In this document: one piece after another, positions 1-64,000 of the stretch
Layout: the number at the start of each line of letters is the position of its first letter
How positions within the stretch are numbered: the stretch's first letter is position 1
Origin: Dehalococcoidia bacterium
GTDB lineage: Bacteria; Chloroflexota; Dehalococcoidia; SHYB01
Direction of reading: 5' to 3'
DNA: 64,000 nt
Assembly: GCA_965207995.1 (NCBI GenBank)
Contig: CBDBNG010000001.1
Span: 4,681-68,680, forward strand
Notes under the pieces: generated by a model
Told to the model about the DNA's origin: nothing
The model's input: the letters and a program-made list of their open reading frames with translations, nothing else
Databases searched by the model: none
Made by a program: the position numbers and the translations under genes

Positions 1-3000
1 ACAGCTGCACCAGGAAGGTCTCGTCCTCCTCGCCCAGGGTGTCCTGGACCGTCTGCACCTTCAGCTTCACCGTCTTGAACCCCGCCGCGATGGTCGCGTC
101 GGTCTCCGCCACCGCCGTGTAGTCCGAAGCCCCCGCCGCGTGGGTCCCGTCTGCGTCCGCCGCCGTCTTCCACTTGAAGAAGACCGCCTTGCCCGAGGCC
201 GCCGAGAGGGTCGCCGTGAACTCCGCCAAGCCCCCCTCGGCCACGCTCACGTCGTTCACCGACAGGGTCGGCGCGTCGTCGTCGTCGGTGATGGTTCCCG
301 TGGCCTGGCCGTCGACAATGGTGGCGTTTCGTGGCTGCGAGAGCTTTATGAGGAAGGTCTCGTCATGCTCGTCCAGCGTGTCCCCGACGGTTCGCACTGC
401 GAGCCGGCCGCTGGTGTTGCCCGCCTTGATTCTGACAATACCTGTGTCGTATACGAAATCCTTTTGCTGTTCAGCCGGGTGGTCCCCGGTGCTGTCTGGA
501 CTCGTCCGCCACCCGACGAACACATCCGTAGGCGCGATCCTGCTTATGCTGACTGTGAACACCATCGTCTTGCCTTCGGCCACGGTGAGGTCGGCGATCG
601 ACAGCTCTATCGTCTCGTCGTCGTCGGTGATGGTCCCCGTGGCCGTCAGGTCCGACGCGTCCTCGTCCAGCGCCGCGTTGGTCGCCCCCGTCAGGGTCAC
701 GATCACCGTCTCGTCGTCCTCGTACAGCACGTCCCCCCTGATGGGGATGACGATGTTGGCCGTGGTCGACCCCGCCGGCACGCTCACGCTCAGCGGGTCC
801 GGTTCCGTGTAGTCGCCGGGCGCCCTCGCCGTCCCGGTCAGCGTGTAGGTGACGGTCACCACCTTGCCCGAGGCCGCCGACAGGCTCACCGGGAAGCTCA
901 TTTCGGTCGTCTTGGTTGGGTCGTCGCCCTCGATGACCGCCGCCCCCGGCGCGCCCACCGAGACCACCGCCGTGGCCGCATCGTCGTCCTTGATGGTCGC
1001 GGTGGCGGTCGCCGCGGCGTTGGGACCTCGAGCTATGCCGTCATCGTTTCCAGAGATCAACACAAAGGCCACTTCGTTGGGATGATCCTGGGAATGAACA
1101 GAACCTCGGACACTGGCTCTCAACTCGATCAGGAAGGTCTCGTTGTGCTCGTCGACTCTGTCTTCGGTGGTCTGTACCATGATCGTTTTGTTGATTTCAT
1201 CGAATCCAGTGTAGTTTCCCGGCCAAGTAACGGTCCCGTTTGTCACTGCGGTAAAGTCGTTGGCGTCCGCCGGGTGGTCGCCGTCGGGATCGGTGGCGGT
1301 GTTCCATTCCAGGGTGACGGTGTCATCCAACGCTTTTATCTGCTGAATCTGCACAAGGAATTTGATGGCATCCCCTTCATCGACCGGCTTGACTGGGTTA
1401 AGCACAATACTGGCCCTGATTACGTCGGTTACCGTTACCTTCACGTTCAGTCTGGAGGCCAAGCCTGATTCGTCGGTCGCCACCAGCGTGACCTCGTAGA
1501 CGTTGTCCTCGTCCTCGTCCTTGGGGTCTTCGAAGTCCTGGGCGGCCAGGGACAGTTGGGCCTTGGTCACGTCGGGGGTGGCGGTGGACGTGTTAGTCAC
1601 CGTGAAGAGATCGGCATCCTCCCCGCCGAGCGTCCAGGCGATTGCGCCGGTCGGGCTGCCCTCAACCCTGAACTCGTCGCGCCACGCCAAATTCTCATCA
1701 ACTTGGTGCTCTACCGCTCCACGCAGGGAAAATCTGTCGCTGATGGTGCCCACCGCCTCGGCGTCGAAAATGGTCGCGTTGGTGGGAGAAGAGAGCTGCA
1801 CCAGGAAGGTTTCGTCCTGCTCGGTTTCGTCGTCCCCGGTGGTCTGCACCTCCAGGGTCGCCGTCCGGTCCCCCGCCGCGATGGTCGCCGTCGTGGCCGT
1901 CACCGCCGTGTAGTCCGTAGCCCCGGCCGGGTTGGCTCCGTCGGCGTCGTTGGCGGTCTTCCACTGGAACGTGACGTCCCTGGCGGAGACCGTCGACAGC
2001 GTCACCGTGAAGGCAGCCTTGCTCCCTTCGGACGCGCCGGCGTCGGCCACCGACAAGGTGGGCGGGGCGTCGTTGTCAACGATAGTCGCGGTCACGCTCG
2101 CCGTGGCGTTCGGACCCAGCTTAACGACATCGCGATTGCCTAAAATGGTGAATTCCACTTCGTGGGGATGAACGGGATGCTTGGCAATGGCGTTTAGTTC
2201 GATCAGGAAGGTCTCGTCGAACTCATCCAGCGCGTCCTGGGTGGTCTGCACGGTGATCGTTTCGACGACGTCTTCTAAGCCCCTGCTGCCTGGCCAGCCA
2301 ATGGTCTGGACTGTCACCGGGGTATAGTCGCCGGCGTCCGCCGGATGGTCGCCGTCGGCGTCCGCGGCCGTGTTCCATTCCAGGGTGATTTTTTCCAGCG
2401 TCGAATCTTCGATGAGCGAGAAGACCCTCACCGTGAATGAGACGGCATTCCCTTCATCGACCGCCGTGCGAGGGTCAAACACAACGCCGCCAATGCTTAC
2501 GTTGGTGACCGTGACTTGCACGTCAGTTGCAGCGGACAGGCCCTTCGTATCGGTGGCCACCAGCGTGACCTCGTAAACGTTGTCCCCGTCCTTGTCCTTG
2601 GGGTCTTCAAAGTCCTGGGCGGGCAGGTCTATCTGTGCCTGTACCGAAAGGCTTGATGAAATGCTGACAACGGTGAAGAGGTCGGCGTCGTCCCCGGTAA
2701 GCGTCCAGGTGACGTCGTCGTGCGGATTGCCGTAGATGACGAAACTGTCGCCAGGACTGCTCCAGGCAACATTTTCGGTCGCTTCGAAACTGGTGTCTCC
2801 GGTGATCTGGAACCCGTCGGTGATGGTGCCTTCGCCCTCGCCGTCGGAGATGGTGGCGTCGGTGGGCGAGGACAGCCGCACCAGGAACGTCTCGTCCTCC
2901 TCGTCCATCGTGTCCTGGGCGGTCTCCACCTCCAGAGTCGCGGTCGTCGACCCCGCCATGATCGTCACCGTCTGCAAAGTGGTCACCGCGGTGTAGTCCG

Positions 3001-6000
3001 TTCCCGCCGTGGCCGGATTGGCCCCGGTTGCGTCGTCGGACGTTCCCCACTTGAAGGTCACCGCCTGCTCCGAGGCCGCGCTCAGGGTCACCTCGAAGGC
3101 CACCTTGCTGCCCTCGGGCGCTTCGGCGTCGGCCACCGACAGGGTGGGCGGGGCATCGTCGTCGGTGATGGTGCCGGTGGCCGTCAGGTCCGCGGCCGTG
3201 GCGGACAGCTCCGCGTTGACGGCCCCGGTCAGGGTAACGGTCACCGTCTCGTCATCCTCGTCCACCACGTCGCCCTTGACCGGGATGACGATGTTGGCCG
3301 TGGTAGACCCGGCGGGGATGGTGACTTCCAGCGGGTCCGGGGTCGTGTAGTCGCTGACCTCCTCGGCCGTCCCGCCTGTGGCCGTCCCGCCCAGGGTGTA
3401 GGTTAGCGTAGCGTCGCTGTTCCTGGCCGCCGACAGGCTCACCGGGAAGTTCAGGGCAGTCGTCTTGGTTGGGTCGTCGCCCTCGGCCACCGCTGCCGCC
3501 GGGGCCGCCACCGACGCTATGGGGAAGCTGGTGACGGTTACCCGCACGGCCTGGGTATCGCTATTGCCGTCTTCGTCGGTGGCCCGGGCGGTTACCTGGT
3601 ACACGTTGTCCGTGTTCTGGTCCTTCGGGTCATCGAAGTCCTGGGCCGGCAGGGAGATGACGCCGGTGTCCGCGTCAATGGTGAAGCGCGCGTCGTCGTC
3701 CCCTTCCAGGGTCCAGGTCACGTGGCCCAGGGGAGCGCCGGAAACCGTTGGGACGGGCGATTCCCAGTCCAGACCCTCCAGTCGCTCCGCGTCGCTGTAA
3801 CCGCCGACGGCCACCGAACCCAGGTCATCGTTCCGGATTGTTATCCGGGGCATCCGGTACGATTGGTTACCACCGACGGGGAAATATCCCCTGTAACGAG
3901 GCTGCGGGGGATTGACGGAAGCTATATAGAACAAAACCCCCAGGTCTTCATCGGCTTCAACGCGGCTGTCCTCGGTGGTGGGGACGGGCAATTTCCAGGA
4001 TTGAGTTCCCGACAATATAAGAACGGTGCGTGACGGATAACTCCCGTATCCGGTAATTCGTCTGCCCCGTTCCCAGCCGGTGTAGTCCACGTCGTCGTCG
4101 GCTGCCGGATTGCTGACCCCGGCAGTTGTCAGGTACACCAGACCCGTTACGAGACGCGTCAACGGGTTGGATGAATTGAACAAGATGTCAACCGTTTCCC
4201 CTTCGTCCACCACCCGGTCGGGGATGTAAAGATCCGTTTGGGTGGAGTCGTTGATCTCGACGGTGGACTCGCCTTCCACGGGGTGGATGTTCAGCCCGGC
4301 GGACGCCTCTTCCAGGAAAACGGTGAAGGTCTCGGGCACGGGCTCTGCCCGGCCGTCCTCGAATATGACGACATCGACCGTCTGCGCCGTTTCTCCGGGG
4401 GCGAAGGTGATCTTTTCGCGGACGGGCTGATAATCCTCTCCGGCGATTGCGGTGCCGTTCCTGACGTCGACGAACACCTCCAGCGCCTGCGTGTGGGCCT
4501 TGGAAAGGCTGACGGTGAACCGGGCGCGCCCGGCGTTCTCGTCCACCGAGGCGGGGCCGCTCACGGACGCCTGGGGCCGCTCGTCGTCAATGATGGTGGT
4601 GGTGAGCACCAACCCCAGCCGGGCGTCAGGCGAGAACAGGCTCCACCCCCTCCCAACGAACGGATAGAGCCACAGGGACAGGGTTTCGTTGCCTTCTGCC
4701 AAACTGTCTCCGCGGGGCCGCACACCAAACGTAATCTCGCGGAGTGTTCCCCCAAATTGTACGGTGTGAATCTCCGCCAGCTCGCCAATTCGAGTTCGCT
4801 CATGGCATTCCACTAAACTCGCCCGGAACTCGCCGTCGGCGATTTTGCCAACTGAGACATCCGTGCTGCCGGCGGCGCCCACAGTCAGGCCCCGAGGCGT
4901 CGCTCCTCCCGGGAGGTTCCGGGGGTTGGGACGCGTCAGGGCGCACACCTGAAATCCGAACTCGTCCCATGGAAAGTTCACTTCATCGGGATGCGCCGTC
5001 CGTCTGATCTTCACCTGATAGATCGTGTCGTCGTCCCAGTCGGCAGTCGTGCCCTCGGGAAGGGCCGCGGGGAGGACGCCGACGATCTCCCAGGTCAGGG
5101 CGTCGTCGTCCTCGATTTCGGCATAGCCGACGACGTTGCTGAAGTCGATGCTGGCTTCGTCGCCGCTGATGGTCACCCGGAACTCTTCGGTGTTCTCGAT
5201 GAAATCGTCGTCATTGACCGTGACCGAAACCGTCTTCTCGGTTTCGCCGGCCGCGAAGGTGACGGAGCCGCTGGCGGCGGTGAAGTCATTCTCTCCCTGG
5301 TTGCCGTTGCCTCCGCTGCGGGCCGAATGGAGTGGGCCCGAGGCCCCGTCGCTCGTTGCCCACCGGACGGTCACGGCCGAGGTCTGGGCCGGCTTGAGGC
5401 TGATCACGAAATCGGCCGTGGCGCCGGGACCCTCGGTGACCGGGGCGGCGTCGGCGATGGCTACCTGCATGGTGTCGTCGTTCTTGATGGTGCCCACGGC
5501 GGTGGGGTCCCGGAACTTGGCATGGGGCGCGTGGGCCAGCTGGATCCGGAACTGCTCGTCGACCTCGGGCTCGATGTCGGGCTGGGAATCCACCACGATG
5601 GTCTTGCTCAGCTCGCCCGGCGCGAAGGTGACGGTCTGCCGCGCCGTAACGCCCACGTAGTCATTGTCCAGGACACTGGCGGTGTCGTCCTCCGTCACCC
5701 ATATCACCGACACCGGCCTCTCCGAGGCGGCGTCCAGGGAGATGGTGAATTCGAGGCTGCCGCCTTCCACTGCCTCGGCGTCGCCAATGGACATCCAGGG
5801 CCGGGAGTCGTCGTCACGCACGGTCACCACCGCGTCAGCGTCGTCGGGCAGGGCGCTGGTAACGGAGACCACCGTCACGGTGAAGTACTGGTCGCCCTCG
5901 TCTATCGTGTCTTGCAGCGTCTGCACCGCGGGCAAGTCGATACTGGTCTCACCGGCGGGGATGGTGGCGGACTGCATGGTCCGCGCCGTGTAGTCCTTGC

Positions 6001-8410
6001 CTGCCTTGGCGGTGTGGGCGTCGTCGGCGCCGTTGCCGCCGTCCTGGGTCTTCCAGGTGAAAGTGACGTCGGTGGCCGACGGATCGCTGAGGGTGGCCCG
6101 CACGTGAGCCGGCTGCCCTTCGGTGACCTTGTCTTCCAGGACCGTCAGCGACAGGCCGGGCCGGTCCACGATGGTGATGGTGGGCATGGAGACGCTGGCC
6201 GCCAGGTCTGCATACTCGTAGTTGACCCCGAACAGTTGTTTTCGGACACGTTCATTTTCTGGCGCAACGCCCAGCAAGAAAAGGCTGGCCCCGGCTTCAA
6301 TCTCCAGGGTGAAGGTTTCCAGACCCTCGCCGCTTATCCCGTCGTCATGAACTCCAATCGCCTTGCGACCAGTGGTTTGGCCTTTCGGGACATGGATCCA
6401 AAAGGCCGTGCCGCTCAGGTCTCGATAATCAACCCCTCCCGTCGCCGTAATGTCTTTGGTCTTGAAGTTGGCGGACAGATCGTAGGGCACGGGCCTGGAG
6501 AGGGTGAGACGAACCACGGCCGAGACTCCTTCCAGCACCGTGGCGTCATCCACGGCAACCGTCAGTTCCACCGGGTCGTCGTCGTTGAGGATGATGCCGC
6601 GAGAGATGAGGCCGCCGCCTCCGCAAGAAGGCACGCCGCGGAAGCAGGCGTTCACCGCGTTGGTAAAGCTAATCCACACGACTTCATCGGGTTCTTTCTC
6701 GTAATCGCCCTTGACGGTAACCTCAACCTTCTTTCGCGTTTCGCCGGGCAGGAAGGTGAGGGTGCCGGAACTCAGGGCCTCATAGTCCGTGCCCGATGTG
6801 GCCTGGTCAGGCAGTCCGGTTCCGGCCCGAGAGATTCTTGCGTAGTTCACTTTGACCGTCCGGCCGCTGGACCGGTCCAGCCGGACAACGTAGGTGAGCT
6901 TGGCGGTTTCCCCTTCGTCGGGCTCCCTCACCGTCGAACTGGTCACGGACACGATTGGCGGGTCGTCGTCATCCGTGATGGTCAGTTCCTTCAGGAAATA
7001 GCGATGTTCATTGCCGTCAGCGTCGGTCTCTACTATGGGCTGGCCGCCGTCGGCGTCGACCGCCCGCAACCCTTCGGCATTGCCATAGAGCACCAGGATG
7101 CATTCGTCGTTCTCATCCAGAACATCCCGGCGGGTATAGACCTCGAAGTGCCTGGTCTGGTCTCCTGGCCCAAAGGTGAAGCGCTGTGAATTCACTGCCC
7201 GGTAATCCACGTGCTCCACCGCTTGTTTTTCGCCGCTGGCGCAATGGCTGCCCGTTGGCTCGACGACTTCGGCGAGGATGCTGGCATGCTCGCCGGGCCG
7301 CAGCGCCCGCGCCAGGGTGACGGGCAGCCGGGCAGCCTCACCCTCCGCCACCGTGCCGCCGCGGATCGTGACGTCGACGGTGTCTTCGCTTTCGATGAAG
7401 CCGTAGGCCTTGAGGGTTGTATCCGGAGTTCCGTCGCCGTCCTGGTCGGGAAACTCCAAGTTGCCGGATGGATTGCTGAGGGTCAGGGTAAAAGCCTCCA
7501 CCCCCTCAACGAGATTGTCGTCGACCGGGGTGACAACAATCTCCTGTACCTTGGTGTCCAGGAAGGAGAGTGTTCCCGATGCGCCGCCGGCGGGCGGCGT
7601 GTAGTCGCCGGCGCTGGCGGCATTACTGAAATCGGGTGGGGCGTCGGGTGTGATGGCGTAGTTGACGGTTTGAGCGGCGCCCTGTGGCGCGGTCGGCAAC
7701 TCAACCCGAAAGACGACCTTGCCGTCCTTCTTGGCAGCTTCTGTGGCGCCGTCGTCCCAGTCCTCCTTGCCTCGGTCGTTTGCCACGTTGACGGGGAGCG
7801 GCCGGTTGGTGATAGTGACCGTTATCTTGTTGTTGGGAAAACTAACTTCCGGATCCGAAAAGTTGAAGGGTTGGAAATCAATTGCGAACCTTTCCGGCTT
7901 CTCCGCTATACCATCCCAGATTGCCTCCAAGGATATGGTTGCGGTGCGAGCCTCTTCCGAACTGCCGCTAAGCGTTATAGTCCCCTGCCGAACGACAGTG
8001 TTTCCCCCAACCTTCGCCGTGAAGTCTTGTCCATATATACCAGCGGACCCGTAAGTTTCGGTGATGTCGATCGAGGGAATAAAGGTATAGTAAAATTTGC
8101 GCTCTCGGGTTCCGGAATTTGCCGGTATCGTTAGCGTGATGTCTTGGGCCGGTCCGCCTTCTAGAATCGTGACGCTGGTCGGGGATACTGTCACTGGGAC
8201 ACGGTCTGGGCCCTGCTGGGCCGAGACGTCACTGGCGAACAGGCCGACAAGGGTGGCGCCAACGATCAGGAACAGGCCCAGCCAATGCGTGTGCCATCCA
8301 GACCGGCTTTGGCGCTCTCGCGAGGCTTCCGCCGGTGTGCTGAATTCTACGATAGATGCAATCCGTGCCCAGTCTATGGAGCGTTTCACCATATAGTTAC
8401 CCATACTCAT
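1..8410 (-). CDS. Giant secreted repeat protein (>2800 aa, partial). The C-terminus lies beyond position 1. It alternates Calx-beta-like and cadherin-like domains and has an N-terminal signal peptide.
   Basis: The reverse-strand translation from ATG 8410 is MSMGNYMVKRSIDWARIASIVEFSTPAEASRERQSRSGWHTHWLGLFLIVGATLVGLFASDVSAQQ (n/h/c signal peptide). Reading on in the same frame (plus triplets starting at positions congruent to 2 mod 3) gives Calx-beta hallmarks many times: ATGTITDDDAP, GTAEEVSDYT, TVTFAPGET, VTFAAGETEKTVSVTVNDDD. It also gives cadherin-like DxDxD...NVYQVTARATDEDG and NVYEVTLVATDESG blocks. The frame was checked at positions 272, 626, 3164, 3851-5632, 6752, 7268 and 8276 with no stop met. 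The plus-strand ORFs listed in 140-8134 are antisense artefacts. Confidence 0.8.
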   Translation of the reverse strand, partial: MSMGNYMVKRSIDWARIASIVEFSTPAEASRERQSRSGWHTHWLGLFLIVGATLVGLFASDVSAQQGPDRVPVTVSPTSVTILEGGPAQDITLTIPANSGTRERKFYYTFIPSIDITETYGSAGIYGQDFTAKVGGNTVVRQGTITLSGSSEEARTATISLEAIWDGIAEKPERFAIDFQPFNFSDPEVSFPNNKITVTITNRPLPVNVANDRGKEDWDDGATEAAKKDGKVVFRVELPTAPQGAAQTVNYAITPDAPPDFSNAASAGDYTPPAGGASGTLSFLDTKVQEIVVTPVDDNLVEGVEAFTLTLSNPSGNLEFPDQDGDGTPDTTLKAYGFIESEDTVDVTIRGGTVAEGEAARLPVTLARALRPGEHASILAEVVEPTGSHCASGEKQAVEHVDYRAVNSQRFTFGPGDQTRHFEVYTRRDVLDENDECILVLYGNAEGLRAVDADGGQPIVETDADGNEHRYFLKELTITDDDDPPIVSVTSSTVREPDEGETAKLTYVVRLDRSSGRTVKVNYARISRAGTGLPDQATSGTDYEALSSGTLTFLPGETRKKVEVTVKGDYEKEPDEVVWISFTNAVNACFRGVPSCGGGGLISRGIILNDDDPVELTVAVDDATVLEGVSAVVRLTLSRPVPYDLSANFKTKDITATGGVDYRDLSGTAFWIHVPKGQTTGRKAIGVHDDGISGEGLETFTLEIEAGASLFLLGVAPENERVRKQLFGVNYEYADLAASVSMPTITIVDRPGLSLTVLEDKVTEGQPAHVRATLSDPSATDVTFTWKTQDGGNGADDAHTAKAGKDYTARTMQSATIPAGETSIDLPAVQTLQDTIDEGDQYFTVTVVSVTSALPDDADAVVTVRDDDSRPWMSIGDAEAVEGGSLEFTISLDAASERPVSVIWVTEDDTASVLDNDYVGVTARQTVTFAPGELSKTIVVDSQPDIEPEVDEQFRIQLAHAPHAKFRDPTAVGTIKNDDTMQVAIADAAPVTEGPGATADFVISLKPAQTSAVTVRWATSDGASGPLHSARSGGNGNQGENDFTAASGSVTFAAGETEKTVSVTVNDDDFIENTEEFRVTISGDEASIDFSNVVGYAEIEDDDALTWEIVGVLPAALPEGTTADWDDDTIYQVKIRRTAHPDEVNFPWDEFGFQVCALTRPNPRNLPGGATPRGLTVGAAGSTDVSVGKIADGEFRASLVECHERTRIGELAEIHTVQFGGTLREITFGVRPRGDSLAEGNETLSLWLYPFVGRGWSLFSPDARLGLVLTTTIIDDERPQASVSGPASVDENAGRARFTVSLSKAHTQALEVFVDVRNGTAIAGEDYQPVREKITFAPGETAQTVDVVIFEDGRAEPVPETFTVFLEEASAGLNIHPVEGESTVEINDSTQTDLYIPDRVVDEGETVDILFNSSNPLTRLVTGLVYLTTAGVSNPAADDDVDYTGWERGRRITGYGSYPSRTVLILSGTQSWKLPVPTTEDSRVEADEDLGVLFYIASVNPPQPRYRGYFPVGGNQSYRMPRITIRNDDLGSVAVGGYSDAERLEGLDWESPVPTVSGAPLGHVTWTLEGDDDARFTIDADTGVISLPAQDFDDPKDQNTDNVYQVTARATDEDGNSDTQAVRVTVTSFPIASVAAPAAAVAEGDDPTKTTALNFPVSLSAARNSDATLTYTLGGTATGGTAEEVSDYTTPDPLEVTIPAGSTTANIVIPVKGDVVDEDDETVTVTLTGAVNAELSATAADLTATGTITDDDAPPTLSVADAEAPEGSKVAFEVTLSAASEQAVTFKWGTSDDATGANPATAGTDYTAVTTLQTVTIMAGSTTATLEVETAQDTMDEEDETFLVRLSSPTDATISDGEGEGTITDGFQITGDTSFEATENVAWSSPGDSFVIYGNPHDDVTWTLTGDDADLFTVVSISSSLSVQAQIDLPAQDFEDPKDKDGDNVYEVTLVATDTKGLSAATDVQVTVTNVSIGGVVFDPRTAVDEGNAVSFTVRVFSLIEDSTLEKITLEWNTAADADGDHPADAGDYTPVTVQTIGWPGSRGLEDVVETITVQTTQDALDEFDETFLIELNAIAKHPVHPHEVEFTILGNRDVVKLGPNATASVTATIVDNDAPPTLSVADAGASEGSKAAFTVTLSTVSARDVTFQWKTANDADGANPAGATDYTAVTATTATIAAGDRTATLEVQTTGDDETEQDETFLVQLSSPTNATIFDAEAVGTISDRFSLRGAVEHQVDENLAWRDEFRVEGSPTGAIAWTLGGEDADLFTVTNTSTATPDVTKAQLSLAAQDFEDPKDEDEDNVYEVTLVATDESGLASRLNVKVTVTDVIRASIVLNPVKPVDEGDAIKFLVQIQQIKALDDTVTLEWNTATDPDGDHPADANDFTAVTNGTVTWPGNYTGFDEINKTIMVQTTEDRVDEHNETFLIELRASVRGSVHSQDHPNEVAFVLISGNDDGIARGPNAAATATATIKDDDAATAVVSVGAPGAAVIEGDDPTKTTEMSFPVSLSAASGKVVTVTYTLTGTARAPGDYTEPDPLSVSVPAGSTTANIVIPIRGDVLYEDDETVIVTLTGATNAALDEDASDLTATGTITDDDETIELSIADLTVAEGKTMVFTVSISRIAPTDVFVGWRTSPDSTGDHPAEQQKDFVYDTGIVRIKAGNTSGRLAVRTVGDTLDEHDETFLIKLSQPRNATIVDGQATGTITDDDDAPTLSVNDVSVAEGGLAEFTATLSAASGKAVFFKWKTAADADGTHAAGASDYTAVAETDATIAAGFKTVKLKVQTVQDTLGEEDETFLVQL

Positions 8411-8420
8411 TTTACTATGC

Positions 8421-8446
8421 GGGGGGGGGGCAGGGCAGGGGGGGGG
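8421..8446. repeat. Homopolymeric tracts G10-CAGGGCA-G9 (C10/C9 on the coding strand) 11-36 nt upstream of the giant gene start codon
   Basis: Seen directly: gggggggggg at 8421-8430 and ggggggggg at 8438-8446. Confidence 0.9.
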
Positions 8447-8637
8447 CTACCCTAAATGCAACGAGAATGAGTCCAAGATCCACTACCCAGCGGCAAGAAT
8501 GCGATTTCGGGCCACTTGGTTGGGCCGGTGTCGGCGACGCCATCTTCACGGTGACGGCCAGCACGAACGGGTCTTCCCCGGCTCGCGGCGCTGCCGGCAG
8601 TTTCCCCCAGAGATTCATCCACGGATTCGCCCCGTTG

Positions 8638-9678
8638 TCATCGCTCCTCCCCCATGTCTTGCGCCTCCAGCAGCAAGCGAAGGGTCTGGGCCGACGTCCT
8701 CTCCTCCACCTCCGCCATGAAGACATCTGCCGATGGAAGGAAATAGTCTTCTGCGGGCCACAGGTCTCCCACAGGTGGAGGGTCGGCAAAGGTGGCAACC
8801 TTCTCCGGGTAGTGCACATAGGCTTCACGGACGCTCCGGCGCAGGGCTTGCACCAGGCTCAGCGCCTCGCTGATGCTGATTTCGTCCTCCGGGTATGACC
8901 AGGTGGTCGCACCCATGACGTCACCCACCTGCCAGTCGGTCTTGGGCGAGTTCGGGTCGCTGTTGTGGCAGACCACGCACGCCTCCGCCGAGGCGATGTC
9001 CGAGAACATGGCGGTCTGAAAGCCGATATCCGGGTCCAGGAAGAACTGCGGCTCGCCGGTGCGCCTGATGACTTGAAAGTGCTCTGTCTGCAAGCCGGTG
9101 AACTTGTTGGCGTCATTGATCGGGAAGTCCGAGCCGAGGAAGAGATACAGGGGAACCGGACTACGACAGAGACCCTTGGCAGTCTCCCGCAGGAAGAGCG
9201 CCGGAAGCGGCCCGGCGTGCGTGGGGGTGATAGGGTCGTCCTCCAACGAGGTGTCCTGGTGGCAGTGGGTGCAGAAACCGATGGTGGGCTGAGTCACCCG
9301 CACCCCTTGGTGCTCGGTGTGGCAGGCGACGCACATGTGGGCCTCGATGTGCTCCCGTGCATCGGCGAAGCGCGGCTCGAGGAAGCGGGAGATCGGGTGC
9401 CGGTCGTCAGGCCTCTCGTGGCAGTCCAGACAGGCTGCGTTACCGACATCCTCGGAGCCAAAACCGATGGTGGACTCCCGCAGGCCCAGCCAGTCGTAGA
9501 CGTTGGAGTTCAGTTGCTGCGCGGCGGTGCCCGCTACGGCTGAGTGGCATTCCTGGCAGCCCAATCCCTCGTGGCCAGTGTTCATGGGCCCCTTGGCAAC
9601 CAGCGCGTTGCGGTCCGGGAATGTGAGAAACGCCACCAAGAGCAGGCCCAGCGCGACGACCGACTGCAACGCCGACAT
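8638..9678 (-). CDS. Pentahaem c-type cytochrome with signal peptide
   Basis: The ORF translation has five CxxCH motifs (CQECH, CLDCH, CVACH, CTHCH, CVVCH). The N-terminus is hydrophobic (MSALQSVVALGLLLVAFLTF). Confidence 0.8.
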   Translation of the reverse strand: MSALQSVVALGLLLVAFLTFPDRNALVAKGPMNTGHEGLGCQECHSAVAGTAAQQLNSNVYDWLGLRESTIGFGSEDVGNAACLDCHERPDDRHPISRFLEPRFADAREHIEAHMCVACHTEHQGVRVTQPTIGFCTHCHQDTSLEDDPITPTHAGPLPALFLRETAKGLCRSPVPLYLFLGSDFPINDANKFTGLQTEHFQVIRRTGEPQFFLDPDIGFQTAMFSDIASAEACVVCHNSDPNSPKTDWQVGDVMGATTWSYPEDEISISEALSLVQALRRSVREAYVHYPEKVATFADPPPVGDLWPAEDYFLPSADVFMAEVEERTSAQTLRLLLEAQDMGEER

Positions 9679-10837
9679 ACCTCCAGTGCTTCAATAACGT
9701 CCTGATAGCAGCCCCGTTCCCGAGCGGGTCCTTAAGTGCCTCAAGTAGGATATGGGGCAGACTAGGGCCGGGAATGCACGGGTGTGTCAGCGCTGACCTG
9801 ATGAGGACGGGGCGGAAGCGGGATTAGGATGCGGTCAGCCCGACGCAAGTTGCTACAAGCCTCGCGTCGGCTATTGACAGGCTATCGCATGGCGGATGGG
9901 GAGACGCGAGGAGAGTAGACCTCCAGTGACCAGCGCTCACGCTTCCCCGTCACTAGGCGTCACACTACAGGTATCGCAAGTCCTTGGTGCGCCGACAGGC
10001 TGCCAAGCGACATCTCGAAGATGGCGGTATCTACCGTAAGCGGTGGTGGGCCAAGGCGTACCGATTTGCGAACTTTTCGCTGGGAAGTCCTGATCTAAGC
10101 AAGGCCCCGTCAAATCCGGATAGCTCTAACGAGCCTCCGCCCATCCGGTTGGAGGCTCCCTCATTTCTCCAGATGGTCCTATCTCACCGCCAGCCCATGG
10201 GACAACCCTCTCCCATTATCGGCGCTGTGTCAACGTGTGCACAAGACTTGCAATGGCAGATTCACTGTCAGTCAGAGCCGCCATCCAGTGGTGGCTAGGA
10301 TACGAGGGATTAGGAAGGCGACTACGAGCCAGATGACCTCCGAGTGGACGCGGACGGATTCGCCCTCCTTTCGGACAAGCAGGTGGACCCAGTTGCGGAT
10401 GAACCAGATAGCCAGGGCGGGGCGGCATAGAAGAGGGCGTAGCCGAGGCACCGAGGTCAGCCCAGACCTAGTCCCGCGCCCGGGATCCAGGCGAAATCGA
10501 CTGCTTTGGCGATGACTTGACCACTTCAGAGACGATGTTGAAGGCGGTCTAGATGAGCTGGGCGTCGTAGAGGGTGGCGAAGATGACCGGGCGACGTACA
10601 GCACCCAGCACGCCAGCCTCGGTCCGCTGGTTATCCGCACCACAGAAATGCCCAGCCGCCTCCAGATTCCAGTACAGGCCTGCAGCCGTTCGTGACGGCA
10701 CCCCCACTCTTGGCCCGCATCGTTTGTTTTCGGAACAAGCGCCGGCAACGCGGGACGACCTCGTGGCAACTGTCTTCCTGAGCGCAGTTACTGAATCCCA
10801 ATGGCGCGAGGTTGGAACTGATAGAGACGTCCAATGA

Positions 10838-10859
10838 CTGCTGTAGTATACTACAGCAG
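10838..10859. promoter_or_regulatory. Perfect 22-bp palindrome CTGCTGTAGTA|TACTACAGCAG, a candidate operator 27 bp upstream of the HTH gene
   Basis: Seen directly. The reverse complement of ctgctgtagta is tactacagcag. Confidence 0.6.
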
Positions 10860-10886
10860 GGTCTTTAGTCTACGAGGAATCGAGCC

Positions 10887-11114
10887 ATGTATATGCCCGA
10901 GGAACTTACCGTACCCCAAGCAGCGTCCTACCTCAACGTAAGTGAGGAGACGGTTAGACGAAACATAAGGTCGAGACGCCTGAAAGCGTTACGCAGGGGA
11001 ACCCAGTGGTTCATTCCTCGCGATATTCTCGTCGTCTTTGCAAACAGCTACGATCCTAAGACTGGCAAGTTACGATGCCATGAGAGACCGAGTCAAGGAA
11101 ATGGAAGGCTCTAG
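10887..11114 (+). CDS. Excisionase-family (HTH_17) DNA-binding protein. It is either a controller for the downstream MTase operon or an Xis.
   Basis: LTVPQAASYLNVSEETVRRNIRSRRLKALRRGTQWFIPRDIL is a typical HTH_17 / AlpA-Xis helix-turn-helix. It is the first gene of the plus-strand operon. Confidence 0.7.
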   Translation: MYMPEELTVPQAASYLNVSEETVRRNIRSRRLKALRRGTQWFIPRDILVVFANSYDPKTGKLRCHERPSQGNGRL

Positions 11115-11121
11115 GACAACC

Positions 11122-12336
11122 ATGAACGCAGGCACCAAGATTCCCGACTTCTTGGCTGTGGACTTCTATTGTGGAGCCGGGGGTACTACCCGTGGGCTTC
11201 TGGATGCAGGTGGGTATGTGATTTGCGGCATCGACAAGGACGAGACGAACCGTACCTCCTACGAGGACAACAATCGCAACACCACTCTTGACCGACGTAA
11301 GCCGAAGTATCTGGCGCTCGACATGTTTCCTCGCAGCCCGGACCATCCTACAGGGCAACAGCGGGAAATCTGGATTGAGCTAAAGTCTCTTATTCCGCGC
11401 TTTCGCGCCGAGGCCCCGAGCTCACCGTTGCTGTTCGTCATTTGTGCGCCATGTCAATCATTCACCCGATTCATACAGCGTCGAATGACGGTCGACCGAA
11501 CCGAGAGCCGCGAACGCGACCTGAATCTATTGTACCAGACGATAGGGTTCATCAGAGAGTTCCGACCCGAAATGATCATTTCGGAGAATGTGGCGAGCAT
11601 CAGGACTGGTAAGTTCAGCCACATTTGGAGCAATTTTGAGAAAGAGTTGCGAAACCTCGGCTATGCCGTAGGTGAGGATCGAGTCTGCGCGTCGCGCTTC
11701 GGAGTGCCCCAATATCGGCGACGATCGGTCCTGCTGGCGATGCGCGTCGAGAGCCCAGCCGACCTGGTACAGGATTTGCCGGTGCCTACTGCTGATCCCG
11801 ACGCTCCGACTCTTTCCGCGAGGGGAGCTCTCGACCATCTTCCCGACTTGGAGGCAGGGGAGGAATCCGACGACGTTGCAAATCACATTTGTCGAAATAT
11901 CACCGAAGTCAATCGCCGTCGTCTCATGTCTGTCAAACCCGGAGAGGCCAACTGGGGGCTCGCAAAGACCCAGTTCGGTGACCTGTCGCTACCTTGCCAT
12001 CGCAGACTTGCCGCCAAAGGTAAGAAGGGCTTCGGGGACGTGTACACCCGAATGCATCCAGACCGTCCCTCACCAACCTTGACAACGAGGTTCCACAGCA
12101 TTTCGAACGGAAGATTCGGGCACTATGACGAAGAGCAAGTTCGTGGCCTGTCGTTGCGCGAAGGCGCCATTCTTCAATCGTTCGGTGACGAGTATGTATT
12201 TCATGGTGAGAGTATGGACACCATTGCCAGGATGATAGGCAATGCAGTCCCCCCCAAGCTGTCGGCCTACATGGCGAAGTGGCTTCTGAACCTTTGGCAA
12301 GGCCGTTTTCGGAAGCATGTCAACCCAGCAAGTTGA
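11122..12336 (+). CDS. DNA (cytosine-5)-methyltransferase (Dcm-type)
   Basis: C5-MTase motifs are present: I FLAVDFYCGAGG, IV ICAPCQSFT, VI ISENVASI, VIII VPQYRRRSVLL, and C-terminal RMHPDRPSPTLTT and GNAVPP. The start is set at MNAGTK (11122) to avoid overlap with the upstream gene. Confidence 0.9.
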   Translation: MNAGTKIPDFLAVDFYCGAGGTTRGLLDAGGYVICGIDKDETNRTSYEDNNRNTTLDRRKPKYLALDMFPRSPDHPTGQQREIWIELKSLIPRFRAEAPSSPLLFVICAPCQSFTRFIQRRMTVDRTESRERDLNLLYQTIGFIREFRPEMIISENVASIRTGKFSHIWSNFEKELRNLGYAVGEDRVCASRFGVPQYRRRSVLLAMRVESPADLVQDLPVPTADPDAPTLSARGALDHLPDLEAGEESDDVANHICRNITEVNRRRLMSVKPGEANWGLAKTQFGDLSLPCHRRLAAKGKKGFGDVYTRMHPDRPSPTLTTRFHSISNGRFGHYDEEQVRGLSLREGAILQSFGDEYVFHGESMDTIARMIGNAVPPKLSAYMAKWLLNLWQGRFRKHVNPAS

Positions 12337-12343
12337 GGCGGTC

Positions 12344-12760
12344 ATGAGCGATATTCTGACAAAGGAAAGGCGTTCAGAGCTAATGTCCCGTGTCAAGAGC
12401 AGGGACACGTCACCAGAAGTGTTCGTCCGCAGGGCGGCTTGGGACGCTGGGTTTCGCTATCGGCTGAATGTTCGGGAATTGCCAGGGACACCAGACTTAG
12501 TGTTCCGTCGCTACGACACTGTAGCGCTAGTGCAGGGGTGCTTCTGGCACTGCCACAATTGCCGCAAAGGACGGCGCCGCCCGACTTCCAACCAAGCTTT
12601 CTGGAATCGCAAACTAGATGGTAACGAAGCGAGGGACGCCGCGAATCAAGCGAGGCTCCGGGAGATGGGCTGGACAGTGCTCTTGATTTGGGAATGCCAG
12701 CTTTATGAAGGGACAGAAGCCCTATTGGCACACCTTGGAGAGCTTCGGTCCGCTAGATGA
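12344..12760 (+). CDS. vsr: Very-short-patch repair endonuclease (Vsr)
   Basis: DTSPEVFVRRAAWDAGFRYRLNVRELPGTPDLVFRRYDTVALVQGCFWHCHNC...NQAFWNRKLDGNEARD...GWTVLLIWECQL matches the Vsr signature. RBS GAGG lies upstream of ATG 12344. Confidence 0.85.
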   Translation: MSDILTKERRSELMSRVKSRDTSPEVFVRRAAWDAGFRYRLNVRELPGTPDLVFRRYDTVALVQGCFWHCHNCRKGRRRPTSNQAFWNRKLDGNEARDAANQARLREMGWTVLLIWECQLYEGTEALLAHLGELRSAR

Positions 12761-15700
12761 GCAATTCTATGAATCAGGTCACGGCACAATTCACGGCTAG
12801 CGCTCGTACCGTTGATATGCTGGGACGCCAGCAGATTGCGGGCATTCCGAATGCCATCAGCGAATTATTTAAGAACGCGTACGATGCGTACGCAGATCGT
12901 GTAGTCGTCGAATACTACCAGCCTGAACACCTATTGGTTCTCTGGGACAATGGGCTAGGTATGACCAGGGAGGACATAGAGCAGAAGTGGTTGGTACTGG
13001 GCACCGACAGTAAGGTCGGAGACAGGAAAGGGGACTTGTCCGCCATAGCGAAGGAACTAGGCTTGGAGCACCGGAACACGGTTGGAGAGAAGGGCATCGG
13101 TCGCCTCGCAATAGGGGTAATCGGGCCACAGGTCTTGCTGCTTAGTCGGGCAAAGCGAGTTAGAGAATCACCGAAGATGGTTGCTGTTTTCGTTAACTGG
13201 TCTTTGTTTGAACTCCCGGGCGTGTCTCTGAATGAAATAGTAGTTCCGTTAAGGGAGTTTGACCACGGGATATTGCCAAACAAGGCCACTGTAGCCAGCA
13301 TGGTGGACGAAGTCAGGCAGAATCTCAAGCGGCTGCGGCGTACCGGGGACGAGGCAAGAATCAAGGAAATCGAGCAACAATTGGATGGATTCGATTTCGA
13401 TCCCGCTGCCATGCAAGCAAGATTCGGTGATTCGACCTTGAGTAATGCTGGCTTTGGCACTCAGTTCTACATTCACCCCGTTGACAGTGTCCTCAATGAG
13501 GCCCTGGAGGAGAGACAGCGTGCTAGAACGGTAGGGACCCGAGCAGCAAGGCTGAAACTGCGCAATATGCTGGTTGGCTTCACGAACACGATGGTTCACG
13601 AAGATGTCCAGCCACCCATAAGTACCGAGTTCTATTACTATCCCAAAATGGACGTACGCGTGCCGATAATAGGCAGCGAAGAGTTCTTCACCCCCGAAGA
13701 ATTCGCTTCTGCGGATCATCACATTAGTGGCAGGTTTGATGAACGGGGACAATTCACAGGCACTGTCTCTGTGTACGGCAACGCAGTAAACAATCATGTC
13801 ATTTCGTGGCCGGAAGGTAGAGGCGAAACGGCCGACTGCGGGCCATTTCATTTGAATCTAGCCTATGTCCAGGGTCAAGAGTTCGAGACGCGCATGTATG
13901 TAGAGGATTGGCGTAACCTCAACCGCAAGCTGGATGAGATGGGCGGGCTATACATCTACCGAAATGGGATCCGGATCCTTCCCTACGGCGATCCGGACGT
14001 CGATTTCTTGAGGTTCGAGGAACGACGTTCTAGAAGGGCAGCCACCTATTTTTTCTCCTATCGGCGGATGTTTGGGACGATAGAACTTTCAAACGACCGA
14101 AGATATAGGCTGCAGGAGAAAGCGGGACGCGAAGGTTTCATGGAGAACCGTGCGTTTCGGCAGTTTAGAGATATCCTAGAGCACTTTTTTACACAACTGG
14201 CTGCCGATTTCTTCCGCGAAGATTCTCCTAGCGGCACTTTCCAGGTGGAGCGAGAGGAACTTAGCCGTCAAGCCAAGGCAGCTCGACTAAGGGACAAGGA
14301 AGTTGCTCCTGTCCGATCAAGATTTGTCCGTGAATTGCGCCGCATTAAGTCTGACGTTGAGTCTGGAACGTTCGAGGACCGTGTCGAAGAAGTCATAGAA
14401 AGACTGGGATCGGACTTAAACAATAGTGCTGCTCTTCTAGACCCCAGGGAAAGGCAAGGGGCTATCGTGGCGGCGAGCCTAACGGCTGTAAATGAGATCG
14501 AGAACTTACGAGCAAGGTACAGGCCCCCCGAGCCTGAGGGATTCGGAGCCAACCAGTCGTTGCGACGGGAATTGAACGAGTACGGTCTGTTGTTTGCCAG
14601 TAAGGAGGACCGGGTACTAAGGCCTGCTTCGATCCGGGTCGAAGAGATGCTGTGGGAGTCAAGCGAGATATCTGGCCTCGCCTCTGACCGTCAGAGACTT
14701 CTGAAGGATCGTCTCGACCGCTTGATCGAGTCAGAGGTAACCGCTTTAGATTCCGATACCCAAAAGGCCTCTGAAGAGGTCGACCGAGTCTCTCAAATGG
14801 CAAAGGAGGCGTTATCCACGCAAGCCATAGAACTTAGGAACACCCTTGACATGATTGTTTCCAGGGTGGAAGAGAGCTCCCTTGACTTGTTGTCTGACAG
14901 CGAGCTGGCGAGCTTGGCGGTTTCGATGACGTCCGAGATATCAATCTTGAGTGAGGCCAAGCACCGCATAATAGACGACATAAGGAAGCAGTTCGCCATT
15001 GTGAATGTCCACCCGGACGAATCAGGAACACTGATCACCCAAGGTGATGTCGTCGGCGCTATGGAGGAGGACATAGATTCCTTAAGGCACGACTCCTTCA
15101 GAGACTTGGAGTATGTGCAACTAGGAATGACCATCGGCATCATTGATCATGAGCTCCAAGCCGTCATCCGGTCGCTACGCCTTAACCTGGGGAGACTCCG
15201 GTCTTGGGCGGTAAGGAACGAAGACCTGGCTGAAGTCTATCAAGGCATCCGAGTCAATTTTGACCATTTGGATAGCTATTTGCGATTGCTCACGCCACTG
15301 CAACGTCGCTCACGGAGAACCCTTTCTGAAATCAAGGGTTCGGCCATCTACAACTTCATCGAAGAATTGTTTGCTACGCGGTTTGCCGAACACGATATAA
15401 GACTAGAGCAGGCAACGGCTTTTGAGAACTATTCTCTGGTCAGCTACCCCTCTACGTTTTATCCTGTCTTCATTAATTTAGTTGACAACGCGATGTACTG
15501 GCTACAACGTCGGCAATCTGGACGTGTTATAAGCTTCGATGTCGAGGGAGATGCTCTGCTAGTCCGTGATAACGGGCCCGGAATCTCTGCCTTGGATCGT
15601 GAAGCAGTGTTTGAAGCTGGTTTCACTCGCAAACCTGGAGGAATGGGGCTTGGATTGTATATCGCAAGGAGTCAGTTGAGGCAAGTTAACTATGACATTG

Positions 15701-15780
15701 AGATTCTCGACCCTCCGAATGGTGAAGGAGTGACATTCAGGATAGCTCCTCTGGAGGCAGTTAATGACCGGAGTCAATAG
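12757..15780 (+). CDS. 1007-aa protein with two GHKL ATPase domains. The N-terminal domain is MutL/MORC/Hsp90-like and the C-terminal domain is a histidine-kinase-type HATPase_c, with a long coiled-coil middle. Function unknown.
   Basis: N-terminal Bergerat motifs are ISELFKNAYDAYA, LWDNGLGMTREDI and GEKGIGRLAIGV. C-terminal HK motifs are FINLVDNAMYWL (N box), VRDNGPGIS (G1) and GGMGLGLYIARSQL (G2), with a possible H-box IIDHELQAVIRSL. The start ATG overlaps the vsr stop (ATGA). Confidence 0.7.
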   Translation: MSNSMNQVTAQFTASARTVDMLGRQQIAGIPNAISELFKNAYDAYADRVVVEYYQPEHLLVLWDNGLGMTREDIEQKWLVLGTDSKVGDRKGDLSAIAKELGLEHRNTVGEKGIGRLAIGVIGPQVLLLSRAKRVRESPKMVAVFVNWSLFELPGVSLNEIVVPLREFDHGILPNKATVASMVDEVRQNLKRLRRTGDEARIKEIEQQLDGFDFDPAAMQARFGDSTLSNAGFGTQFYIHPVDSVLNEALEERQRARTVGTRAARLKLRNMLVGFTNTMVHEDVQPPISTEFYYYPKMDVRVPIIGSEEFFTPEEFASADHHISGRFDERGQFTGTVSVYGNAVNNHVISWPEGRGETADCGPFHLNLAYVQGQEFETRMYVEDWRNLNRKLDEMGGLYIYRNGIRILPYGDPDVDFLRFEERRSRRAATYFFSYRRMFGTIELSNDRRYRLQEKAGREGFMENRAFRQFRDILEHFFTQLAADFFREDSPSGTFQVEREELSRQAKAARLRDKEVAPVRSRFVRELRRIKSDVESGTFEDRVEEVIERLGSDLNNSAALLDPRERQGAIVAASLTAVNEIENLRARYRPPEPEGFGANQSLRRELNEYGLLFASKEDRVLRPASIRVEEMLWESSEISGLASDRQRLLKDRLDRLIESEVTALDSDTQKASEEVDRVSQMAKEALSTQAIELRNTLDMIVSRVEESSLDLLSDSELASLAVSMTSEISILSEAKHRIIDDIRKQFAIVNVHPDESGTLITQGDVVGAMEEDIDSLRHDSFRDLEYVQLGMTIGIIDHELQAVIRSLRLNLGRLRSWAVRNEDLAEVYQGIRVNFDHLDSYLRLLTPLQRRSRRTLSEIKGSAIYNFIEELFATRFAEHDIRLEQATAFENYSLVSYPSTFYPVFINLVDNAMYWLQRRQSGRVISFDVEGDALLVRDNGPGISALDREAVFEAGFTRKPGGMGLGLYIARSQLRQVNYDIEILDPPNGEGVTFRIAPLEAVNDRSQ

Positions 15781-17467
15781 CTCGCTCGATTACGCCAGCC
15801 AATCGAGAGGAATCGCACAGCGATTTCTTCGTAATGTCCTTTTGCTGGACGACCGAGCCTCCATGGGGCCTTCGCGTATTTTGAGTAGACGGCAATCTGC
15901 TTTGGAGACCCCTGGTCCTGAATCCGTCGACGTTGAATTGCCTGCCGCTGGCCAGGTATTGGCTGGCGCGGAGTCTTTAGACGCTAAAGAGGTTGTTAGA
16001 GGGTTTGCCAAACTGGGCCTAATGTGTGCCCCGTTAGTCCCTGATATCGATGGTGCAGGAGAAGAAGATACTTTCGTGAACGATTTTTGCGAGGCTGCAG
16101 AAAGGGCAGACATCCTGGTTCTCGATTGGTGGATGAGCGGCAATCGGAATTGGAGCAAGCCTCAGTTGGCGCAAAGAGTGATTCGGAGAATTATTGAACG
16201 AGACCAAACTGCCGGGGGTAGGTTACGCTTAGTTGCAATCTATACTGGAGAACCAAATACAACTCGAATTCTGGAGAAGCTGAAGACTTTGGTGCGGCAA
16301 CGATATCAAGGATTCAACCTGTTGCCTGCAGAGGTGGCTGGTCAACCGAACGTTGATTGGCTGTCCAAAGGTCCATTCCGCTTGGTGGTCATTCCGAAGA
16401 ACCCTGGAGCAACTGTAGGTGATCCAATAGCGGGACGTGATTTGGCAGATCGGCTGGTACAGGAGTACTCACAGTTAACGCGTGGGTTACTGCGAAACGT
16501 AGCATTCTGTGGATTAGCGGCTTTGAGAGAGCGTGCCCATCAGTTGCTTGCTACCTTTGAGAATGACATTGACCCTGCATTCCTTATCCATCGAGCATTG
16601 CTAGATGATACTAATGACGCCGAATCCCATGTCATTGAGATACTGGGTTCGGAGTTGTTGGCAATTCTCGAAGACCAAGAAGTAGGTGCGGAAGTTGGAG
16701 ACAATGCCATAGATAGGTGGCTGAGTCACTATGGACAAGATGCATTCGTCAACGTGAGCGGCTTATTGAAGTGGGGACAGAGCACGATCGATGCATGGAG
16801 TCGAGTCTTGACTCGCGGCGCGGGCTACAACGGTCGTCCGGAAGGGGTGTCGAGGAAGGATGTGGACGAATTGGTTGAAGTGCTGAGAAGCGACGGAACG
16901 CAAGCTCTACTACCTAGAGAAGGGAACCTTAATGATGATAGCTATCAGGAGATGGCTCGGCAAGCAAACTTCAAACTCGCTTCTTTGATGAATACAAGAA
17001 ATGTGTACACAGACAAACATCCATATTTGACGTTAGGGACAGTTCTGTTTCGTAAACGCGACGGGAAGTACTTTGTTTGCCTCCAGCCGAAGTGCGATTC
17101 CGTTCATTTGAGGGGAAGCAGACCCTTTCCTTTACTTTCGCTGTCCATTGCGGAAGAGCATAGCAAATACAATTTAGTCCTCAGAGATGAAGGATTGGAG
17201 AACGAATGGGTCTGGCTCGTTGTCCGAGCGGGATCTAGGAGTCTCGAATTGCCTACATTCACGCCTGAAGAAACGTCTGGGAAGGTTATCGCGACAAAGA
17301 GAGCCGGGGGTCTTTCTTTCAAGGATGACAAGAATGCGGTATATCGTTGGGTGGCTGCGATGAAGGATGAACATGCCCTGAGGATTGTAAACGAACTTGC
17401 CTCTAATCTGGCTAGGCCGGGCCCAAACGACTCAGAATGGCTACGACGCAACTTCCCGCAGACATAG
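15764..17467 (+). CDS. 567-aa protein with N-terminal receiver (REC)-like domain and uncharacterised C-terminal region
   Basis: REC-like landmarks are NVLLLDD (beta1 acidic pair), ADILVLDWWM (phospho-acceptor Asp position) and LRLVAIYTGEP (Thr position). No recognisable effector motif was seen in the C-terminal 400 aa. It overlaps the upstream gene by 17 nt. Confidence 0.55.
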   Translation: MTGVNSSLDYASQSRGIAQRFLRNVLLLDDRASMGPSRILSRRQSALETPGPESVDVELPAAGQVLAGAESLDAKEVVRGFAKLGLMCAPLVPDIDGAGEEDTFVNDFCEAAERADILVLDWWMSGNRNWSKPQLAQRVIRRIIERDQTAGGRLRLVAIYTGEPNTTRILEKLKTLVRQRYQGFNLLPAEVAGQPNVDWLSKGPFRLVVIPKNPGATVGDPIAGRDLADRLVQEYSQLTRGLLRNVAFCGLAALRERAHQLLATFENDIDPAFLIHRALLDDTNDAESHVIEILGSELLAILEDQEVGAEVGDNAIDRWLSHYGQDAFVNVSGLLKWGQSTIDAWSRVLTRGAGYNGRPEGVSRKDVDELVEVLRSDGTQALLPREGNLNDDSYQEMARQANFKLASLMNTRNVYTDKHPYLTLGTVLFRKRDGKYFVCLQPKCDSVHLRGSRPFPLLSLSIAEEHSKYNLVLRDEGLENEWVWLVVRAGSRSLELPTFTPEETSGKVIATKRAGGLSFKDDKNAVYRWVAAMKDEHALRIVNELASNLARPGPNDSEWLRRNFPQT

Positions 17468-17746
17468 GTGGCTCGGTATGCAGGAGGCTTACGACCTGAG
17501 GCAGGCGCGAGGGCGAGCAATGGGGAAACGTGGTTGAGGACTCTAGGACTGCCATTCTGAGGCAGTTAGCGGAGAGAGACCATCTCCAAGGCTCTTGAGA
17601 TTGCGAACGAGATGAATCTTCAAGCCACCGACGGGTCACGTAGCTTGAGGGTCTCACGGAGCAAGTAGGCCCCTATATCAGAGCATGGGATGTTGACGAG
17701 TGCTACCTCACGGAGGAATTGACGCCTCAGAAATTCGCGACGGCAA

Positions 17747-18361
17747 TCAATCTCCCTTCACCCCGGCAGACTGGTGCTTGCGGACGTACTGGTCGAAGCG
17801 GTCCGCATATTCTCCAACCAATTGAACTGTTCTCGCTCCCATCCCCAGCAGGCTCGCGTTACCAGGGCTGTCCAGCGTCAGCAGAGGCTTACCCGTTTCA
17901 GCGAGCTTGTGGGCAAAGGCTTCAGTCTTACTTCCGGGTGCTGCGTGAGCGATGAAGACTCGCTGGGCGAGGTCGGCTACCAGATCATTGCGCTGGGCTG
18001 CGAGCTCCGCGGTCGGTCGTCGGGCTGTGGCCGGGAAGGGCGACAGGACCAGCAGGCGGCCGTCGTCTAGAGTTGGGCGCCATTCGCGAGGGATTCGCAT
18101 GTTGTCGATGCCGCGGGCCGGGCAGACGACCACCGGCTGACTTCCTCGAAGCAGCAGACGCAGACATTCCCGCTCCATCGGAGTTTGGAAGCCGCCGATG
18201 ACGGGAACGCCGGCATCGCGCATGGCTCTGGCAAGGTCATAGGTCTTCAGGATGAGATTGCCGGGGCAGCGATTGGAGCAGAACATGGCCGTAAGGGTCT
18301 CGTCAAGCAGGCTTAGGTTGCCCTTCGACTTGACTTCCGGTAGTAGCTCCAAGTTCACCAT
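17747..18361 (-). CDS. Stand-alone SLOG-superfamily (DprA/Smf/LOG-like Rossmann) domain protein
   Basis: GVPVIGGFQTPMERECLRLLLRGSQPVVVCPARGID...LLVLSPFP resembles the DprA/LOG Rossmann core. It lies directly downstream of an SMODS-like NTase on the same strand. Confidence 0.5.
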   Translation of the reverse strand: MVNLELLPEVKSKGNLSLLDETLTAMFCSNRCPGNLILKTYDLARAMRDAGVPVIGGFQTPMERECLRLLLRGSQPVVVCPARGIDNMRIPREWRPTLDDGRLLVLSPFPATARRPTAELAAQRNDLVADLAQRVFIAHAAPGSKTEAFAHKLAETGKPLLTLDSPGNASLLGMGARTVQLVGEYADRFDQYVRKHQSAGVKGD

Positions 18362-18377
18362 GCCGCCCCCGTCTGCC

Positions 18378-19223
18378 TTAGTTCCCTATGCAGAACAGGG
18401 CGTTGAACGCTGTCCTGGTCTTGCAGCGCTTGACCTCGGCGCGCATCTGTCCAAAGTACGTTGAGGCCCGCTGGCGAGTTCCAGAATCTGCCGGGCCAAG
18501 ATATTCGTCCACGTATCTCGACTGCCCCGTGGAATCTTTGATCGGACTCTTTACCGCATCCATCGAGTGCCCCAATAGGTGAATCAGCATGTTCTTCGGG
18601 TCGAGGGGTCCTTGATAGCCCTTGAACGCGTCGATTGCTAGAGACTCCATGTGGTAGCCACTGATCTTCCTGCTGGGACGGCTGATGAAACAGTCCGCCA
18701 TCGCCTTGGCAAGTTTGATTACCGGAACTACTCTGCCGTCCCTCGCCGTATTGACTTTGGCGAGGTTCCGGGCAAAGTCATCAGGCCGCGCCACGTTGCT
18801 CCACTGGTTGCTCCCCGGGTTGGCAATCCGAACGCCGCCAGTATTGGTCCGTAAGGCGGGCAGTATCTGAATCTCCGTCCCGTCGGAGTAGCTGACCGTC
18901 ACCGCTAGATTGCCCGCGCTTACGGTATTCTGCCGAAGCCGATCCTGGATGGTCTCCCGCACGTACTCTATGGCTCTTGCAGGAGGCTGATTTACAAGCG
19001 AAGACTGGTTCACTATGAGTAGAGCGTCGACATCGCTGAGGCCGGTCACGTAAGTGCCCTTCCGCACCGAACCGCCGAACATGGTTTGCACGACATCGCC
19101 CTTCTGCCTGAGGAACCCACACAAGTTTTCCAGACGCTGAGTGACAGTCTGCGTGTTCCTGCGGGCGTACTGTGCGAGCAATGCCTCGCAGTATTCATTG
19201 AACCTATCGTCTGGCACGGTCAT
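18378..19223 (-). CDS. SMODS / CD-NTase-like nucleotidyltransferase (Pol-beta superfamily)
   Basis: The FGGSVRKGTYVTGLSDVDALLIV motif is GS-x9-11-SDxD, with a later acidic residue in SYSDGTE. The start is set at MTVPDD (ATG 19223), which overlaps the vapC stop as ATGA. Confidence 0.6.
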   Translation of the reverse strand: MTVPDDRFNEYCEALLAQYARRNTQTVTQRLENLCGFLRQKGDVVQTMFGGSVRKGTYVTGLSDVDALLIVNQSSLVNQPPARAIEYVRETIQDRLRQNTVSAGNLAVTVSYSDGTEIQILPALRTNTGGVRIANPGSNQWSNVARPDDFARNLAKVNTARDGRVVPVIKLAKAMADCFISRPSRKISGYHMESLAIDAFKGYQGPLDPKNMLIHLLGHSMDAVKSPIKDSTGQSRYVDEYLGPADSGTRQRASTYFGQMRAEVKRCKTRTAFNALFCIGN

Positions 19224-19675
19224 GCGTCCGCTTCCGTCTCGACCAGATCGTCCAAGATGACGAAGGGCAAGCCCTCGACGCGGCGAAAGTCGGTGTCGTT
19301 TGTAATGAAGGCAGCGCAGCCAGCACTCAGAGCCGTCGCGGCGTGAAGTGCGTCGGGTGTCGCTAAGCCCGTCTCGGCGCGGATGCGAGCGGCATCTTCC
19401 CAAGTTGCCAGGGTAGCGGGGATGAGGTCCATCTCCGCAGCGGCAAGGATGGACCGAAAAAGCGCCTCAAGACGGGAGTTGCCGTCTCGCAGGGGTCTGA
19501 CCAAGGTTTCCAATGCAACCAACTCGCTGCTTACCAGAATGAACCGGCCTGCCTTGGCCTCTTCCCACATCGGAGCCAACAGACCGTGGTAAGGCTCAAT
19601 CCGTTCTACGCTGTAGATGATCGCATTGGCGTCGACGTAGACCAGCCCGCCGGCGGGCAGCCTCAACGGCCCCAT
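19220..19675 (-). CDS. vapC: PIN-domain toxin (VapC)
   Basis: LVYVDANAIIY...ITNDTDF has the PIN acidic residues. The gene is 151 aa and directly follows the antitoxin gene. Confidence 0.85.
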   Translation of the reverse strand: MGPLRLPAGGLVYVDANAIIYSVERIEPYHGLLAPMWEEAKAGRFILVSSELVALETLVRPLRDGNSRLEALFRSILAAAEMDLIPATLATWEDAARIRAETGLATPDALHAATALSAGCAAFITNDTDFRRVEGLPFVILDDLVETEADA

Positions 19676-19914
19676 GATTCCTTCTCTTCCTTCAAGTAGG
19701 CCGCCACTTCCGCCGCCGTCTTGAAAGCCAATCCCCCCGGCGCTTCGGCCAGAATGTCAACCGCAGACCGCCGTTCTGACACCGATGACTGGCTGACGAC
19801 CACATCGACGGACTCCCCCACAGGAAGCCCCTGGTCTACGATCTCTATCTTTCCCCCAGGCTGTACAGTCGTCCGTACATGCAGCGCTTTTTGCATCTGC
19901 TTGCCCTCCTTCAT
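19663..19914 (-). CDS. Antitoxin (VapB-like, probably AbrB/MazE-type swapped-hairpin)
   Basis: It is an 83-aa ORF immediately upstream of vapC with a 13-nt overlap. Confidence 0.6.
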   Translation of the reverse strand: MKEGKQMQKALHVRTTVQPGGKIEIVDQGLPVGESVDVVVSQSSVSERRSAVDILAEAPGGLAFKTAAEVAAYLKEEKESWGR

Positions 19915-19959
19915 TCACAAACTAGTCGTCGTACAACGGCCCCATAGTTCCTTCTCTTC

Positions 19960-20706
19960 CTACATATGGGCCGTAACGTCGGCCGCCATCTTGAAAGTCA
20001 GGCCTCCCGGCACTTCTTTCAGGATGTCAACCACGGACCGCCGTTCTGACACCAGCGATTGGCTGACGACCACATCGACGGACTCCTCCACGGGAAACTC
20101 ATGAGCCAATGCAAGAGTCAGTTGTCGGATGTCGGCCTGGGCGGACGGCTTGTTCCGTTGGAGACGCGGCTTACTGAGCGGCTTCAAGTTATCCTTCATC
20201 TCAACGAGCGTTTCTGCGAAGGTCAACAAGCCTCCAACGTCTTCCGCATAGACGACTAGCGCACCTTCGGCCCCATTGACCAACCCGCAGTTTGCAAGTT
20301 CAGCCGCCTTCAGTAGATTGCGCACACGGCCTTTGCGGCAATAGAAGGCAACCAGTGGATAAGGTTCATGGTGTCCGGGACCACCGGAGCAGCTCGATAT
20401 GGGAGCACAATTCGCCGCTGAAAGGGCGAACACCGCTGCGCCGACGCCAAGGTCGAGATAGGTCTCTTCACCGTTGAGATTCACTACTTCAATGCCAGGA
20501 TTCACTCCGGCTCCTGGCTGTGCAAGACCCTTATGCTCTTCCTCAAGCATCGTGCGGACGTCTTCCCACGTCGCCCCGCGTACGTCTATGTAGCCTCGTG
20601 AGAATATATCTTCGTCGGCGAGGTCACTCTCGGATGGCCATACCATCAGGGACGCATCGATTGTCCGCTGAATCACAGCCCGTTCTCTTGCGGCGGCCCT
20701 ATTCAT
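19960..20706 (-). CDS. Hypothetical 248-aa protein whose C-terminal ~45 aa duplicate the downstream antitoxin C-terminus
   Basis: Its C-terminus EESVDVVVSQSLVSERRSVVDILKEVPGGLTFK matches the antitoxin GESVDVVVSQSSVSERRSAVDILAEAPGGLAFK. The nucleotide repeat is 19935-20095 versus 19665-19825. Confidence 0.4.
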   Translation of the reverse strand: MNRAAARERAVIQRTIDASLMVWPSESDLADEDIFSRGYIDVRGATWEDVRTMLEEEHKGLAQPGAGVNPGIEVVNLNGEETYLDLGVGAAVFALSAANCAPISSCSGGPGHHEPYPLVAFYCRKGRVRNLLKAAELANCGLVNGAEGALVVYAEDVGGLLTFAETLVEMKDNLKPLSKPRLQRNKPSAQADIRQLTLALAHEFPVEESVDVVVSQSLVSERRSVVDILKEVPGGLTFKMAADVTAHM

Positions 20707-21454
20707 CCCAACCTACCTCGCAGGCAAGGTATTCGTGCAGTACCATCCTCACCAGGATTCCTTCTGGAACTTGAGCTACGGCGTAGCGATAAACGCCGTC
20801 TTGAACATCCTGCCAGCCATCAAAGTAGGCTTCTTGAGCAACTCCAGGGCTGTGGATGACGAATGCCCTTTGCATCGCTCTGCTGCCCACTTCCGGCCAA
20901 CCTGTGCCATGCGGGACGTTCTCGAATTGCTCAAGTTGTTGAGCTGTCAACGTCTGAATCGGACAAACTGACACGTGAGACGGTTGCTGAAGCATCGGTT
21001 CACCGAGTTCGTAGAGGACGTGCCCGCGGGCGTTCTTCACGATGACCCGCTCGACGCGGTCGAGTTCAGGCTCCCACAAGACTTCGACGTCACCCCACAG
21101 GTTCCCATGAACTGTTCGGGACCGGTCAATCCGGCTGCCCAATCGGGGGCTGTGGGTCAATATGCCGGAGGCAACAGGAAATCTAATCGGGTCTGGTCTG
21201 GTGGAGCCGCTGAGCACCGAGCCGAGAAAGGCAATGAGGTAATCCTCGTCCGACGAGAATCCAGAGTTGCACTGTCGGCACACTTCCACTACGGGCAAGT
21301 TCTCGGGGTACGGAGGGTTCAAGAGTCCCCGAGTCGGAACGTGGTCCCGATTGGATTCATCGGGTCCCAGCCCGTTCCCGCAATGGACGCAGAAGCCCTT
21401 GTTCCTACTGTCACTGTAGTCAGTCAGTTGGTCCATATTGCAAAGCCTCGCCAC
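20699..21454 (-). CDS. HNH-family endonuclease-like protein
   Basis: FCVHCGNGLGPDESNRDHVPTRGL...CRQCNS has HNH/zinc-finger-like Cys pairs and a DH dipeptide. It has a 4-nt overlap with the upstream MTase gene. Confidence 0.55.
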   Translation of the reverse strand: MARLCNMDQLTDYSDSRNKGFCVHCGNGLGPDESNRDHVPTRGLLNPPYPENLPVVEVCRQCNSGFSSDEDYLIAFLGSVLSGSTRPDPIRFPVASGILTHSPRLGSRIDRSRTVHGNLWGDVEVLWEPELDRVERVIVKNARGHVLYELGEPMLQQPSHVSVCPIQTLTAQQLEQFENVPHGTGWPEVGSRAMQRAFVIHSPGVAQEAYFDGWQDVQDGVYRYAVAQVPEGILVRMVLHEYLACEVGWDE

Positions 21455-24400
21455 TAGTCACTCCGCCCCATGCGGTACTTGATGTCGTAGTTGATGATGA
21501 AGTCCAACTCCTCCTCAGTGAGGCCGTAGTGCTTCGCCAGAACGCGGTCGATATCGTCTATAGTCTCCTTGCTCAACCGTGGGTACGTGGACTGAATTGT
21601 CAGACTTCCCCTGGTGCGGTAATTGATCGTTGACATCTCCGAATGGTTCTGTATGTCCTCCATGAGTTCCTTGGCGAGGTCTGCCAATCGTCGAACCCCA
21701 TCACCGTCATCGAGACTCAACCGCGTCATCTCGATTTCCCGCTTGTTCAGATTTCTGCAATCAGAAAACAAGGTGATCAGCCAATAGAAGAGAGTCGAAT
21801 TAAGAAACGCCAGCACAGCGCCCCTGCTGACCTGACTGTCAAATCTGAGCTCCTTTAGTTCAGAGGGCTTCCTCAGCTTGCCGGCCGCGTCATAGATTGC
21901 TGGAACGAAGTCTAGAATCTGCACGAAGCTGCTCAACTTCCTCGTATAGAAGATTGATTCTTGCCCGGATCTGCTCGCAGGTGCTAGAGGCCTACGATTG
22001 AACTTCCGAAGTATCGACATCTCGATAGGATCCCCAAACTTAGGCAGAAGACCATTGGAATCAGTTCCAGTGGACTCGATGAAAGTCAGCCTTTGGAACA
22101 GTGTGCCTCTTTCCGTGGCTTGCCACTTGTTGTAGGCGGTTGAGAACACCCTTCTTGCACTGGAGCCGACGTTTAGGAGATAAATGGAAAGTCGGCAGTG
22201 CTCGATCCCGTCAAAGAGTCTGCTGGGTCTGTCATTGAAGTGACTTACAACCATACCGCCAGCACTCGCGAGACAGCTTCTCAGGGGAGCGAACCCATCG
22301 GTGCATGCGCCAGACACCGGGACAATCATGCCAAATCGGCCATTGCTCAGGATTGTGAGTGACCGTTCCATCATCATTGCGTACAAGTTGCCGCACTCTT
22401 CGGTCACCATGCCACGAACCGAATACAAACCCTTGACCTTGGTGTACTCGACGTATGGCGGGTTACCAATCACCACATCAAAGCCGCCCTTGCCCATGAT
22501 CCCGTAGAATTCGACGAACCAGTGGAAGGGCTGATGTCTGGCGCACCAAGCGCCGTAGGCAGCGGGCTTGCTAGGGTCGATGCCGTACTCTCGAGCTAGG
22601 TGGCGATCCAGTTCGTCGTCGAGGCTGCGGAGGCGGTTGCGGAGGGCCTGCTTGTCGGCGGAAGTTACCTCTCCACCCAGCATGGTCTGCTGCCAACGGA
22701 ACTGGTTGAAGGCGGCGCTCGCGGTCTCGGCTTCCTCATTGATTCGGTCGAGGGCTGCCTGGTCTTCGGGGAACACCTGCCGGTGCTGGCCGTTGGGCAT
22801 GACCGTCATGGCCTGCCGCACAGCGTCCAGTGACGTGAAGCCGACCAGCGTGTTGCCGGCGCGGACGTTGAAGTCGATGTCCGGCAGCGGCTCGATTTGG
22901 TCGTAACTCTCCAACTGAGCGACCAACTTCAGGAAGAGACGCAGCTTGCATATCTCTACAGCCTCTTCCATGATGTCGACGCCGTAGAGGTTGTTCAGGA
23001 CGATGGACTTGAGGATGAAGTATCGCTCGCTTGGGTGCTTTTCTACCTGCTCCAGGATGCGGCGAAAGTCCCCTAGGTGCTCAGGACTGCGCTTGCGCTC
23101 AGATCTTTCGGCGTCGTCCAAGAATCCCCGCATTCCCTCCAGGCAGGCGGTGTAGAGGGGTTCAAGGACGTTCAGCGCGGCGAAGAGGAACGCGCCGGAG
23201 CCGCAGGCGGGGTCCAGGACAGAGATTCCGGTGTCACTGCGTTCGCGGTTGCCATAGAGAGCGTGCCAGAATGCCCGCAGCAATTCGGGTCCCTCGCTCT
23301 GCGCGATTACATCTCCGGCGAACCTCTCGACGTCAAGGTTGAGTGTGATGAGGTCGTCTACATCCTGCACTTCCCCCGATGCGAGCTTGGCGCGAACCTC
23401 TTCAAATCGAGTGCGGCGGGTTACAACCTCCCGCCATGTCTCGGTGGCGAGCGCGTAGTCGTCTGGCGCAGGGAGGTTCCATCCTCCGCGTTTGGGTACG
23501 TCGTCTATGCCCGCGGCGATATGGTCTGGCAGGTCAAGTGGCGCTTCAAGGCGCTTGGGGTCTTCCGGCTGTCCCGCGTTCCATGCCATGCCGTGGCCGA
23601 CGGCAGGATAGATGTATCGGTCCGGGTTGTCCCGAAGCAAGCGCCATACACCGCCATCCGGCCCAAAGGCCACGGGACACTCCTTCTTGGCGGCATCGAA
23701 CAAGGAGGGGATTACCGTGTTTCGTGAGATGTAGCCGGTAATGTCCTCCCTGGTGTAGTAGGCTCCCATCTGCTTCTGGTTGACGTACTTCTCGAAGATG
23801 TATCCAAGCACGTCGGGGTTGATCTCGTTGTCCTCCCGGTATGGCCGCTCGTCCAGGTGCCAGCGGTAGCCGTCGAAAAAGTCGAAGACCCGCTCGAACG
23901 CCTTGTCGGGGATGGAGATGTCCGGGTTGTCTCGCTCCAGATCGTGTACGTCGAAGAGGCCGCCATTGAGGAAGGGCACCCTGCCAAGAAGGGCGGCCAG
24001 GTCAGGAGCGCGTTGGGCTTCGGGCTGGCCGAGACCCTCATGGAACAGCCGCAGGAGGAAGAGGCGGTAGAACTGCTGGAAGCGTCCACTGCCGCTCTGC
24101 TCCTGGACCATCTTCAGGCGGTTGCGCAGGTAGTCGTGGTCCTCGTCTAGGAAGCCCTGCTTCTGGACGAAGTAGACGAACATCATGCGGTTGAGCATGA
24201 GGGAGGCATACCAGTCACGGTCGCCCTGGGCCGTGATCCCATCGATGAAGTTCCCGAATGTCTTCAACTCTTTCTGGAACCGTTCGTAGAAGCGCTTGGT
24301 AATCTTCTCGACATCTAATGCCGCCCGGACCCGAGAGGCGATAAGGGCAATGTTCAGCGACGGCTCTTCATCCAAGGAGACGAACAAAGGCTGAAGGCGT

Positions 24401-24792
24401 TGGAGTAGGTGGTCTCCGCTTGCGCCCGTAGTAACGGCGTACTCGCGGCAGGCGGCAGGCTTACCGCTTTCTCGCCTGACCCACTGCCAGACCTGCGCCT
24501 TACGGCCCGGGTCGGTGAAGATGATGAGGTGCTCGAATGTGCGCTTGGCAACCTCGCTCTCAATCTTGCGTCGGACCGGGTACTGGGGGACGTTGTTGTC
24601 GACGCTGGAATCGCACTCGTAGACTGCGAACCCCGCTTTCTCCGCAATTGGGTTGATCGTGTAGTCCCGGTCGTTGACTCGGACGACGAACGGCTCCGTG
24701 GGGTAGTGGTCCCATCCCAGCCCTTCGACGAAGAGACGCGGGAAGTCGAAAGCCCGTAGATGGGGGCGTAGCTCTTCAATCGAGACTGGCAT
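21454..24792 (-). CDS. Eco57I/PglX-family N6-adenine DNA methyltransferase (1112 aa; BREX PglX-like / DISARM DrmMI-like)
   Basis: Motif I is VLDPACGSGAFLFAAL, motif IV is VIGNPPYV, and a GAYYTRED motif lies upstream. Its size is typical of PglX-like enzymes. Confidence 0.8.
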   Translation of the reverse strand: MPVSIEELRPHLRAFDFPRLFVEGLGWDHYPTEPFVVRVNDRDYTINPIAEKAGFAVYECDSSVDNNVPQYPVRRKIESEVAKRTFEHLIIFTDPGRKAQVWQWVRRESGKPAACREYAVTTGASGDHLLQRLQPLFVSLDEEPSLNIALIASRVRAALDVEKITKRFYERFQKELKTFGNFIDGITAQGDRDWYASLMLNRMMFVYFVQKQGFLDEDHDYLRNRLKMVQEQSGSGRFQQFYRLFLLRLFHEGLGQPEAQRAPDLAALLGRVPFLNGGLFDVHDLERDNPDISIPDKAFERVFDFFDGYRWHLDERPYREDNEINPDVLGYIFEKYVNQKQMGAYYTREDITGYISRNTVIPSLFDAAKKECPVAFGPDGGVWRLLRDNPDRYIYPAVGHGMAWNAGQPEDPKRLEAPLDLPDHIAAGIDDVPKRGGWNLPAPDDYALATETWREVVTRRTRFEEVRAKLASGEVQDVDDLITLNLDVERFAGDVIAQSEGPELLRAFWHALYGNRERSDTGISVLDPACGSGAFLFAALNVLEPLYTACLEGMRGFLDDAERSERKRSPEHLGDFRRILEQVEKHPSERYFILKSIVLNNLYGVDIMEEAVEICKLRLFLKLVAQLESYDQIEPLPDIDFNVRAGNTLVGFTSLDAVRQAMTVMPNGQHRQVFPEDQAALDRINEEAETASAAFNQFRWQQTMLGGEVTSADKQALRNRLRSLDDELDRHLAREYGIDPSKPAAYGAWCARHQPFHWFVEFYGIMGKGGFDVVIGNPPYVEYTKVKGLYSVRGMVTEECGNLYAMMMERSLTILSNGRFGMIVPVSGACTDGFAPLRSCLASAGGMVVSHFNDRPSRLFDGIEHCRLSIYLLNVGSSARRVFSTAYNKWQATERGTLFQRLTFIESTGTDSNGLLPKFGDPIEMSILRKFNRRPLAPASRSGQESIFYTRKLSSFVQILDFVPAIYDAAGKLRKPSELKELRFDSQVSRGAVLAFLNSTLFYWLITLFSDCRNLNKREIEMTRLSLDDGDGVRRLADLAKELMEDIQNHSEMSTINYRTRGSLTIQSTYPRLSKETIDDIDRVLAKHYGLTEEELDFIINYDIKYRMGRSD

Positions 24793-27700
24793 CAGGAGTC
24801 GCCCTCCGTATCGAATAGGCCCAGGGAGCAGATGATCTGAGGCTCCTGGGCATCGACGGCAGCGTCCCCCGTCAGGCAGAGTCTGTCCTCCTCACGCAGC
24901 GAAATGACGATTTCGGCCAACTGGTCGTCGGAGACGCCGCTTCGGAGCTGCCGGTTCAGGGTGTCCACTGCCGACGGGCGCAGAGGATAGCGGTAGATGT
25001 CGTCGATGGCCTTGTGAAGTGCTTCCACGTCGAACAACTGACCCTTGATGGCGTCGGCGTGGGCTTTCAGGCGAGTGTAGGTGCGGAAGCGAGCGCCGGA
25101 GGGCCGTCCAAGCTGGCCTCCGACTCGCTTCTCCTCCATGACGACGTGCCTGACGCCCTCGGCAACAAGCTCGTGGTGGCTCTCGTGGTGAGGCTGAGCC
25201 GGGGTGTCAGGCTTGCACTCGGCGGCGGAGAGAATTTCAAGCTGCGACTCGGTGATGCTCTGTCCATCGCGGTCCACGTATGCCAGGGCATTGTTGCCAT
25301 CGGCGGTGCGCATGAACACCAGCACGCCTTCGGGCCGTTGAGCAATGGGCGCGTGCTCACGCGAGGAGAAGACGACGTCCGGCAAGTCAGCCACGGCCTT
25401 CTCCAGTCGCGGGTCTGACCCGATGGCGTTCTTCCATATCTGGTAGGCGTGGGACGCCAGGTCTACGTCGCCCTCCGGGTCACCGTCCAGGATGCCGGCT
25501 CGCTCGTGGTACAGGTTGAGGATTGCCTGATCGTCGTCTTCATCCTCGAAAAACGCCTCGTCTGCGCCGACCACCTCGGCGTTCTCCCTGAGCCGCTCCC
25601 GGACCCGGCCGCGCAGGTCGATGATGCGCTCGACACCCTCGGCCGGTAGGAAGGAGTGGCAGAGAATCTCCTCCGCCTTCTGTCCGATGCGGTCGACGCG
25701 GCCAGCACGCTGGATGAGACGGATGATTGCCCAGGGCAGGTCGTAATTCACAACTACGTGGGAGTCCTGGAGGTTCTGGCCCTCGCTCAGCACGTCGGTG
25801 GCGACTAGGACGCGAAGCTCCCTCTCAGGTTTGCTCTGGCCCGGCCGCTGGTTACTCTCCGGGCTGAATCGCCATGCCGAGTCCGTGGGGTCGGCGGAAC
25901 TGCCGGTGACTCCTGCCATGTCCGCAACTCCTCTCTTCTTGAGCTGCGCTTCCAGGTAGTAAACGGTGTCGGCGAATTGAGAGAACACCAGCACCTTCCG
26001 GTCTGGGAATGTCTTCGTCAGCAGTGAATTGAGCGCGTCGAGCTTTGCGTCCTTGGCGGGGTCCCACTCTCCGTAGGTCTGGAGTATGTCCAGGAGCGCG
26101 TTGGAGTCCGAAAGAAGCTCGCTTTCAAGGGAACCTTTGAATAGATCGGCGCGGAGCCACTTGAATCGGCGACTGTAGCGGCCCTCGTACTCAACGTAAA
26201 TCTGGGCAGCCCTCGCCTCGAAGTCGGAGGTAGTCCAAGCGCTGCCGGTCTTCTCGACCGCTTCCTCCTGATCGTCGTCATCAGGGTCGAAGAGAGCGCC
26301 CTTCGCCTGGTCCGCGTCCTCGTCGGTGAATCGCGAGTCCAGCATCTCGGCATCCTGCGTGCCAAGCGGCAAAGGGAGGCCGTTCCTGATGGCGTGGAGG
26401 AAGACGTAGTTGCGGAGCACGTGACGCTCGACCGATTGCAGGAAGGCCGCGCCACTGCTCTCCAGGCGTTTGAACAGGTTGGTGCGGCAGAATCCGATGA
26501 GCCGCTTGCCAGCCCGCGAAAGGTCGTCGATCTGACCCTCCTCTTTCTTGCTGTGTGGTGTCTCCGGGTTATCGAGCACGTAGTTACCCAGGCCGTACCT
26601 GGGCAGGTGCAGGTGTTTCACTATGTCGACCACCTTCGGCGAGTACAGCTTGGCGTATTGGTCATCGGGGTTGGAGTCGTCGATGGCGAACTTGACTGTC
26701 TTAGGTACGCGCGTAGGGAAGAAAGAGCGGGTCCCGTCCTCGTAGGTGAGGAACTTACGGCGAGTCTCCTGGTCCGTCTCGGCATAGTTGTCCTGGATGA
26801 AGCTACGGGTGCGGCGCACCAGGTAGAGGCGCATCAGGTCTCGCCAGTCGTCGGCGTACTCGCTGAAGTCGAAGGCTGCCAACGTGCGGAGTCCAGCCTG
26901 GTGGCGCCGGACGAACTCCACCTCGCCCAACTCACGCAGGAGTCGTTCGGGGCGGATGCCCAGGTCCTGGTCTTCCTCCACGAAGATGCGGAGTTGGCTG
27001 GACAAATCCAAGTACGTCTTGTTGTAGGGCGTGGCCGATAGAAGGATGCACTTGCTCTCGTTGGCTCGAACGTACTCTTGGATGGCTCTGTAGCGGCGGC
27101 CCTCGCGGTTACGGAGGTTGTGGCTCTCGTCGATGACGACAAGGCGGTAACGGCGCAAGGTGGGCAATTCGCCGAGCACCCGGCTCAGGGATAGCACTCT
27201 GGCCCGAAGCTGGTACTGGTACGCGTAGTCTTCCCACATCGGGACGAGGTTCTTCGGGCAGATGATGAGGGTCTCCAACCCGTAGTCGTCCTCGAAGATG
27301 CGAGCGACGGCGGTGGCCATAAGCGTCTTGCCAAGTCCCACCACGTCCCCGATGAGAACCCCGTTGCGCTTGTTCAGGTGATGGGCCGCAATCTTGACCG
27401 CTGCGGCCTGGAAGTCGAAGAGCCGGTCGCCGAAAACCTTGGGAATCCTGAACTCAGCGAGGCCGGCGCGAGCTTCGTGGGAGAGGTGATAGGCCATTTT
27501 CAGGTAGACGTGGTAGGGAGGTATCAGGGTCTCCCGCGCCCAGCTCTTTTCGATGATCTGGAGCAGCTCGTCCGTGATGTCCACGCAGAAGCGGTCGTTC
27601 CACCTGTCCTCGAACCACTGCTTGAGCTTCACCGTTGCGTCCTGGTCAAGCACGTCCACGTTCAACTCGCCCTGTGCCGACAGACCGGCGAAGGTCAGGT

Positions 27701-28187
27701 TGCTGCTTCCCAGGTAGCCCACGATGGGGTTGATGGGATCGTTGCGAAACATGAGGTAGAGCTTCGCGTGTAGCGGGTGACCGAGAAAGAGCTTGACTAC
27801 GACCTTCTTGGCGCGAAGCTGCGCGGCCAGTTGTCGCAAGGTCCTTTCGTCGGCATTGGTAGGAGCGCCGATGGTGAGCTGCTGGCGAAGCTGTTCGGCC
27901 AACTGGACTCTCAGACGGTGCGCCGTCTGGTTGTCCATGCCCGAGGGCCTATCGATTAAACTCAGGGCATCCCGTAGGTCTTCGTGCGGAAGTCTCTGCA
28001 TCCCGATGAGTACGCGACACGGCCCGTCACCGTCACTCCAGCCATCTACCTGCGGCGCAAGCCCGCCCCAACCGCGCAGGTTGAAATAGCCTACGCAGAA
28101 GTCTGCTCTGGAAGAGAGCTTCAGAGTCTCCTGTAACGCAGGCAGGAGACTGTAACCGGGCGAGAGGTTGTCGAAGATACGCGGCAT
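24792..28187 (-). CDS. PLD-family nuclease domain fused to SNF2-family helicase (1131 aa), with a ~300-aa uncharacterised C-terminal extension
   Basis: The N-terminal HKD motif is HAKLYLMF...GSSNLTFAGL. The helicase carries GDVVGLGKT (Walker A), VIDESHNLRN (DExH), LLSATPYNKT and QRAGRVDRIGQ (motif VI). Confidence 0.8.
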   Translation of the reverse strand: MPRIFDNLSPGYSLLPALQETLKLSSRADFCVGYFNLRGWGGLAPQVDGWSDGDGPCRVLIGMQRLPHEDLRDALSLIDRPSGMDNQTAHRLRVQLAEQLRQQLTIGAPTNADERTLRQLAAQLRAKKVVVKLFLGHPLHAKLYLMFRNDPINPIVGYLGSSNLTFAGLSAQGELNVDVLDQDATVKLKQWFEDRWNDRFCVDITDELLQIIEKSWARETLIPPYHVYLKMAYHLSHEARAGLAEFRIPKVFGDRLFDFQAAAVKIAAHHLNKRNGVLIGDVVGLGKTLMATAVARIFEDDYGLETLIICPKNLVPMWEDYAYQYQLRARVLSLSRVLGELPTLRRYRLVVIDESHNLRNREGRRYRAIQEYVRANESKCILLSATPYNKTYLDLSSQLRIFVEEDQDLGIRPERLLRELGEVEFVRRHQAGLRTLAAFDFSEYADDWRDLMRLYLVRRTRSFIQDNYAETDQETRRKFLTYEDGTRSFFPTRVPKTVKFAIDDSNPDDQYAKLYSPKVVDIVKHLHLPRYGLGNYVLDNPETPHSKKEEGQIDDLSRAGKRLIGFCRTNLFKRLESSGAAFLQSVERHVLRNYVFLHAIRNGLPLPLGTQDAEMLDSRFTDEDADQAKGALFDPDDDDQEEAVEKTGSAWTTSDFEARAAQIYVEYEGRYSRRFKWLRADLFKGSLESELLSDSNALLDILQTYGEWDPAKDAKLDALNSLLTKTFPDRKVLVFSQFADTVYYLEAQLKKRGVADMAGVTGSSADPTDSAWRFSPESNQRPGQSKPERELRVLVATDVLSEGQNLQDSHVVVNYDLPWAIIRLIQRAGRVDRIGQKAEEILCHSFLPAEGVERIIDLRGRVRERLRENAEVVGADEAFFEDEDDDQAILNLYHERAGILDGDPEGDVDLASHAYQIWKNAIGSDPRLEKAVADLPDVVFSSREHAPIAQRPEGVLVFMRTADGNNALAYVDRDGQSITESQLEILSAAECKPDTPAQPHHESHHELVAEGVRHVVMEEKRVGGQLGRPSGARFRTYTRLKAHADAIKGQLFDVEALHKAIDDIYRYPLRPSAVDTLNRQLRSGVSDDQLAEIVISLREEDRLCLTGDAAVDAQEPQIICSLGLFDTEGDS

Positions 28188-28195
28188 TGAGGCCG

Positions 28196-28456
28196 TTACT
28201 CCTTCTTCTCTGATGTTCCCGCTTGGGTTTCCTCTCCGCCATTGGGAGTCAGCATTCCGGCGGGGCGAGTCTCTGGCTCATTGCCACCACCGGCTTCCAC
28301 CCATTCGTCCACCTCAGAGAGCCGGAATCGCAGGAGCCGTCCGACCTTGCGCGTTGGGAAGCCCTTGGTGTAAATCCAACGGTAGATGGACTCTTTGCCC
28401 ACGCTCAAATGGGCAGCCACCTCTCCGATGTTGACCCAGCCCTCTTCAGACGCCAT
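28196..28456 (-). CDS. Excisionase-family (HTH_17/AlpA-like) DNA-binding protein
   Basis: IGEVAAHLSVGKESIYRWIYTKGFPTRKVGRLLRFRLSEVDEWV. It heads the helicase-MTase-HNH operon. Confidence 0.75.
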   Translation of the reverse strand: MASEEGWVNIGEVAAHLSVGKESIYRWIYTKGFPTRKVGRLLRFRLSEVDEWVEAGGGNEPETRPAGMLTPNGGEETQAGTSEKKE

Positions 28457-28690
28457 GTTCCACCATCTCCTTTAGGAAGGAAAACCCACAAGCTACAATG
28501 AGAATATAAGACTATGCACTTCAATCAGTCAATGCTCTTGATCCCTCTTGATCCGGCATCAGCGCAGCGGATAAACAGCCTCCAAGAGCAGAACAAAGTA
28601 CGGTCATTGATGGAGGTGAAGAGGTGGGGACGACAGACATGCCGGTAGAGAGGGAGGCCATCCAATTCGGATAGCCTCCCTCTCTTGTAC

Positions 28691-29839
28691 CTAAGCAGTC
28701 GCCGGTCTAGGCTGCACCAGCAGTGCGGCGTAGCTGGGAGCCACCACGTGCTCCACCGACACCTTCCCTGCGCCGTCGTACCCGGTGCGGAAGGCGTACT
28801 CCACCTCCGCGCCCCAGGGCACGCGCCCGCCGACGCGCACCGCTCCGCCCCTGGCCGTGCCGTCGCGTCCGCGAGCGCCGTGCACCACCATGCCGCTGCG
28901 CTCTCCCTTCTTCCAGCCCAGCACCTTCATGGCCACGGGCATCACCCGCTCCGAGTCCTCCGCCCGCCGGAACAGCGCCCCGTGCAGCTTCCTGAGTACC
29001 ACGGCTGACGGGGTGCTTCTGCCGTTCATGATCTGGGAGAGGTGGCCGGAGCTGATGCCCGCCCTACGCGCCACCTCGTTCTGGCTGACGTCGAGCTCCT
29101 TCATCCGGTCCCAGACGGCCTGTTGGTCGAGGTTGGGACACTGGGCGGACGCGACCTTCGCCCGTCCCCCAAGCATGGCCTCGACCCTGGCCTGGAGCTT
29201 CACCCCCATGCTACGGTGCCCTCTGGACACCTGGCTGAGGTACCCGGCGGACACACCGACCTTCTCGGCCAGTTCTCTCATGGTCATGCCCAGGGCCCGG
29301 GCGGTCTCCCGGATGAAGCTGCTGGCCTCACTCTCGATCACGTCACCCTGGCGGTTGGCGAGCTGGGCGGGGGCGACCCTGGCCGCCACCCCAAGCGCCG
29401 ACTCGATGCTGGCCTGCACCTTGGGTCCCATGTTCCGGCGACCCCTTGCCACCTGGGTCAAGTAGCCGTAGGAGACCCCCGACCGGTCGGACAGTTCCAG
29501 CATGGTGATTCCTATCTCGCGTGCGCGCTCCCGGATGAAGGTACTTTCTGCATCTACCTCGCGGGTCTGTCGGTAGACGATCCCCTGCCCAGGGACCTCT
29601 CCCAGCACGGCCATCGCCTTCTCCCGCAGGTTGGGGGTCCAGGGCTTCTTGCCCGTGCCGACCTGGGAGAGGTGGCTTGCGCTGACGCCCATCAGGGCCG
29701 CAAGCTCCTTCAAGGTGAGGCCGCGCTTCCTGGCGGCGGCCCTCAGCTCGCTCTCCGGCCTGCCCCTGCGCTCTTCGGACGCTGCCGCATTCCTCGTTGT
29801 CTTCGTCGAGTTGATCGTCGTGGTGGTTGCCGTCGTCAT
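28691..29839 (-). CDS. DNA-binding protein with four tandem XRE-type HTH modules plus a C-terminal domain
   Basis: Four repeats of the pattern L(E/K)ELA...GVS.G(H/Y)LSQV..G appear (for example LTLKELAALMGVSASHLSQV and ITMLELSDRSGVSYGYLTQV). The start is set at MTTATTTT (ATG 29839) with RBS AGGAGA 6 nt upstream. Confidence 0.7.
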   Translation of the reverse strand: MTTATTTTINSTKTTRNAAASEERRGRPESELRAAARKRGLTLKELAALMGVSASHLSQVGTGKKPWTPNLREKAMAVLGEVPGQGIVYRQTREVDAESTFIRERAREIGITMLELSDRSGVSYGYLTQVARGRRNMGPKVQASIESALGVAARVAPAQLANRQGDVIESEASSFIRETARALGMTMRELAEKVGVSAGYLSQVSRGHRSMGVKLQARVEAMLGGRAKVASAQCPNLDQQAVWDRMKELDVSQNEVARRAGISSGHLSQIMNGRSTPSAVVLRKLHGALFRRAEDSERVMPVAMKVLGWKKGERSGMVVHGARGRDGTARGGAVRVGGRVPWGAEVEYAFRTGYDGAGKVSVEHVVAPSYAALLVQPRPATA

Positions 29840-30802
29840 GTCGCTTCTCCTTTCAATGAAGAAGCGGGACGGCCTACCACCCCCGTGGGGTAGAGACAGT
29901 CCCGCTCGAATTGGTTGTCCCGAATGCCGGGACTGTCTCCGTGGGTATTTGTGCTGGCCTTGCCTTCGCCCTGGTTCGGGCAAAGAGAAGCGCCGCTCCT
30001 CGTGGACGGAGAAGCGGCGCTGTGCTCGCCAACTGCTATGTGGGCCTTCCTTGCGAGAGGCCGGAGCGTGAAGCTGCCGAAGCAACTCCGAAACCCCGAC
30101 CTCGCCTACCGTTTAATCAACGTGCATACGCACCTCCTGATTTTGAGCTTCTTGACCCGCGCGGCATCCGTGTGCGGGTCGTGTTTGATGGGTTCGTTCG
30201 GCGCAAGACGCACTCCGCCCACGGTCGGATGCCGGACGCGGGGACGAAGGGGATGAGATGGACGCAACTCGGCCCGGGGTCACGTCACGGGGGAGCGACT
30301 TGGAGGAGCTGCGTTGAAGAGGATGAGACCGGCCTGAATTTCAGTCCGAGACCGGCGCGGTGAGAGAGCGACGCAGCCCTGCGGGGTAATCACAGGACGG
30401 CGTGCATGGAAGCTGCGACCCAACCGCGTGACGGTTGCGCCGCAGGCGTGGGGAATGGCCGGGCGCAGGGCGCACTCCGACCAATGTTCTCCGTACTCGC
30501 TACGGAGTCTCCCGTCTTCCGAGTCGGCGTCGGGGGAGCGGTGCTCGACCCCTGTGCCGGCTCACGCAGCGGGAAGGCGCTTGTCCCTCGTGGAACGCCG
30601 TCGGGAGAGCAGGGCTCGATCCGTCGGGCGGCTCCGGGTCGGGGATGGACCCTCCAGGTTTCTCAGGCGCGAAACGCTGGAAAAAGCCAGAAACTGACTC
30701 GATTATCGCCCCGCCGTCGGGCAAATGGAAGGGTTTGGGGGCCTTTCGGCCCACATTGCTCGCTCTGGCTTAGCTCCCGTTTCGCAGGGTGCGGGGAAGG
30801 TC

Positions 30803-31660
30803 CTACTCTCTCCACAGCCCGCAGCTCAGTATCCGCCGCAGCCACAGTCGCAGCAGCGCCCGGTTCCGCTCCACGCGGGCATCCCCCAACGACTGCCTTC
30901 TTCGCCACGCCTGATCCCGCTGGTCGAACTGGTCCCAGGGATAGGACGCCGGGGGCAGCGTCAACCCGTGCTCCTCGATGAGAGCGATCTCCAGGGTCAG
31001 CATCCTGGCCTTGGCCTCCGCCCTGGCCAACGCCGTCCCGGCCTGAGTTGTCCCCCGGTGCTCGTTCCTGGCCTCCCGCCATTCGACGATCACCGGCGTG
31101 GCCTTGCCATAGACCCTCTCCTCTCCATCCTCGGCTTCCAGGGTCACCAGCTGGGGATACGTCCTGGGCGGCGCGTACCCCCGCGTCGTGCGGTCCGTCT
31201 CCGTGGGGGTCGAAGAGACCCGCCCGCCTTCGGCCCCTGCCGATTCCAGGGCCACCAGCCGCCGCTCCACGTGCCGCATACCCATGGCGTGCTCCTCCCG
31301 CAGCCCGTCGCTCCGGCCCTCGGCGTCTTCACGGGAGGCTTGAATCTCCCCTTGCAGTTCCGTCACCTGCTCCTCCAACTCCGTCACCCGCTTACCCTGC
31401 TTCATCGCAGCCGACAGGTCCCGCTCCAGCAACAGCCGCTCCAGCGCGGCGGACAGCCGGGGAGTGAGCCTCCCCCTCTTCCTGCACCGCCACAGCGTCT
31501 TGCGGCCGATGCCCAGCTTCCGCGCCGCCTTCACCTGGCCCAACTCGTCCATGAGGTCGTTCAGCAGGGCCGTCATCTGCAATTGCCGGGGACTCTCCAG
31601 GCTCGGGGTAGCCCCCGACCATTCGGTCTGTCGCTCGTTTGGCGTCCGTTTTTCTTCCAT
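30803..31660 (-). CDS. Hypothetical HTH plus coiled-coil protein
   Basis: LGQVKAARKLGIGRKTLWRCRKRG is HTH-like and is followed by a long charged helical region. The start is uncertain because direct repeats offer two ATGs. Confidence 0.4.
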   Translation of the reverse strand: MEEKRTPNERQTEWSGATPSLESPRQLQMTALLNDLMDELGQVKAARKLGIGRKTLWRCRKRGRLTPRLSAALERLLLERDLSAAMKQGKRVTELEEQVTELQGEIQASREDAEGRSDGLREEHAMGMRHVERRLVALESAGAEGGRVSSTPTETDRTTRGYAPPRTYPQLVTLEAEDGEERVYGKATPVIVEWREARNEHRGTTQAGTALARAEAKARMLTLEIALIEEHGLTLPPASYPWDQFDQRDQAWRRRQSLGDARVERNRALLRLWLRRILSCGLWRE

Positions 31661-31922
31661 GTTCCACTTGACCCATTCCGTAGCTGTCGCTGACCCATAA
31701 CTTCCGCAAACGCCATGTTCCGCTTGACCCATCTCCTAGCTGCGGCTGCCCCATGACCGTGGAGCGAACCCCGGAGACAAAGTGCTCGCAGGTTACGTCC
31801 GGTAGGGGGGTCTTCCCCGCCTGTAGCAGCTTGCCCACGACCCAGCCTGCTCCCCGTTCACCGGAGTCCTTTCCCTGTACACGGGTATCACACCACACCC
31901 GGCCCGCCATTTGTCACGCCCT

Positions 31923-31972
31923 GTGAGGGGGGTCAGTACACAGACCCGGGCCAGCGAACTGACCCCCCTCAC
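31923..31972. promoter_or_regulatory. Perfect 15-bp inverted repeat GTGAGGGGGGTCAGT...ACTGACCCCCCTCAC with a 20-nt loop. It is either a transcription terminator or an oriT-like hairpin ahead of the conjugation gene block.
   Basis: Seen directly at 31923-31937 and 31958-31972. Confidence 0.5.
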
Positions 31973-32050
31973 GCACCATTCCTAAGCCGTTTCCGGCTCC
32001 TCAGACTCGATGGCAGACATCACGACCCCATCTGTGAGGAGACCATCAAC

Positions 32051-32668
32051 TTGGAACGGCGCTCGACCATCCGGCGATCCTTTAGTAGGGCCAGGAGACT
32101 GATACCCCTGGCCGCAGCGCTGCTGCTGGCGGCGCTGGTCGCCGTACCAACGAGCAACCTCGCCCTAGCCCAGTCGCCGCCCGCAGGCGACATCGCCCTG
32201 GTCAACGAGGACCAGGAGTTCGTCGAGCGCAAGAAGGGCGGCGAGTTCGTTGCAAGGCCCCTCTTCGACCGCAAGCTGGCCGACCTCTTCTACGCCGTCC
32301 GGGATGCCGACACCGGCGACTGGATAAGCGCCATGTACCGGGTCCGGGGCGGCGAGAAGAAGAGAAGCGACGGATGGGAGTACTCCTGGGAGTACCCCAA
32401 GCTGGACGAGCAGCCCGACCTCGACCCCGACCGGGCCTACCTGCTGGTCATGCTGGCCCACGCCGAGGACGGCAAGCGTGGAGATTTCTACGCCGTCGTC
32501 CCCATCCACCAGCCGGGGCGCATCTGGGACAAGATTCTGAGCGCCCTCAACCCCTCTCGCTGGGCCAGGGCCGCAGCCGGCTGGGTAATCGAGGGAGTCC
32601 ACGGGACGCTGTGCGGGGTTGTTGAGCGGGCCTCGGGCGAGGACGCCGCCAACTGTGAGGGGAGCTAG
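32051..32668 (+). CDS. Secreted hypothetical protein (signal peptide)
   Basis: The N-terminus RRLIPLAAALLLAALVAVPTSNLALAQ looks like a signal peptide. Confidence 0.45.
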   Translation: MERRSTIRRSFSRARRLIPLAAALLLAALVAVPTSNLALAQSPPAGDIALVNEDQEFVERKKGGEFVARPLFDRKLADLFYAVRDADTGDWISAMYRVRGGEKKRSDGWEYSWEYPKLDEQPDLDPDRAYLLVMLAHAEDGKRGDFYAVVPIHQPGRIWDKILSALNPSRWARAAAGWVIEGVHGTLCGVVERASGEDAANCEGS

Positions 32669-32671
32669 CCC

Positions 32672-33652
32672 ATGAGCGACATCCTCACCGGGACTCCCGA
32701 ATCTCTCACCTACGGACACGACCTTGTGCAGCAGGCGTGGATGGTCGTCTGGGCCGTCACGTCGGGCGCGCTAATCGTGATCCTGGGCTGGATGGGCCTC
32801 TCCCTCATCGTGAGCGAGCACCTGGGAAGGTCTCAGACAGGGTGGCGGGAGATGGTCCCCCGTCTGGTGCTGGGGCTTGTGGCCGCCGCGTCGTCCCTGT
32901 GGTGGTGCGCGCTGGTCATCGACGTTGCCGACGCCGTGTCCGGCTTCGTCGCGGTATCACTGAACGTCACCGCCGGGGACATGCTCCGCTCCACCCTCAA
33001 GACTCTGCTCACCGCAGTTCAGGCGGGGAGCGTGGGCATGGCGTTGCTGCTGGCCCTTCTCTACCTGGTCTACGGCTTCTTCGTCCTCTACGTCATCGTG
33101 CAGATGATCCTGCGCCTTGCGTTGATCGACATCCTCCTGGCCCTGGCCCCCATCGCCTTGGGGCTGTGGATTCTGCCGCACACGGCGGGCTGGGGGCGCC
33201 ACTGGCTCAGGCTCTTCATGACGACCACCTTCCAGCAGGCGATCCAGCTCATCGCATTGGCGTTGGGGTTCGGGTTCCTGAACGAGGTGGCGCAGATAGC
33301 GGCCTTCGAGCCGGTGCAGGACCTGGTCTGGAAGCTCTTGATGAGTCTGGCCTTCGTCTACATGGCGACCCGGGTGCCCAGCCTGCTGGGCAACGCCGGG
33401 ACCTTCGACGCCTGGCTCTCCACCCTCTACTTCGGGATGAACCTGCCCGCGTCGATGGTGCGGTCGGCCCGGACCATCGGGCTGATGGCCGGGGGAGCGG
33501 GGGGAGGGCCTGGAGGTGTTGCGGTGGGAGCGGTCGCTGCCAGCGCGGGGCTGTCGGCGGCGGCTGGCGGCCTGAACTCGGCGGCTTCGATGGCGACCCC
33601 GTCGGGCGGCGGAGACGCAGGCGGCGATGCCCCCAGGAGCGCCAGCGAGTGA
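32672..33652 (+). CDS. Polytopic membrane protein, TrbL/VirB6-like (conjugal transfer)
   Basis: It has multiple hydrophobic spans and a Gly/Ala-rich C-terminal tail, as in TrbL. It sits in a cluster with VirB4-like and coupling-protein genes. Confidence 0.5.
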   Translation: MSDILTGTPESLTYGHDLVQQAWMVVWAVTSGALIVILGWMGLSLIVSEHLGRSQTGWREMVPRLVLGLVAAASSLWWCALVIDVADAVSGFVAVSLNVTAGDMLRSTLKTLLTAVQAGSVGMALLLALLYLVYGFFVLYVIVQMILRLALIDILLALAPIALGLWILPHTAGWGRHWLRLFMTTTFQQAIQLIALALGFGFLNEVAQIAAFEPVQDLVWKLLMSLAFVYMATRVPSLLGNAGTFDAWLSTLYFGMNLPASMVRSARTIGLMAGGAGGGPGGVAVGAVAASAGLSAAAGGLNSAASMATPSGGGDAGGDAPRSASE

Positions 33653-33828
33653 TTTTTCAAAGAAGGCGAGAACCCATGAGGCGCGGGCGAAGGATCCCGC
33701 CCCAATCGAGAACGAGAAGGAGGTGGCCGCGATGTGCAGGTAGATGAGCGAAAGAGCGGAACCGATAGGGACAGACGAAAGACCGGGCTAGGAATGCCCG
33801 GTAGAGAAAGACAGAGAGGAGAAAAACA

Positions 33829-34119
33829 ATGGAAGACCTTACACAGACCATTAGCAACCTGGTGGGCATCCTGCTGGGCGTCGTGGGCGCGATAGGCGTG
33901 GGCTTCTTTATCTACGGGGCCTACCTGTACCTGACGGCCAGTGGCGCGCCCCACCAGATGGAGCGTGGCAAGAGCGCCATGATGACCGCCCTGGCGGGCG
34001 TCGTGTTGGCGATGGTCGCCTACGGCGTCGTGGAGCTGGTGATGAACGCCGTCGTCGGCTCCCCGGTGGAAGTCACCGTGCCCGACCCGGCCACGCCCAC
34101 GCCTGAGCCCAAGAACTAG
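33829..34119 (+). CDS. Small two-TM membrane protein (pilin/VirB2-VirB3-like candidate)
   Basis: It is 96 aa with two hydrophobic helices. Confidence 0.4.
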   Translation: MEDLTQTISNLVGILLGVVGAIGVGFFIYGAYLYLTASGAPHQMERGKSAMMTALAGVVLAMVAYGVVELVMNAVVGSPVEVTVPDPATPTPEPKN

Positions 34120-34140
34120 CCGGACGGGAAGGAGAAAACA

Positions 34141-35877
34141 ATGAGAGAACACGAGGTACCGACCCACGTGCAGGCCGAGGACAGGGTGCTTTTGTGGTTC
34201 ACCTTCCCGCAGGTCGTGGCGGTGGTGGCGGTGTGCGCCCTGTCCTACGGCGCATACCGCTACGCCCCGGTGGGGCCGAACGAGGTGCGGATGGCCATTG
34301 CCGTCCTGTTCGGCCTCATCGGGATCGCCGTTGTCGTGGGGAAGATAGGAGGTCGTCGGCTGCCGCTGGTGGCCGCCGACCTTTTGAAGTACCGGCTGGG
34401 TGCGCGGGTCTACGCCGGGCCTGTGTCCCAGCTGGTGCGCCCTGAGCCGCCCGCGCCGGTGCACCCTGTGAGGAGCGGCCCCGGCCCGTTGAGCCTGATG
34501 GCGAGGCGGGCGGGCAAGGCCCTCAGGAGCCTGCGCCGCCGCAGGAAGCGGAAGCGCAGCGGGGAGAGAAAACCCTTTCGTCCCCACCGCTGGTTCGGCA
34601 GGGGCCGCAGGCCACGGGTGGACAGGGAGAGCGTCAACAACAACGGGACCGGAAGTGAGGGCCGTAAGGCCCGGAGTCGCAAGAAGCTCCCGAAGCACTT
34701 CCTGGCAATGGTGACGGCCGTCGCTCTCGCGGCGGTCGTCACCGTCCCCCAAGCCGTCCTTGCCGACGGACATGAGCCGTGGCGGGACGAGATCGACTTC
34801 GAGGTCGAAGAGCCGGTGGAGGGTCGGAGAATCTTCGTCGAATCCCTCACCGTGTCCGGCGACCGGGCCGCCGTGACGCTGAGAGCGGCAACGGAGTTGG
34901 ACATCCGGGTGCGAGCCTTCAGCGGCAGCCAGGGCACGACCCTCCGATTCTGGGGTTCTGCGAGCCTAGCCGATGGAGAGAGCATCGACTACTCGCTCCC
35001 CCTTCACGGACCCGTGCCCTCCATCACCGTCTCGTGGGAGGACACGCTGGGGCAGGCCGGGGCGCTTACGGTCGAGCATGACAGCATCCCGTACCCGCTC
35101 CCCGAAGTCGAGGGAGAGCTGTGCGACCTGAGCATGACCTCCCTGGGCTGGACGCCGGGGGCCGTCACCGGCGTTATCGAGTCGGTGTGCGTGTCCGACA
35201 TCAAGGAGCCGGTCGAGCTTCAGACGGTGGCCGGACATGAGAGCGTCACCGAGACGGCGCTGATGGACGCCGCGGTGACGGCGGTTACGGGAACGGTGGT
35301 CGCAACCACCGGAGCGTCGACCGCCAGCGTCCCCTTCGTCCCCGACGGTGAGACGAGTTTCCGGCTCGCCGTTCCGATGGGTCAGGCCATTCACGCCGTG
35401 AGCGTGGACGTGAGCCTTGAGGCCAGCCTCAGCGTCCCCATTCCTCCGCTGACGACGCTCACCCACCACCCGGAGCGGACGGAGGAGCGCACCGAGACGG
35501 TGAGCCTGTACAGGCCGGGGGCGAGCGACTCCGACAGCGACAGCGAGACCATCACCGTCACCCACGACGACGGTACCACGACGGACCACACCGTGTCCGC
35601 CTATGCCCACGCCCACGTGCCGGGCACGACGATCCCGAAGCAGGTCACGCTCACCATCGTCCACCCCGAACACGTGAAGGCCGAAACGACCGACCGAGCA
35701 CCCATAGCCAGGACGAGGGAGGAAACGCTTTCCCTTGCGTCCGGCATCGGGTCCGACGACGCCTTTGCCCTGCTGACTCTGCCGGAGCCGGAGCCGGAGG
35801 ACCCGCCCGCCGAACAGACGCCTGCCAATGGCCTGCGCAACTGGTTCGAGCGGCTGGGATGGGAGTGGCCCTGGTGA
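34141..35877 (+). CDS. Membrane-anchored surface protein (N-terminal TM hairpin, basic linker, large Thr/Ser-rich extracytoplasmic domain)
   Basis: Its 578-aa ORF translation lies within the conjugation cluster. Confidence 0.45.
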   Translation: MREHEVPTHVQAEDRVLLWFTFPQVVAVVAVCALSYGAYRYAPVGPNEVRMAIAVLFGLIGIAVVVGKIGGRRLPLVAADLLKYRLGARVYAGPVSQLVRPEPPAPVHPVRSGPGPLSLMARRAGKALRSLRRRRKRKRSGERKPFRPHRWFGRGRRPRVDRESVNNNGTGSEGRKARSRKKLPKHFLAMVTAVALAAVVTVPQAVLADGHEPWRDEIDFEVEEPVEGRRIFVESLTVSGDRAAVTLRAATELDIRVRAFSGSQGTTLRFWGSASLADGESIDYSLPLHGPVPSITVSWEDTLGQAGALTVEHDSIPYPLPEVEGELCDLSMTSLGWTPGAVTGVIESVCVSDIKEPVELQTVAGHESVTETALMDAAVTAVTGTVVATTGASTASVPFVPDGETSFRLAVPMGQAIHAVSVDVSLEASLSVPIPPLTTLTHHPERTEERTETVSLYRPGASDSDSDSETITVTHDDGTTTDHTVSAYAHAHVPGTTIPKQVTLTIVHPEHVKAETTDRAPIARTREETLSLASGIGSDDAFALLTLPEPEPEDPPAEQTPANGLRNWFERLGWEWPW

Positions 35878-36191
35878 GGCGCTTGCTGACGGCGATCCTT
35901 CTGGCCGGGGTTGCGCTGGCGACCACCGGCGCGGCCCCGGCGGAGGAGCGGGAGATGCTCGCGGCCTTCGACGCGGTGCTGACCGCGATGGCATACGCCG
36001 CCGCCGGACTGTGCGTCTTCGCCATCGTTTGGGCGGGCTTCGTCCTGATGGCCGAGGGCGCGGAGGAGCGGGGAGGCGGCAGGGCCAGGACCGCCGTGGT
36101 GATGGCCGTCGTCGGCCTGGTGCTGGTGCTGTCCGCCAAGGGAGTCGCCGCGCTCCTGAAGCACGGCGTCATCCCCATTCCAGTTCCGTAG
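35859..36191 (+). CDS. Small secreted/membrane protein (pilin-like candidate)
   Basis: It is 110 aa with a signal peptide and a second TM helix. Confidence 0.4.
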   Translation: MGVALVRRLLTAILLAGVALATTGAAPAEEREMLAAFDAVLTAMAYAAAGLCVFAIVWAGFVLMAEGAEERGGGRARTAVVMAVVGLVLVLSAKGVAALLKHGVIPIPVP

Positions 36192-36212
36192 CGAAAAAAG
36201 GAAACAAACGAA

Positions 36213-38474
36213 TTGAAAGAGTTATTTCAGAAACTGACGAGACGCGGAGAACGGCAGCCCTCAGAGGAGGGCGTCGTCCGGCTGGGCAGTGCGGGCAACG
36301 AACAGGAGACCGCTCTCCAGCCGGAACAGCCCGCACCCAAGCCCATACCCGAAATACCCCTCTTCTTCATGCTGTCGCACCTGGAGGAGGACGGCCCGGT
36401 GAGGCTGGACGGGGTGAAGATCGGCGTGTGCGAGGTGATGGGGCTTGAGATCGACGAGCCGAAGCTGGGGGCCTTCGCCGGGGCGCTCAACGCCCTCGAC
36501 TTCCCCGTCCAGCTTCTCATCCGCCAGCACCCGCCGCGCCTTGGCGGTCTGAAGGAGAAGCTGCAAGAGGCCCAACCCGACTACCTGCCGCCGCAGACGA
36601 AAGCGGCGGCCGAGTCTCTTGGACGACTACTCACCGACCTTGAGTCGCGGGACGGCATCCTCGACCGGCGCTTCTACACCGTGTGCGAGCACACTCGCGT
36701 CGACGAGCTGCGGGGCCTGCTGGCGCGGTCAGGGCTGTCCGTGCATCCGCTCAGGGGCAGGCAGCTTCGGATGTTTTTCGTATCGGCAGTCCTGGGCGGG
36801 TCTCCAGCCGAGTTCGACGAGGGAGCGAACGCCGAGGTCGAAATCAACCGGCGCGACATGCGCATTGGCACGCATCTCATCCGCTCCCTTCACCTGGGCA
36901 AGTGGCCGAGATCGCTGGCCCCAGGGTTCCTGCAAGGACTGATGGCGGCGGGAGCGCCCATGGACCTGTCCATTCACCTGGGGCCGATACCCGCCGAGCA
37001 GGCGGCGAGGACCCTGGAGTGGCAGAAGGTCCGCTTCGAGTCTGCGCAAAGCCTTTCGTTCAAACGGGGCAGAACCATGTCGCCGGACGCGGAGATCGCC
37101 CTGGAGGACGTGACAAGGCTCAGGGACGAGGTGCAGCGGGGAAGAGAGCGTCTATTTCATTCCTCATTATCCGTGACCCTCCACGCCAGGGACGAGGACT
37201 CGCTGAAGGAGATGACGCAGCGGGCGAAGGCCCACTTCGCCGCGACCCTGGGCAAGCTGGACAACCTGGCCTTCCGCCAGCGTGAGGGGCTGCTCTCGAC
37301 CTTGCCCCTGGGACTGAACGCCGTGGCCGAGTGGAGGACCCTGGACACGTCCAGCCTTGCGAGGCTCTTCCCCTTCTCGCCGCCGGACCTGGACACAAGA
37401 AACGGCACCCTCTACGGCATCGACATGCGGGCCTGCTCCCCGGTGGTCTACGACCCCTGGGACGGCACCCACCTCAACGCCAACACCGCCGTCCTCGCAA
37501 GATCGGGCAGCGGCAAGAGTTTTGCGACGAAGCTCGGAGTGCTCAGGGGTCTGACCAGGGGCGTCACCGCCTACGTCATCGACCCGGAGGGCGAGTACGC
37601 GGACATGGCTCGCGCCGCCGGAGGCCGTGTGCTGTCCCCCGGAGTTGAGGGCCAGGGCATGAACCCCTTCGTCATCGACCGGGGAGACGACGAGGAGCTG
37701 TTACAGCGCATCGGGAGCCTGCGCCGTCTGATTGAAGTCATGGTGGGCGAGAGCCTCGGAGCGGAGCGCAGGGCCTCCCTGGACCACGCCCTGGCCGGCT
37801 ACTACGCCCAGCACAGGCAGCGCACCGGCTTCCGCGACTTCTACTCGTACCTGGAAGGGGAAGCGCCGGACATAGCCCACCTGCTGAGACCCTTCGCCAC
37901 CGGCAGCCTGCGCAACCTCCTCTCCGACGAGGGGGACGACCTGCTGGGGAGCGAAGCTCTCGTCACCGTGTTCGACCTGCGGCTCTTGGAGCCGGAGTTG
38001 CGACCCGCCGCCGCGATGGTCTGCACCGAGACGGTGTGGGCGGCGGCCGCCCAGGACCCCAAGCCCCGCCTGCTGGTGGTGGACGAGGTGTGGAGCATCA
38101 TGCAGCACCCGGAGGGCGCGGCCTTCATGGTCAGCATGGCGAAGAGAGCAAGAAAACACCGGCTGGGGTTGCAGTTCATCACTCAGGACGTGCAGGACCT
38201 GCTCAGCGAGGACTCCTCTCGCACCATCACCGGCCATTCGGGAAGGGCGCTTCTTCAGAACGCCGCCTTCAAGCTGCTGCTCCAGCAGGACGCGGCGGCG
38301 ATAGCCACCGTGGGCGACGCCTTCGACCTGCCACAGGACCTCCAGCGCTGGCTGCTGTCCTGCCCCCGTGGTGACGGGCTGCTGCTGGCCAGGGGACACC
38401 GTTTCCCCGTGCGCATCGAGGCCACGCCGGAGGAGACAGCAGTAATTGAGTGGAGGCCGGGCAAACACAGATAA
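36213..38474 (+). CDS. VirB4/TrbE-family conjugal transfer ATPase
   Basis: Walker A is ARSGSGKSFATKL, Walker B is LLVVDEVWSIM, and RKHRLGLQFITQDVQDL is also present. Length is 753 aa. It uses a TTG start with RBS AAGGAAA upstream. Confidence 0.8.
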   Translation: MKELFQKLTRRGERQPSEEGVVRLGSAGNEQETALQPEQPAPKPIPEIPLFFMLSHLEEDGPVRLDGVKIGVCEVMGLEIDEPKLGAFAGALNALDFPVQLLIRQHPPRLGGLKEKLQEAQPDYLPPQTKAAAESLGRLLTDLESRDGILDRRFYTVCEHTRVDELRGLLARSGLSVHPLRGRQLRMFFVSAVLGGSPAEFDEGANAEVEINRRDMRIGTHLIRSLHLGKWPRSLAPGFLQGLMAAGAPMDLSIHLGPIPAEQAARTLEWQKVRFESAQSLSFKRGRTMSPDAEIALEDVTRLRDEVQRGRERLFHSSLSVTLHARDEDSLKEMTQRAKAHFAATLGKLDNLAFRQREGLLSTLPLGLNAVAEWRTLDTSSLARLFPFSPPDLDTRNGTLYGIDMRACSPVVYDPWDGTHLNANTAVLARSGSGKSFATKLGVLRGLTRGVTAYVIDPEGEYADMARAAGGRVLSPGVEGQGMNPFVIDRGDDEELLQRIGSLRRLIEVMVGESLGAERRASLDHALAGYYAQHRQRTGFRDFYSYLEGEAPDIAHLLRPFATGSLRNLLSDEGDDLLGSEALVTVFDLRLLEPELRPAAAMVCTETVWAAAAQDPKPRLLVVDEVWSIMQHPEGAAFMVSMAKRARKHRLGLQFITQDVQDLLSEDSSRTITGHSGRALLQNAAFKLLLQQDAAAIATVGDAFDLPQDLQRWLLSCPRGDGLLLARGHRFPVRIEATPEETAVIEWRPGKHR

Positions 38475-38479
38475 GGACA

Positions 38480-39740
<1,261 letters not shown>

Positions 39741-39774
39741 GACACACGAAATTCAACATACAAGGAAGAGAACC

Positions 39775-42423
39775 ATGAAGATGAACCCGATGAAGTGGCT
39801 GACGAACGATGAGGGGAAGAAAAAACCAGTGCTGCTTGCGGTGACGCCGCCCAGGACGGGTGAGCGCACCCTGCTGGGGGTGGAGAACCTGCTCCAGTCC
39901 ATCGCGGTGCCGGAGCCATTCTCCCTGGAGCTTGCCGGGGACATGGACGGCGTGACGCTGATGGCCCGCTGCCTGGACGACAAGGTGGTGCGCGGCCAGA
40001 TAAGCGCCCACTACCCCCAGGCCCGCATCCTGGACGTCGAGCCGGAGGACGACCCCCTCAGGCTCGACGAGGGAGAGCAGGCGTGGAGCATGACGCTGCG
40101 GGCCGACGGCCCCGATTACGTGCCCCTGCGCACCTTCCGGGACGACGACCTCCTCGACCCCGGCTCCGACCCCCTCATCGCCCTGTTGGGCGCGCTGTCC
40201 AACCTAGGGGACGACGAGCGCGTCGTGGCCCAGCTCAAGCTGAACTCCCTGGGGCCGGACTGGTCGCAGGCGCACATGGAGAAGGCCCACAAGAAGCCCG
40301 TGCCGGAGCGATACGAGCCCTCCTACAAGTACCAGACCCGGCCCCTCCAGACCGACGGGGTGACGATGGCCGTGTTGGGCGTTGCGGCGTTGGCCGCGCT
40401 GCGGGGCTACCTGTGGGTGCAGGCGGGCGAGGCGTGGAAGGCGATTCTGACGGGCATCGGGGTCAGCGCCGCGCTCATCGCCGGGGGCTGGCTGTGGCAC
40501 AAGTGGAAGAAGGCCCGCAACCGGGTGTACGACCCGCTGCTGATACGCGAAAAGGTCTCCCGCATCGCCTTCGACGGAGAGATACAGGTGACGGCGGTCC
40601 TGCCCGCGACGGAGAATGCGAACGAAGGCCGACGGCGGGCGAAGGCGCTGCTGGAGCCGGTGGCCGCCGCCTACCGCCACTACGACCATCCCGCTGGGGC
40701 GCGGTTCAAGGTGGGCAGGGTCCGGCCCGTCGTGCCCGATCGGTCAATGCTACACCCGTCAGGCCCCGGCCTGTTCGGCAGGCGGAGCGTCCTGGGGGTC
40801 CGCGAGGCGGCGGCGCTGTGGCACCCGCCTGGGGCCAGGGACGAGACGCCGCTGGTGGAGCGGTCCGGCTCGCGGGCGCTGATCCCATCGGCCAGGGGCG
40901 TGCGGGGCGGCGCGCCGGTGGGTGAGACCACGGGGGGCAAGGCCCGCCCCATCCACTTCCCCGACGACCTGCTCAGACGCCACCACCTCTACGTGGCCCG
41001 CACCCGCATGGGCAAGTCCACACTGATGCAGCACATCGTCCGGCACAAGATGCGGGAGAAGGCGGCGGGCAGGGACGGCGACGCCATCGTGGTGGTCGAT
41101 CCCCACGCCGACCTGGTGGAGGCGCTGCTCAGACACGTGCCGGAGTCGCTCATCGACAGGGTTAAGGTCATCGACCTGTCCGACAAGCGGGGGGCGCCCG
41201 GAATCAACCTGCTGGACGCCCGCATCTTTGCCGACCGCGACCGCACCGCCGACTCGGTGGTGCGCATCGCCAAGGGGCTGTGGGACCAGTGGGGGCCGAG
41301 GATGCAGTCCATCCTGGAGCAGACCGTCAAGACCCTCCACGAGGTCAACGAGCGCCCCGACACGGCCGACGACGAGCAACTGACCATTCTGGACGCGCTC
41401 ACGCTCCTGGCCGACGAGGAGTTCAAGAACGGCGTGCTCAAGCAGGTCTCCGACTCCTACCTCATCCGGTGGTGGCGCAGGGACTTCAAGGGGTGGCGGG
41501 GTGAGACCCGGGCCGACGCCCTGGCCCCGGTGCAGACCCGCCTCAACTACTACGCTTCCTCCAAGCGGGCCAGGGCCATCCTGGGACAGCCCCGCTCCAC
41601 CATCGACCTGCGTAGCGTGATCCGGGAGGGCGGAGTCCTGCTGGTCAACACCGCCCAGGGCAAGGCGGGAAGGGACGTGGCGGCCCTGGTGGGCGCGTCG
41701 CTTCTCAACCTGGTGGACGCGGTGATACGGGAGCAGGGCGACCTGCCGCCTGAGCAGAGACGGGGCGCATTGGTCGTCGTGGACGAGATGCAGTCCATGC
41801 CCGGCGTGGACTACGAGTCGATGCTCTCGGAGCTTGGGAAGTTCGGGGCCAGCTTCGTGCTGGCCACCCAGAGCCTGGCCAAGCTGGGGGACCTCTCCCT
41901 CACCATGCGCGACACCCTGCTCGCCAACGTGGGCTGCCTCGCCGTCTTCCAGGTGGCGGGCAACGACGCGAGGCAGCTTGTGTGGGAGCTGGGCAAGGAC
42001 CGGGTGAGCGAGGAGGACATCGTATCGCTGCCTGTGCACCAGTGCTACGTCCGAGCCACGGTGGGAACGGAGCGGATGCCCACCTTCTCCATGATGGTGA
42101 GCAAGCCGGAGCACGGAGCCCCCGCCGTCGCCGAGCGCATCCGCGTCGAGGCGGCCTCCTACCTGACCACCGACGAGGAGATCGCCGCGCAGCAGGCCGG
42201 GGCCGAAGAGCGCGCCGAGGAGTTCCGCAAGGCAGGCAGGCAGGCCGGTGAGGACAGGAGCGCCTCGACCGAGGAGAAGAAGGACGCGCCCAGGGACCTG
42301 GGGCGGAGCGAGCAGCGCAGCAAGCACTTCCAGCCGCCCACCGGCAGGTCCGCCGAGAACGCCGACGACGTGGAGGGGGCGGAAGAGGCTCAGGACGCGG
42401 AGGCAGGGGAGGCCGAGGAATGA
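39775..42423 (+). CDS. Type IV coupling protein (TraD/TraG/VirD4-family ATPase)
   Basis: N-terminal TM helices are followed by Walker A ARTRMGKSTLMQ and Walker B ALVVVDEMQSMPG, and it has an acidic C-terminal tail. The start at ATG 39775 has RBS AAGGAAGAG. Confidence 0.7.
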   Translation: MKMNPMKWLTNDEGKKKPVLLAVTPPRTGERTLLGVENLLQSIAVPEPFSLELAGDMDGVTLMARCLDDKVVRGQISAHYPQARILDVEPEDDPLRLDEGEQAWSMTLRADGPDYVPLRTFRDDDLLDPGSDPLIALLGALSNLGDDERVVAQLKLNSLGPDWSQAHMEKAHKKPVPERYEPSYKYQTRPLQTDGVTMAVLGVAALAALRGYLWVQAGEAWKAILTGIGVSAALIAGGWLWHKWKKARNRVYDPLLIREKVSRIAFDGEIQVTAVLPATENANEGRRRAKALLEPVAAAYRHYDHPAGARFKVGRVRPVVPDRSMLHPSGPGLFGRRSVLGVREAAALWHPPGARDETPLVERSGSRALIPSARGVRGGAPVGETTGGKARPIHFPDDLLRRHHLYVARTRMGKSTLMQHIVRHKMREKAAGRDGDAIVVVDPHADLVEALLRHVPESLIDRVKVIDLSDKRGAPGINLLDARIFADRDRTADSVVRIAKGLWDQWGPRMQSILEQTVKTLHEVNERPDTADDEQLTILDALTLLADEEFKNGVLKQVSDSYLIRWWRRDFKGWRGETRADALAPVQTRLNYYASSKRARAILGQPRSTIDLRSVIREGGVLLVNTAQGKAGRDVAALVGASLLNLVDAVIREQGDLPPEQRRGALVVVDEMQSMPGVDYESMLSELGKFGASFVLATQSLAKLGDLSLTMRDTLLANVGCLAVFQVAGNDARQLVWELGKDRVSEEDIVSLPVHQCYVRATVGTERMPTFSMMVSKPEHGAPAVAERIRVEAASYLTTDEEIAAQQAGAEERAEEFRKAGRQAGEDRSASTEEKKDAPRDLGRSEQRSKHFQPPTGRSAENADDVEGAEEAQDAEAGEAEE

Positions 42424-44078
42424 GTCCCATCGAAGCCGACCTGTTGCGTCTTCTCTCCCACATGCCCCTCATCGACCGGCTGGAGGCGGTCGCCGTCTCT
42501 GGCTGGTCCAGGGGCGCGGTCTACAAGGCGGTCGAGAGCCTTGAGTGGGCCGGGCTGGTCGCATCGGCCCCCCACGCCTCGGAGTTGATTGCGCCGACCC
42601 GCCGCTACTGCCTCACCGCCGCCGGGCTGCGCCGGTTGGCTGACGAGGAGGGCAAGAGCGTGGACGGGTTGCTCCGCAACCGTCCCGTCTCGAACCAGTG
42701 GCGGCGCGCGCTCCTGGAGCGGCTGGACGCCGTGGCGGTCGTCCACCGGCTGGCATCCGCCGTCTCCGACCTCGCCCACCCCGTCCGCCTCCGCTGGTAC
42801 CGGGCCATGCCCATGGACGCCGCCATAGCCCTTCCCGACGGGCGGGTCATCGCCGTGGTCAGGCAGGGAGCGGCCACCGACCGCACCGGTGTTTCGAAGC
42901 GGCTCTGGCGGCTCAGGGAGGGGACCCAGCCCGCCGCGACGCTCCTGCTCATGCCCGACGAGACGCGGCTCAGGCACGCCCGCAGGCTGATGGCCGGAGC
43001 GCCGTTCGTCTCCTACCTTGCACTGGAACGGGACGCGGCCTCGGCGGGGGCCGGAGCGGCCGTCTGGCGCACCCCCTCCGGGGACACGCTCCTCGACCTC
43101 CGAGAGTGCCTCGGCCACACCGGGCCGAGTGGCTCCTGGCCCGATGAGCCGCCGACGGCGAGGGCCTCACTCCCCACGGAACTCGGAGATGCGGCCGGAG
43201 AGGACTGGATGCTTCCCGCGACGCTGACGCCCGTCGAGAAGCGCGCCCTGGACCTCAGCGTCGACTGGCCCTGGCTCGCCCCCGCCCATCTGGGCGCGGT
43301 CATGGGGCTGAGGCGCTCCAGGCTCTCGGAGGTCGTCGGACGGCTGAGCGTCCTGGGCCTGGTCTTGGACATCCGCATGGAGGGCAGCCGCCGTCTCGCC
43401 GCCTCTGACCGGGGGCTGGCGACGCTGGCCCGCAGGGACCGCGCCTCGGTGGGAGCTGCCAGGAAGCGGTGGAGCGTCGCTCCCCTGGACGATGAGGCCC
43501 CGCTCTCGTGGCGCAACGTCTCCGGCAGGCGCAGCAGGCAGCTTCTCCGGAACATCGAGCACACGGACTCCGTCCACGCCTTCATCGCCGCCCTGGCGAG
43601 GCAGGCCCGCTCACGATCCAGGGAGATCGTCCAGCTCGACCCGCCCCGCAGGGCATCCCGCTACTTCCGCCACGCCGACCGGCTGCGCTCCGTCCACCCC
43701 GACGCCTTCGGCGTGCTGCGATGGCGAGACGCCGTCTGGTCCTTCTTCCTGGAGTGGGAGCGCCGCGCCGTGCGGCCCGTCACCATGGCGGCGCGCATCG
43801 CCCCCTACCTGCGCTACTACTCCTCCCACCGGCCCGCCGACGACCACGGGGCGCGTCCAGACGTGCTGGTGGTCTTCCACGACGAGCTGGCGGCCACTCA
43901 CTTCCTGCGCATCGCCGGTGAGGAGATGGAGCGGGTGGGCGTGGAAATCCCCCTGCTGGTATCCCACCGGAAGCTGCTGGAGCGGGAGGGGCCGCTGGGC
44001 CGCGTCTGGCTGTTTCCCGGCGGCGGCCACGAGCCGGTGCATCCCCCAACCGACAACCGAGGAGCACGACGCCCATGA
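42420..44078 (+). CDS. Replication-relaxation-family (putative relaxase/mobilisation) protein with N-terminal winged-helix domains
   Basis: N-terminal MarR-like wHTH repeats are present. It sits directly after the coupling protein with a 4-nt overlap. Confidence 0.4.
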   Translation: MSPIEADLLRLLSHMPLIDRLEAVAVSGWSRGAVYKAVESLEWAGLVASAPHASELIAPTRRYCLTAAGLRRLADEEGKSVDGLLRNRPVSNQWRRALLERLDAVAVVHRLASAVSDLAHPVRLRWYRAMPMDAAIALPDGRVIAVVRQGAATDRTGVSKRLWRLREGTQPAATLLLMPDETRLRHARRLMAGAPFVSYLALERDAASAGAGAAVWRTPSGDTLLDLRECLGHTGPSGSWPDEPPTARASLPTELGDAAGEDWMLPATLTPVEKRALDLSVDWPWLAPAHLGAVMGLRRSRLSEVVGRLSVLGLVLDIRMEGSRRLAASDRGLATLARRDRASVGAARKRWSVAPLDDEAPLSWRNVSGRRSRQLLRNIEHTDSVHAFIAALARQARSRSREIVQLDPPRRASRYFRHADRLRSVHPDAFGVLRWRDAVWSFFLEWERRAVRPVTMAARIAPYLRYYSSHRPADDHGARPDVLVVFHDELAATHFLRIAGEEMERVGVEIPLLVSHRKLLEREGPLGRVWLFPGGGHEPVHPPTDNRGARRP

Positions 44079-44815
44079 GAATCTACTACATCGACGACGC
44101 CGAGGGTCCCGCCTGCTACGTCCGCTCCGCCCTGGGCGTGGACGCCGAGGGATGGAACCGGCTGCACGGACGCTTCCAGGACTGGCGCTACGCGATGGCG
44201 GGCGACTACAACGTCCCCACCCGCCTGAAGCTGAGCCCCCGCGACCTGCTGGCCGACAGGGGCAGGGGGGTGCGCATCGACAACACCGGACGCAGGCTCA
44301 CCCCGGAGCAGGGGGCCGAGATCTTCATGAACGGTCTGCGCGTCATCAGGGGAGCCGCCACCCATCGCGGGGGCATCGAGGTCATCAACGTCTGCCTGCG
44401 CAAGGCCGACGTGCCGGGCTACGAGCGGCTCAGCCTTGACCGGCTCCTCGACCGCATCGACGCCTCCGTCTCGGCGGACGACCGCTACGCCCACCTCGTC
44501 TTCGACGACGACGGCGAGTGGGTGGTCGAACAGCTCTACGGCAGGCCCAGGAGCCGCCACGGGGTGGGGGAGGACGCCGGGCGAATCGGCGACATACCCA
44601 TCGAGCGCATAATCGGCGACCCCTCCTTGCGAAGCTCCGAGGACGACGACCTGCTTCAGATGGCCGACCTCATAGCCCACGCCCTGCTCAAGCAGGAGGA
44701 GCAGCCCTCCGAAAGGGAGGCGGAATTGAGCCTCCACCTGGCCTTCGGCATCCTCAAAGACACCCTCAACCACGAGGCGTCCAGGACAGACCCCCAGGGC
44801 ATCGTCCGAAGGTGA
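44075..44815 (+). CDS. DUF3800-family protein
   Basis: The N-terminus RIYYIDDAEGP and the C-terminus QMADLIAHAL are typical of DUF3800. Confidence 0.55.
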   Translation: MRIYYIDDAEGPACYVRSALGVDAEGWNRLHGRFQDWRYAMAGDYNVPTRLKLSPRDLLADRGRGVRIDNTGRRLTPEQGAEIFMNGLRVIRGAATHRGGIEVINVCLRKADVPGYERLSLDRLLDRIDASVSADDRYAHLVFDDDGEWVVEQLYGRPRSRHGVGEDAGRIGDIPIERIIGDPSLRSSEDDDLLQMADLIAHALLKQEEQPSEREAELSLHLAFGILKDTLNHEASRTDPQGIVRR

Positions 44816-44844
44816 GGTAGGGAGAGACGCGGAGGGAACCCGAG

Positions 44845-46230
44845 TCAGGAACTGCTTCCCTGTACCGTAGGCGAGCCATCCGGGCCGTCGAGCGGCTCCA
44901 GGTCCTTAGGTCCTATGACGAACCTTCTGCCGTCCACCTCGACAGTGGCCGCGGAGAACCTCAGCAGCGTGCCCACCTTGCCTTCCTCGCCATCCCAGGG
45001 ACGCTCCGGTGGCACCCGGACCTTTCCTCCCTCCCAGAATCCCCTGGTCGCCGCTCTGCGGTCCGGCTCAGGCTCCGCCCCGAGTTCTGACCGCAGTTCC
45101 AAGCCGTCGGTCTCACCCTCCGGCGTCTCGATGGTCCGTTCAATCGCCAGCACGCGCCGCACCTTCCCCGGTTCCAGCAGCTTGGCGACTTCTCCGTCCA
45201 CGACCACCACATCCATGAGCGAAGGGGCCTCGACTTCCCCCAGCCACGCCCAGCAGCGGCCCACCCACTCGACCCCAACCCGGTCGTCCTCGCCAAACCG
45301 CGTCTGCGCGACCAGGGCACGGTCCGCCACGACGTCGAGCAGCAACTCGACGACATCGTCCTCTTCTTCGATTTCACCGTTCGCTCGACTTTCGCCTGTG
45401 AGGTGCGGCGGCGCGTCCGCACTGTCCAGCGGCTCCAGGCTGTCCAGTCCTGTGCCGAACCGTTTGCCGTCCACCTCCACCACTCCCGTGTGGAACCGCA
45501 ACAGCGTGCCGATCTTGCCCGGCTGATCACGTGAAGACCGCCATGCTATGCGGACCTTCCCTCCCTCCCAGAGCCCTCTGGCCGTCGCTCTGAGTTCCGG
45601 TTCGGGCTCCGCCCTGAACCCTCTGAACTCCATCCATACTTCCAGTCCGCCGACCTCGCCCTCAGGCGTCTCGATGGTCCGTTCAGTCGCCCGCACGCGC
45701 CGCACCTGTCCCGGCTCCAGCAGCTTGACGATCTCACCGTCCCTGACCGCCACGTCCACGAGGGAAGGGGATTCGCCCTCGGTCAGCCACGCCCAGCAGC
45801 GACCCACCCACTCGACTTCCATCCGGCCGTCCTCGCCGAGCCGCGTCTGCGCGACCAGGGCACGGTCCGCCACGACGTCGATGCTCGTTGCTCCGGTCTC
45901 ATGGGTCTCCTCAGCCTTCGCTTCCCACGCGGCCGCTCCCTCTTGCGAAGATTCTTCCCGTAGCACGTGGGCGAGCGCCTCCAGCACCTGCGGGTCGTGA
46001 ATGGCGCTGTCGTCAACCGGCTCCGGGGCTTCGCCCTTCGCCTTGCCCTTCCTTCGCCGAAAGTACGACTTCCGGTAACAGTTGGGGCCGCACCAGCCCA
46101 GGGTGGGATTCGTCCGCACCCGCAGCCGCACGTAGATCCGCCCGCACTCGCGGCAAACCTTCTTTCTGCCCCTGGACATTTGCTCGAACCTCCCCCGGGT
46201 CTCGATCTGGTCCTTCAGAGGAAGGGACAT
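44845..46230 (-). CDS. Hypothetical protein with N-terminal zinc-ribbon and two ~160-aa tandem repeats
   Basis: CRECGRIY...CGPNC is the zinc ribbon. The repeat DVVADRALVAQTR(L/F)GED...LEPLD occurs twice. Confidence 0.5.
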   Translation of the reverse strand: MSLPLKDQIETRGRFEQMSRGRKKVCRECGRIYVRLRVRTNPTLGWCGPNCYRKSYFRRRKGKAKGEAPEPVDDSAIHDPQVLEALAHVLREESSQEGAAAWEAKAEETHETGATSIDVVADRALVAQTRLGEDGRMEVEWVGRCWAWLTEGESPSLVDVAVRDGEIVKLLEPGQVRRVRATERTIETPEGEVGGLEVWMEFRGFRAEPEPELRATARGLWEGGKVRIAWRSSRDQPGKIGTLLRFHTGVVEVDGKRFGTGLDSLEPLDSADAPPHLTGESRANGEIEEEDDVVELLLDVVADRALVAQTRFGEDDRVGVEWVGRCWAWLGEVEAPSLMDVVVVDGEVAKLLEPGKVRRVLAIERTIETPEGETDGLELRSELGAEPEPDRRAATRGFWEGGKVRVPPERPWDGEEGKVGTLLRFSAATVEVDGRRFVIGPKDLEPLDGPDGSPTVQGSSS

Positions 46231-46392
46231 CCGCGTAGCTGCGGGAACCGAAGCGGTCGGTGAGCGCCTTCACGTCGTTTATGACGCCGCGCCCATTGTC
46301 CACCTTACGGGTCGGAAAGGGCAACCGGATTCCTGTCAACGGAACGCTCGCGACGGGAGCGGGGGCTACGAGGCCCCGGTTTGAGAGGGCTT

Positions 46393-46704
46393 CTACGTCC
46401 GCCTCATCGCCAGCACCGCGTCCGGGTCCAATCCCTCGGCCATGTCCCGGTCGGGGCACGTCAGAATCCCATCCCGCAGTCCCATCGCTCCCGCGATGGT
46501 GAAGAGGGCGAACAGATGGATATGGTTGGGGGCCACCTCCCCGCTCTTCCACTTCCTGATGCGGTCGGGGTTGACTCCCAGAAGGCGGCCCAGGGCTCGC
46601 GTGGACAGACCGCTCCTCTTCTGGAACAGCGCTATCCGCTCGGGGAAGTCCGGCGGCATGACCCACACGACGGGCAGCCCATGCACCCGACGCTGCACGC
46701 CCAT
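46393..46704 (-). CDS. Small HTH protein (paralogue of next gene)
   Basis: GLSTRALGRLLGVNPDRIRKWKSG is HTH-like. Confidence 0.45.
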   Translation of the reverse strand: MGVQRRVHGLPVVWVMPPDFPERIALFQKRSGLSTRALGRLLGVNPDRIRKWKSGEVAPNHIHLFALFTIAGAMGLRDGILTCPDRDMAEGLDPDAVLAMRRT

Positions 46705-46708
46705 CGCC

Positions 46709-47047
46709 CTAATCCTCTCCGCCGCTTGCCGAACGCTGGGAACCGGCGGCCAGGGGCGGCTGCAACACCCAGCCGACGGGAGGGATGGCGTGCACGTCGA
46801 AGAGGATGTAAAGCCCACCGGGGATGCGGGACGCCAGCTTCACCAGCGCGCACATCCCGTCCCCGCTGGGACTGGTGCCGTCTCGCCACCGTTGAAGCTG
46901 GCGGGGGTCCACGCCCAGGCACGCGGCCAGACCCTCCCACGTGAGGAAGGTGGCCTCCTTGAAGGCTTCGAGGCGAGCGCCGAAGTCCTCCGGCACGGAG
47001 GTGTCGCAGAAGAGAAGGTGGCGCGGCGGCACGGAGCTGGGCCTCAT
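46709..47047 (-). CDS. Small HTH protein (paralogue)
   Basis: LTWEGLAACLGVDPRQLQRWRDG is HTH-like. It has similar architecture to 46393-46704. Confidence 0.45.
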   Translation of the reverse strand: MRPSSVPPRHLLFCDTSVPEDFGARLEAFKEATFLTWEGLAACLGVDPRQLQRWRDGTSPSGDGMCALVKLASRIPGGLYILFDVHAIPPVGWVLQPPLAAGSQRSASGGED

Positions 47048-47283
47048 TCGACATCCTCCAGGTAGAACAGGTCGTCGAAGTCGGTGACGCCCAGGGCGTC
47101 CATGAGCCTCTTGCGGAAGGCCGCAGACGGGCAGCGGTGCCCCGACATGAGCTGGGAGAGGTAGCTGGACGAGGTGCCGACCAGACGCGCCAGCTCGTTC
47201 TGGCTCATGTTGAGCCGGTTGAGGATGGCCCACATCTTGTGGGGATCGAGCCTGACCCGGAACGCGGGCTGCCTGCGACTCAC
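47044..47283 (-). CDS. XRE-family HTH transcriptional regulator
   Basis: LNMSQNELARLVGTSSSYLSQLMSG. Confidence 0.75.
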   Translation of the reverse strand: MSRRQPAFRVRLDPHKMWAILNRLNMSQNELARLVGTSSSYLSQLMSGHRCPSAAFRKRLMDALGVTDFDDLFYLEDVE

Positions 47284-47621
47284 GCCGCGCCCTCCTTCCG
47301 GGTCTTCTTCCCGCCAGCGCCGTTGCGGTACAGGTGGGGATTGACCAGGTAGTGGCGGGCGATGATGCGGGCCAGCATACGCAGGCCCTCGATGCGCCTG
47401 CGCTCCTGATTCTTGGTTAGCTTTCGCTTGCCCCTGCTACTCACGCGTTCCATCTCTCTACCAGAGTCCGGCGCTGCAATGAAGGCATGGCCTTGGAGAG
47501 CGCCGGTGCTGTATACTCATTACAGTATTAGCTATGTTGTTCTGCATGCGTAAGTGTAGCAATATACCGATGGTCAACACAATGACAAAACGGCGCTATC
47601 AGAGCCTTTACGGGCAACTTG

Positions 47622-47650
47622 TTGACAATCGCTCGCAATCTTGTAACAAT
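47622..47650 (+). promoter_or_regulatory. Sigma70-like promoter TTGACA-N16-TAACAA, followed by two TGATTTAGC direct repeats (47650-47658 and 47682-47690), in an AT-rich divergent intergenic region
   Basis: Seen directly. It is oriented towards the XRE gene at 47735. Confidence 0.45.
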
Positions 47651-47734
47651 GATTTAGCGGGTAGTTAGCAGTGATTTAGCAGGATGCGGAGTGCGCAAAG
47701 CTGTTCGCACCTGCGGACTCAAAGAGGAGACGAC

Positions 47735-48166
47735 ATGGATGAACTTGAGGAGAAACAGGACGTTGAAGATCGCCAAAAGATCGAGAGCGACGAGCCCATC
47801 GGCCCGCTCCTGCGCCGTCTGCGGGGAGGGCAGAGCCTGCGGGACATCACCCGGCGCATCGGCGTCTCCTCCTCCTACCTCTCCCAGATAGAGCGAGGCG
47901 ACCGGAACCCCGGCTCCAACCTGATCTACAAGCTGGCCGACCTCTACAACGTGGACCCCAGGGATCTCATGAAGCGGGTGGGCAGGGAGGACCACATCGA
48001 CCCCTACAGCCAGGAGGCGATGGACGTGGACCGGGCCTACCAGTACGTCCTAGCCGACCCCGTCTTCCGCGTCGGCACCCGGCCCGACGGCCCCATCACT
48101 CTCAAGACCAAGCGGTTCATCGTCGAGATGTACGAACGATTCGCCAACAAGAGGCTGCTGGAATGA
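47735..48166 (+). CDS. XRE-family HTH transcriptional regulator
   Basis: LRDITRRIGVSSSYLSQIERGDRNP. RBS AGGAG is 8 nt upstream of ATG 47735. Confidence 0.8.
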   Translation: MDELEEKQDVEDRQKIESDEPIGPLLRRLRGGQSLRDITRRIGVSSSYLSQIERGDRNPGSNLIYKLADLYNVDPRDLMKRVGREDHIDPYSQEAMDVDRAYQYVLADPVFRVGTRPDGPITLKTKRFIVEMYERFANKRLLE

Positions 48167-49113
48167 ACGGAACGAGAGTGGACTTCTGCATCAATCTGCT
48201 GGACGACGCCCTGGAGCGGGGACTGGACCCCGAGGGCATCGCCGCCCGCTTCGTGCGCTACTTCAATCTGTCGGGCCATCCCACCGTGCCCGAGCTGACC
48301 GTCCTGCTGAAGGAGGCCGGGTTCGGGGAGGTGTCGGGCAAATGCAGGGAGAGCCTGGACGTCAAGGGCATCCACTTCAGTTCGCCGGGCGGCGGCTACG
48401 ACATCCACTACCGGGAGGACCTGTGGGAGGGCTCCAAGGAGCACACCGTCCTCCACGAGACCTTCGAGATCATCGACGAGACCCTGTGCGACCTGCACTC
48501 AGGCTCCGCACCCGCGCGCAGGGTGTGCTGGCAGGCCGACCGGTTCGCCGCCGCCGCGCTGATGCCCCCGGACGTGTTCTCCCTCTTCGCCGAGGCGTCG
48601 GGGTTCGACGTGGTGGCCCTCCAGGGGATGTACCAGCGCGCCTACTCGTCCGTCGCCATCCGTCTGGCCGAGGTGATGCGCCACCAGCCCCTCCTTGCGG
48701 TCCTGTACGAGCACAGGGAGAAGGGAGACCCGCGCCTGTGGCCGCCGACGGCGACCCTCGGCGACTTCTCCGCGAAAGTGGTGGCGCGGACGCCGGGATT
48801 CAGGCTGAGGATGCAGAAGCGGCCCCTGTCCTCCCTGCGGGGGCTGCTGCCCCGCAGAGGCGCTCCGCCCACGCCGGGATCGGTGACCGAGCGGGTGATC
48901 CTCACCGGCAGACCCGTCTACGTGGAGCGGGTGAGCGGCTACGACCTGTGGCGGAATGACGACGTGACCCTTGCGGCGAGGCCCGTGGTCTGGTACGGAA
49001 GAGTAGCCAAGATAGCCTTGGTCGCCGTGCCGTACAGAGACCGCTCGGTGCTGGCCCCGCAGCTGGGCCGCGCCTGCTTCGAGCGCATCCCTCACTCCCA
49101 CCAGGTGCTCTAG
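48163..49113 (+). CDS. ImmA/IrrE-family metallopeptidase-like protein (partner of XRE regulator)
   Basis: It is co-oriented with and overlaps the upstream XRE gene, which is the COG2856-type arrangement. It has an HETFE metal-site-like motif. Confidence 0.6.
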   Translation: MNGTRVDFCINLLDDALERGLDPEGIAARFVRYFNLSGHPTVPELTVLLKEAGFGEVSGKCRESLDVKGIHFSSPGGGYDIHYREDLWEGSKEHTVLHETFEIIDETLCDLHSGSAPARRVCWQADRFAAAALMPPDVFSLFAEASGFDVVALQGMYQRAYSSVAIRLAEVMRHQPLLAVLYEHREKGDPRLWPPTATLGDFSAKVVARTPGFRLRMQKRPLSSLRGLLPRRGAPPTPGSVTERVILTGRPVYVERVSGYDLWRNDDVTLAARPVVWYGRVAKIALVAVPYRDRSVLAPQLGRACFERIPHSHQVL

Positions 49114-49183
49114 GGTTGAGGCCAGGTTGCTCAGTGATGTATAGTAAGACAAAGCACTACATATAAAGGCAACAAGAGAGAGC

Positions 49184-49417
49184 ATGACCACTCCCAGGCG
49201 TTCCAAGACCATCACCTTCTCGCTGCCCCCGGAGATGGAAGCGCAGGTCAGGCGGGTGATGAAGGAGGACGACCTCTCCGTGAGCGAGCTCCTCCGGCAG
49301 GGTATACGCCTGTTCATGGAGGAGCGGGAGTGGCGAAGACGGGAGCGGCTACAACGGCTGCGCTCCCGCACGACTGCCAAGCACGACGACACAGACACAG
49401 GGAGGAGGAATCAATGA
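49184..49417 (+). CDS. Ribbon-helix-helix (CopG/Arc-like) DNA-binding protein
   Basis: TITFSLPPEMEAQVRRVMKEDDLSVSELLRQGIRLFMEE. Confidence 0.6.
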   Translation: MTTPRRSKTITFSLPPEMEAQVRRVMKEDDLSVSELLRQGIRLFMEEREWRRRERLQRLRSRTTAKHDDTDTGRRNQ

Positions 49418-51006
49418 ACGACAAGCTCGATCTGATACCGGCGGCCCTCTACGCCAGGGTCTCCAGCGACCGCCAGGACGTGGACCTGTCCGTGGCGGCA
49501 CAGCTAAGGGCGCTCAGGGACCACGCCGAGAAGAACGGCTACCTCGTCGTCCGCGAGTACGTGGACGAGGCAGAGAGCGGACGCATCGCAGATAGGCCCC
49601 AGTTCCAGAAGATGCTGGACGAGGCGGGCAAGCCCGAAGCCCCTTTTAGGGAGATTTTGGTCTGGAAATTTAGTAGGTTCACCAGAAAGCGTGAGCACGC
49701 CGTCGCCTTCAAGTCCATGCTCCGCAGGCGCGGCATCCGCGTCGTCTCCATCACCGAGCACGCCGACGACTCGGCAACCGGCAGGCTCATGGAGGCGATA
49801 ATCGAGTCCGTAGATGAATTCTATAGCGAAAATTTGGCGCAGGAGGTTACCAGGGGGATGAGAGAAGCGGCCTCTCGCGGCTTCTGGGTCACCAGCTACG
49901 CCCCCTACGGCTACAGGAGGGTCTACGTCCAGGACGGTCCCAAGAAGCGCCCCAAGCTGGAGTTGAACCCGCCCGCAGACGCTGTGGTCCGCCGCATCTT
50001 CGACATGGCCCTGAAGGGAAGGAGCATCCTCGACATCACCAAGACCCTCAACTCAGAGGGCATCCCCACCATGAACGGCAAGAGGTGGCTCAAGACCACC
50101 ATTCACACCATGCTGGATAACGAAGCCTACACGGGAGCGGTGGTGTGGGGCATCAGCTCCAAGGACGGCCAGCCGCCCGTGAGGGTGGAGGACGCGCACC
50201 CCGCCATCATCTCCAAGCGGGAGTTCCAGCGGGTGAGGAAACTGCTCGACTCCCGCGCACCCAAGCGGGCGAACCCCAGGCGGACGTCCAGTCCCTACCT
50301 GCTCAGCGGCATCCTCAAGTGCGAGACCTGCGGCAGGGCCATGTCCGCATCCGAGGCCAAGAGCGGCAAGTACACCTACTACGTTTGCCAGTCCCTCATG
50401 AAGAGGGGTAGCGGCGCCTGCAAGACCCCCAGGCTCAACGCCAAGAAGATCGAGAGCACCATCGTCGATGAGCTTCGCTCCAACATCCTCACCGAGTCCA
50501 ACATCAGGGACCTGGTGAAGCTGCTGGACGAGGAGATGGACGGAGCGGCACGGGAGCACCGTCAGAAGCTGGAGAGCATCGACGCGGAGCTTGAGGAGGT
50601 GAAGAAGCAACTGGGACGCGTCTGGCACTTCATATCCACAAGCGACAGCGTGGACGTGGCCGCCGCCTCGGATCACATCGTGGAACTGCGGGGGCGCAAG
50701 GAGAGTCTGGAGAGCGCCGCAGACGAGGCAAGGGCGGTGCTCACTGAGCGGCGGCAATACCTGGACTCAACCGACACCATAGCCACCTTCGCAGAGGAGA
50801 TGGGCGAGTTCCTCGCGACCAGCGAGTTGACCGAGACCAAAGCCTTCGTCCACTCCTTCGTCAAGGAGATACAGGTCAAGCCCGGACGGGCGGCAATCAT
50901 CTACGCCATACCGATGCCGGAAGACTCTCCTATGGGTGGTGCGGACTCCGCTGAAATCGCCCTCAAAGGCGGAGTTCGCAAATCGGGACGTGATGGTGGG
51001 CGCTAG
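49414..51006 (+). CDS. Large serine recombinase (integrase)
   Basis: The N-terminal resolvase domain is ALYARVSSDRQ (catalytic Ser). It also has a recombinase domain, a zinc ribbon CETCGRAM...YVCQ and a C-terminal coiled coil. RBS GGAGGAGGA lies before ATG 49414. Its stop codon overlaps the tRNA-Val 3' end. Confidence 0.9.
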   Translation: MNDKLDLIPAALYARVSSDRQDVDLSVAAQLRALRDHAEKNGYLVVREYVDEAESGRIADRPQFQKMLDEAGKPEAPFREILVWKFSRFTRKREHAVAFKSMLRRRGIRVVSITEHADDSATGRLMEAIIESVDEFYSENLAQEVTRGMREAASRGFWVTSYAPYGYRRVYVQDGPKKRPKLELNPPADAVVRRIFDMALKGRSILDITKTLNSEGIPTMNGKRWLKTTIHTMLDNEAYTGAVVWGISSKDGQPPVRVEDAHPAIISKREFQRVRKLLDSRAPKRANPRRTSSPYLLSGILKCETCGRAMSASEAKSGKYTYYVCQSLMKRGSGACKTPRLNAKKIESTIVDELRSNILTESNIRDLVKLLDEEMDGAAREHRQKLESIDAELEEVKKQLGRVWHFISTSDSVDVAAASDHIVELRGRKESLESAADEARAVLTERRQYLDSTDTIATFAEEMGEFLATSELTETKAFVHSFVKEIQVKPGRAAIIYAIPMPEDSPMGGADSAEIALKGGVRKSGRDGGR

Positions 51007-51070
51007 TGGACTCGAACCACTGACCTCTTCCTTGTAAGGGAAGCGCTCTAACCGGCTGAGCTAAGCGCCC
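50994..51070 (-). tRNA. tRNA-Val (anticodon TAC), CCA encoded
   Basis: The reverse complement folds as GGGCGCT-TA-GCTC...GAGC-G-CTTCC-CTTACAA-GGAAG-AGGTC-AGTGG-TTCGAGT-CCACT-AGCGCCC-A-CCA. Confidence 0.8.
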
Positions 51071-51393
51071 GTGGTGGACTGGCCCGCCACGACCGCCGAG
51101 CAGTCGGGGCAGAATCGCCAATAGGCATAGTCGAACATTTCGCAGGTGTAGAGGTCGTCGGCGGCGAAGGCGACACGCGACCGGCAGCCGGGGCAGGTCA
51201 TCTCGTAGCGGTTCGGGCCGACGACTTCGACTTCGAGGCGGTCGCGGTACCAGCGGAGGGCTGCCTCCGCCGGCGGCTCCCCCGAGGGAAACGGCGACGT
51301 CTCCATCTTGTCGTAACCGAACCAGGCTTGGACCGCCGCGACGAGCTCGTCCAAGGTCGTGATGGTGGGCGGACCCCCCGCGCCGTCGGGCAT
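51061..51393 (-). CDS. Small Cys-rich hypothetical protein (zinc-ribbon-like). Weak call; the 3' end overlaps the tRNA.
   Basis: Paired Cys motifs CPGC...CPDC appear in the ORF translation. Confidence 0.3.
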   Translation of the reverse strand: MPDGAGGPPTITTLDELVAAVQAWFGYDKMETSPFPSGEPPAEAALRWYRDRLEVEVVGPNRYEMTCPGCRSRVAFAADDLYTCEMFDYAYWRFCPDCSAVVAGQSTTGA

Positions 51394-51510
51394 CGCCTCG
51401 GCCTCCGCAAACGTACCTCCTCTCGAAGGTACCGGCGGCGGCGCGTGCCTGTCAACGCTCGCTGGCCGGCAGACCACGTTTGCGGGGCAGGTTGGGTGTA
51501 TAAAGAGGCT

Positions 51511-52587
51511 ATGTTCCGCGCGAGACTCATCGCTGCCGTCGTCTCTTCCCTAATCGTCTTCGCCGCGTGCGTATCCGCCGAGCCGCCGACCCAGCCTCCG
51601 ACTGCGACGCCACTCCCGCCGCCGGTGACGCCCACCGCCACATCGCTTCCTCCAACGCCGACGGTGACGGTGGGCCCGGACCTTCCCGAGATCGACCTGG
51701 GGCGGCTCTACCAAGTCCTCGAGACTGACGAAATCGAGCCCGTCTACGATCCCGTGTTCGAGGCGGCAGGGCGGACTCGCCTAGGCGACGAACAGTTGGT
51801 GATGGGCGTCGCGATCAACGGTGAGGCCAAGGCGTACCCCATTTCCATTCTCCATATCCGGGAGATGGTGAACGACGTGGTGGGAGGCACGCCGGTCCTG
51901 GTCACGTGGTGACCGCTCTGCTACACCGGTCTCGTGCATGACCGGCGGATCGACGGAGAGACCCAGAAGTTCGGCAACAACGGCGCACTCTTCATGAACG
52001 CCATGACGTGGTGGGACTGGAGGACGGGAAGCGTGTGGGCCCAGCCATGGGGTCTGGCCATCGACGGCGAGCTGCGCGGCGCGAGATTGGAGCAGCTCCC
52101 CATGAGCCTGACGACCTGGGGCGAATGGAGGGCCGACCATCCCGGCAGCCTGGTGCTCGCCGACGATCGCTACTACCCGCCGCCCCTCACGGGCGTCGAG
52201 TTCGACCCCGACTTCGTCGTGGGCATCGCGCTCGACGATGCGGCGAAGCACTACCCGTTCCCCACGCTTCAGGAGGAGGTCGTGGTCAACGACTTCGTCG
52301 GCGAGGTTCCCGTGACCCTCTTCACGCCGGCGGGCGGGAACGTCCACGCGTTCGTGCGCCGGCTCGGCGACCGCGTGCTGACGTTCGAGGCGGTGAGCAG
52401 CGAGGTCCCGCGCCTGCGCGACGTAGAAACGGGGAGCGTGTGGGACGCGGCGCTCGGGTTGGCCGTCGAGGGGCCGCTGAGCGGTCTGGGGCTGCAGCGG
52501 GCGCCGACCGCGAGCGCCTTCGATTGGGCCTGGCTCGATTTCTACCCGGACTCCGTCGAGTACCAGGGGCGCGACGCGGCGGAATAG
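51511..52587 (+). CDS. DUF3179-family lipoprotein interrupted by an in-frame TGA (51910-51912) where the family has a conserved Cys. It is either a selenocysteine candidate or a pseudogene.
   Basis: The lipoprotein signal is MFRARLIAAVVSSLIVFAAC. ORFs 51328-51912 and 51934-52587 are in the same frame, and the readthrough reads VLVTW-[TGA]-PLCYTGLVHDRRIDGETQKFGNNGALFMN. This fits the TWCPLC..G.V.DR...G....F...G motif of DUF3179 as I recall it. Confidence 0.55.
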
Positions 52588-52600
52588 CCGGGAGAAAAGC

Positions 52601-52677
52601 TGGCGCGCTCGGCGGGATTCGAACCCACAACCTCAGCCTCCGCAGGGCTGCGCTCTGTCCTATTGAGCTACGAGCGC
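52601..52677 (-). tRNA. tRNA-Arg (anticodon read as GCG; anticodon assignment tentative)
   Basis: The reverse complement is GCGCTCG-TA-GCTC-AATAGGACA-GAGC-G-CAGCC-CTGCGGA-GGCTG-AGGTT-GTGGG-TTCGAAT-CCCGC-CGAGCGC-G-CCA. Confidence 0.7.
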
Positions 52678-52837
52678 GCGAGGGGCGGAGCGAAACCGGC
52701 GACGCGGGTCTCACTCCTGTTAGACGCATGCTCCACTATAACAAAGGGGCGTCCGGCGCGCTAGCTGAAGTTCCCGCTGTCGCTATAATCCCTCCGCGCC
52801 CCGACCCCACCAACATTCCCGGCGCGGAGAGTGTGCT

Positions 52838-53848
52838 ATGCGCTTCGAGCTGAGCTTCGATCTTCGGAATCCCCCGTGGTCGGGCAAGCCGTTCGACCGG
52901 TTCTACTCCGACTTTCTCGACCTCGTCGAATGGGCCGACGGCCAAGGATTCGAACGGATCGGCCTGTCGGAGCACCACTTTGTCGAGGACGGCTACCTGC
53001 CGTCGCCGTTCGTCGCCGCCGCGGCTGTCGCCGCCCGCACAAAGAAGATGCGCATCTGCATCAGCCTGGTGCTGCTCCCTTTGAAGCACCCGGTGCAGAC
53101 GGCGGAGGACGGCGCGTTGGTCGACATCATCAGCGGGGGCCGTTTCGAGCTCATGGTTGGCGCGGGCTACCGCAACGAGGAGTACGAAGGCTACGGCATC
53201 TCAATCAAGACGCGGCCGGGGCGCATGGAGGAAGGCGTCGAGATCATCAAGAAGTGCTGGGCCGACGAGACCTTTAGCCACGAGGGCCGGTACTGGACGC
53301 TGAAGAACGTGAACGTCGTGCCCAAGCCGGTGCAGAAGCCCCGCCCGCCGATCATCATGGGCGGCGCCTCTCCGGCGTCGGCGCGGCGCGCCGCACGGAT
53401 CGCCGACGGCTACTCGCCGGTGTCGGCGCGCCTGAGTGAGTTTTACCGGGAGGAGCTGCGGGCGCAGGGGAAGGACCCCGGCCCGATTCCGCCCGCCGAC
53501 GCGCCCCGTCCGCCCCGAAACTTCCTGCACGTGGCCAAGGACCCCGAGGCCGCATGGAAGATCGTCGGGCCGCACGCCATGCACACCGCCAACAGCTACG
53601 CCGAGTTCGCCGCAGGCCTGCGCCACGGCCCCTTCCAGGCCGTCGAAAACCCCGATGACCTCCGGGGCAAGGGGACCGACGAGGTGATGACCCCGGAGCA
53701 GGTCGTCGAGCTTGGCAAGGCCATGGAGGCCGCCGACCCCGATGGGGCGGTGCTCAACTTCCGTCCCCTCATGGGCGGGATGCCTGCCGAAGAGGGACGG
53801 CGCTGCCTGGAATTGGTCGTCTCCGAGGTCATGCCGCACTTCCGTTAG
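52838..53848 (+). CDS. LLM-class (luciferase-like) flavin/F420-dependent oxidoreductase
   Basis: ERIGLSEHHF...ISGGRFELMVGAGY are typical bacterial-luciferase-family motifs. Confidence 0.8.
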   Translation: MRFELSFDLRNPPWSGKPFDRFYSDFLDLVEWADGQGFERIGLSEHHFVEDGYLPSPFVAAAAVAARTKKMRICISLVLLPLKHPVQTAEDGALVDIISGGRFELMVGAGYRNEEYEGYGISIKTRPGRMEEGVEIIKKCWADETFSHEGRYWTLKNVNVVPKPVQKPRPPIIMGGASPASARRAARIADGYSPVSARLSEFYREELRAQGKDPGPIPPADAPRPPRNFLHVAKDPEAAWKIVGPHAMHTANSYAEFAAGLRHGPFQAVENPDDLRGKGTDEVMTPEQVVELGKAMEAADPDGAVLNFRPLMGGMPAEEGRRCLELVVSEVMPHFR

Positions 53849-53858
53849 GCGTGCTGGC

Positions 53859-55289
53859 TCACGCTCCCGCGCGGTAGATGGGACGCTCGAAGCGCGCCGG
53901 GTTGAGGACGTGGCGCGGGTCGAGGGCGTCGCGAACACGCCCGACGACGGCGGCGTGTTCGGGGCCGTAGTAGCGCTGGAACCACTCGTAGTGCTGGGGG
54001 AAGACCCCTTGCTCGCCGGTGGTGCAGCCGAACTCCAACTGGAGCTCCAACATTCGTTGGTGCATCTCGGCGGATAGGGCCTGGAGGCGGTCGAACTCCC
54101 ACGACTGCGGGGCGAAGAAGACAGGGTGAAAAGTGCCGCCGCCGATGTGGCCGATGCGGACGCCGTAGAGGCCGGGGTTCGCGGCGCACATTTCGTCGAG
54201 CATCCGTCCCGCCGCCTCCATGCAGGGAGCCATGGCGTCGAGCGGCCCGTCCATGACGCCGCCGAGCAGCGGGAAGAGTCCGAGCTCCTTGATGAGGTCG
54301 GCCTTCTCGCCGACGTTGCGAAAGCCCACGAAGTTCTGGAACGCCTCGTAGGTAACCTGCTCCGTCCTCCGCGCCCCTTCGGCGCGGGCGACCTCGAAGA
54401 TGGCGTCGAGCTTCGCCTGGGCCTCGACCTCCGTCCAGCCGTCGGTCCCGATCAAGATGACGGCGTCGCGGTCCTCGTTGGTAAGTCCGCCGAGCTCGAG
54501 GAACTGATCGTCCATAAGCTCCATAAGGCGAGGCGGAGGGACCCCCTGCCGGTAGAGCCGGGCCACGGTGCGGCCGGCGTCTTCCACGGTCGGAATGTAG
54601 ACGACGCCCCAGCGGGTGTTGCGCGGCGTGGGGACGAGCCGCAGCCGAAGGTTGGTGATGACGCCGGCCATCGCCTGGAAGCCGGCGAAGAGCCGCGTGA
54701 GGTCGACGCCGCAGGGCCTGCGGTGGGACCGCGTCCCAGTCCAGATGACCTCGCCCGTCGGCAGGGCTACCTCGAGGCCCATGAGGTAGTCGCCCGGCTT
54801 GCCCCAGTAAGGGTCGACGGACCGCCCGCTGGTGTTCGAGGCGGCGAGGCCGCCCCAGGTGACGGGCCCAACGAACTCGGGGTAACTGAAGCCGTGCGGC
54901 GCGAGCGCCTCGTTGAGCGCGCTTTCCGGCACGGCAGGGCCGACCTCGACGTAGCCGCCGTCGAGATTCGGCCGTATCCACTTCAGCCGGCGCAGGTCGA
55001 GGACGAGCGACCCAGGCGGCTCGGGACGGATGACGTCCATGGTGACCCCGCCGACGCCCTGCCGGACGTAGACCGGCGTCTCCCTGTCGTTGGCCTTCTT
55101 GAGGATGGCGCCGACCTCGGCCGCGCTCTCCACCTCGACCAGGGTGATCGGCTCGCCCTCCCGCAGCGACTCGGGCACCTGCACGTGCATGTATTTGCCG
55201 GCCTTGATGATCGGCGAGTACCTGAGCGTCTGTACCCGGGCGGGATCGACGAGCCCGTCTAAGAACGCCCGCGCCGTTGCCGTGTCCAT
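53859..55289 (-). CDS. FAD-linked oxidase (GlcD / D-lactate dehydrogenase-like)
   Basis: The 476-aa ORF shows the FAD_binding_4-type fold pattern and a C-terminal FAD-oxidase domain. Confidence 0.75.
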   Translation of the reverse strand: MDTATARAFLDGLVDPARVQTLRYSPIIKAGKYMHVQVPESLREGEPITLVEVESAAEVGAILKKANDRETPVYVRQGVGGVTMDVIRPEPPGSLVLDLRRLKWIRPNLDGGYVEVGPAVPESALNEALAPHGFSYPEFVGPVTWGGLAASNTSGRSVDPYWGKPGDYLMGLEVALPTGEVIWTGTRSHRRPCGVDLTRLFAGFQAMAGVITNLRLRLVPTPRNTRWGVVYIPTVEDAGRTVARLYRQGVPPPRLMELMDDQFLELGGLTNEDRDAVILIGTDGWTEVEAQAKLDAIFEVARAEGARRTEQVTYEAFQNFVGFRNVGEKADLIKELGLFPLLGGVMDGPLDAMAPCMEAAGRMLDEMCAANPGLYGVRIGHIGGGTFHPVFFAPQSWEFDRLQALSAEMHQRMLELQLEFGCTTGEQGVFPQHYEWFQRYYGPEHAAVVGRVRDALDPRHVLNPARFERPIYRAGA

Positions 55290-55371
55290 GCCGTCTTCCT
55301 TTCTCCTTTAGCTGGCCGTCCGCCGGTAGCGGGGTATACGATATCCTTGCGGTCAACCGGGCGGCATCGTC

Positions 55372-55791
55372 ATGAAGATCAATACGGACTATCTGGACCG
55401 TTGCATCGAGACGCTGGAAAGCGCCTACAACTTGTTGTCGCGGCACGCGCCCGACGACGTCGCCCACCGCATCTATCGCTCGGCTTGCGTGAAGGAATTC
55501 GAGCTCATCGAGGAGCAATGCGGCGCGCTGCTGAAGAGGCGGCTGCGGGAGTACTTCGCATCCAATCGCGACGCGGACCGGCTTGCGTTCAAGGACATCT
55601 TCCGCCATGCGGCGAAGCACGTCCTGATCACGGGAGACGAATGCGAGCGATGGCTGCGCTACCGCGACTACCGGAACGACGCCGCCCATCGCTACGGCGA
55701 AGGCTACGCCAAGGAAGTTCTGGCTGCCTTACCGAGCTTCATCGAGGACGCCAAGGCGCTGTCCCGAACGCTGGCCGGGGAGAGCGAATGA
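55372..55791 (+). CDS. hepT: HepT-like HEPN toxin (nucleotidyltransferase substrate-binding protein family)
   Basis: The HEPN motif is RNDAAHRY. ATGA overlap joins it to the downstream MNT gene. Confidence 0.75.
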   Translation: MKINTDYLDRCIETLESAYNLLSRHAPDDVAHRIYRSACVKEFELIEEQCGALLKRRLREYFASNRDADRLAFKDIFRHAAKHVLITGDECERWLRYRDYRNDAAHRYGEGYAKEVLAALPSFIEDAKALSRTLAGESE

Positions 55792-56099
55792 CCCTCCGAC
55801 TCGACATGAACCCCCGGCACCGGGAGCAGATCGAACGCCTGCTGCGCGAGCACGTTCCCGGCGTGGAAGTGTGGGCGTACGGAAGCCGCGTGGATGGCCG
55901 TGGTCATGAGGGGAGCGATCTGGATCTCGTACTCCGCGGCGGCGACTTGCGGCCGATTCCGCTGGACGCTCTCCGCGGACTGGAGGAAGCCCTCCGAGAC
56001 TCGACCATCCCCTTCATCGTCGAAGTGCGCGACTGGGCGCGTCTGCCGGAGGCATTTCACCGCGAGATCGAGCGCGGCTACGTGGCCCTCACAACCTAG
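55788..56099 (+). CDS. mntA: MntA-like minimal nucleotidyltransferase antitoxin
   Basis: GSRVDGRGHEGSDLDLVL is a GS-x-SDxD NTase motif. The start is set at MTLRLDMNP. Confidence 0.75.
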   Translation: MTLRLDMNPRHREQIERLLREHVPGVEVWAYGSRVDGRGHEGSDLDLVLRGGDLRPIPLDALRGLEEALRDSTIPFIVEVRDWARLPEAFHREIERGYVALTT

Positions 56100-57481
56100 C
56101 TGACGCCGCCCTGCCGCAGCGCGTAGGCGCACGCCGACTCGGCGGCGACCTTCCCGGTGATCAAGGCGATGCCGAGGCCGCCGAGGTATCCCCCGCCGCC
56201 GGCTTTGCCGTGGATCCCTCCCGCGGAGCAGCCGGCGGCGTAGAGCCCGGGGATGACGCCGCCGGACTGGTGCAGCACCTCGGTCTTCTCGTTGATGGCG
56301 ATACCGGGGAAGGTGAAGGTGATTCCGGGGCTCACCGGGATGCCGTAGAACGGCGGCGTGGCCACCTTCGTGGCGCCGGTCGCGTTGTGGCGCTCGACCC
56401 CCTCCGTCAACGACTTGGGGTTCATGCCGCACCGCTGGGCCAGCTCCTCCACCGTGCCCCCGCGCTCGACCCTGCCGCCGCGCTCCTCGATGGCGGGGTT
56501 GACGCTGGCATGGTAGGGGCCGCCGCCCTTGGCCGGTCCGGTCCATAGCGGCTCATCGAGGACGACCCAGTACCCGGCGGGGTCGGCCGATGCCAGCATT
56601 CTGGCCGTGAGGTCGGGGCCATCGGCGGCCCCGTGCTCGAAGAGCACACCCCGCTCGTCGACGACGGGTGCCTTCAAGCACAGCTCGTCGAACATCGGGT
56701 ATGGGAGAAAATTCTCGTCGGAGGCCGCGTTGCGGTGGAGGATGTGCCCATAGACCCCTCGGCCCTCCCCCGCGACGTAGGCCCCGTGCTTCTGGGCCAT
56801 GGTCAAGCCGTCGCCCGTCGCCGTGAGGAGCGCCCGCAGCGAGCCCTTGCTGGCCTTAGGCCAGAGATAGCGGTCAACCAGTTCAGGGTTGGCCTGAAAG
56901 CCACCGTCGGCGATCACGACCGTGGGCGCCTCGATCTGGAGGTCGCCGGCCGCCGTTCCCGTGGCGCCGACGACCCACCGGCTGCCATCGCTCGATCGGG
57001 CCAAGGACTGGGCTCTGGCTCCGTAATAGATGGCGCCACCCTGCTGGATGAACTTGAAGTGCAGGTTCCGCATGGCGAGGTCGGGCGCCGCCGCTCGGTT
57101 GAACGCCCTCCCCGGTTGCGACGGCCCGCGCGGGTCGATGGTGAACTTCCCGTGCTCGCCACCCTGCGGCTTGAAGGGGACGCCCTGGCTCGCCAGCCAC
57201 TCGATGCTCGGCTTCGACTCGTCCGCGACCAACCGCGCGAGGTTGGGTGCGATCTCGCCGCCGGTCACGTTGTTGACGTGGGCGAGCATGGCCTCCGGCT
57301 CCAGGTCCATGGGTCCCATCGCCAGGTGGAAGGCGCCGCCCGACAAGCGAATCCCTGCCGCGCCGCCAAGCTCCTGGCCGCGTTCGAGTGCGACGACGTT
57401 CGCTCCGAGCTCTTGGGCCCGCAGCGCGACCGAGATTCCGGCCGTTCCCGCGCCGATGATGACGATGTCGCAGGAGTCCAT
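56096..57481 (-). CDS. FAD-dependent oxidoreductase (fumarate reductase/succinate dehydrogenase flavoprotein-like, KstD/TcuA-type)
   Basis: The N-terminal dinucleotide-binding motif is DIVIIGAGTAGISVA and the C-terminus is GLYAAGCSAGGIHG. Confidence 0.8.
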   Translation of the reverse strand: MDSCDIVIIGAGTAGISVALRAQELGANVVALERGQELGGAAGIRLSGGAFHLAMGPMDLEPEAMLAHVNNVTGGEIAPNLARLVADESKPSIEWLASQGVPFKPQGGEHGKFTIDPRGPSQPGRAFNRAAAPDLAMRNLHFKFIQQGGAIYYGARAQSLARSSDGSRWVVGATGTAAGDLQIEAPTVVIADGGFQANPELVDRYLWPKASKGSLRALLTATGDGLTMAQKHGAYVAGEGRGVYGHILHRNAASDENFLPYPMFDELCLKAPVVDERGVLFEHGAADGPDLTARMLASADPAGYWVVLDEPLWTGPAKGGGPYHASVNPAIEERGGRVERGGTVEELAQRCGMNPKSLTEGVERHNATGATKVATPPFYGIPVSPGITFTFPGIAINEKTEVLHQSGGVIPGLYAAGCSAGGIHGKAGGGGYLGGLGIALITGKVAAESACAYALRQGGVS

Positions 57482-57560
57482 GAAGTTGCTTGTGGGGCGA
57501 CGCTGACGTTGCGTTGGCCATTCTAGCGGAAGCAGGTGGCGGGCATTGCGTGTGCTAGCC

Positions 57561-58025
57561 CTACACCAAGAGCGACCACAGGGCGCCCGCGAACACGCAA
57601 ACGCTGAAGCCCGTCAACCACCCGCCGACGTCGCGATAGGCCCAATCGCGAATGCGGAGCCCCTCAGTGATCTCGTACGCCAGGAAGCCGGTGAACATGA
57701 TTCCGACCGCCCCCAGCGCCAGACCGTGAGGAAGTTGGCCGAACAGCGCGGCGACGATCAGCAGCCCGGCCAGGACGCCGACGACCGCGTGCATGCCTTC
57801 GCGCTGCCACGCCCACCCGCGCACCGGGTCCTTGCGCCACTGTCCGCCGTCGCCGATGTACCAGGCCGGGTTCTCGTCGGGCGGCGGCGACGTCCGGGTG
57901 GCGCCGGGGTGTTCGCGGATCGCGGCCAACCGGTACGAATAGCGTTCCTGTCGCGTGCTTCCTTGTCGAACGACGACGCTGCCGCCCTCGTTTGGGTCGT
58001 CGTAGACATAGCGTTTCAGCAGCAA
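57561..58025 (-). CDS. Hypothetical membrane protein
   Basis: Hydrophobic helices appear in the C-terminal half of the ORF translation. Confidence 0.35.
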   Translation of the reverse strand: MLLKRYVYDDPNEGGSVVVRQGSTRQERYSYRLAAIREHPGATRTSPPPDENPAWYIGDGGQWRKDPVRGWAWQREGMHAVVGVLAGLLIVAALFGQLPHGLALGAVGIMFTGFLAYEITEGLRIRDWAYRDVGGWLTGFSVCVFAGALWSLLV

Positions 58026-58447
58026 CCTCCGGTCAGAGCAAGGGAATCGGTCAGGGGGCCGCCCTCCACCTGGATGGACAAGCCCATGATTGACGCTACG
58101 GCTTGGCGGTGCGGTCGGTCAAGGGCCGAGTGTCTGTGCGGGAAGCGGCTAGCCGCCTGACGACTGACCCAGCAAGAAGATGACCACACCGGCCCCCAGA
58201 CTCAGAAGGCGAGGCACAACCCACCGGATGACGCCTAACACTCCGGACGCCTGGTTGATTTTGGCCTCCACGTCACGGAGGCGTCGGTCTAGTTCGATGA
58301 GGCCCGAGTCGTCAGGGAGAACAGGCTGTTCGACCTCGGCTCGGCGGAAAAGACGACTCATCCCATACGCTCCTTAGGTGTGACTTACATGCACAAAGGT
58401 AGCGCGGGCACTGCGCGTTCCGTTACCAGACTATCCGGCGATAGCCT

Positions 58448-59149
58448 TCAACTGCGGGAGCGTCGTCCCTTGAACGGCCAGCACTCCCAAGGTGCAGGGA
58501 GCCTGCCGTCCTGTTCTCCGGCCTTCTTGATCGCATCCATCACGGTGCGTTCCTCGATGTCGCACGCCTCGGCTACGGCGGTGTAGCCCATCATCTTTGG
58601 CAGCCCCAGGTAGAGAAGAACACTGAAGACGTAGGCGAGTGTCGCGTTTCGGTTGTCGTTGGCGTAGGGTGGTTGACCCTTGTGGGCCTGGGGCTTCGGC
58701 GGGGCAGTGCGTTCGCCCCGGTGCACTTCAGCCGCCCACTTCGCAAGAGGGGCGGGGAACGGCTGCCCCTCTTCATGGAGGCGGGCGGCGATAAGGTTCA
58801 GGGCCTCCCAGTAGTCGGGATCACGCGCGCTGGCCTCGACCATGTTTCGGAGCTTCTCGGCCTGTCGTTCCTCTCCCCAATCCCATCCTTCCCCATTACC
58901 CTCACCCCAACTACGCATTGCGAACCAGTTCTCCGCCTCTCTGGAACCCCGCCAGGGAATCGTGGACATGTCGAAGCCGTGCAGGAGGTAGCGGACGACG
59001 TAGTCGGCCTCTTCTTGCGCCTCAGCCTCGGTTAGGCCCTTGAACAGGTCTCTCGATAGCAGCGCGTTGTGTTCCTCGACGGGAACATCCTCGCCGCGTT
59101 CTTGCTTGGCGAGCGTCGACTCCCACAAGACGCGCCGTTGCTCATGCAC
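58448..59149 (-). CDS. Hypothetical protein
   Basis: This is a 233-aa ORF with plausible codon usage and no recognised motif. Confidence 0.35.
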   Translation of the reverse strand: MHEQRRVLWESTLAKQERGEDVPVEEHNALLSRDLFKGLTEAEAQEEADYVVRYLLHGFDMSTIPWRGSREAENWFAMRSWGEGNGEGWDWGEERQAEKLRNMVEASARDPDYWEALNLIAARLHEEGQPFPAPLAKWAAEVHRGERTAPPKPQAHKGQPPYANDNRNATLAYVFSVLLYLGLPKMMGYTAVAEACDIEERTVMDAIKKAGEQDGRLPAPWECWPFKGRRSRS

Positions 59150-59214
59150 TGGCCTGCAGCTTCACCGCTATGCCCGCCGGGTTGTCGTCAAGGTAGCCCA
59201 TCTAGAAAATAGAG

Positions 59215-59301
59215 TGGTGCCGAAGGTGAGATTCGAACTCACACGCCCGTAAGGACACTGCGCCCTGAACACAGCGCGTCTGCCTGTTCCGCCACTTCGG
59301 C
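59215..59301 (-). tRNA. tRNA-Leu (anticodon CAG), long variable arm, CCA encoded
   Basis: The reverse complement is GCCGAAGTGGCGGAA...CTGTG-TTCAGGG-CGCAG...GTTCGAATC...TTCGGCACCA, closely resembling bacterial tRNA-Leu(CAG). Confidence 0.8.
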
Positions 59302-59369
59302 CCGGGGTCTTTCATTTTACGTGACGCGCCGGAAGGCTGGCAACGAGCGCGCGGCGCGGCCCGCGGACG

Positions 59370-60317
59370 CTAGTCGATGTAGACCGGGGCGTCGGGGCGG
59401 ATGACGTGGCGCTCGGCGGTGAGGCGCTCCCGCAGCCACTTGGGGAGGGCGAAAATGCCGCGGTGGGCCTGGCCGTCGTAGAAGCGGAGGGGGCGTTCGA
59501 CGCGCTCGGCGATGCGGCGGTCCACCTCAATGGGGCTAAGGGCGGCTGGATCGGAGCCTTCGGCGGCGATGACGAAGCCCCACGCGCCGCCGAAGGATGG
59601 CACCTCGGCGACGTAGGCGGCGGCGCTCGTGAACGCTTGGGCGGCGGTGTGACGGATTGCGGTCAGCGCCCGCGTCATGCCGAGCGTCGCGGGACCGGCC
59701 TGGGTTACGAGCACGCCGCCCGGCTTCAGTCGTTGTGCCGCCATGGTGTAGAAGTCGGCGGTGAAGAGCGGCAGCGACGGCCCTGACTCGGTGGGGTCGG
59801 TGACGTCGATGATGATCACGTCGAACTCGGGGCCGCGGCGTTCGAGGGCGGCGCGGGCGTCGCCGACCTCGAGCTCCGTGCGCGGGTCGTCGAATGCGCC
59901 CGCGTGCCACTCGGGCAGGTGCTTGCGACAGAGGTCGACGAGCTCGCCGTCTAGGTCGGCCATGACGGCGCGGCGCACCGTGCGGTGGGCGAGGACCTCG
60001 CGCAACGTGGCGCCCTCGCCGCCCCCGGCGATGAAGACGTCGGCGGGGTCGTCGTGGGCGATCAGGGCGGGGTGGACGAGGGCCTCGTGGTAGATGAACT
60101 CATCGGCGGCGGCAGACTGCGTCTTGCCGTCGAGGACGAGCGTCTTGCCGAAGGGGTCGGTGTCGAGGATGTCGACACGCTGGAAGGCGGTGGTGCCCGA
60201 GAAGAGGACGCGCTTCAGGACCAGGCTATGGTGAAGGCTCGCGCGGACCGGCTCGGTGTACCACGCCTGCCCCGGCGGAAGGTCTGGGAGCCCGGACGGG
60301 CCCGCCCTCTCCGCCAT
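59370..60317 (-). CDS. speE: Spermidine synthase (polyamine aminopropyltransferase)
   Basis: VLDGKTQSAADEFIYHEALVHPAL...VFIAGGGEGATLREVL...IIIDVTDP. The start ATG overlaps the speH stop (ATGA). Confidence 0.85.
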   Translation of the reverse strand: MAERAGPSGLPDLPPGQAWYTEPVRASLHHSLVLKRVLFSGTTAFQRVDILDTDPFGKTLVLDGKTQSAAADEFIYHEALVHPALIAHDDPADVFIAGGGEGATLREVLAHRTVRRAVMADLDGELVDLCRKHLPEWHAGAFDDPRTELEVGDARAALERRGPEFDVIIIDVTDPTESGPSLPLFTADFYTMAAQRLKPGGVLVTQAGPATLGMTRALTAIRHTAAQAFTSAAAYVAEVPSFGGAWGFVIAAEGSDPAALSPIEVDRRIAERVERPLRFYDGQAHRGIFALPKWLRERLTAERHVIRPDAPVYID

Positions 60318-60679
60318 CAGTGGGCGGCGACGGGAAGCCGCCCGCGCGCCACCTCGATGAACTCGGGGTCCTTGCACCGGAGCTTGCGGGCGATCTCCTC
60401 GGCGGCGCGGCGGGGCTCGAACGAAGCGCCGCAGGTGAAGATGTCGACGGCGGCATAGGCGAACTCGGGCCAGGTGTGGATGCTGATGTGGGACTCGGCA
60501 ATCGAGACGATGCCGGTGACGCCCTGAGGAGAGAACTGGTGGAAGTTGTGGGTGAGTACCGTGACGCCCAAGTCGTGGGCGGCGGTGAGGAGTGTGCTTC
60601 TAATGAAGGAAAGATCGTCTAGGAGAACGGGGTCGCTCTCCCGAAGCTCGACGAGAAGGTGCGTACCTAATGCATTCAA
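60317..60679 (-). CDS. speH: S-adenosylmethionine decarboxylase proenzyme (class 1A)
   Basis: VSIAESHISIHTWPE contains the autocleavage Ser. The protein is 120 aa. Confidence 0.85.
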   Translation of the reverse strand: MNALGTHLLVELRESDPVLLDDLSFIRSTLLTAAHDLGVTVLTHNFHQFSPQGVTGIVSIAESHISIHTWPEFAYAAVDIFTCGASFEPRRAAEEIARKLRCKDPEFIEVARGRLPVAAH

Positions 60680-60797
60680 TCACCTGCCCCCCTTTAGGAT
60701 TTGGGTCACGAACAGCAATTATATCCCCAATTCGCGCGGATTCAATAGTTTTCTTCTGGGCGGCCGCGACGGAAGGAGGAAGGTGAGGAAGAAGGGG

Positions 60798-61775
60798 CTA
60801 GAAGCCGAGCTTGGAGAGATCGAGGTGGCGCTCGATGAGCTCGGCGGCACGTTCGAGCTTCTGCGGGTAGTGGAAGCGTGGGGCGGCGGCGAAGGCGGCG
60901 ATGCCGTCGATCGTCTCCGGAGTATGGTTGGGTACGACGACGAGGGGCACGTCGAAGGACTGAGCCTTGTCCCGGACGTAGGCGATGGGGCTCCCGCCGC
61001 CGGTCAGGATGAGGCACTTGGTGCGCTCGTTGATCGCGTTCCACTGGAGGTCGGGTCGGTCTGTGCGGGTGACCAGCGCCTTGTTCTCGTAACGGTCGTA
61101 GTAGGGGCCGCTGGCGTCGACGATCATCGCGCCCAACAAAACGTGCTCGACGAGTTCGCCGGTCCGCTCCCCGGCGTTCAGCACCTCGCCCTCCAGGGCG
61201 TCGGCGTAGTCTTGGACGCTGAAGCTGAGGAGCCGCCGGTCCTCAGGAATGTAGCCGAGCACTTCGACGCCCTTCTCGGCAAGCGCGGGCGCGGCCTCCT
61301 CCCGGGCCGTCCGCTCGCCCGCCGGCGGTACGGTGTTGAAGACGACGCCGAGCAGGCGTTCGCCGAAGGTGGACTTGAGCGCTGCGATGGCGTCGAGATC
61401 GACGTCGCGGTGGTAGCTGACGATCGCTACTACCGGCGCGTCGACAATGCCGGCAAGCTCGGCGGCGGCGGTGGCAAGCTCGCCCCCGGCGGGCAGCCCT
61501 TCGACGATGAGATCGGTCCCGGCGGCCTGCTTGTGGGCCTTGCCGACGGCGTCGGCGTGATCTCCCAAGCCCGCGGCCAACTCGTCGGCCGAGGCGGATA
61601 CCGGCGGCTGGACGCCGGCGAAGGCGGCGTCGGCGTCGGGGACGCCGTCGTCAATGGCGACGGGCTTGAAATAGGAAGCGGTGACGCCGCGGGAGGCGAG
61701 GACGGCGGTGAGTCCGGCGGCGAGGGTCGTGCGGCCCTCACCCTTATCCATCGATATGACGTGCAGGCTGGGCAT
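60798..61775 (-). CDS. DRTGG-domain protein with BioD/CobQ-like N-terminal P-loop-like fold (phosphotransacetylase N-terminal-like)
   Basis: A TRTDRPDLQ DRTGG-like segment and an N-terminal ISMDKGEGRTTLAAGL are present. Confidence 0.45.
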   Translation of the reverse strand: MPSLHVISMDKGEGRTTLAAGLTAVLASRGVTASYFKPVAIDDGVPDADAAFAGVQPPVSASADELAAGLGDHADAVGKAHKQAAGTDLIVEGLPAGGELATAAAELAGIVDAPVVAIVSYHRDVDLDAIAALKSTFGERLLGVVFNTVPPAGERTAREEAAPALAEKGVEVLGYIPEDRRLLSFSVQDYADALEGEVLNAGERTGELVEHVLLGAMIVDASGPYYDRYENKALVTRTDRPDLQWNAINERTKCLILTGGGSPIAYVRDKAQSFDVPLVVVPNHTPETIDGIAAFAAAPRFHYPQKLERAAELIERHLDLSKLGF

Positions 61776-61830
61776 TTGGCGGCGGTTCTACAGGGTGAAT
61801 CCGGAGGTGAAGTGTAGCACACACCGGGCG

Positions 61831-62823
61831 TTAGACGCGGCGGTGGATGGCGTAGTCGCAGAGCTTGAGCAGCGAGGCCTTGGCTGGGACGTCGGGGAAG
61901 ATGGCGAGGGCGCTCCGGGCGCGGTCGCAGTAGTCCTGGGCCACGGTGTACGCCTGCTTGATGGCGGGTGAACCCTGGATGAGTTCGACGGCGTCGTCGA
62001 GTTTGGCGGCATCGTTGCGGTGGTCGAAGACGGCTTGGATGGCGCCTTCGTTGGAACGCTCGCGGGTGAGTAGTATCGCGGGAAGCGTCATGACGCCGTG
62101 GCGGAGATCGTTCTTCAGCGGTTTGCCGACGGTCTCCTCCGACCCCTCGAAGTCGAGGATGTCGTCGGCCACCTGAAAGCCCATGCCCAGGTTCCAGCCA
62201 TAGCTGCTGAGCGCGGCGACCTCTTCTTCAGGGGCGCCGCTGAGTACGGCGCCCGCCTCCGAGGCCGTTTGGAAGAGGGAGGCCGTCTTGTCGCTGATGC
62301 GGGCCTCGTAGTCTTCCTGCGTCTGACCGGCGTCGAAGCTGGTGAGGTACTCGCGAAGCTCGCCGGCGGAGAGCGCCATGATGGTCTCGGCGAAGCGGCG
62401 CATCACGCGGACGTTGCCGGTGTCGCAGACGTAGGTGGCAGACTTGGCGAAAACGTAGTCGCCGAGCAGGACGGCGACATTGCGGCCCCACAACGAGCTG
62501 ACGGTGGGGTGGCCGCGCCGGAACTCGGCCTCGTCGACGGTGTCGTCGTGGACCAGGGTGGCGATGTGCAGGAGCTCGACGGCGGTTGCCATCAGAATCG
62601 ACAGCTTGGGGTCGTGGGGGTGGAACTTCGAGGCGAGCAGTGTGAGCGTGGGCCTGAGCTGCTTGCCTCGATGGCTCAGGAGGCGCCTGAGCATGTCGCT
62701 GTGGCCGTCGAACCGGGAAGCGTTGCTCATCTCGTTGAGCATGTCGCCGACCTGGGCGAGCTCGTCTCGCACCGGGTCGTAGATGGAGGCGATGGTGTCC
62801 CGCGTGCGCGGTTCTTCAGGCAT
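61831..62823 (-). CDS. Polyprenyl diphosphate synthase (trans-isoprenyl diphosphate synthase family)
   Basis: Both DDxxD motifs are present: LVHDDTVDE and QVADDILD. Confidence 0.85.
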   Translation of the reverse strand: MPEEPRTRDTIASIYDPVRDELAQVGDMLNEMSNASRFDGHSDMLRRLLSHRGKQLRPTLTLLASKFHPHDPKLSILMATAVELLHIATLVHDDTVDEAEFRRGHPTVSSLWGRNVAVLLGDYVFAKSATYVCDTGNVRVMRRFAETIMALSAGELREYLTSFDAGQTQEDYEARISDKTASLFQTASEAGAVLSGAPEEEVAALSSYGWNLGMGFQVADDILDFEGSEETVGKPLKNDLRHGVMTLPAILLTRERSNEGAIQAVFDHRNDAAKLDDAVELIQGSPAIKQAYTVAQDYCDRARSALAIFPDVPAKASLLKLCDYAIHRRV

Positions 62824-64000
62824 CCTGGCCGGCGCCGACGGCGCTCATCTCCTTCGCCACTTCCGCCTCGTCGAGCTTTTGGAAGAGGGGCTTGGGGCGC
62901 TCGAACGGCGTGCCGGCCACGGGGGGCTGAAGGACCCATCCGGCGTCTTCAACCGCGCCGTCCAACCCCAGGTACTCGTGCACCCGCTGTGAGCTGCCCG
63001 GCATGAAAGGATACAGCGCCGTCTTGAGCGCTGCTATCGTGTAGCAGCCGGCCCAGAGCGCCGTCGCGGCGGCCTGCCGGTCGGTCTTCACCGTCTTCCA
63101 CGGCGACTGCTCTTCCAGGTAGCGGTTGCCGTGGTGCGCCAGGCCCATCGCCGCGTTGATCGCCGCCTTGAACTTGGTCGTGCCGAGCAGTTCGTCGACG
63201 CGCTCGAGCGCCCCGTCCGACGCGGCGACCAGCTCGCGCGTCGACTCGTCGAAGGCGCCGGGGTCGCCGGGGTCGGGGATGCGGCCGTCGAAGGCGCGGT
63301 GGGTGAAGCTGAGGACGCGGTTGACGAGGTTGCCGTAGGTGGCGACGAGCTCGTCGTTGTTGCGGCGGACGAACTCTTGCCAGCGGAAGTCGGCGTCGGC
63401 GGACTCGGGCATGATGGCGGTAAGGACGTAGCGCAGCGGGTCGGGGTCGAAGCGGTCGAGGTAGTCGGGCACCCAGACCGCCCAGTTGCGGCTCTTGGAG
63501 AATTTTAACCCTGCGAGGTTGAGGTATTCGTTGGCCGGGACGTCGTAAGGCAACGCGAGGCCGCCGAAGCCCATGAGCATGGCGGGCCAAATGATGGTGT
63601 GGAAGGGAATGTTGTCCTTGGCCATGAAGTAGTAGGCCCGGGACCCGTCCTCCCAGAATGGGCGCCATGCCTTGGGCTCGCCACGGTCTTGCGCCCACTG
63701 TTTGGAGGCCGAAAGGTAACCGATGACGGCCTCGAACCAGACGTAGATGCGTTTGCTCTCGTAGCCGTCGAGCGGGATTGGGACACCCCAGGTGAGGTCG
63801 CGGGTGACGGCGCGGTCCTGCAGACCGTCCCGGAGATAGCCGAGGGTGAAGTTGCGGACGTTGGGCCGCCAGTGCTCCTGCTCCGCGACCCATGCCTCGA
63901 GCTGCTCCTGGAAGGCCGAGAGCTTGAGGAAGAAGTGCTCGGTGTCGCGGAACTCGGGCGTGTCGCCGGAGATGGCGCTGCGAATGCCGATGAGGTCCTT
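62816..64000 (-). CDS. metG: Methionyl-tRNA synthetase, C-terminal part (N-terminus beyond window end)
   Basis: The KMSKS-type motif is KFSKSRN. The MetRS-like anticodon-binding region WQEFVRRNNDELVATYGNLVNRV is present. The reading frame continues upstream to position 64000. Confidence 0.9.
   Translation of the reverse strand, partial: KDLIGIRSAISGDTPEFRDTEHFFLKLSAFQEQLEAWVAEQEHWRPNVRNFTLGYLRDGLQDRAVTRDLTWGVPIPLDGYESKRIYVWFEAVIGYLSASKQWAQDRGEPKAWRPFWEDGSRAYYFMAKDNIPFHTIIWPAMLMGFGGLALPYDVPANEYLNLAGLKFSKSRNWAVWVPDYLDRFDPDPLRYVLTAIMPESADADFRWQEFVRRNNDELVATYGNLVNRVLSFTHRAFDGRIPDPGDPGAFDESTRELVAASDGALERVDELLGTTKFKAAINAAMGLAHHGNRYLEEQSPWKTVKTDRQAAATALWAGCYTIAALKTALYPFMPGSSQRVHEYLGLDGAVEDAGWVLQPPVAGTPFERPKPLFQKLDEAEVAKEMSAVGAGQDA

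Follow-up and report, generated by a model that had tools for sequence, protein, structure and literature searches.

The locus examined here raises the question of whether a long C/G tract lying just before the start codon of a giant adhesin-like gene of a Dehalococcoidia bacterium is an accident of base composition, a passive scar, or an element that controls the gene. The stretch of DNA analyzed, hereafter called the window, comprises 64,000 nucleotides with a G+C content of 63%, on the plus strand of which a G10 run (8421–8430) and a G9 run (8438–8446) are separated by the spacer CAGGGCA. Read on the minus strand, which is that of the gene, the arrangement is GTAG-C9-TGCCCTG-C10-GCATAGTAAA-ATG(8410), with TTGCATTTAGGGTAG on the 5′ side of C9 and AGTATGGGTAACTATATGGTG following the ATG, and the 3′ end of the C tract is 10 nt away from ATG 8410. 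The coordinates that a sequence-only reading had assigned to the two runs proved exact when re-read from the window, and its remark that homopolymers are few elsewhere was borne out; apart from G10 and G9, no homopolymer in the 64 kb exceeds 7 nt, the next in length being a single C7 and then sixteen G/C runs of 6 nt. The features of the locus are collected in Table 1.

Table 1. Features around the C/G tract in the 64-kb window, ordered by position
Feature	Position	Strand	Basis or remark
Giant secreted/anchored repeat protein gene, 5′ part	1..8410	minus	No stop to window position 1, about 2,800 codons or more; runs off the window start
Candidate start-codon cluster	8390..8410	minus	ATG 8410–8408, ATG 8404–8402 and ATG 8392–8390; then GTG 8389–8387 just downstream
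AT-rich segment GCATAGTAAAAT between tract and ORF	8409..8420	minus	Holds the −10-like TAAAAT; invariant except for G8420→C in L002
Proximal C10 sub-tract (G10 on plus)	8421..8430	minus	Read from the sequence
Interruption TGCCCTG	8431..8437	minus	In the window allele only, 0/5 sister alleles; with the flanking C's forms (CCCTG)2
Distal C9 sub-tract (G9 on plus)	8438..8446	minus	Aligns with the 5′ part of the single C14–C17 tract in L001–L005
Locus-specific upstream region	8447..8554	minus	Same in six contigs except for an 11-bp tandem duplication (L001); not part of the ancestral cytochrome operon
Remnant, 5′ end of the third gene (TM protein, ~180–190 aa) of the ancestral cytochrome operon	8555..8637	minus	Homology in the comparison with the L006–L009 operon
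Upstream gene, multihaem cytochrome c fused to a DUF3365/Tll0287-like haem protein	8638..9678	minus	Pfam; homologues cover ~43% or ~55% of the query

A run of nine identical bases is by itself no surprise in DNA of this composition; three G9/C9 matches were observed per window versus 2.4 in dinucleotide shuffles, with three or more in 42 of 100 shuffles, and a lone G9 is compatible with the dinucleotide null. Long runs in general are depleted; a first-order Markov model predicts about 19.5 G/C runs of at least 7 nt, and only three occur. When 1,000 sequences were simulated, the probability of two runs of the same base, each of at least 9 nt, within 30 nt was about 0.001, and that of a run of at least 14 nt, as found in the sister alleles described below, was about 0.004 per 64 kb. 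The pairing of G10 and G9 is not a product of chance.

The ORF downstream of the tract contains Calx-beta (about ten stretches), Cadherin, LapA, and InlK_D3 domains, and in relatives the same gene codes for a protein of at least 6,012 aa (L001) or 3,017 aa (L002). A hydrophobic segment, WLGLFLIVGATLVGLFA, starts about 45 residues into the ORF. ATG 8410 is the start chosen by the gene caller for the same locus in L001 and L002, with ATG 8404, ATG 8392, and GTG 8389 as in-frame alternatives; between this GTG and WLGLFLIVGATLVGLFA, no further in-frame ATG, GTG, or TTG was found. No Shine–Dalgarno (SD) sequence stands before ATG 8410, and a GGG at 8402–8400 precedes ATG 8392. Searching for homologues of the adhesin's N-terminal 300 aa returned no matches and also missed the identical genes of L001 and L002, giant proteins being perhaps not retrievable there; the search thus supplied no distant orthologues for footprinting.

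Near-identical relatives of the locus were more informative. Three were found in Dehalococcoidia MAGs (L003–L005) by a pattern search with unique flanks in the GTDB species-representative set, and two (L001 and L002, contigs of the ENA sample ERZ25069580) by an exact-protein look-up of the upstream gene, while a scan of JGI metagenome contigs for the exact locus, with a variable gap allowed, gave no matches. The tract is uninterrupted in all five sister contigs, being C14 in L001 and L004, C16 in L005, and C17 in L002 and L003, versus C9-TGCCCTG-C10 in the window, which amounts to 26 nt in total as compared with 14–17 nt. The two runs that had been described as separate tracts are both present, but they are one interrupted repeat, which the relatives carry as a single C14–C17. 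Over 280 nt around the tract, the six contigs differ, apart from the tract itself, at three places only, L001 having the 11-bp tandem duplication, L003 an insertion of 8 bp, and L002 the G8420→C substitution next to the tract. In these six genomic backgrounds, no site of this otherwise identical region other than the tract varies recurrently. In the 10 kb that the window and L001 share, there are 17 substitutions, and the tract and the 11-bp tandem duplication are the two indel events; all homopolymers apart from the tract have the same length. Beyond window position 10052, the DNA is unrelated between the contigs; L001, L002, and L005 carry differing large-serine-recombinase islands, L004 has an empty site with hybrid kinases, and the window has a defence island. 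Judged from these flanking sequences, the six contigs are distinct backgrounds and not one strain re-assembled.

The tract length, which the sequence-only reading had proposed to compare among related strains, does differ across the six backgrounds, but the differences of 1–3 nt may be homopolymer error. Most of the contigs look like long-read assemblies, to judge by their names (ctgN_15x_l, contig_N) and sizes (0.4–3.5 Mb), and because homopolymers longer than 10 nt are error-prone in such assemblies, the 1–3-nt differences among C14, C16, and C17 may be partly technical. A poor general indel quality is unlikely, since the other homopolymers are identical and ORFs of 9–18 kb are unbroken in these assemblies. 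These considerations bear on a reading that we regard as rather unlikely, in which the repeat is either a real but neutral slippage-prone scar at the recombination junction of exchanged giant-gene cassettes, or varies in length purely through sequencing or assembly artefacts. The artefact version accords with the long-read appearance of the assemblies and with long poly-C being common noise in metagenome contigs, where at least 120 matches to C14GCAT, mostly unrelated, were found. However, the difference between the interrupted and uninterrupted alleles (26 versus 14–17 nt) exceeds homopolymer error, being too large for a miscount of ±1–2 nt, and comparable tracts recur before other giant genes (see below) as C17 in an NCBI MAG (L132, on a 19-kb contig) and as C9 at 110× coverage.

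We consider, with about even confidence, that the element is a slippage-prone contingency repeat tuning the expression of the giant surface protein, and that the window carries an interrupted allele of it. In the predicted mechanism, replication slippage (slipped-strand mispairing) would frequently change the tract length, and the length would in turn set the amount of the giant protein, acting as a heritable ON/OFF or rheostat-like switch. The resulting heterogeneity of the surface across the population may be useful against host cells or phages. The features of a contingency locus that are present comprise the repeat length (a G/C homopolymer of about 8 nt or more), the 5′ position, and the inter-strain polymorphism with conserved flanks, in which differences of 1–3 nt may be long-read error; moreover, the target is a surface-protein gene, the usual gene class for such switches. 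The slipped-strand hypermutability that had been suggested from the homopolymers alone fits the inter-strain length differences and the recurrence of such repeats before other giant surface-protein genes, with the smallest length steps remaining suspect as technical.

Slippage-driven phase variation is textbook biology in mucosal pathogens. Graded or ON/OFF expression results from slipped-strand mispairing at poly-C/poly-G tracts in the promoters of Neisseria meningitidis opc/porA and Treponema pallidum tpr, and the expression of Moraxella catarrhalis uspA1, an outer-surface protein gene, varies through slipped-strand mispairing at a poly-G tract in its 5′ UTR. Unlike the present locus, which belongs to an uncultured MAG lineage, these are genes of cultured host-associated pathogens, in which the tract position is known relative to mapped −35/−10 elements or the transcription start. 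The closest counterparts appear to be two other systems, and functionally the locus looks like a classical simple sequence repeat (SSR) contingency locus of their kind, the nearest being the Bordetella fim C-stretch and the 5′-UTR repeat of Haemophilus influenzae hmw1A. The C-stretch of the Bordetella fim promoters, ranging from C10 to C19–22, is polymorphic in length between strains and sets transcription, and fim3 of B. parapertussis has an interrupted allele, C6TC3 (PMC1891110). As in fim2, fim3, fimX, and fimN of B. pertussis/bronchiseptica, a long poly-C lies just upstream of a surface-adhesin gene, here with C14–C17 and interrupted alleles followed by TAAAAT. In contrast, the BvgA/‘fim box’ activator site is a property of fim, and the present locus is found in Chloroflexota before a gene for a giant repeat protein, not a fimbrial subunit. 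By analogy with the C6TC3 allele, the window allele is most likely a stabilised (locked) variant, in which TGCCCTG would split the tract into two shorter and more stable runs; less slippage is expected in this allele because each run is no longer than 10 nt. The window element is 9–12 bp longer than the sister tracts, corresponding to about one helical turn.

As to the level at which such a repeat may act, the first option is the promoter. A −10-like hexamer, TAAAAT (8414–8409), with five of six matches to TATAAT, is situated 6 nt downstream of the tract and overlaps ATG 8410; it may serve as a promoter element. The tract, directly upstream of TAAAAT, would then fill the spacer/−35 zone in a manner similar to that in Bordetella fim. 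At the window locus, the promoter option would yield a leaderless or near-leaderless mRNA, perhaps translated from ATG 8392 after the GGG at 8402–8400, and this need for a leaderless or very short leader sets a promoter-type tract here apart from fim. A sigma-70 promoter scan at the tract made no call, and neither a −35 nor an activator site was recognised; the silence of the consensus scanner on TAAAAT is explained by the lack of a −35 partner. A hand search for a tract length that would give a −35/−10 pair at 17 bp yielded none that works, the pair TTGCAT…TAAAAT needing n = 2, and a promoter-like match at 8371–8344 was judged to be due to chance, as it falls within the ORF and is not followed by a usable start codon. 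In the upstream region (8447–8554), there was no terminator-like site, no Rfam match, and no RNA structure beyond that of shuffles; Rfam searches gave only tRNAs for the whole window at the gathering threshold and nothing at the locus for 8300–8750 at E ≤ 1. An invertible promoter was also considered and rejected, the inverted repeats being weak (16–19 nt, 79–88% complementary) and the orientation being the same in 6/6 contigs. The serine recombinases nearby are large integrase-type enzymes of inserted islands.

The alternative option is that the tract belongs to the transcribed 5′ leader, a position known from H. influenzae hmw1A and M. catarrhalis uspA1. In hmw1A, a pyrimidine-rich (ATCTTTC)n repeat in the 5′ UTR is transcribed and pairs with a G-rich region, the repeat number tuning expression (PMC12721329). 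The present loci share with hmw1A a pyrimidine-rich repeat upstream of a large adhesin gene, and the C tract of two further loci (L006 and L132) is predicted to pair with GGGGG. However, the heptamer repeat, the RNase III processing, and the long hairpin are features of hmw1A, whereas here the repeat is a homopolymer and no significant structure is predicted for the window-type leader. A stable hairpin of the hmw1A type with a downstream G-rich arm was not seen in the window-type leader, the folding of which, relative to shuffles, gave z = −0.09 for the window allele and +1.9 to +2.3 for the C14/C17 alleles. Only for the L006 family does the prediction pair the tract with GGGGG (z = −1.6). A length switch operating through anti-SD pairing was rejected, because the accessibility of the ribosome-binding site (RBS), simulated for n = 0–24 in four leaders, was flat once n ≥ 5.

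The L006 family just mentioned is a second, unrelated family of giant genes with repeats of this kind in front of them. L006 itself, a further contig of ERZ25069580, has a C16 tract ending 23 nt before the ATG of a different giant gene, which contains fn3 domains, encodes more than 2,900 aa, and has a good signal peptide at the N-terminus; MAGs of several phyla carry homologues of its N-terminal domain, several of them under sponge-project style names, and those family members that are named come largely from sponge-associated MAGs. In L132, the NCBI Chloroflexi MAG mentioned above, C17 is followed by a leader 100% identical to that of L006 through ATGAGGCGCCC, whereas 5′ of the tract the two share no related DNA, and divergence is also seen in the signal-peptide codons. 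Two more contigs of ERZ25069580 have C9, followed by GACTTCCGGGGGCGTC-GTG in L130 and by TTCGGTGTGGCTGTG-ATG in L133, the latter being a 110× circular contig of 3.5 Mb. In two Acidimicrobiaceae MAGs, the repeat is a dinucleotide, (CT)18 ending 18 nt before GTG in L136 and (TC)4 in L134; downstream of the repeat the two have an identical leader, the high conservation starting at the repeat. The repeat is not universal in this family; it is degenerate in L131, a contig of ERZ25069580 with a C-rich stretch before a gene broken by IS66, and the 5′ regions of the ENA contigs L135 and L137 have no repeat. The common layout is a pyrimidine repeat, 5–9 nt, a G-rich SD-like motif, 4–9 nt, and the start codon; the repeats lie 15–23 nt before the giant-gene starts. 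In a census of about 262–270 kb of these loci, all homopolymers of at least 8 nt and the sole long dinucleotide repeat were located just 5′ of a giant-gene start.

No −10-like element was found downstream of the tract in L006, L132, L130, or L133, so that a role as a promoter spacer is not general, and the repeat in the second family is most likely transcribed, since an SD-like motif follows it and a −10 does not. GCAT, which follows the tract in the window as well as in L006 and L132, was tried as a general motif and rejected; none of the C14GCAT matches in the metagenome scan mentioned above preceded a giant ORF, and most fell in low-GC or unrelated contigs, many at contig ends. Its presence in both families is probably a coincidence or due to local homology.

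There is a further explanation, which we regard as unlikely. In this explanation, the tract is a fixed-function polypyrimidine leader, namely, a putatively transcribed, unstructured, and G-poor RNA element just 5′ of the ribosome-binding site, any change in its length being a by-product of slippage. It might serve as a Rho loading site that makes the transcription of an 8–18-kb gene conditional on translation initiation, as an S1/standby site, or as an anti-SD partner of GGGGG. The appeal of this explanation is that poly(C) and (UC)n are classical high-affinity ligands of Rho, S1 also binding polypyrimidines. Every tract, whether poly-C or (CT)n, is pyrimidine on the sense strand, although this strand consistency represents only about two or three independent cases, the loci being largely homologous. 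The second-family tracts lie 5–9 nt 5′ of a G-rich SD-like motif, and L006 and L132 agree perfectly in the leader from tract to start, in contrast to the diverged sequences next to it. The poorer-than-shuffled folding of the window-type C14/C17 leaders agrees with an unstructured element, and the length-independent accessibility of the RBS with a length-independent role. The predicted pairing of the L006 tract with GGGGG speaks for the anti-SD variant, for which, however, a motif of 5–6 nt would be enough. The Rho variant is in turn weakened by natural rut sites being C-rich over 60–90 nt, whereas the window sequence after the tract is not C-rich.

The history of the locus bears on whether the repeat is a neutral scar. 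The upstream gene is a fusion in the window, whereas its two parts, the multihaem cytochrome and the DUF3365/Tll0287 haem protein, are two separate genes in L007–L009. Homology to L006 stops at window position 8555, and because homology to the ancestral three-gene operon ends at about this position, the adhesin gene together with 109 nt upstream of the tract must have been joined to a truncated operon. Read-through from the fusion gene into the adhesin gene is possible, since no terminator-like site lies between them. The joining of the adhesin 5′ region to the truncated cytochrome operon at about 8555 is what a neutral scar at a recombination junction would lead one to expect, as is the observation that homology starts exactly at the repeat in two pairs (L006/L132 and L134/L136); furthermore, L006 has an IS adjoining its tract, and several family members are either split or interrupted by an IS. 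On the other hand, 109 nt separate the window-type junction (8555) from the tract. These genomes otherwise show a strong avoidance of long homopolymers, and a repeat retained in the same place at five or more loci, across two phyla, speaks for maintenance.

Two further mechanisms were considered at the level of DNA and of translation. A G-quadruplex, which the sequence-only reading had offered as an alternative to phase variation, can indeed be formed by sequence in the window allele, G10-CA-GGG-CA-G9 having more than four G3 runs. Homopurine–homopyrimidine mirror repeats can form triplex H-DNA under supercoiling, and all the repeats described here are of this type. Such structures, be it a quadruplex of the template strand or an i-motif or H-DNA of the homopurine–homopyrimidine tract, might block or modulate the transcription of the adhesin gene, but we regard such a role as very improbable. 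The quadruplex is not the common denominator of these loci because relatives carry C9 or (CT)18; alleles and relatives with G14, G9, or (GA)18 cannot form a canonical three-tetrad intramolecular quadruplex, and with a C-rich mRNA, an RNA quadruplex is impossible.

We give still less credence to a translational switch, in which the true start would lie upstream, at the ATG of MNLWGKLPAAPR…, and the tract would encode poly-proline, being in frame only if n = 1 mod 3 (e.g., C16), with other lengths ending at TAG (−7) or at a TGA overlapping ATG 8410. A single frame stays open from one end of the intergenic region to the other and through the tract, and the alleles fall into the corresponding classes, with an in-frame fusion in L005 (C16), an ATGA-overlap stop in L002, and a TAG stop in the window, L001, L003, and L004; in addition, gene callers carried homologous ORFs through the tract in P0121 and P0126. 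Nevertheless, an open frame of 75 codons is estimated to be expected by chance in about one-third of such regions at 63% GC, and the coding signal of the upstream frame is weak, its GC3 being 0.66, as compared with 0.74–0.91 in most window genes (two island genes being lower). The ATGs downstream of the tract are usable at any length, with an extension, over 100 residues would precede the hydrophobic segment, and L132 and L133 are without a comparable upstream ORF. Irrespective of the mechanism, there is a practical lesson in that gene callers extend ORFs through such tracts and long-read assemblies may mis-size them.

For the contingency repeat, no extension is more interesting, or less certain, than its recurrence in different phyla at the 5′ border of giant-gene cassettes that have been exchanged. 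With more doubt than confidence, we propose that giant adhesin genes exchanged horizontally in apparent sponge microbiomes share pyrimidine SSRs as a portable 5′ control module, which marks the 5′ edge of the cassette and provides slippage-driven, heritable ON/OFF or graded expression, possibly via Rho or ribosome loading on the polypyrimidine RNA. In the literature searched, we found no report of SSR switching in Chloroflexota/Chloroflexi or in sponge symbionts. If the tract indeed switches or tunes a giant surface protein, uncultured animal symbionts would hedge their surface display in the manner of pathogens, varying the surface toward host cells or phages, which bears on how symbionts escape phagocytosis by the host or attack by phages. 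A sponge association of the window organism is suggested solely through the second giant-gene family, the habitat clue being a relative named SB0668_bin_13; other SB0668 bins are listed among sponge-associated bacteria (PMC7883664). Within that family, the four contigs with C tracts (C16, C17, C9, and C9) are GC-rich and one of them is labelled Chloroflexi; poly-C thus occurs in GC-rich, Chloroflexi-like contigs and (CT)n in Acidimicrobiia.

Over the 8–10 kb cytochrome–adhesin segment (window 1–10052), the window is 99.2–99.6% identical to L001, a contig of ENA sample ERZ25069580, and to L003, L004 and L005, contigs of three Dehalococcoidia metagenome-assembled genomes (MAGs) that are GTDB species representatives, and is 97.3% identical to L002, the second ENA contig; the same 17 SNPs separate it from L001, L002 and L003. 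The sequences suggest that this segment has spread recently or that the contigs are very close relatives, although their flanks differ. As many as 228 of the 268 differences from L002 fall in a single 1-kb stretch (window 1000–2000) where the giant gene encodes repeat domains, a pattern suggesting that its internal repeats have recombined or form a mosaic there.

The segment ends at a sharp junction common to all contigs (window ~10052, L001 and L002 ~9627, L004 ~6258, L005 ~2480), apparently a hot spot at which serine-recombinase islands integrate. Past this point, L001, L002 and L005 carry differing islands, each with one large serine recombinase whose final ~90 nt fall within the shared DNA. 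In L004 the junction is followed by hybrid sensor kinases, and the site appears to be empty; the DNA of the window differs from that in L001, L002, L004 and L005. The ~41 kb of the window at 10052–51070 form an apparent defence or mobile island (see table). A large ORF (39646–42423) contains (AGGC)4 at 42230–42245, the sole simple-sequence repeat found in the window besides the tract preceding the adhesin gene.

Coordinates of genes in the window and of split or interrupted giant genes at related loci
Feature	Locus	Position	Strand	Remark
Cytochrome c + DUF3365/Tll0287 fusion	window	8638–9678	-	upstream of tract; compared with L007–L009
C5 DNA methylase	window	11038–12336		in island
HATPase/HEF_HK	window	12757–15780		in island
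Response_reg_2	window	15764–17467		in island
DprA-like gene	window	17747–18361		in island
SMODS nucleotidyltransferase	window	18378–19403		in island
Eco57I/MmeI-type RM enzyme	window	21454–24792		in island
SNF2/PLD helicase-nuclease	window	24792–28187		in island
Multi-HTH protein	window	28691–30085		in island
Large serine recombinase	window	49330–51006		in island; adjoins tRNA-Val
tRNA-Val	window	50994–51070		abutted by large serine recombinase
Split or interrupted giant gene	L130	6001–13362		
Split or interrupted giant gene	L131	6001–8294		
Split or interrupted giant gene	L132	88–6871		
Split or interrupted giant gene	L133	6001–8417		

The gene upstream of the tract joins in-frame two genes that are normally separate, as they are in L007–L009: one for a multihaem cytochrome c (~220 aa), the other for a DUF3365/Tll0287 haem protein (273 aa). 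The ancestral cytochrome operon had a third gene, which is cut off here at ~8555, the point where the adhesin 5′ region starts. Besides the variable tract, this short stretch holds two other small indels: L003 has an 8-bp insertion immediately ahead of the cytochrome stop codon (window ~8643), which changes the cytochrome C-terminus, and in L001 11 bp (CCGCTGGGTAG) are tandemly duplicated upstream of the tract (~11190; window ~8495).

In the second, unrelated family of giant secreted-protein genes, the pyrimidine repeat before the start marks the edge where high conservation begins, both between L006 (13180–13560) and L132 (1–330) and between the Acidimicrobiaceae MAGs L134 (5790–6060) and L136 (4440–4712). 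Both pairs match at 100% or close to it across the leader and start, and the upstream DNA is unrelated in the former and strongly diverged in the latter; in L006/L132, divergence is far greater in the signal-peptide codons than in the leader. Directly upstream of the L006 tract lies an IS4-type transposase. L006 also has a strong AGGAGG with an ATG (13245–13262) opening a small ORF (MTDALRSFT-PPPPP...), which starts 24 nt ahead of the C16 tract and whose frame runs through it. Tract length would decide how this ORF ends: at a TGA overlapping the main ATG, by fusion to the giant ORF or in out-of-frame overlap with it. Upstream of the L132 tract, a small ORF of this type is absent. Several family members consist of two overlapping ORFs or are broken by an IS66 transposase; the split or interrupted members (L130–L133) may reflect pseudogenisation, frameshifts or assembly errors. 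In L136, a tRNA-Arg(CCT) gene (4402–4475) precedes the (CT)18 repeat and the giant gene by ~120 nt; this, and a tRNA-3′-end-like sequence upstream of the giant gene in L135, hint that these genes sit at tRNA-linked islands.

What the first reader, a model, noticed from the sequence alone, without database searches (positions are those of the whole stretch)
9700..51070. A ~41-kb integrative conjugative element-like island carrying defence systems, bounded on the right by a large serine recombinase overlapping tRNA-Val
The recombinase stop codon (51004-51006) lies inside the 3' end of tRNA-Val (50994-51070). This suggests the tRNA 3' end was reconstituted by element sequence, as in attL/attR. 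Leftwards the island holds conjugation genes (TrbL-like, VirB4-like, coupling protein, relaxation-family protein, pilin-sized membrane proteins) and a possible oriT hairpin. It also holds HTH/ImmA regulators and three defence-type operons. The left border is not sharply defined. The gene-poor, low-complexity stretch at 9700-10880 is the likely junction.
Basis: inference. Interest (0 to 1): 0.55.

Follow-up and report, generated by a model that had tools for sequence, protein, structure and literature searches.

The report
Serine-integrase conjugative island in tRNA-Val
A 41-kb transmissible DNA island loaded with anti-phage defence genes sits at the last bases of a tRNA-Val gene in an uncultured Dehalococcoidia bacterium; it was put there by a serine integrase whose own gene runs across the insertion point, and near-identical copies at other sites show it moved recently.

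Summary
The finding holds and can be sharpened. The element spans window 10044-50993 (40,950 bp). An 8-bp core, TGGTGGGC, which is the reverse complement of the tRNA-Val 3' end GCCCACCA, occurs at both ends (10044-10051 and 50994-51001). Related contigs lose homology to the window exactly at these two cores. Joining the two element ends gives a 50-bp site with 19/24 dyad symmetry around a central GG, as expected for a large-serine-recombinase attP. The recombinase ORF (49414-51006) crosses this core, so its stop codon comes from the target. The same element (99.6% nt over 11.2 kb) sits beside tRNA-Lys in another sample, and tail-to-tail with a different recombinase element in a third contig. 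In JGI metagenomes, 16 of 22 relatives overlap a convergent tRNA (Val, Ala, Arg, Gln, Met, Glu, Ile). The backbone is a monoderm-type conjugation set: VirB4, coupling protein, VirB6-like protein, two pilin-like proteins and a MobC-type (Replic_Relax) relaxase. The cargo is a Dcm-Vsr-GHKL/HEF_HK-receiver cassette, a CBASS-like pair, VapBC, and a Type IIG enzyme with an HKD-SNF2 helicase. It has lower GC and varies between copies. An IS110 insertion (38589-39761), found only in this copy, splits the VirB4/coupling-protein operon. ImmA and oriT are not substantiated. I rate this a new variant of a known kind.

The parts
10044..10051 (.). Left copy of the 8-bp core TGGTGGGC (crossover region of attL)
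   Evidence: Identical to 50994-51001. Contigs L001 and L002 share window 1..10052 at 99.6% and 97.3% and diverge right after it.
10052..10075 (+). P' arm, the element-side half-site of attL
   Evidence: Inverted repeat with 50973-50990, 17/18. These are the only two matches of GTTCGCAAATCGGNACG with no mismatch in the window. The joined attP has 19/24 dyad symmetry.
10887..11114 (+). Small HTH_17/MerR-type regulator heading the R-M cassette
   Evidence: ORF and translation. The syntenic 66-aa HTH_17 gene is present in L014.
11038..12336 (+). C-5 cytosine DNA methyltransferase (Dcm-type). The true start is probably later, since the L014 gene is 401 aa.
   Evidence: PF00145 1.7e-35; PADLOC MTase_II 1.7e-60.
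12317..12760 (+). Vsr very-short-patch-repair endonuclease
   Evidence: PF03852 7e-28; PADLOC Vsr 4.1e-24.
12757..15780 (+). GHKL ATPase (HATPase_c_3) plus HEF_HK plus HATPase_c, a histidine-kinase-like protein
   Evidence: 100% identical to database protein P0241 over full coverage (P0241 is 1003 aa; the window ORF as drawn is 1007 aa), on a 708,957-bp contig.
15764..17467 (+). Response_reg_2 receiver-like partner
   Evidence: PF19192 6.7e-28. The pairing with HEF_HK, Dcm and Vsr is described in PMC8011034.
17747..18361 (-). SLOG/DprA-like putative nucleotide-sensing effector
   Evidence: PF02481 5.1e-06, below cutoff; PADLOC PsyrA 1.9e-13.
18378..19403 (-). CD-NTase/SMODS oligonucleotide cyclase (CBASS-type). 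The real start is probably near 19210.
   Evidence: PF18144 7.6e-11; PADLOC Cyclase PDLC00790 3.6e-93.
19220..19914 (-). VapC (PIN, 19220-19675) and an upstream small antitoxin-like ORF (19663-19914)
   Evidence: PF01850 4.1e-20.
19960..21454 (-). Two unknown ORFs (248 and 251 aa) at the downstream end of the Type IIG / HKD-SNF2 gene run
   Evidence: No significant family hits.
21454..24792 (-). Type IIG restriction enzyme-methyltransferase
   Evidence: PADLOC PDLC03628 1216 bits, full length; PF07669 6.2e-23.
24792..28187 (-). HKD(PLD)-nuclease plus SNF2 helicase
   Evidence: PF13091, PF00176 and PF00271; PADLOC C3a139 'HKD+Snf2' 2e-49.
28196..28456 (-). AlpA/HTH_17 small DNA-binding protein (excisionase-like fold; role unknown)
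   Evidence: PF12728 8.1e-13.
28691..30085 (-). Multi-HTH (4x HTH_3) backbone regulator. Homologues are about 383 aa.
   Evidence: More than 1,800 homologues, several co-located with LSR homologues on the same contigs. It is the last gene of the part of related element L013 that is homologous to this one.
30803..31732 (-). HTH-containing protein, divergent from the T4SS operon
   Evidence: Weak HTH hits.
31923..31972 (.). 25+25-nt palindrome in the divergent intergenic region (candidate operator or oriT, untested)
   Evidence: A different inverted repeat sits at the equivalent place in L013.
32051..36191 (+). Mating-pore genes: unknown 205 aa; TrbL/VirB6 (32672-33652); pilin-like (33829-34119); 578-aa protein with a weak PrgI-like N-terminus (34141-35877); second pilin-like (35859-36191)
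   Evidence: The same order and sizes occur in L013.
36213..38474 (+). VirB4/TraC-type ATPase
   Evidence: PF19044, PF12846 and PF11130. Best NCBIfam match is the CD1110 family at 231.8 bits, below the 325 cutoff.
38589..39761 (-). IS110-family insertion sequence (transposase 38604-39572) with an apparent 3-bp AAG duplication
   Evidence: PF01548 2.2e-26 and PF02371 1.7e-19. Absent from L010 and L011 (99.6% copies) and from the related elements L012 and L013. Deleting 38586-39761 restores the 904-aa coupling-protein ORF.
39762..42423 (+). Type IV coupling protein. The uninterrupted gene starts at 38533, or at ATG 39775 by the L012 gene call.
   Evidence: PF10412 1.4e-07. 904 aa in L010 and L011, 867 aa in L012.
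42420..44078 (+). wHTH plus Replic_Relax protein, a putative MobC-type (PD-(D/E)XK) relaxase
   Evidence: PF13814 27.1 bits against a 25.3 cutoff. PF13814 equals CONJscan MobC (PMC5357655). PD-(D/E)XK fold (PMC3424549).
44075..46230 (.). DUF3800 protein (44075-44815, +) and a 461-aa internally repeated protein (44845-46230, -)
   Evidence: Conserved in L010, L011 and L012.
46393..49417 (.). Regulatory module: HTH (46393-46818, -), HTH_3 (47044-47283, -), HTH_3 (47684-48166, +), unknown 316 aa (48163-49113, +), 77-aa RHH-like protein (49184-49417, +) that overlaps the LSR start
   Evidence: The same gene order occurs in L010, L011 and L012.
49414..51006 (+). Large serine recombinase (530 aa). 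Its ORF crosses the P arm and the core, and its stop codon lies in the tRNA.
   Evidence: YARVSSDRQ catalytic-serine motif. Closest solved structure is SPbeta SprA/YokA, 2.6e-18.
50971..50993 (+). P arm, the element-side half-site of attR, inside the last LSR codons
50994..51001 (.). Right copy of the core TGGTGGGC (tRNA-Val nt 69-76 including CCA)
   Evidence: Homology with L003-L007 starts at 50994. Homology with L011 ends at 51001.
50994..51070 (-). tRNA-Val(TAC), intact; it acts as the attB B' arm
   Evidence: The first 31 nt from the 3' end are identical in five related MAGs.

Best explanation
Window 10044-50993 is one 40,950-bp integrative conjugative element (called W here) of an uncultured Dehalococcoidia (Chloroflexota) bacterium.

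Integration. A large serine recombinase (LSR) at the right edge recombined a roughly 50-bp, dyad-symmetric attP with the 3' end of tRNA-Val. The attP is GTTCGCAAATCGGGACGTGATGGT-GG-GCCAAGGCGTACCGATTTGCGAAC. The inferred 2-bp crossover, GG, corresponds to tRNA positions C71-C72. attP carries the same 8 bases as the tRNA end (GCCCACCA), so the tRNA stays intact.

Recombinase tail. The LSR reading frame runs through the P arm and the core. Its last residues and its stop codon therefore depend on what lies beyond the crossover: '...GRDGGR*' when integrated here, and a predicted '...GRDGGPRRTDLRTFRWEVLI*' (544 aa) on the excised circle.

Transfer. After excision the element is expected to move by a monoderm-type type IV secretion system. 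This comprises VirB4, a VirD4-type coupling protein, a VirB6-like protein, two pilin-like proteins, and a MobC-type PD-(D/E)XK relaxase (Replic_Relax).

Cargo. The left 18.6 kb (10.05-28.6 kb, GC 53-59% against 67% for the backbone) is accessory defence cargo: HTH-Dcm-Vsr-GHKL/HEF_HK-receiver, a CBASS-like cyclase with a SLOG protein, VapBC, and a Type IIG enzyme with an HKD-SNF2 helicase.

This copy. It has acquired an IS110 insertion between virB4 and the coupling-protein gene, which may impair its transfer.

What is shown and what is inferred. Shown: the boundaries, the att anatomy, the gene content, the presence of the same element at other sites, and the family-wide overlap with tRNA genes. 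Inferred: the exact crossover dinucleotide, actual excision and transfer, and the defence activities.
For: Boundaries.
- L001 and L002 share window 1-10052 and then diverge.
- L003-L007 share the window from 50994 onward only.

att anatomy.
- The 8-bp core occurs at both ends.
- The terminal arms are the only no-mismatch matches of the arm pattern in 64 kb and are 17/18 complementary.
- The joined attP scores 19/24 for dyad symmetry at one centre only; the other 13 centres tested score 3-10.
- The same centre (CC/GG) gives 16/24 and 14/24 in two independent intact sites of the sister clade, L051 and L073.

Recent mobility.
- L010 (sample ERZ25069537) carries the same element at 99.57% over 11,259 nt beside tRNA-Lys(TTT), at an fpg-rnpA-yidD locus.
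- L011 (sample ERZ25069580) carries it at 99.66%, joined at the core to another LSR element.
- The LSRs at the Val and Lys sites are 526/529 identical.

Family hallmark.
- All 120 listed homologues (at least 79% identity; more than 4,400 proteins in total at E <= 1e-30) keep '...GG' and then diverge. About 47 of these tails read as antisense tRNA.
- At the DNA level, 16 of 22 JGI loci with a complete W-type LSR have a convergent tRNA whose 3' end overlaps the LSR 3' end. Seven amino-acid specificities are represented.

Conjugation module. Pfam and NCBIfam hits, gene sizes conserved in L013, and PF13814 = MobC (PMC5357655).

Cargo.; GC values. It is absent from related element L013, and the HK gene is not on the L010 or L011 contigs.
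Against: - No truly empty tRNA-Val/left-flank junction was found. The exact-match scan of JGI metagenomes gave 0 hits, and every relative has something else at the site.
- I could not retrieve the left ends of the other two near-identical copies. Co-movement of the whole 41 kb therefore rests on the terminal arms and on the absence of any internal att-like site.
- Several conjugation hits are near or below curated cutoffs: TrbL 26.0 vs 25.9, Replic_Relax 27.1 vs 25.3, VirB4 NCBIfam below cutoff.
- No recombination directionality factor and no oriT have been identified.
- The IS110 insertion may have inactivated transfer of this copy.
- The sequence just left of the core (9994-10043) looks like a relic arm of an older element rather than pristine attB, so the exact pre-insertion site is uncertain.
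Confidence: 0.82

Rival explanations
1. The 41 kb is a composite of two adjacent elements: a defence island (10.05-28.6 kb) and a roughly 22-kb ICE (28.6-51.0 kb). Each would have been acquired separately, and only the right part would be the LSR's own element.
For: - Homology between related ICE L013 and the window stops at 28637, right after the multi-HTH gene, with none of the defence cargo seen here beyond that point.
- GC is 53-59% on the left against 67% on the right.
- The left 7.4 kb (10067-17469) occurs at 85% identity in another context, L014.
- The HK cargo gene is not on the contigs of the two 99.6% copies.
- An AlpA-like gene sits at the seam.
Against: - There is no second integrase in the left part.
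- There is no internal core-plus-arm site: only the two terminal arms match.
- The P' arm that pairs with the LSR-side P arm (19/24 symmetry) lies at the far left end, outside the cargo.
- In L014 the same cassette again sits directly next to a P'-type arm and a GGTGGGC core at identical spacing. This fits cargo carried inside elements of this family.
Confidence: 0.1
2. The island is a fixed, decaying remnant that can no longer excise or transfer. The overlap with tRNA-Val would then be a fossil of an old insertion.
For: - The IS110 insertion separates virB4 from the coupling-protein gene, or truncates that gene by its first 18 codons.
- No RDF or oriT has been identified.
- LSR and tRNA remnants at the same hotspot in L006 and L007 show that such elements do decay.
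Against: - All other backbone ORFs are full length and match the sizes in L010, L011 and L013.
- The LSR is 100% identical to copies in other contigs, and the catalytic motif is intact.
- 99.6% identity to copies at two other junctions implies very recent movement of the lineage.
- An in-frame ATG with an upstream AAGGAAGAG remains 14 nt downstream of the IS.
Confidence: 0.12
3. The overlap of the recombinase stop codon with the tRNA is a coincidence of two convergent genes. The island would have entered by another route, such as a tyrosine-integrase-type event with a long tRNA repeat, or homologous recombination.
For: The 8-mer TGGTGGGC alone is not rare in this GC-rich DNA: 8 plus-strand copies in 64 kb.
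Against: - No tyrosine integrase was found, and there is no longer repeat of the tRNA 3' segment.
- The homology breakpoints on both sides fall exactly on the core.
- 16 of 22 independent metagenomic relatives show the same overlap with seven kinds of tRNA.
Confidence: 0.02

Closest known systems
Dehalococcoides ssrA-specific genomic islands with the serine integrase DsiB (McMurdie et al. 2011, PMC3146451)
   Same: - Same bacterial class.
- A roughly 540-aa large serine recombinase sits at the edge next to the integration site.
- The target is the 3' end of a tRNA-like gene.
- A short direct repeat lies at the distal edge.
- Tandem arrays and decayed copies accumulate at one hotspot.
- A modular 'integration module plus variable cargo' structure.
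   Different: - The target here is genuine tRNA genes (Val, Lys and others), at the CCA/acceptor end, not the T-loop of ssrA.
- The repeat is 8 bp, not 20 bp.
- I found no second small serine recombinase (DsiA), ParB, RecF or Mom module.
- The ssrA islands were judged mobilizable without conjugation genes, whereas this element carries a complete T4SS, coupling protein and relaxase.
- Homology between this LSR and DsiB was not tested.
Firmicutes ICEs and IMEs with serine integrases, FATA-type T4SS, VirD4 coupling protein and MobC (PF13814) relaxase (Coluzzi et al. 2017, PMC5357655; Tn5397 and SCCmec-type LSR elements from my own knowledge)
   Same: - The same functional trio reported for streptococcal IME class 8: VirD4-type coupling protein, PF13814/MobC relaxase and a serine integrase.
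- Monoderm-type VirB4 (best NCBIfam match is the CD1110 family).
- ImmR-like HTH genes lie upstream of the integrase, as in ICEBs1 (own knowledge).
   Different: - Different phylum (Chloroflexota).
- All T4SS components are very divergent, with most hits near or below curated cutoffs.
- The target is tRNA 3' ends, whereas the serine-integrase elements of Firmicutes insert into protein-coding genes (own knowledge).
- attP lies inside the integrase's last codons.
Phage and prophage large serine integrases (SPbeta SprA, A118, phiC31, Bxb1)
   Same: - Same domain architecture.
- A roughly 50-bp dyad-symmetric attP with a non-palindromic central dinucleotide.
- Very short sequence identity between attP and attB.
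- Closest solved structure is SprA/YokA.
   Different: - Only distant sequence similarity (E about 1e-18).
- It drives an ICE, not a phage.
- Near-identical enzymes sit at two different tRNA genes and at another element's end, which suggests a relaxed half-site (inference).
- No SprB-, gp47- or gp3-like RDF is recognisable.
tRNA-targeting tyrosine-integrase genomic islands, and SSV-type elements whose attP lies inside int (own knowledge)
   Same: - Uses the tRNA 3' end as a conserved landing pad and restores the tRNA.
- As in SSV1, the attachment site lies inside the integrase gene, so integration alters the ORF.
   Different: - Serine chemistry, not tyrosine.
- The repeat is 8 bp instead of tens of bp.
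- Only the last 1-15 residues of the integrase change, and the gene is not split.

Membership tests
Integrative conjugative element (ICE; CONJscan-style definition) | Site-specific integrase at an element edge | tested here: met
   LSR at 49414-51006 with three Pfam domains above cutoff.
Integrative conjugative element (ICE; CONJscan-style definition) | Relaxase | tested here: inconclusive
   PF13814 Replic_Relax scores 27.1 bits against a 25.3 cutoff, and this family is scored as MobC by CONJscan (PMC5357655). No PDB relative was found. Catalytic residues were not checked and CONJscan itself was not run.
Integrative conjugative element (ICE; CONJscan-style definition) | VirB4 ATPase plus type IV coupling protein plus further mating-pore genes in one cluster | tested here: met
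   VirB4 (PF19044 1.2e-12; NCBIfam CD1110-like 1.5e-68), coupling protein (PF10412, 31.2 vs 20.5), TrbL (26.0 vs 25.9), T4SS_pilin (47.7 vs 26.6). The coupling-protein operon is interrupted by IS110 in this copy.
Integrative conjugative element (ICE; CONJscan-style definition) | Defined att borders and presence/absence polymorphism | tested here: met
   Breakpoints fall at both cores. The same element occurs at tRNA-Lys and in tandem elsewhere. An empty site itself was not observed.
Integrative conjugative element (ICE; CONJscan-style definition) | Demonstrated excision and conjugative transfer | not testable with these tools
   Needs read-level junction detection or an experiment.
Large serine recombinase (serine integrase) | Resolvase catalytic domain with the nucleophilic serine, plus Recombinase domain, plus zinc ribbon, with a C-terminal extension after the zinc ribbon (a coiled-coil region is expected there) | tested here: met
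   Motif YARVSSDRQ at residues 13-21 of P0001. Homology to SprA and the A118 integrase.
Large serine recombinase (serine integrase) | A roughly 40-50-bp imperfectly palindromic attP around a 2-bp crossover, with minimal attP/attB identity | tested here: met
   19/24 dyad symmetry at a single centre, 'GG'; 8-bp shared core; attB only 8/24 symmetric.
Large serine recombinase (serine integrase) | Cognate recombination directionality factor | tested here: inconclusive
   Candidates are the conserved 77-aa RHH-like ORF overlapping the LSR start and the AlpA-like ORF. RDFs have no common signature.
Dehalococcoides ssrA-GI / DsiB integration module | Integration in ssrA with a 20-bp direct repeat | tested here: not met
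   The target is tRNA-Val and the repeat is 8 bp.
Dehalococcoides ssrA-GI / DsiB integration module | Syntenic module DsiB-DsiA(small SR)-RecF-ParB-Mom | tested here: not met
   No second Resolvase-domain gene and no ParB or RecF hits among the element's ORFs.
CBASS | CD-NTase cyclase plus an adjacent effector | tested here: inconclusive
   The cyclase is strong (PDLC00790 3.6e-93). The neighbour is only SLOG/DprA-like (PsyrA 1.9e-13; Pfam below cutoff), not a recognised CBASS effector model.
DISARM | DrmA plus DrmB (DUF1998) core with a methylase | tested here: not met
   Only DrmD-like SNF2 and DrmMI-like partial hits. The best models are Type IIG (1216 bits) and 'HKD+Snf2' C3a139. There is no DrmA or DrmB gene.
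HEF_HK / Response_reg_2 two-component-like pair linked to Dcm-type R-M (Bellieny-Rabelo et al. 2021) | Adjacent HATPase_c_3 + HEF_HK gene and Response_reg_2 gene next to a C5-methylase | tested here: met
   PF19191 1.1e-25, PF13589 3.6e-12, PF19192 6.7e-28, PF00145 1.7e-35, PF03852 7e-28, in one co-directional run at 11038-17467. PMC8011034.

The most novel reading that the evidence does not exclude
The window's recombinase may represent a very large, undescribed clade of Chloroflexota serine integrases (more than 4,400 homologues). These would use the CCA/acceptor end of tRNA genes as attB, with attP built into the integrase's last codons.

The clade appears to exist in two mirror-image polarity classes.
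- W-type: the LSR is convergent with the tRNA and overlaps it.
- X-type: the LSR ends in a sense copy of GCCCACCA at the tRNA-distal edge.
Both classes share the same central CC/GG.

Individual enzymes may tolerate different tRNA bodies. Enzymes that are 526/529 identical sit at tRNA-Val, at tRNA-Lys and at another element's end. They possibly read a short motif of the type TGG(G)A(C/T) in the T-stem/T-loop region (three sites compared by eye) rather than a unique sequence. If so, this is a natural multi-landing-pad serine integrase system that drives the conjugative mobilome and the defence-island traffic of Dehalococcoidia.
Probability: 0.45. Interest if true: 0.68.

Novelty: new variant of a known kind. 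Interest (0 to 1): 0.58.

Why it matters
- Mobilome of Dehalococcoidia. Dehalococcoidia are abundant, mostly uncultured subsurface and soil bacteria whose means of gene exchange is poorly known. The only comparable described system I found is the non-conjugative ssrA islands of Dehalococcoides. Here a complete conjugative element is caught in three insertion contexts, which gives exact att sites and shows how defence cargo is swapped on a constant backbone.
- Integrase biology and tools. tRNA genes are the classic targets of tyrosine integrases. I found no description, in the searchable literature, of a serine-integrase family that targets the CCA end of many tRNA species and has attP embedded in its own ORF. 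Natural enzymes that accept several related attB sites are of interest for genome-engineering toolkits.
- Annotation. The ORF-across-attP layout is a simple sequence signature: the integrase C-terminal tail reads as antisense tRNA. It could be used to annotate such elements automatically.

Tried and rejected
- Longer tRNA repeat. I searched the window for a longer direct repeat of the tRNA-Val 3' segment (27-mer and 13-mer with mismatches; generic repeat search). Nothing beyond chance was found. The 8-bp core was first seen by eye.
- Exact-protein look-ups. Five gave nothing: right-flank proteins, Vsr, VirB4 and P0001. I therefore could not walk to the left ends of the other two copies.
- Empty attB. 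The exact-match scan of JGI metagenomes for CCGTAAGCGGTGGTGGGCGCTAGTGG returned 0 hits.
- L013 left end. In the related ICE L013 I looked for a P'-type arm after the multi-HTH gene and found no convincing one. Its left end remains undefined.
- ImmA. The 316-aa ORF lacks HEXXH.
- DISARM and BREX. Rejected for the Type IIG/SNF2 pair, because the core genes are missing.
- Internal att site. Tested at the cargo/backbone seam; none found.
- Left flank as the X-type element's own P' arm. Rejected for L002, because that site is not dyad-symmetric. The flank does resemble P' arms of the family, so it is best read as a relic.
- Literature. Searches for Dehalococcoidia ICE/T4SS and for serine integrases at tRNA genes found nothing relevant beyond PMC3146451.
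- Rfam. Only the tRNAs were found.

Full report
**Organism and setting.** The window is GC-rich (63-70%), with a trough of 50-59% between about 10.8 and 28 kb. A luciferase-like gene right of the island is 94-99% identical to genes in five MAGs labelled Dehalococcoidia bacterium. The left flank encodes a multihaem cytochrome c (8638-9678, minus strand). It also holds the end of a giant Calx-beta repeat protein on the minus strand. The right flank holds tRNA-Arg, tRNA-Leu and ordinary metabolic genes.

**Check of the observation.** tRNA-Val(TAC) lies at 50994-51070 on the minus strand. The convergent ORF ending at 51006 is a large serine recombinase (LSR) with Resolvase, Recombinase and Zn_ribbon_recom domains. 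Read from 49414, it translates exactly to database protein P0001, 530 aa. Its TAG at 51004-51006 lies inside the tRNA. 'ImmA' is not supported. The 'oriT hairpin' cannot be evaluated beyond noting the palindrome at 31923-31972.

**Borders.** The left border is sharp.
- Two contigs from ENA sample ERZ25069580 encode the identical cytochrome. They match window 1-10052 at 99.6% and 97.3%, then diverge.
- The last shared bases are TGGTGGGC (10044-10051) plus one C. This is the same octamer as the tRNA-Val 3' end at 50994-51001.
- On the right, all five related MAGs match the window only from base 50994 onward. Each has different DNA 3' of tRNA-Val.

The octamer alone is common in this DNA, with 8 plus-strand copies. 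The evidence therefore lies in both homology breakpoints falling on it.

**att anatomy.**
- Just inside the two cores lie inverted arms, 10057-10074 and 50973-50990, 17/18 complementary. They are the only no-mismatch matches of the arm pattern in the window.
- Joining the right end, the core and the left end gives GTTCGCAAATCGGGACGTGATGGT-GG-GCCAAGGCGTACCGATTTGCGAAC. This has 19/24 dyad symmetry when the centre is the fifth and sixth core bases, against 3-10/24 for the other 13 centres tested. That is the expected shape of an LSR attP.
- The reconstructed attB (left flank, core, tRNA body) is barely symmetric at 8/24, as is usual for attB.
- The inferred crossover GG corresponds to tRNA C71-C72. 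The element therefore replaces at most the last 4-6 nt of the tRNA with identical bases, and the LSR stop codon lies in host-derived sequence.
- On the excised circle the ORF would instead end '...GGPRRTDLRTFRWEVLI*', 544 aa.

**Recent mobility.**
- LSR homologues of 99-100% identity occur on other long contigs.
- L010 (sample ERZ25069537) carries the same backbone at 99.57% over 11,259 nt, from VirB4 to the LSR. It ends at the same core next to tRNA-Lys(TTT), in a locus with an MGMT-type DNA-binding-domain gene, fpg, NUDIX, rnpA and yidD. Its LSR differs from the window's at 3 of 529 residues.
- L011 (sample ERZ25069580) carries it at 99.66%. There the homology ends exactly at 51001, and the LSR ORF runs on as the antisense of a second, 53%-identical LSR gene. 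This is a tail-to-tail tandem of two elements sharing the core.
- That second type ('X') is the one occupying the left-flank junction in L001 and L002.

One element is thus seen in three junction contexts. The refutation condition of 'same order in all relatives' is not met.

**The overlap is a family hallmark.**
- All 120 listed homologues (at least 79% identity; more than 4,400 proteins in total at E <= 1e-30) share '...R(D/H)GG' and then diverge.
- About 47 tails read as antisense tRNA. By frame arithmetic, the twelfth residue after GG is the codon complementary to the anticodon. It gives A, K, I, M and V classes, plus three unresolved tails (S, S, T).
- About 11 tails are antisense X-type LSR, and about 30 are an 'LTVDRTIFEMWLG' tail.
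- At the DNA level, 22 JGI metagenome loci carry a complete W-type LSR (63-71% identity). In 16 of them a convergent tRNA overlaps the LSR 3' end: Val-GAC/CAC, Ala-CGC/GGC, Arg-CCG/TCG/CCT, Gln-TTG, Met-CAT, Glu-CTC and Ile-GAT. Four others read into an X-type LSR.
- X-type LSRs all end '...CAGTC(C/A)-(G/A)GCCCACCA' and diverge immediately after the CCA. None has an adjacent tRNA.
- Two X-type sites are dyad-symmetric around the complementary CC (16/24 and 14/24). These appear to be intact attP sites. They show that the 'LTVD' sequence is a P'-type arm.

**Left-flank relic.** The 50 bp left of the window's core (9994-10043), bounded by a degenerate core TGGTGCGC at 9986-9993, resembles such an arm. 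I read it as a relic of an older element (inference).

**Backbone.** Genes 28.6-51.0 kb are conserved in order and size in the related elements L012 (75-85% nt) and L013 (85-90% nt). In order they are:
- the multi-HTH regulator and an HTH protein
- an unknown protein, TrbL/VirB6, a pilin-like protein, a 578-aa protein, a second pilin-like protein and VirB4
- the coupling protein, the Replic_Relax protein, a DUF3800 protein and a repeat protein
- three HTH proteins, a 316-aa protein, a 77-aa RHH-like protein and the LSR

PF13814 is a PD-(D/E)XK family (PMC3424549) and is scored as the MobC relaxase class by CONJscan. In streptococcal IMEs it co-occurs with VirD4-type coupling proteins and serine integrases (PMC5357655). 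The best VirB4 and pilin models are those of Clostridioides (CD1110) and Mycoplasma ICEs, both below cutoff. This points to a divergent monoderm-type system.

**IS110.** Window 38589-39761 is an IS110-family element. It is absent from L010, L011, L012 and L013. Removing 38586-39761 restores the 904-aa coupling-protein ORF. By the shorter L012 gene call, the insertion lies 14 nt upstream of the start codon instead. Either way it breaks the virB4/coupling-protein operon in this copy only.

**Cargo.** The region 10.05-28.6 kb holds:
- HTH_17, Dcm, Vsr, a GHKL/HEF_HK protein and a Response_reg_2 protein, an association already described bioinformatically (PMC8011034)
- a CBASS-type cyclase with a SLOG/DprA-like neighbour
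- VapBC
- two unknown ORFs, a Type IIG enzyme (1216 bits) and an HKD-SNF2 helicase

Homology between L013 and the window stops right after the multi-HTH gene, so this cargo is not part of the shared backbone. The HK protein cluster exists on only three contigs, none of them those of L010 or L011. L014 shares window 10067-17469 at 85% identity. That stretch includes the outer P' arm, with a GGTGGGC core at the same spacing. The cassette therefore travels at the P' end of more than one element of this family. No internal att-like site exists. The 41 kb is best read as one unit with exchangeable cargo.

**Comparison with known systems.** The nearest described system is the Dehalococcoides ssrA islands with the serine integrase DsiB: a 20-bp repeat, tandem arrays and no conjugation genes (PMC3146451). 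The present element differs in target, repeat length, module content and conjugative capacity. I found no paper on ICEs or T4SS in Dehalococcoidia, or on serine integrases targeting tRNA 3' ends, in the searchable library. Absence from that library is not proof of novelty.

**Verdict.** The finding is real, correctly interpreted in outline, and now precisely bounded. It is an ICE of a known general kind with an unusual, family-wide integration design. I give it moderate-to-good interest.

Noticed in passing
window 1-8411 (minus strand): The window holds the 3' part of a giant repetitive Calx-beta/cadherin-like surface-protein gene. The gene call is 6012 aa in L001 and 3017 aa in L002. It accounts for the many 55-290-nt direct-repeat families at 1-7200 and for the strong negative AT skew.
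   Followed up: partly
window 9986-10043: A degenerate core, TGGTGCGC (9986-9993), lies 50 nt left of the real core. The stretch between them encodes, on the minus strand, 'PPLTVDTAIFEMSLGSL'. This is homologous to the P'-arm-derived tails of many LSR homologues. It is probably a relic of an older element left at the hotspot.
   Followed up: partly
L001 8066-9719, L002 8058-9719; JGI loci L042-L055, L073, L091: There is a sister clade of LSRs ('X-type', 53-57% identical) whose genes end in a sense copy of the tRNA end (GCCCACCA) and diverge right after the CCA. Their elements sit in the opposite orientation, with the LSR at the tRNA-distal edge. L051 and L073 appear to hold intact attP sites (16/24 and 14/24 symmetry around CC).
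   Followed up: partly
L006 and L007, 4970-8210: Two full tRNA-Val(TAC) copies (6294-6370 and 8132-8208) flank a 1.76-kb two-gene segment. The first copy is preceded by C-terminal remnants of W-type LSR genes, and in L007 also by a DUF3800 remnant. These are decayed elements at the same hotspot. The same two-gene pair lies further from tRNA-Val in L003 and L004.
   Followed up: partly
L012 11586-11715: A related ICE reads into an 'LTVD' relic arm. A second copy of CGTCATGGTGG lies 117 nt downstream. This looks like a miniature remnant element bounded by two cores, with no tRNA nearby.
   Followed up: partly
LSR homologue tails (P0001-P0120): The LSR frame is fixed relative to the CCA end. As a result, the twelfth residue after the conserved GG is the codon complementary to the target tRNA's anticodon, so the integrase tail 'spells' the amino acid of its target tRNA (K for Lys, A for Ala, I for Ile, M for Met, V for Val).
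   Followed up: partly
window 19664-19833 and 19934-20103: The VapB-like antitoxin gene sequence is duplicated at 82% identity within the 3' end of the neighbouring unknown 248-aa ORF.
   Followed up: no
window 44845-46230 (minus strand): A backbone protein of 461 aa contains a 242-nt internal tandem-like duplication (45097-45338 and 45640-45881, 85%) and a weak DUF7406 hit. It is conserved in L010 and L011 (444-aa gene calls). No function is known.
   Followed up: no
window 55372-55791 (+): A HepT/NTase-substrate-binding-type toxin-antitoxin component lies in the chromosomal right flank, outside the island.
   Followed up: no
L014 14380-21080: In the other element that carries the Dcm-Vsr-HK-receiver cassette, the DNA beyond the cassette is full of DDE_Tnp_1 transposase fragments and holds an Mrr-type nuclease. 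This shows how variable the cargo next to the cassette is.
   Followed up: no

What the first reader, a model, noticed from the sequence alone, without database searches (positions are those of the whole stretch)
17747..19914. VapB-VapC, SMODS-like nucleotidyltransferase and stand-alone SLOG protein in one overlapping minus-strand operon
The NTase has the CD-NTase/SMODS-type GS-x-GT...SDVD active-site signature. The downstream 204-aa protein has a DprA/LOG-like Rossmann core; SLOG domains have been proposed as ligand sensors partnered with SMODS synthetases. Here the SLOG protein carries no fused effector. The NTase start is joined to vapC by an ATGA overlap. The PIN RNase may therefore act as the effector of a nucleotide-signalling module, or this is simply a TA pair stacked on a minimal CBASS-like pair. 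Either way it is an unusual arrangement.
Basis: partly seen in the sequence, partly recalled or inferred. Interest (0 to 1): 0.6.

Follow-up and report, generated by a model that had tools for sequence, protein, structure and literature searches.

The report
Defence genes nested in restriction operon
The four genes are real neighbours, but they are not one four-part machine: a toxin-antitoxin pair and a CBASS-type signalling enzyme that lacks its usual partner sit as inserted cargo inside a larger restriction-type operon, and the DprA-like protein is that operon's own last gene.

Summary
The four ORFs exist as described. They are VapB, a PIN-domain VapC with its acidic residues intact, a genuine CD-NTase and a 204-aa DprA-fold protein (called D here).

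They form the 3' end of an eight-gene minus-strand operon (28187 to 17747). The operon begins with an HKD/PLD-SNF2 helicase and an Eco57I-type IIG methyltransferase.

Comparative data change the reading of D.
- In metagenome loci found with D, 19 of 29 with enough upstream sequence have the IIG methyltransferase upstream. Only the 2 closest relatives have the NTase.
- Some D homologues are fused to an IIG-like N-terminal part.
- The interval between the methyltransferase and D is a variable cargo slot.

In uncultured Dehalococcoidia the slot holds VapBC followed by the NTase, seen in about 35 loci. All four genes are under purifying selection (dN/dS 0.14-0.22), and their alleles reassort freely.

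The NTase belongs to the type IV CBASS clade. It lacks the glycine-rich N-terminal tail and the Cap9/Cap10 genes. In sister loci it is followed by a TPALS (Cap17-N) SLOG protein, which is absent here. What reads its signal in this operon is unknown.

Verdict: stacked modules, a new variant of known kinds, of moderate interest.

The parts
24792..28187 (-). HKD/PLD nuclease plus SNF2 helicase (1131 aa); first gene of the operon frame
   Evidence: Pfam PLDc_2, SNF2-rel_dom and Helicase_C. PADLOC C3a139 'HKD+Snf2' 2e-49, with DrmD-like hits. The same protein precedes the IIG methyltransferase in loci found with D: L108, L106, L127, L143.
21454..24792 (-). Eco57I/MmeI-type IIG methyltransferase (1112 aa), with the NPPY motif intact
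   Evidence: PADLOC REase_MTase_IIG PDLC03628, 1216 bits, full length. Pfam Eco57I 6e-23. Found upstream in about half of the loci found with the NTase and in 19 of 29 informative loci found with D.
20699..21454 (-). p251, an HNH-like protein; cargo in the variable slot
   Evidence: Weak Pfam HNH_5 match (0.0069). Homologues sit in the same slot in L010, L016, L019 and L041.
19960..20706 (-). p248, a chimeric ORF: an unknown N-terminal part of about 200 aa fused to a copy of the VapB C-terminus (a vapB-vapC relic, 19934-20103)
   Evidence: 170-nt direct repeat, 82% identical to vapB 19664-19833, followed by a 7-codon vapC remnant. The same relic is present in L045 and L147. No Pfam or PADLOC hit.
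19663..19914 (-). VapB-like antitoxin (83 aa; 77 aa if it starts at 19896)
   Evidence: Overlaps vapC by 13 nt in every locus. No Pfam or PDB match. dN/dS 0.14. Its allele history correlates with that of VapC (Spearman 0.55).
19220..19675 (-). VapC PIN-domain toxin (151 aa)
   Evidence: Pfam PIN 4.1e-20. D15, E56, D108 and D127 are invariant or nearly so. dN/dS 0.16.
18378..19223 (-). CD-NTase of the type IV CBASS (CdnD) clade, lacking the Gly-rich N-terminal tail (281 aa; 279 aa if it starts at GTG 19217)
   Evidence: Family assignment. Alignment with Pseudanabaena and Bacillus type IV cyclases shows about 30 N-terminal residues missing, including MGGSGG. G50 G51 S52 D64 D66 are invariant. 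dN/dS 0.22.
17747..18361 (-). D, a stand-alone DprA-fold (SLOG-superfamily) protein of 204 aa; last gene of the operon frame
   Evidence: AF2 pLDDT 85. Foldseek matches: H. pylori DprA (TM 0.72), S. pneumoniae DprA, ShosA. PADLOC PsyrA 1.9e-13. Family-wide linkage to the IIG methyltransferase and fusions to it.

Best explanation
**What is shown**

The region is a single co-directional operon of eight genes, 28187 to 17747 on the minus strand. Its conserved frame is a restriction-like trio:
- an HKD/PLD-SNF2 helicase-nuclease;
- an Eco57I-type IIG methyltransferase;
- as the last gene, the 204-aa DprA-fold protein D.

Between the methyltransferase and D lies a cargo slot that holds different small defence genes in different genomes. 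In an uncultured Dehalococcoidia lineage the slot has acquired two items:
1. A VapBC toxin-antitoxin pair.
2. Directly behind it, a CD-NTase derived from the type IV CBASS clade. It has lost the N-terminal tail and the Cap9/Cap10 priming genes.

In sister loci the NTase is followed by its own TPALS (Cap17-N-type) SLOG protein. That gene is missing here. The packing, the recurrence of the order, purifying selection on all four genes and free reassortment of their alleles are all shown.

**What is inferred**

- The helicase-nuclease and methyltransferase act as a first-line, modification-dependent restriction system.
- D assists them as an ssDNA-binding, possibly RecA-contacting, adaptor. This is by analogy with DprA and ShosA.
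- VapBC and the NTase are independent second-line modules riding in the operon. Comparable cases are PrrC inside EcoprrI and the defence genes inside hmaABC operons.
- VapC would be released when labile VapB is lost.
- The NTase would make a nucleotide signal on infection.

**What reads the NTase signal**

The reader of the signal in this TPALS-less operon is not identified. My ranking is:
- a receptor encoded elsewhere in the genome, about 0.25;
- D, about 0.15;
- VapBC, about 0.1;
- the remainder: no reader, or decay of the NTase.
For: **Operon frame**
- Pfam and PADLOC calls on the helicase and the methyltransferase.
- In metagenome loci found with D that have at least 2.5 kb upstream, 19 of 29 have the IIG methyltransferase on the same strand and 8 have it directly adjacent. 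The NTase is present in 2 of 29 (Fisher p = 5e-6).
- About 8 of the top 150 D representatives are fusions of about 700 aa. The two whose sequences were read (P0246, P0254) have an N-terminal part homologous to the IIG methyltransferase with the NPPY motif lost.

**Cargo slot**
- Contents seen in different loci: Schlafen-AlbA2, DUF3644/PDC-S19, YhcG nuclease, MTaX1-HNH, HicAB, DUF2283 and p251.
- A vapB-vapC relic is fused to p248.

**Modularity**
- These combinations exist, always in the same order: NTase-TPALS alone (7 loci, never with VapBC); VapBC-NTase-D; VapBC-NTase-TPALS-D; NTase-D; VapBC-NTase; and VapBC-D without an NTase (L147).
- Pairwise-identity correlations: VapB-VapC 0.55, VapC-NTase 0.13, NTase-D 0.29.

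**Function retained**
- dN/dS is 0.14-0.22 for all four genes among 17 TPALS-less operons.
- There are at least three distinct NTase-to-D junction types, each shared by diverged loci.

**Origin of the NTase**
- Best PDB match is CdnD of type IV CBASS (bioRxiv 10.1101/2025.04.06.647259).
- Plasmid homologues at 38-42% identity sit behind QueC-like and Cap10-like genes and carry an MGGSGG tail.

**Precedents**
- Defence genes inserted in hmaABC operons (PMC11232893).
- ShosA, a DprA-like protein that binds ssDNA and RecA (PMC12961424).
Against: - The VapC clade sampled from its own side (9 places from 6 look-ups) is followed by the NTase in six places. In two places an IS element follows (one of them still keeps NTase fragments and D), and only once does D follow directly. 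VapBC and the NTase may therefore be more than neighbours.
- Presence of VapC and presence of D are associated among loci found with the NTase (27/8/4/15, p = 1e-4). This count is not corrected for shared ancestry.
- An NTase kept intact under purifying selection without its TPALS partner needs some reader, and defence systems are usually self-contained.
- Homologous recombination between related islands would preserve gene order without selection, so recurrence of the order is weak evidence either way.
- No experiment bears on any of the functions proposed.
Confidence: 0.55

Rival explanations
1. Integrated nucleotide-signalling module. The NTase senses infection and makes a cyclic oligonucleotide. 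D acts as the SLOG-type receptor. The signal releases or activates the VapC PIN RNase as the killing effector, for example by displacing VapB.
For: - The order is fixed and the spacing tight: vapC-to-NTase is -4 to +21 nt and NTase-to-D is -1 to 16 nt.
- All four genes are under purifying selection although the TPALS partner is absent.
- Presence of VapC and presence of D are associated.
- D has a nucleotide-binding Rossmann fold of the SLOG superfamily.
- VapBC occupies the position that Cap9/Cap10 hold in type IV CBASS.
Against: - D's family is tied to the IIG methyltransferase and occurs without any NTase in 27 of 29 informative loci. It is also fused to IIG-like proteins.
- The residues invariant across the whole D family are the same in operons with and without the NTase.
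- NTase-TPALS pairs exist without VapBC or D. VapBC-D exists without the NTase.
- VapC and NTase alleles reassort freely (0.13, against 0.55 for the interacting pair VapB-VapC).
- Tight spacing holds for the whole eight-gene operon, so it is not specific to these junctions.
- No paper links a CD-NTase to a PIN or DprA-like effector.
Confidence: 0.12
2. The NTase signals in trans. The TPALS protein, or another cyclic-nucleotide receptor encoded elsewhere in the same genome, reads the signal. The operon copy is then one of several sensor paralogues sharing a common effector.
For: - Several genomes carry 2-3 NTase loci (OZ242262.1, CBDCYU01, CBDEFX01, CATOSD01).
- In two of these four genomes, another NTase locus does carry the TPALS gene (L004 with L010; L045 with L013).
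- The NTase remains under purifying selection.
Against: - Defence systems are normally self-contained cassettes.
- In two of the four multi-locus genomes no TPALS gene was seen at the other NTase loci.
- No TPALS homologue occurs in the 64-kb window.
- Whole genomes could not be scanned.
Confidence: 0.2
3. Inert remnant. The NTase is an orphan left after loss of its effector and is drifting towards decay. VapBC is only an addiction module that stabilises the island.
For: - Frameshifted, truncated or IS-disrupted NTase copies exist (L020, L037, L044, L050, L052, L139, L142).
- No recognised effector is present in the window.
- Other TA pairs such as HicAB accumulate in the same slot.
Against: - NTase dN/dS is 0.22 across 17 TPALS-less operons with dS about 0.7.
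- About 20 of 23 TPALS-less copies are full length.
- The catalytic GGS and DxD motifs are invariant.
- The TPALS-less junction types are old and shared by diverged loci.
Confidence: 0.1

Closest known systems
Type IV CBASS CD-NTase (CdnD with Cap9/QueC-like and Cap10/TGT-like; PDB 9ntn; bioRxiv 10.1101/2025.04.06.647259)
   Same: It is the closest solved relative of the NTase (1.5e-53). Plasmid homologues at 38-42% identity sit in canonical type IV operons. The GS...DxD catalytic core is shared.
   Different: - The window protein lacks the ~30-residue N-terminal region, including the Gly-rich start that type IV systems deazaguanylate.
- No Cap9 or Cap10 homologue occurs in the window.
- No transmembrane effector follows the NTase.
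- VapBC occupies the upstream position instead.
Cap17/TPALS-type CBASS effectors (Pfam PF18178, Cap17-like_N)
   Same: In 18 sister loci the same NTase clade is followed by a 280-aa protein matching PF18178 at 2.5e-39. This is the SLOG sensor family paired with CD-NTases (bioRxiv 10.1101/2023.01.24.525353).
   Different: - That gene is absent from the window.
- Where it is present, it lacks the PNP or TIR killing domain of Cap17-type effectors.
- The window's 204-aa protein does not match PF18178.
VapBC type II toxin-antitoxin pairs
   Same: A small antitoxin gene overlaps a PIN-domain toxin gene by 13 nt. The acidic PIN residues are conserved. VapB and VapC co-vary.
   Different: - VapB has no recognisable DNA-binding domain.
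- No conserved promoter or operator travels with the pair.
- In 6 of the 9 places sampled from the VapC side, this clade sits directly in front of a CD-NTase.
DprA and DprA-like defence proteins (ShosA of ShosTA, PsyrA of PsyrTA)
   Same: The Rossmann fold matches (TM 0.68-0.73 to DprA, 0.71 to ShosA), and there is a PADLOC PsyrA hit. Sequence motifs equivalent to DprA's GSR, GxD and RNR motifs are conserved (the motif equivalence is my own reading).
   Different: - It consists of the Rossmann domain only, with no SAM or winged-helix domains.
- It is not paired with a PRTase or RecQ-like toxin.
- Its family partner is an IIG methyltransferase with an HKD-SNF2 helicase.
Defence genes nested inside restriction or helicase-methylase operons (hmaABC hotspot, PMC11232893; PrrC within EcoprrI, from my own knowledge)
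   Same: A conserved frame of helicase/nuclease and methylase genes carries a variable internal slot filled with unrelated defence genes.
   Different: - The frame here is HKD-SNF2 plus an Eco57I-type methyltransferase plus a DprA-like protein.
- That trio matches no complete system in PADLOC. There are only an IIG RM model and a candidate 'HKD+Snf2' model.
- The cargo includes a CD-NTase.
DISARM class 1 (DrmD SNF2 helicase, DrmMI methylase, DrmC PLD)
   Same: The helicase hits DrmD models (1e-30) and the methyltransferase hits DrmMI (1e-23). A PLD nuclease module is present.
   Different: - No DrmA or DrmB is present.
- The PLD domain is fused to the helicase.
- A DprA-like third gene is present.

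Membership tests
CBASS (any type) | A CD-NTase/SMODS enzyme with the GS...[DE]x[DE] catalytic core | tested here: met
   Pfam SMODS above cutoff, PADLOC cyclase 2.3e-93, NCBIfam CBASS_cyclase_b 222 bits (cutoff 200), PDB CdnD 1.5e-53. GGS and DVD are invariant.
CBASS (any type) | An adjacent Cap effector that combines a cyclic-nucleotide sensor with a killing domain | tested here: not met
   No PADLOC effector hit on any neighbouring gene. D matches only the DprA and PsyrA models. The clade's TPALS protein is absent from the window.
Type IV CBASS | Cap9 (QueC-like) and Cap10 (TGT-like) genes, and a Gly-rich CD-NTase N-terminus as the acceptor for modification | tested here: not met
   tblastn with Pseudanabaena and Bacillus Cap9 and Cap10 finds nothing in the window. 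The N-terminal ~30 residues are missing.
MNT/AbiEii minimal nucleotidyltransferase antitoxins | A best match to NTP_transf_2/MNT models and pairing with a HEPN or AbiEi partner | tested here: not met
   NTP_transf_2 scores 20.4 bits, below its cutoff of 21, and covers only residues 34-76. The full-length matches are to CD-NTase models.
VapBC type II TA | A PIN-domain toxin with conserved acidic active-site residues | tested here: met
   PF01850 at 4.1e-20. D15, E56, D108 and D127 are conserved in 16-31 homologues.
VapBC type II TA | A small upstream antitoxin gene, translationally coupled, that co-evolves with the toxin | tested here: met
   13-nt overlap in every locus. VapB-VapC identity correlation is 0.55, the highest among the gene pairs.
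VapBC type II TA | The antitoxin neutralises the toxin and autoregulates the promoter | not testable with these tools
   VapB has no recognisable DNA-binding domain. No conserved upstream operator was found.
Genuine DprA (transformation/recombination mediator) | A DprA Rossmann domain | tested here: met
   Foldseek TM 0.68-0.73 to H. pylori and S. pneumoniae DprA. By sequence the Pfam score is 26.3 bits (cutoff 29.6) and TIGR00732 scores 23 bits (cutoff 191).
Genuine DprA (transformation/recombination mediator) | The full architecture (N-terminal SAM and/or C-terminal winged-helix domain) and equivalog-level similarity | tested here: not met
   The protein is 204 aa, a single domain with a variable tail. 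TIGR00732 is far below its cutoff. It forms a distinct family of 362 50%-identity clusters at E<1e-30.
SLOG sensors of SMODS systems (TPALS, PF18178) | A match to the TPALS/Cap17-like_N model, and family-wide adjacency to a CD-NTase | tested here: not met
   D has no PF18178 hit. The NTase is adjacent in only 2 of 29 informative loci found with D.
Helicase-methylase restriction-like system (HKD-SNF2 + IIG MTase + DprA-like) | Co-directional, adjacent helicase-nuclease, Eco57I-type methyltransferase and D, recurring across lineages | tested here: met
   The window operon. L106, L108, L127 and L143 carry all three genes. IIG is upstream of D in 19 of 29 loci. IIG-D fusions exist.
Helicase-methylase restriction-like system (HKD-SNF2 + IIG MTase + DprA-like) | Modification-dependent restriction activity and a requirement for D | not testable with these tools
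   No experimental data exist. The methyltransferase NPPY motif is intact in the window sequence.

The most novel reading that the evidence does not exclude
In this Dehalococcoidia lineage a tail-less CD-NTase of the type IV clade has been rewired. Its nucleotide signal is read inside the operon, either by the DprA-fold protein D, which would couple cyclic-nucleotide signalling to a helicase-methylase restriction complex, or by VapBC, which would make a PIN RNase a CBASS effector. VapBC would then take over the regulatory position that Cap9/Cap10 hold in type IV systems.
Probability: 0.15. Interest if true: 0.8.

Novelty: new variant of a known kind. Interest (0 to 1): 0.5.

Why it matters
If the stacked reading is right, three things follow.

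1. A widespread restriction-like trio (HKD-SNF2 helicase, Eco57I-type methyltransferase, DprA-fold protein) has an internal cargo slot, and PADLOC's models do not describe it as a system. It offers a new place to look for defence genes. It also gives a second context, after ShosA and PsyrA, in which a DprA-like protein serves immunity.

2. A CD-NTase can be kept under purifying selection for a long time without its cognate receptor gene and without the Cap9/Cap10 priming machinery of its parent clade. This raises the question of what activates such enzymes and what reads their signal.

3. It is a caution for annotation. Gene adjacency and a SLOG-superfamily fold are not enough to call a protein a SMODS sensor.

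If the integrated reading is right, it would be the first link from CBASS signalling to a PIN toxin or to a restriction complex.

Tried and rejected
**Searches that returned nothing useful**
- PDB sequence searches with D, VapB and VapC found nothing useful.
- tblastn of D against plasmids found no match, even at E 1e-3.
- Exact look-ups of the window's NTase and D found no record. Cluster look-ups returned no names.
- The promoter/terminator scan of 17300-20300 gave nothing above the shuffled expectation.
- A search for a conserved promoter or operator upstream of vapB across about 37 loci found only the ribosome-binding site conserved.
- Literature searches found no paper combining CD-NTase with DprA-like. 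The one paper combining CD-NTase with VapC mentions an unrelated vapC-like gene in a DISARM locus.

**Hypotheses rejected**
- NTase as an MNT/AbiEii antitoxin: the models say CD-NTase.
- D as a fragment of a real dprA: it is a complete, conserved and distinct family.
- Membership in type IV CBASS: no Cap9/Cap10 and no N-terminal tail.
- D as the TPALS sensor: a different family holds that role.
- The ATGA overlap as specific evidence of vapC-NTase coupling: that ATG is out of frame in most homologues, and tight packing is a property of the whole operon.

**Not done**
- No structure model of the NTase was made, because the sequence evidence was decisive.
- No complex prediction was possible with the tools.
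Full report
**1. What is in the window**

- **VapB-like protein, 19663-19914.** Most homologues start at MQKALH, which corresponds to 19896.
- **VapC, 19220-19675.** Pfam PIN at 4.1e-20. Acidic residues D15, E56, D108 and D127 are conserved.
- **Nucleotidyltransferase, 18378-19223.**
- **204-aa protein, called D here, 17747-18361.**

vapB and vapC overlap by 13 nt. The vapC stop and an NTase ATG form ATGA. The NTase and D are 16 nt apart.

The unit does not begin at vapB. Four more genes lie upstream on the same strand, with 1-8 nt overlaps or gaps of at most 63 nt:
- p248, 19960-20706;
- p251, HNH-like, 20699-21454;
- an Eco57I/MmeI-type IIG methyltransferase, 21454-24792 (PADLOC PDLC03628, 1216 bits);
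- an HKD/PLD-SNF2 helicase, 24792-28187.

The stretch from about 10 to 24 kb has lower G+C (0.51-0.59) than the rest of the window (0.64-0.70).

**2. The NTase is a genuine CD-NTase**

- Pfam SMODS scores 43.6 bits (cutoff 26.5).
- The PADLOC CBASS cyclase model matches at 2.3e-93 over residues 7-271.
- NCBIfam CBASS_cyclase_b scores 222 bits (cutoff 200).
- The only PDB relative is CdnD of a type IV CBASS, at 1.5e-53 (bioRxiv 10.1101/2025.04.06.647259).
- The MNT-type model NTP_transf_2 is below its cutoff.
- GGS and DVD are invariant in 26 homologues.

Annotated plasmid homologues at 38-42% identity sit in canonical type IV operons, in the order QueC-like Cap9, Cap10, cyclase. Their cyclases begin with MGGSGG. 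The window enzyme lacks about 30 N-terminal residues, including that glycine-rich start. In type IV systems the N-terminal glycine is the site of deazaguanylation, and that modification is required for defence (same preprint). No Cap9 or Cap10 homologue occurs in the window.

**3. D is a DprA-fold protein, not a fragment and not the CBASS-type SLOG**

- The AF2 model (pLDDT 85) matches H. pylori and S. pneumoniae DprA Rossmann domains and ShosA (TM about 0.7). MoCo-carrier, LOG and YpsA proteins match more weakly.
- By sequence D falls just below the Pfam DprA cutoff and hits PADLOC PsyrA.
- It is a complete, conserved family. A word-indexed search returned 1620 hits. A search of 50%-identity cluster representatives found 362 clusters at E<1e-30.
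- The core, residues 14-175, is conserved and the tail is variable.

**4. Loci found with the NTase**

A scan of one genome per species gave 58 loci. Nearly all are from uncultured Dehalococcoidia, SAR202 or Caldilineaceae MAGs, and some genomes hold 2-3 copies.

The gene order is constant and the content is modular:
- VapB-VapC-NTase-D, about 20 loci;
- VapB-VapC-NTase-c5-D, about 6 loci;
- NTase-c5 alone, 7 loci, never with VapBC;
- NTase-D or NTase-c5-D without VapC, 8 loci;
- VapBC-NTase without D, 3-4 loci;
- solo NTases inside other defence islands.

c5 is a 280-aa protein matching Pfam Cap17-like_N (TPALS) at 2.5e-39. It matches only the sensor part of PADLOC CBASS effector models. It is therefore the SLOG partner of this NTase clade, and it is absent from the window.

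The IIG methyltransferase lies upstream in about half of the loci, separated from vapB by variable genes.

**5. Loci found with D**

A metagenome scan with a diverse D alignment gave 80 loci at 45-77% identity to the window's D.
- Only the two closest carry VapBC-NTase.
- Among the 29 loci with at least 2.5 kb upstream, 19 have the IIG methyltransferase on the same strand. In 8 of these it is directly adjacent.
- Where there is enough sequence, the HKD-SNF2 helicase precedes the methyltransferase (L106, L108, L127, L143).
- The genes found between the methyltransferase and D include Schlafen-AlbA2/HATPase_c_4, DUF3644 (PDC-S19), YhcG nuclease and MTaX1-HNH. In VapC-centred loci they also include HicAB and DUF2283.
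- About 8 of the top 150 D representatives are proteins of about 700 aa. In the two whose sequences were read (P0246, P0254), the N-terminal part is homologous to the IIG methyltransferase with the NPPY motif lost.

D is therefore the last gene of a helicase-methylase-D frame that has an internal cargo slot. The VapBC-NTase unit is one kind of cargo.

**6. Sampling from the VapC side**

Six look-ups of VapC homologues (61-85% identity) returned nine places:
- five with VapBC-NTase-D;
- one with VapBC-NTase-c5-D;
- two where an IS element follows vapC: one interrupts the NTase and still keeps D downstream, the other has neither;
- one (L147) with VapBC followed directly by D, overlapping it by 4 nt, with no NTase.

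**7. Independence of the parts**

- Pairwise-identity matrices over 21 complete operons correlate at 0.55 for VapB-VapC. The values are 0.13 for VapC-NTase, 0.29 for NTase-D and 0.23 for VapC-D. Alleles therefore reassort at the module boundaries.
- All four genes are nonetheless under purifying selection in 17 c5-less operons (dN/dS 0.14, 0.16, 0.22, 0.20).
- The c5-less NTase-to-D junction exists in at least three types, each shared by diverged loci. The NTase has therefore persisted without c5.
- Upstream of vapB only the ribosome-binding site is conserved.
- In most homologues the NTase starts at [A/G]TG CCA GAC GAT, 3 nt after the vapC stop, and the ATG of ATGA is out of frame. The overlap in the window may therefore be incidental.
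- The 3' end of p248 is an 82%-identical copy of the vapB 3' part plus a 7-codon vapC relic. The same relic is present in L045 and L147. It is a recombination scar at the cassette boundary.

**8. Interpretation**

*Shown:*
- the architecture of the eight-gene operon;
- the family assignments of the eight genes;
- recurrence of the gene order;
- modularity of the content;
- selective constraint on the four genes.

*Inferred:*
- The helicase-nuclease and methyltransferase act as a restriction-like first line of defence.
- D acts as an ssDNA-binding adaptor for them, by analogy with DprA and with ShosA. ShosA binds ssDNA and RecA (PMC12961424).
- VapBC and the NTase are second-line modules nested in the operon. 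Other defence genes are nested in hmaABC operons in the same way (PMC11232893). PrrC nested in EcoprrI is a further example, from my own knowledge.

Candidates are a receptor elsewhere in the genome, D, or VapBC. I could not test these.

No paper in the searched library links a CD-NTase with a DprA-like or PIN partner.

**9. Verdict**

- The CD-NTase assignment is correct.
- 'SLOG sensor partnered with the synthetase' is not supported at the family level.
- 'PIN as effector' remains an unexcluded minority reading.

The finding is a new variant of known kinds, of moderate interest.

Noticed in passing
window 12757-17467 (+): A 1007-aa protein with an N-terminal GHKL (HATPase_c_3) domain, a HEF_HK domain and a histidine-kinase ATPase domain. 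It overlaps by 17 nt a 567-aa Response_reg_2 protein. The pair is convergent with the operon and looks like a conflict-type two-component system. The N-terminus also hits BbrUII/HgiDII-type restriction models.
   Followed up: no
window 19934-20103 and 19960-20706 (-): p248 is a chimera. An unknown N-terminal part of about 200 aa is fused in frame to a copy of the VapB C-terminus. The DNA copy is 82% identical to vapB and is followed by a 7-codon vapC remnant. The same relic lies upstream of vapB in L045 and L147.
   Followed up: partly
window 28691-30085 (-): A 464-aa protein with three HTH_3 domains lies just upstream of the helicase gene. It is a possible regulator of the operon.
   Followed up: no
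window ~10000-24000: G+C falls to 0.51-0.59 here, against 0.64-0.70 elsewhere in the window. This fits a horizontally acquired defence island. A C5 DNA methylase lies at 11038-12336 (+).
   Followed up: no
P0246, P0254 (metagenome proteins); L088:5454-6911: Natural fusions exist between an IIG-methyltransferase-like N-terminal part (NPPY motif lost) and the D domain. A separate fusion joins the IIG N-terminal domain to sigma-70 regions 2 and 4 and sits directly upstream of D.
   Followed up: partly
L017, L018, L022, L023, L035, L036, L052 (c5 gene, e.g. L017:6850-7692): The CD-NTase is paired with a TPALS-only protein of 280 aa. It has a Cap17-like_N sensor domain and a tail of about 60 residues, with no PNP, TIR or other killing domain. 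How such a pair would kill or arrest the cell is unclear.
   Followed up: partly
OZ242262.1 (L001, L048, L053) and three other MAGs: Single Dehalococcoidia genomes carry two or three paralogous copies of the NTase locus, each with a different architecture.
   Followed up: no
L006/L008:7556-11374; L001/L002 downstream of D: In sister loci D is followed by other defence systems: a Dsr2-like SIR2 protein (PADLOC 2.8e-156), or a GHKL restriction ATPase with a Vsr-Dcm methylase. The operon therefore sits in a larger defence island.
   Followed up: no
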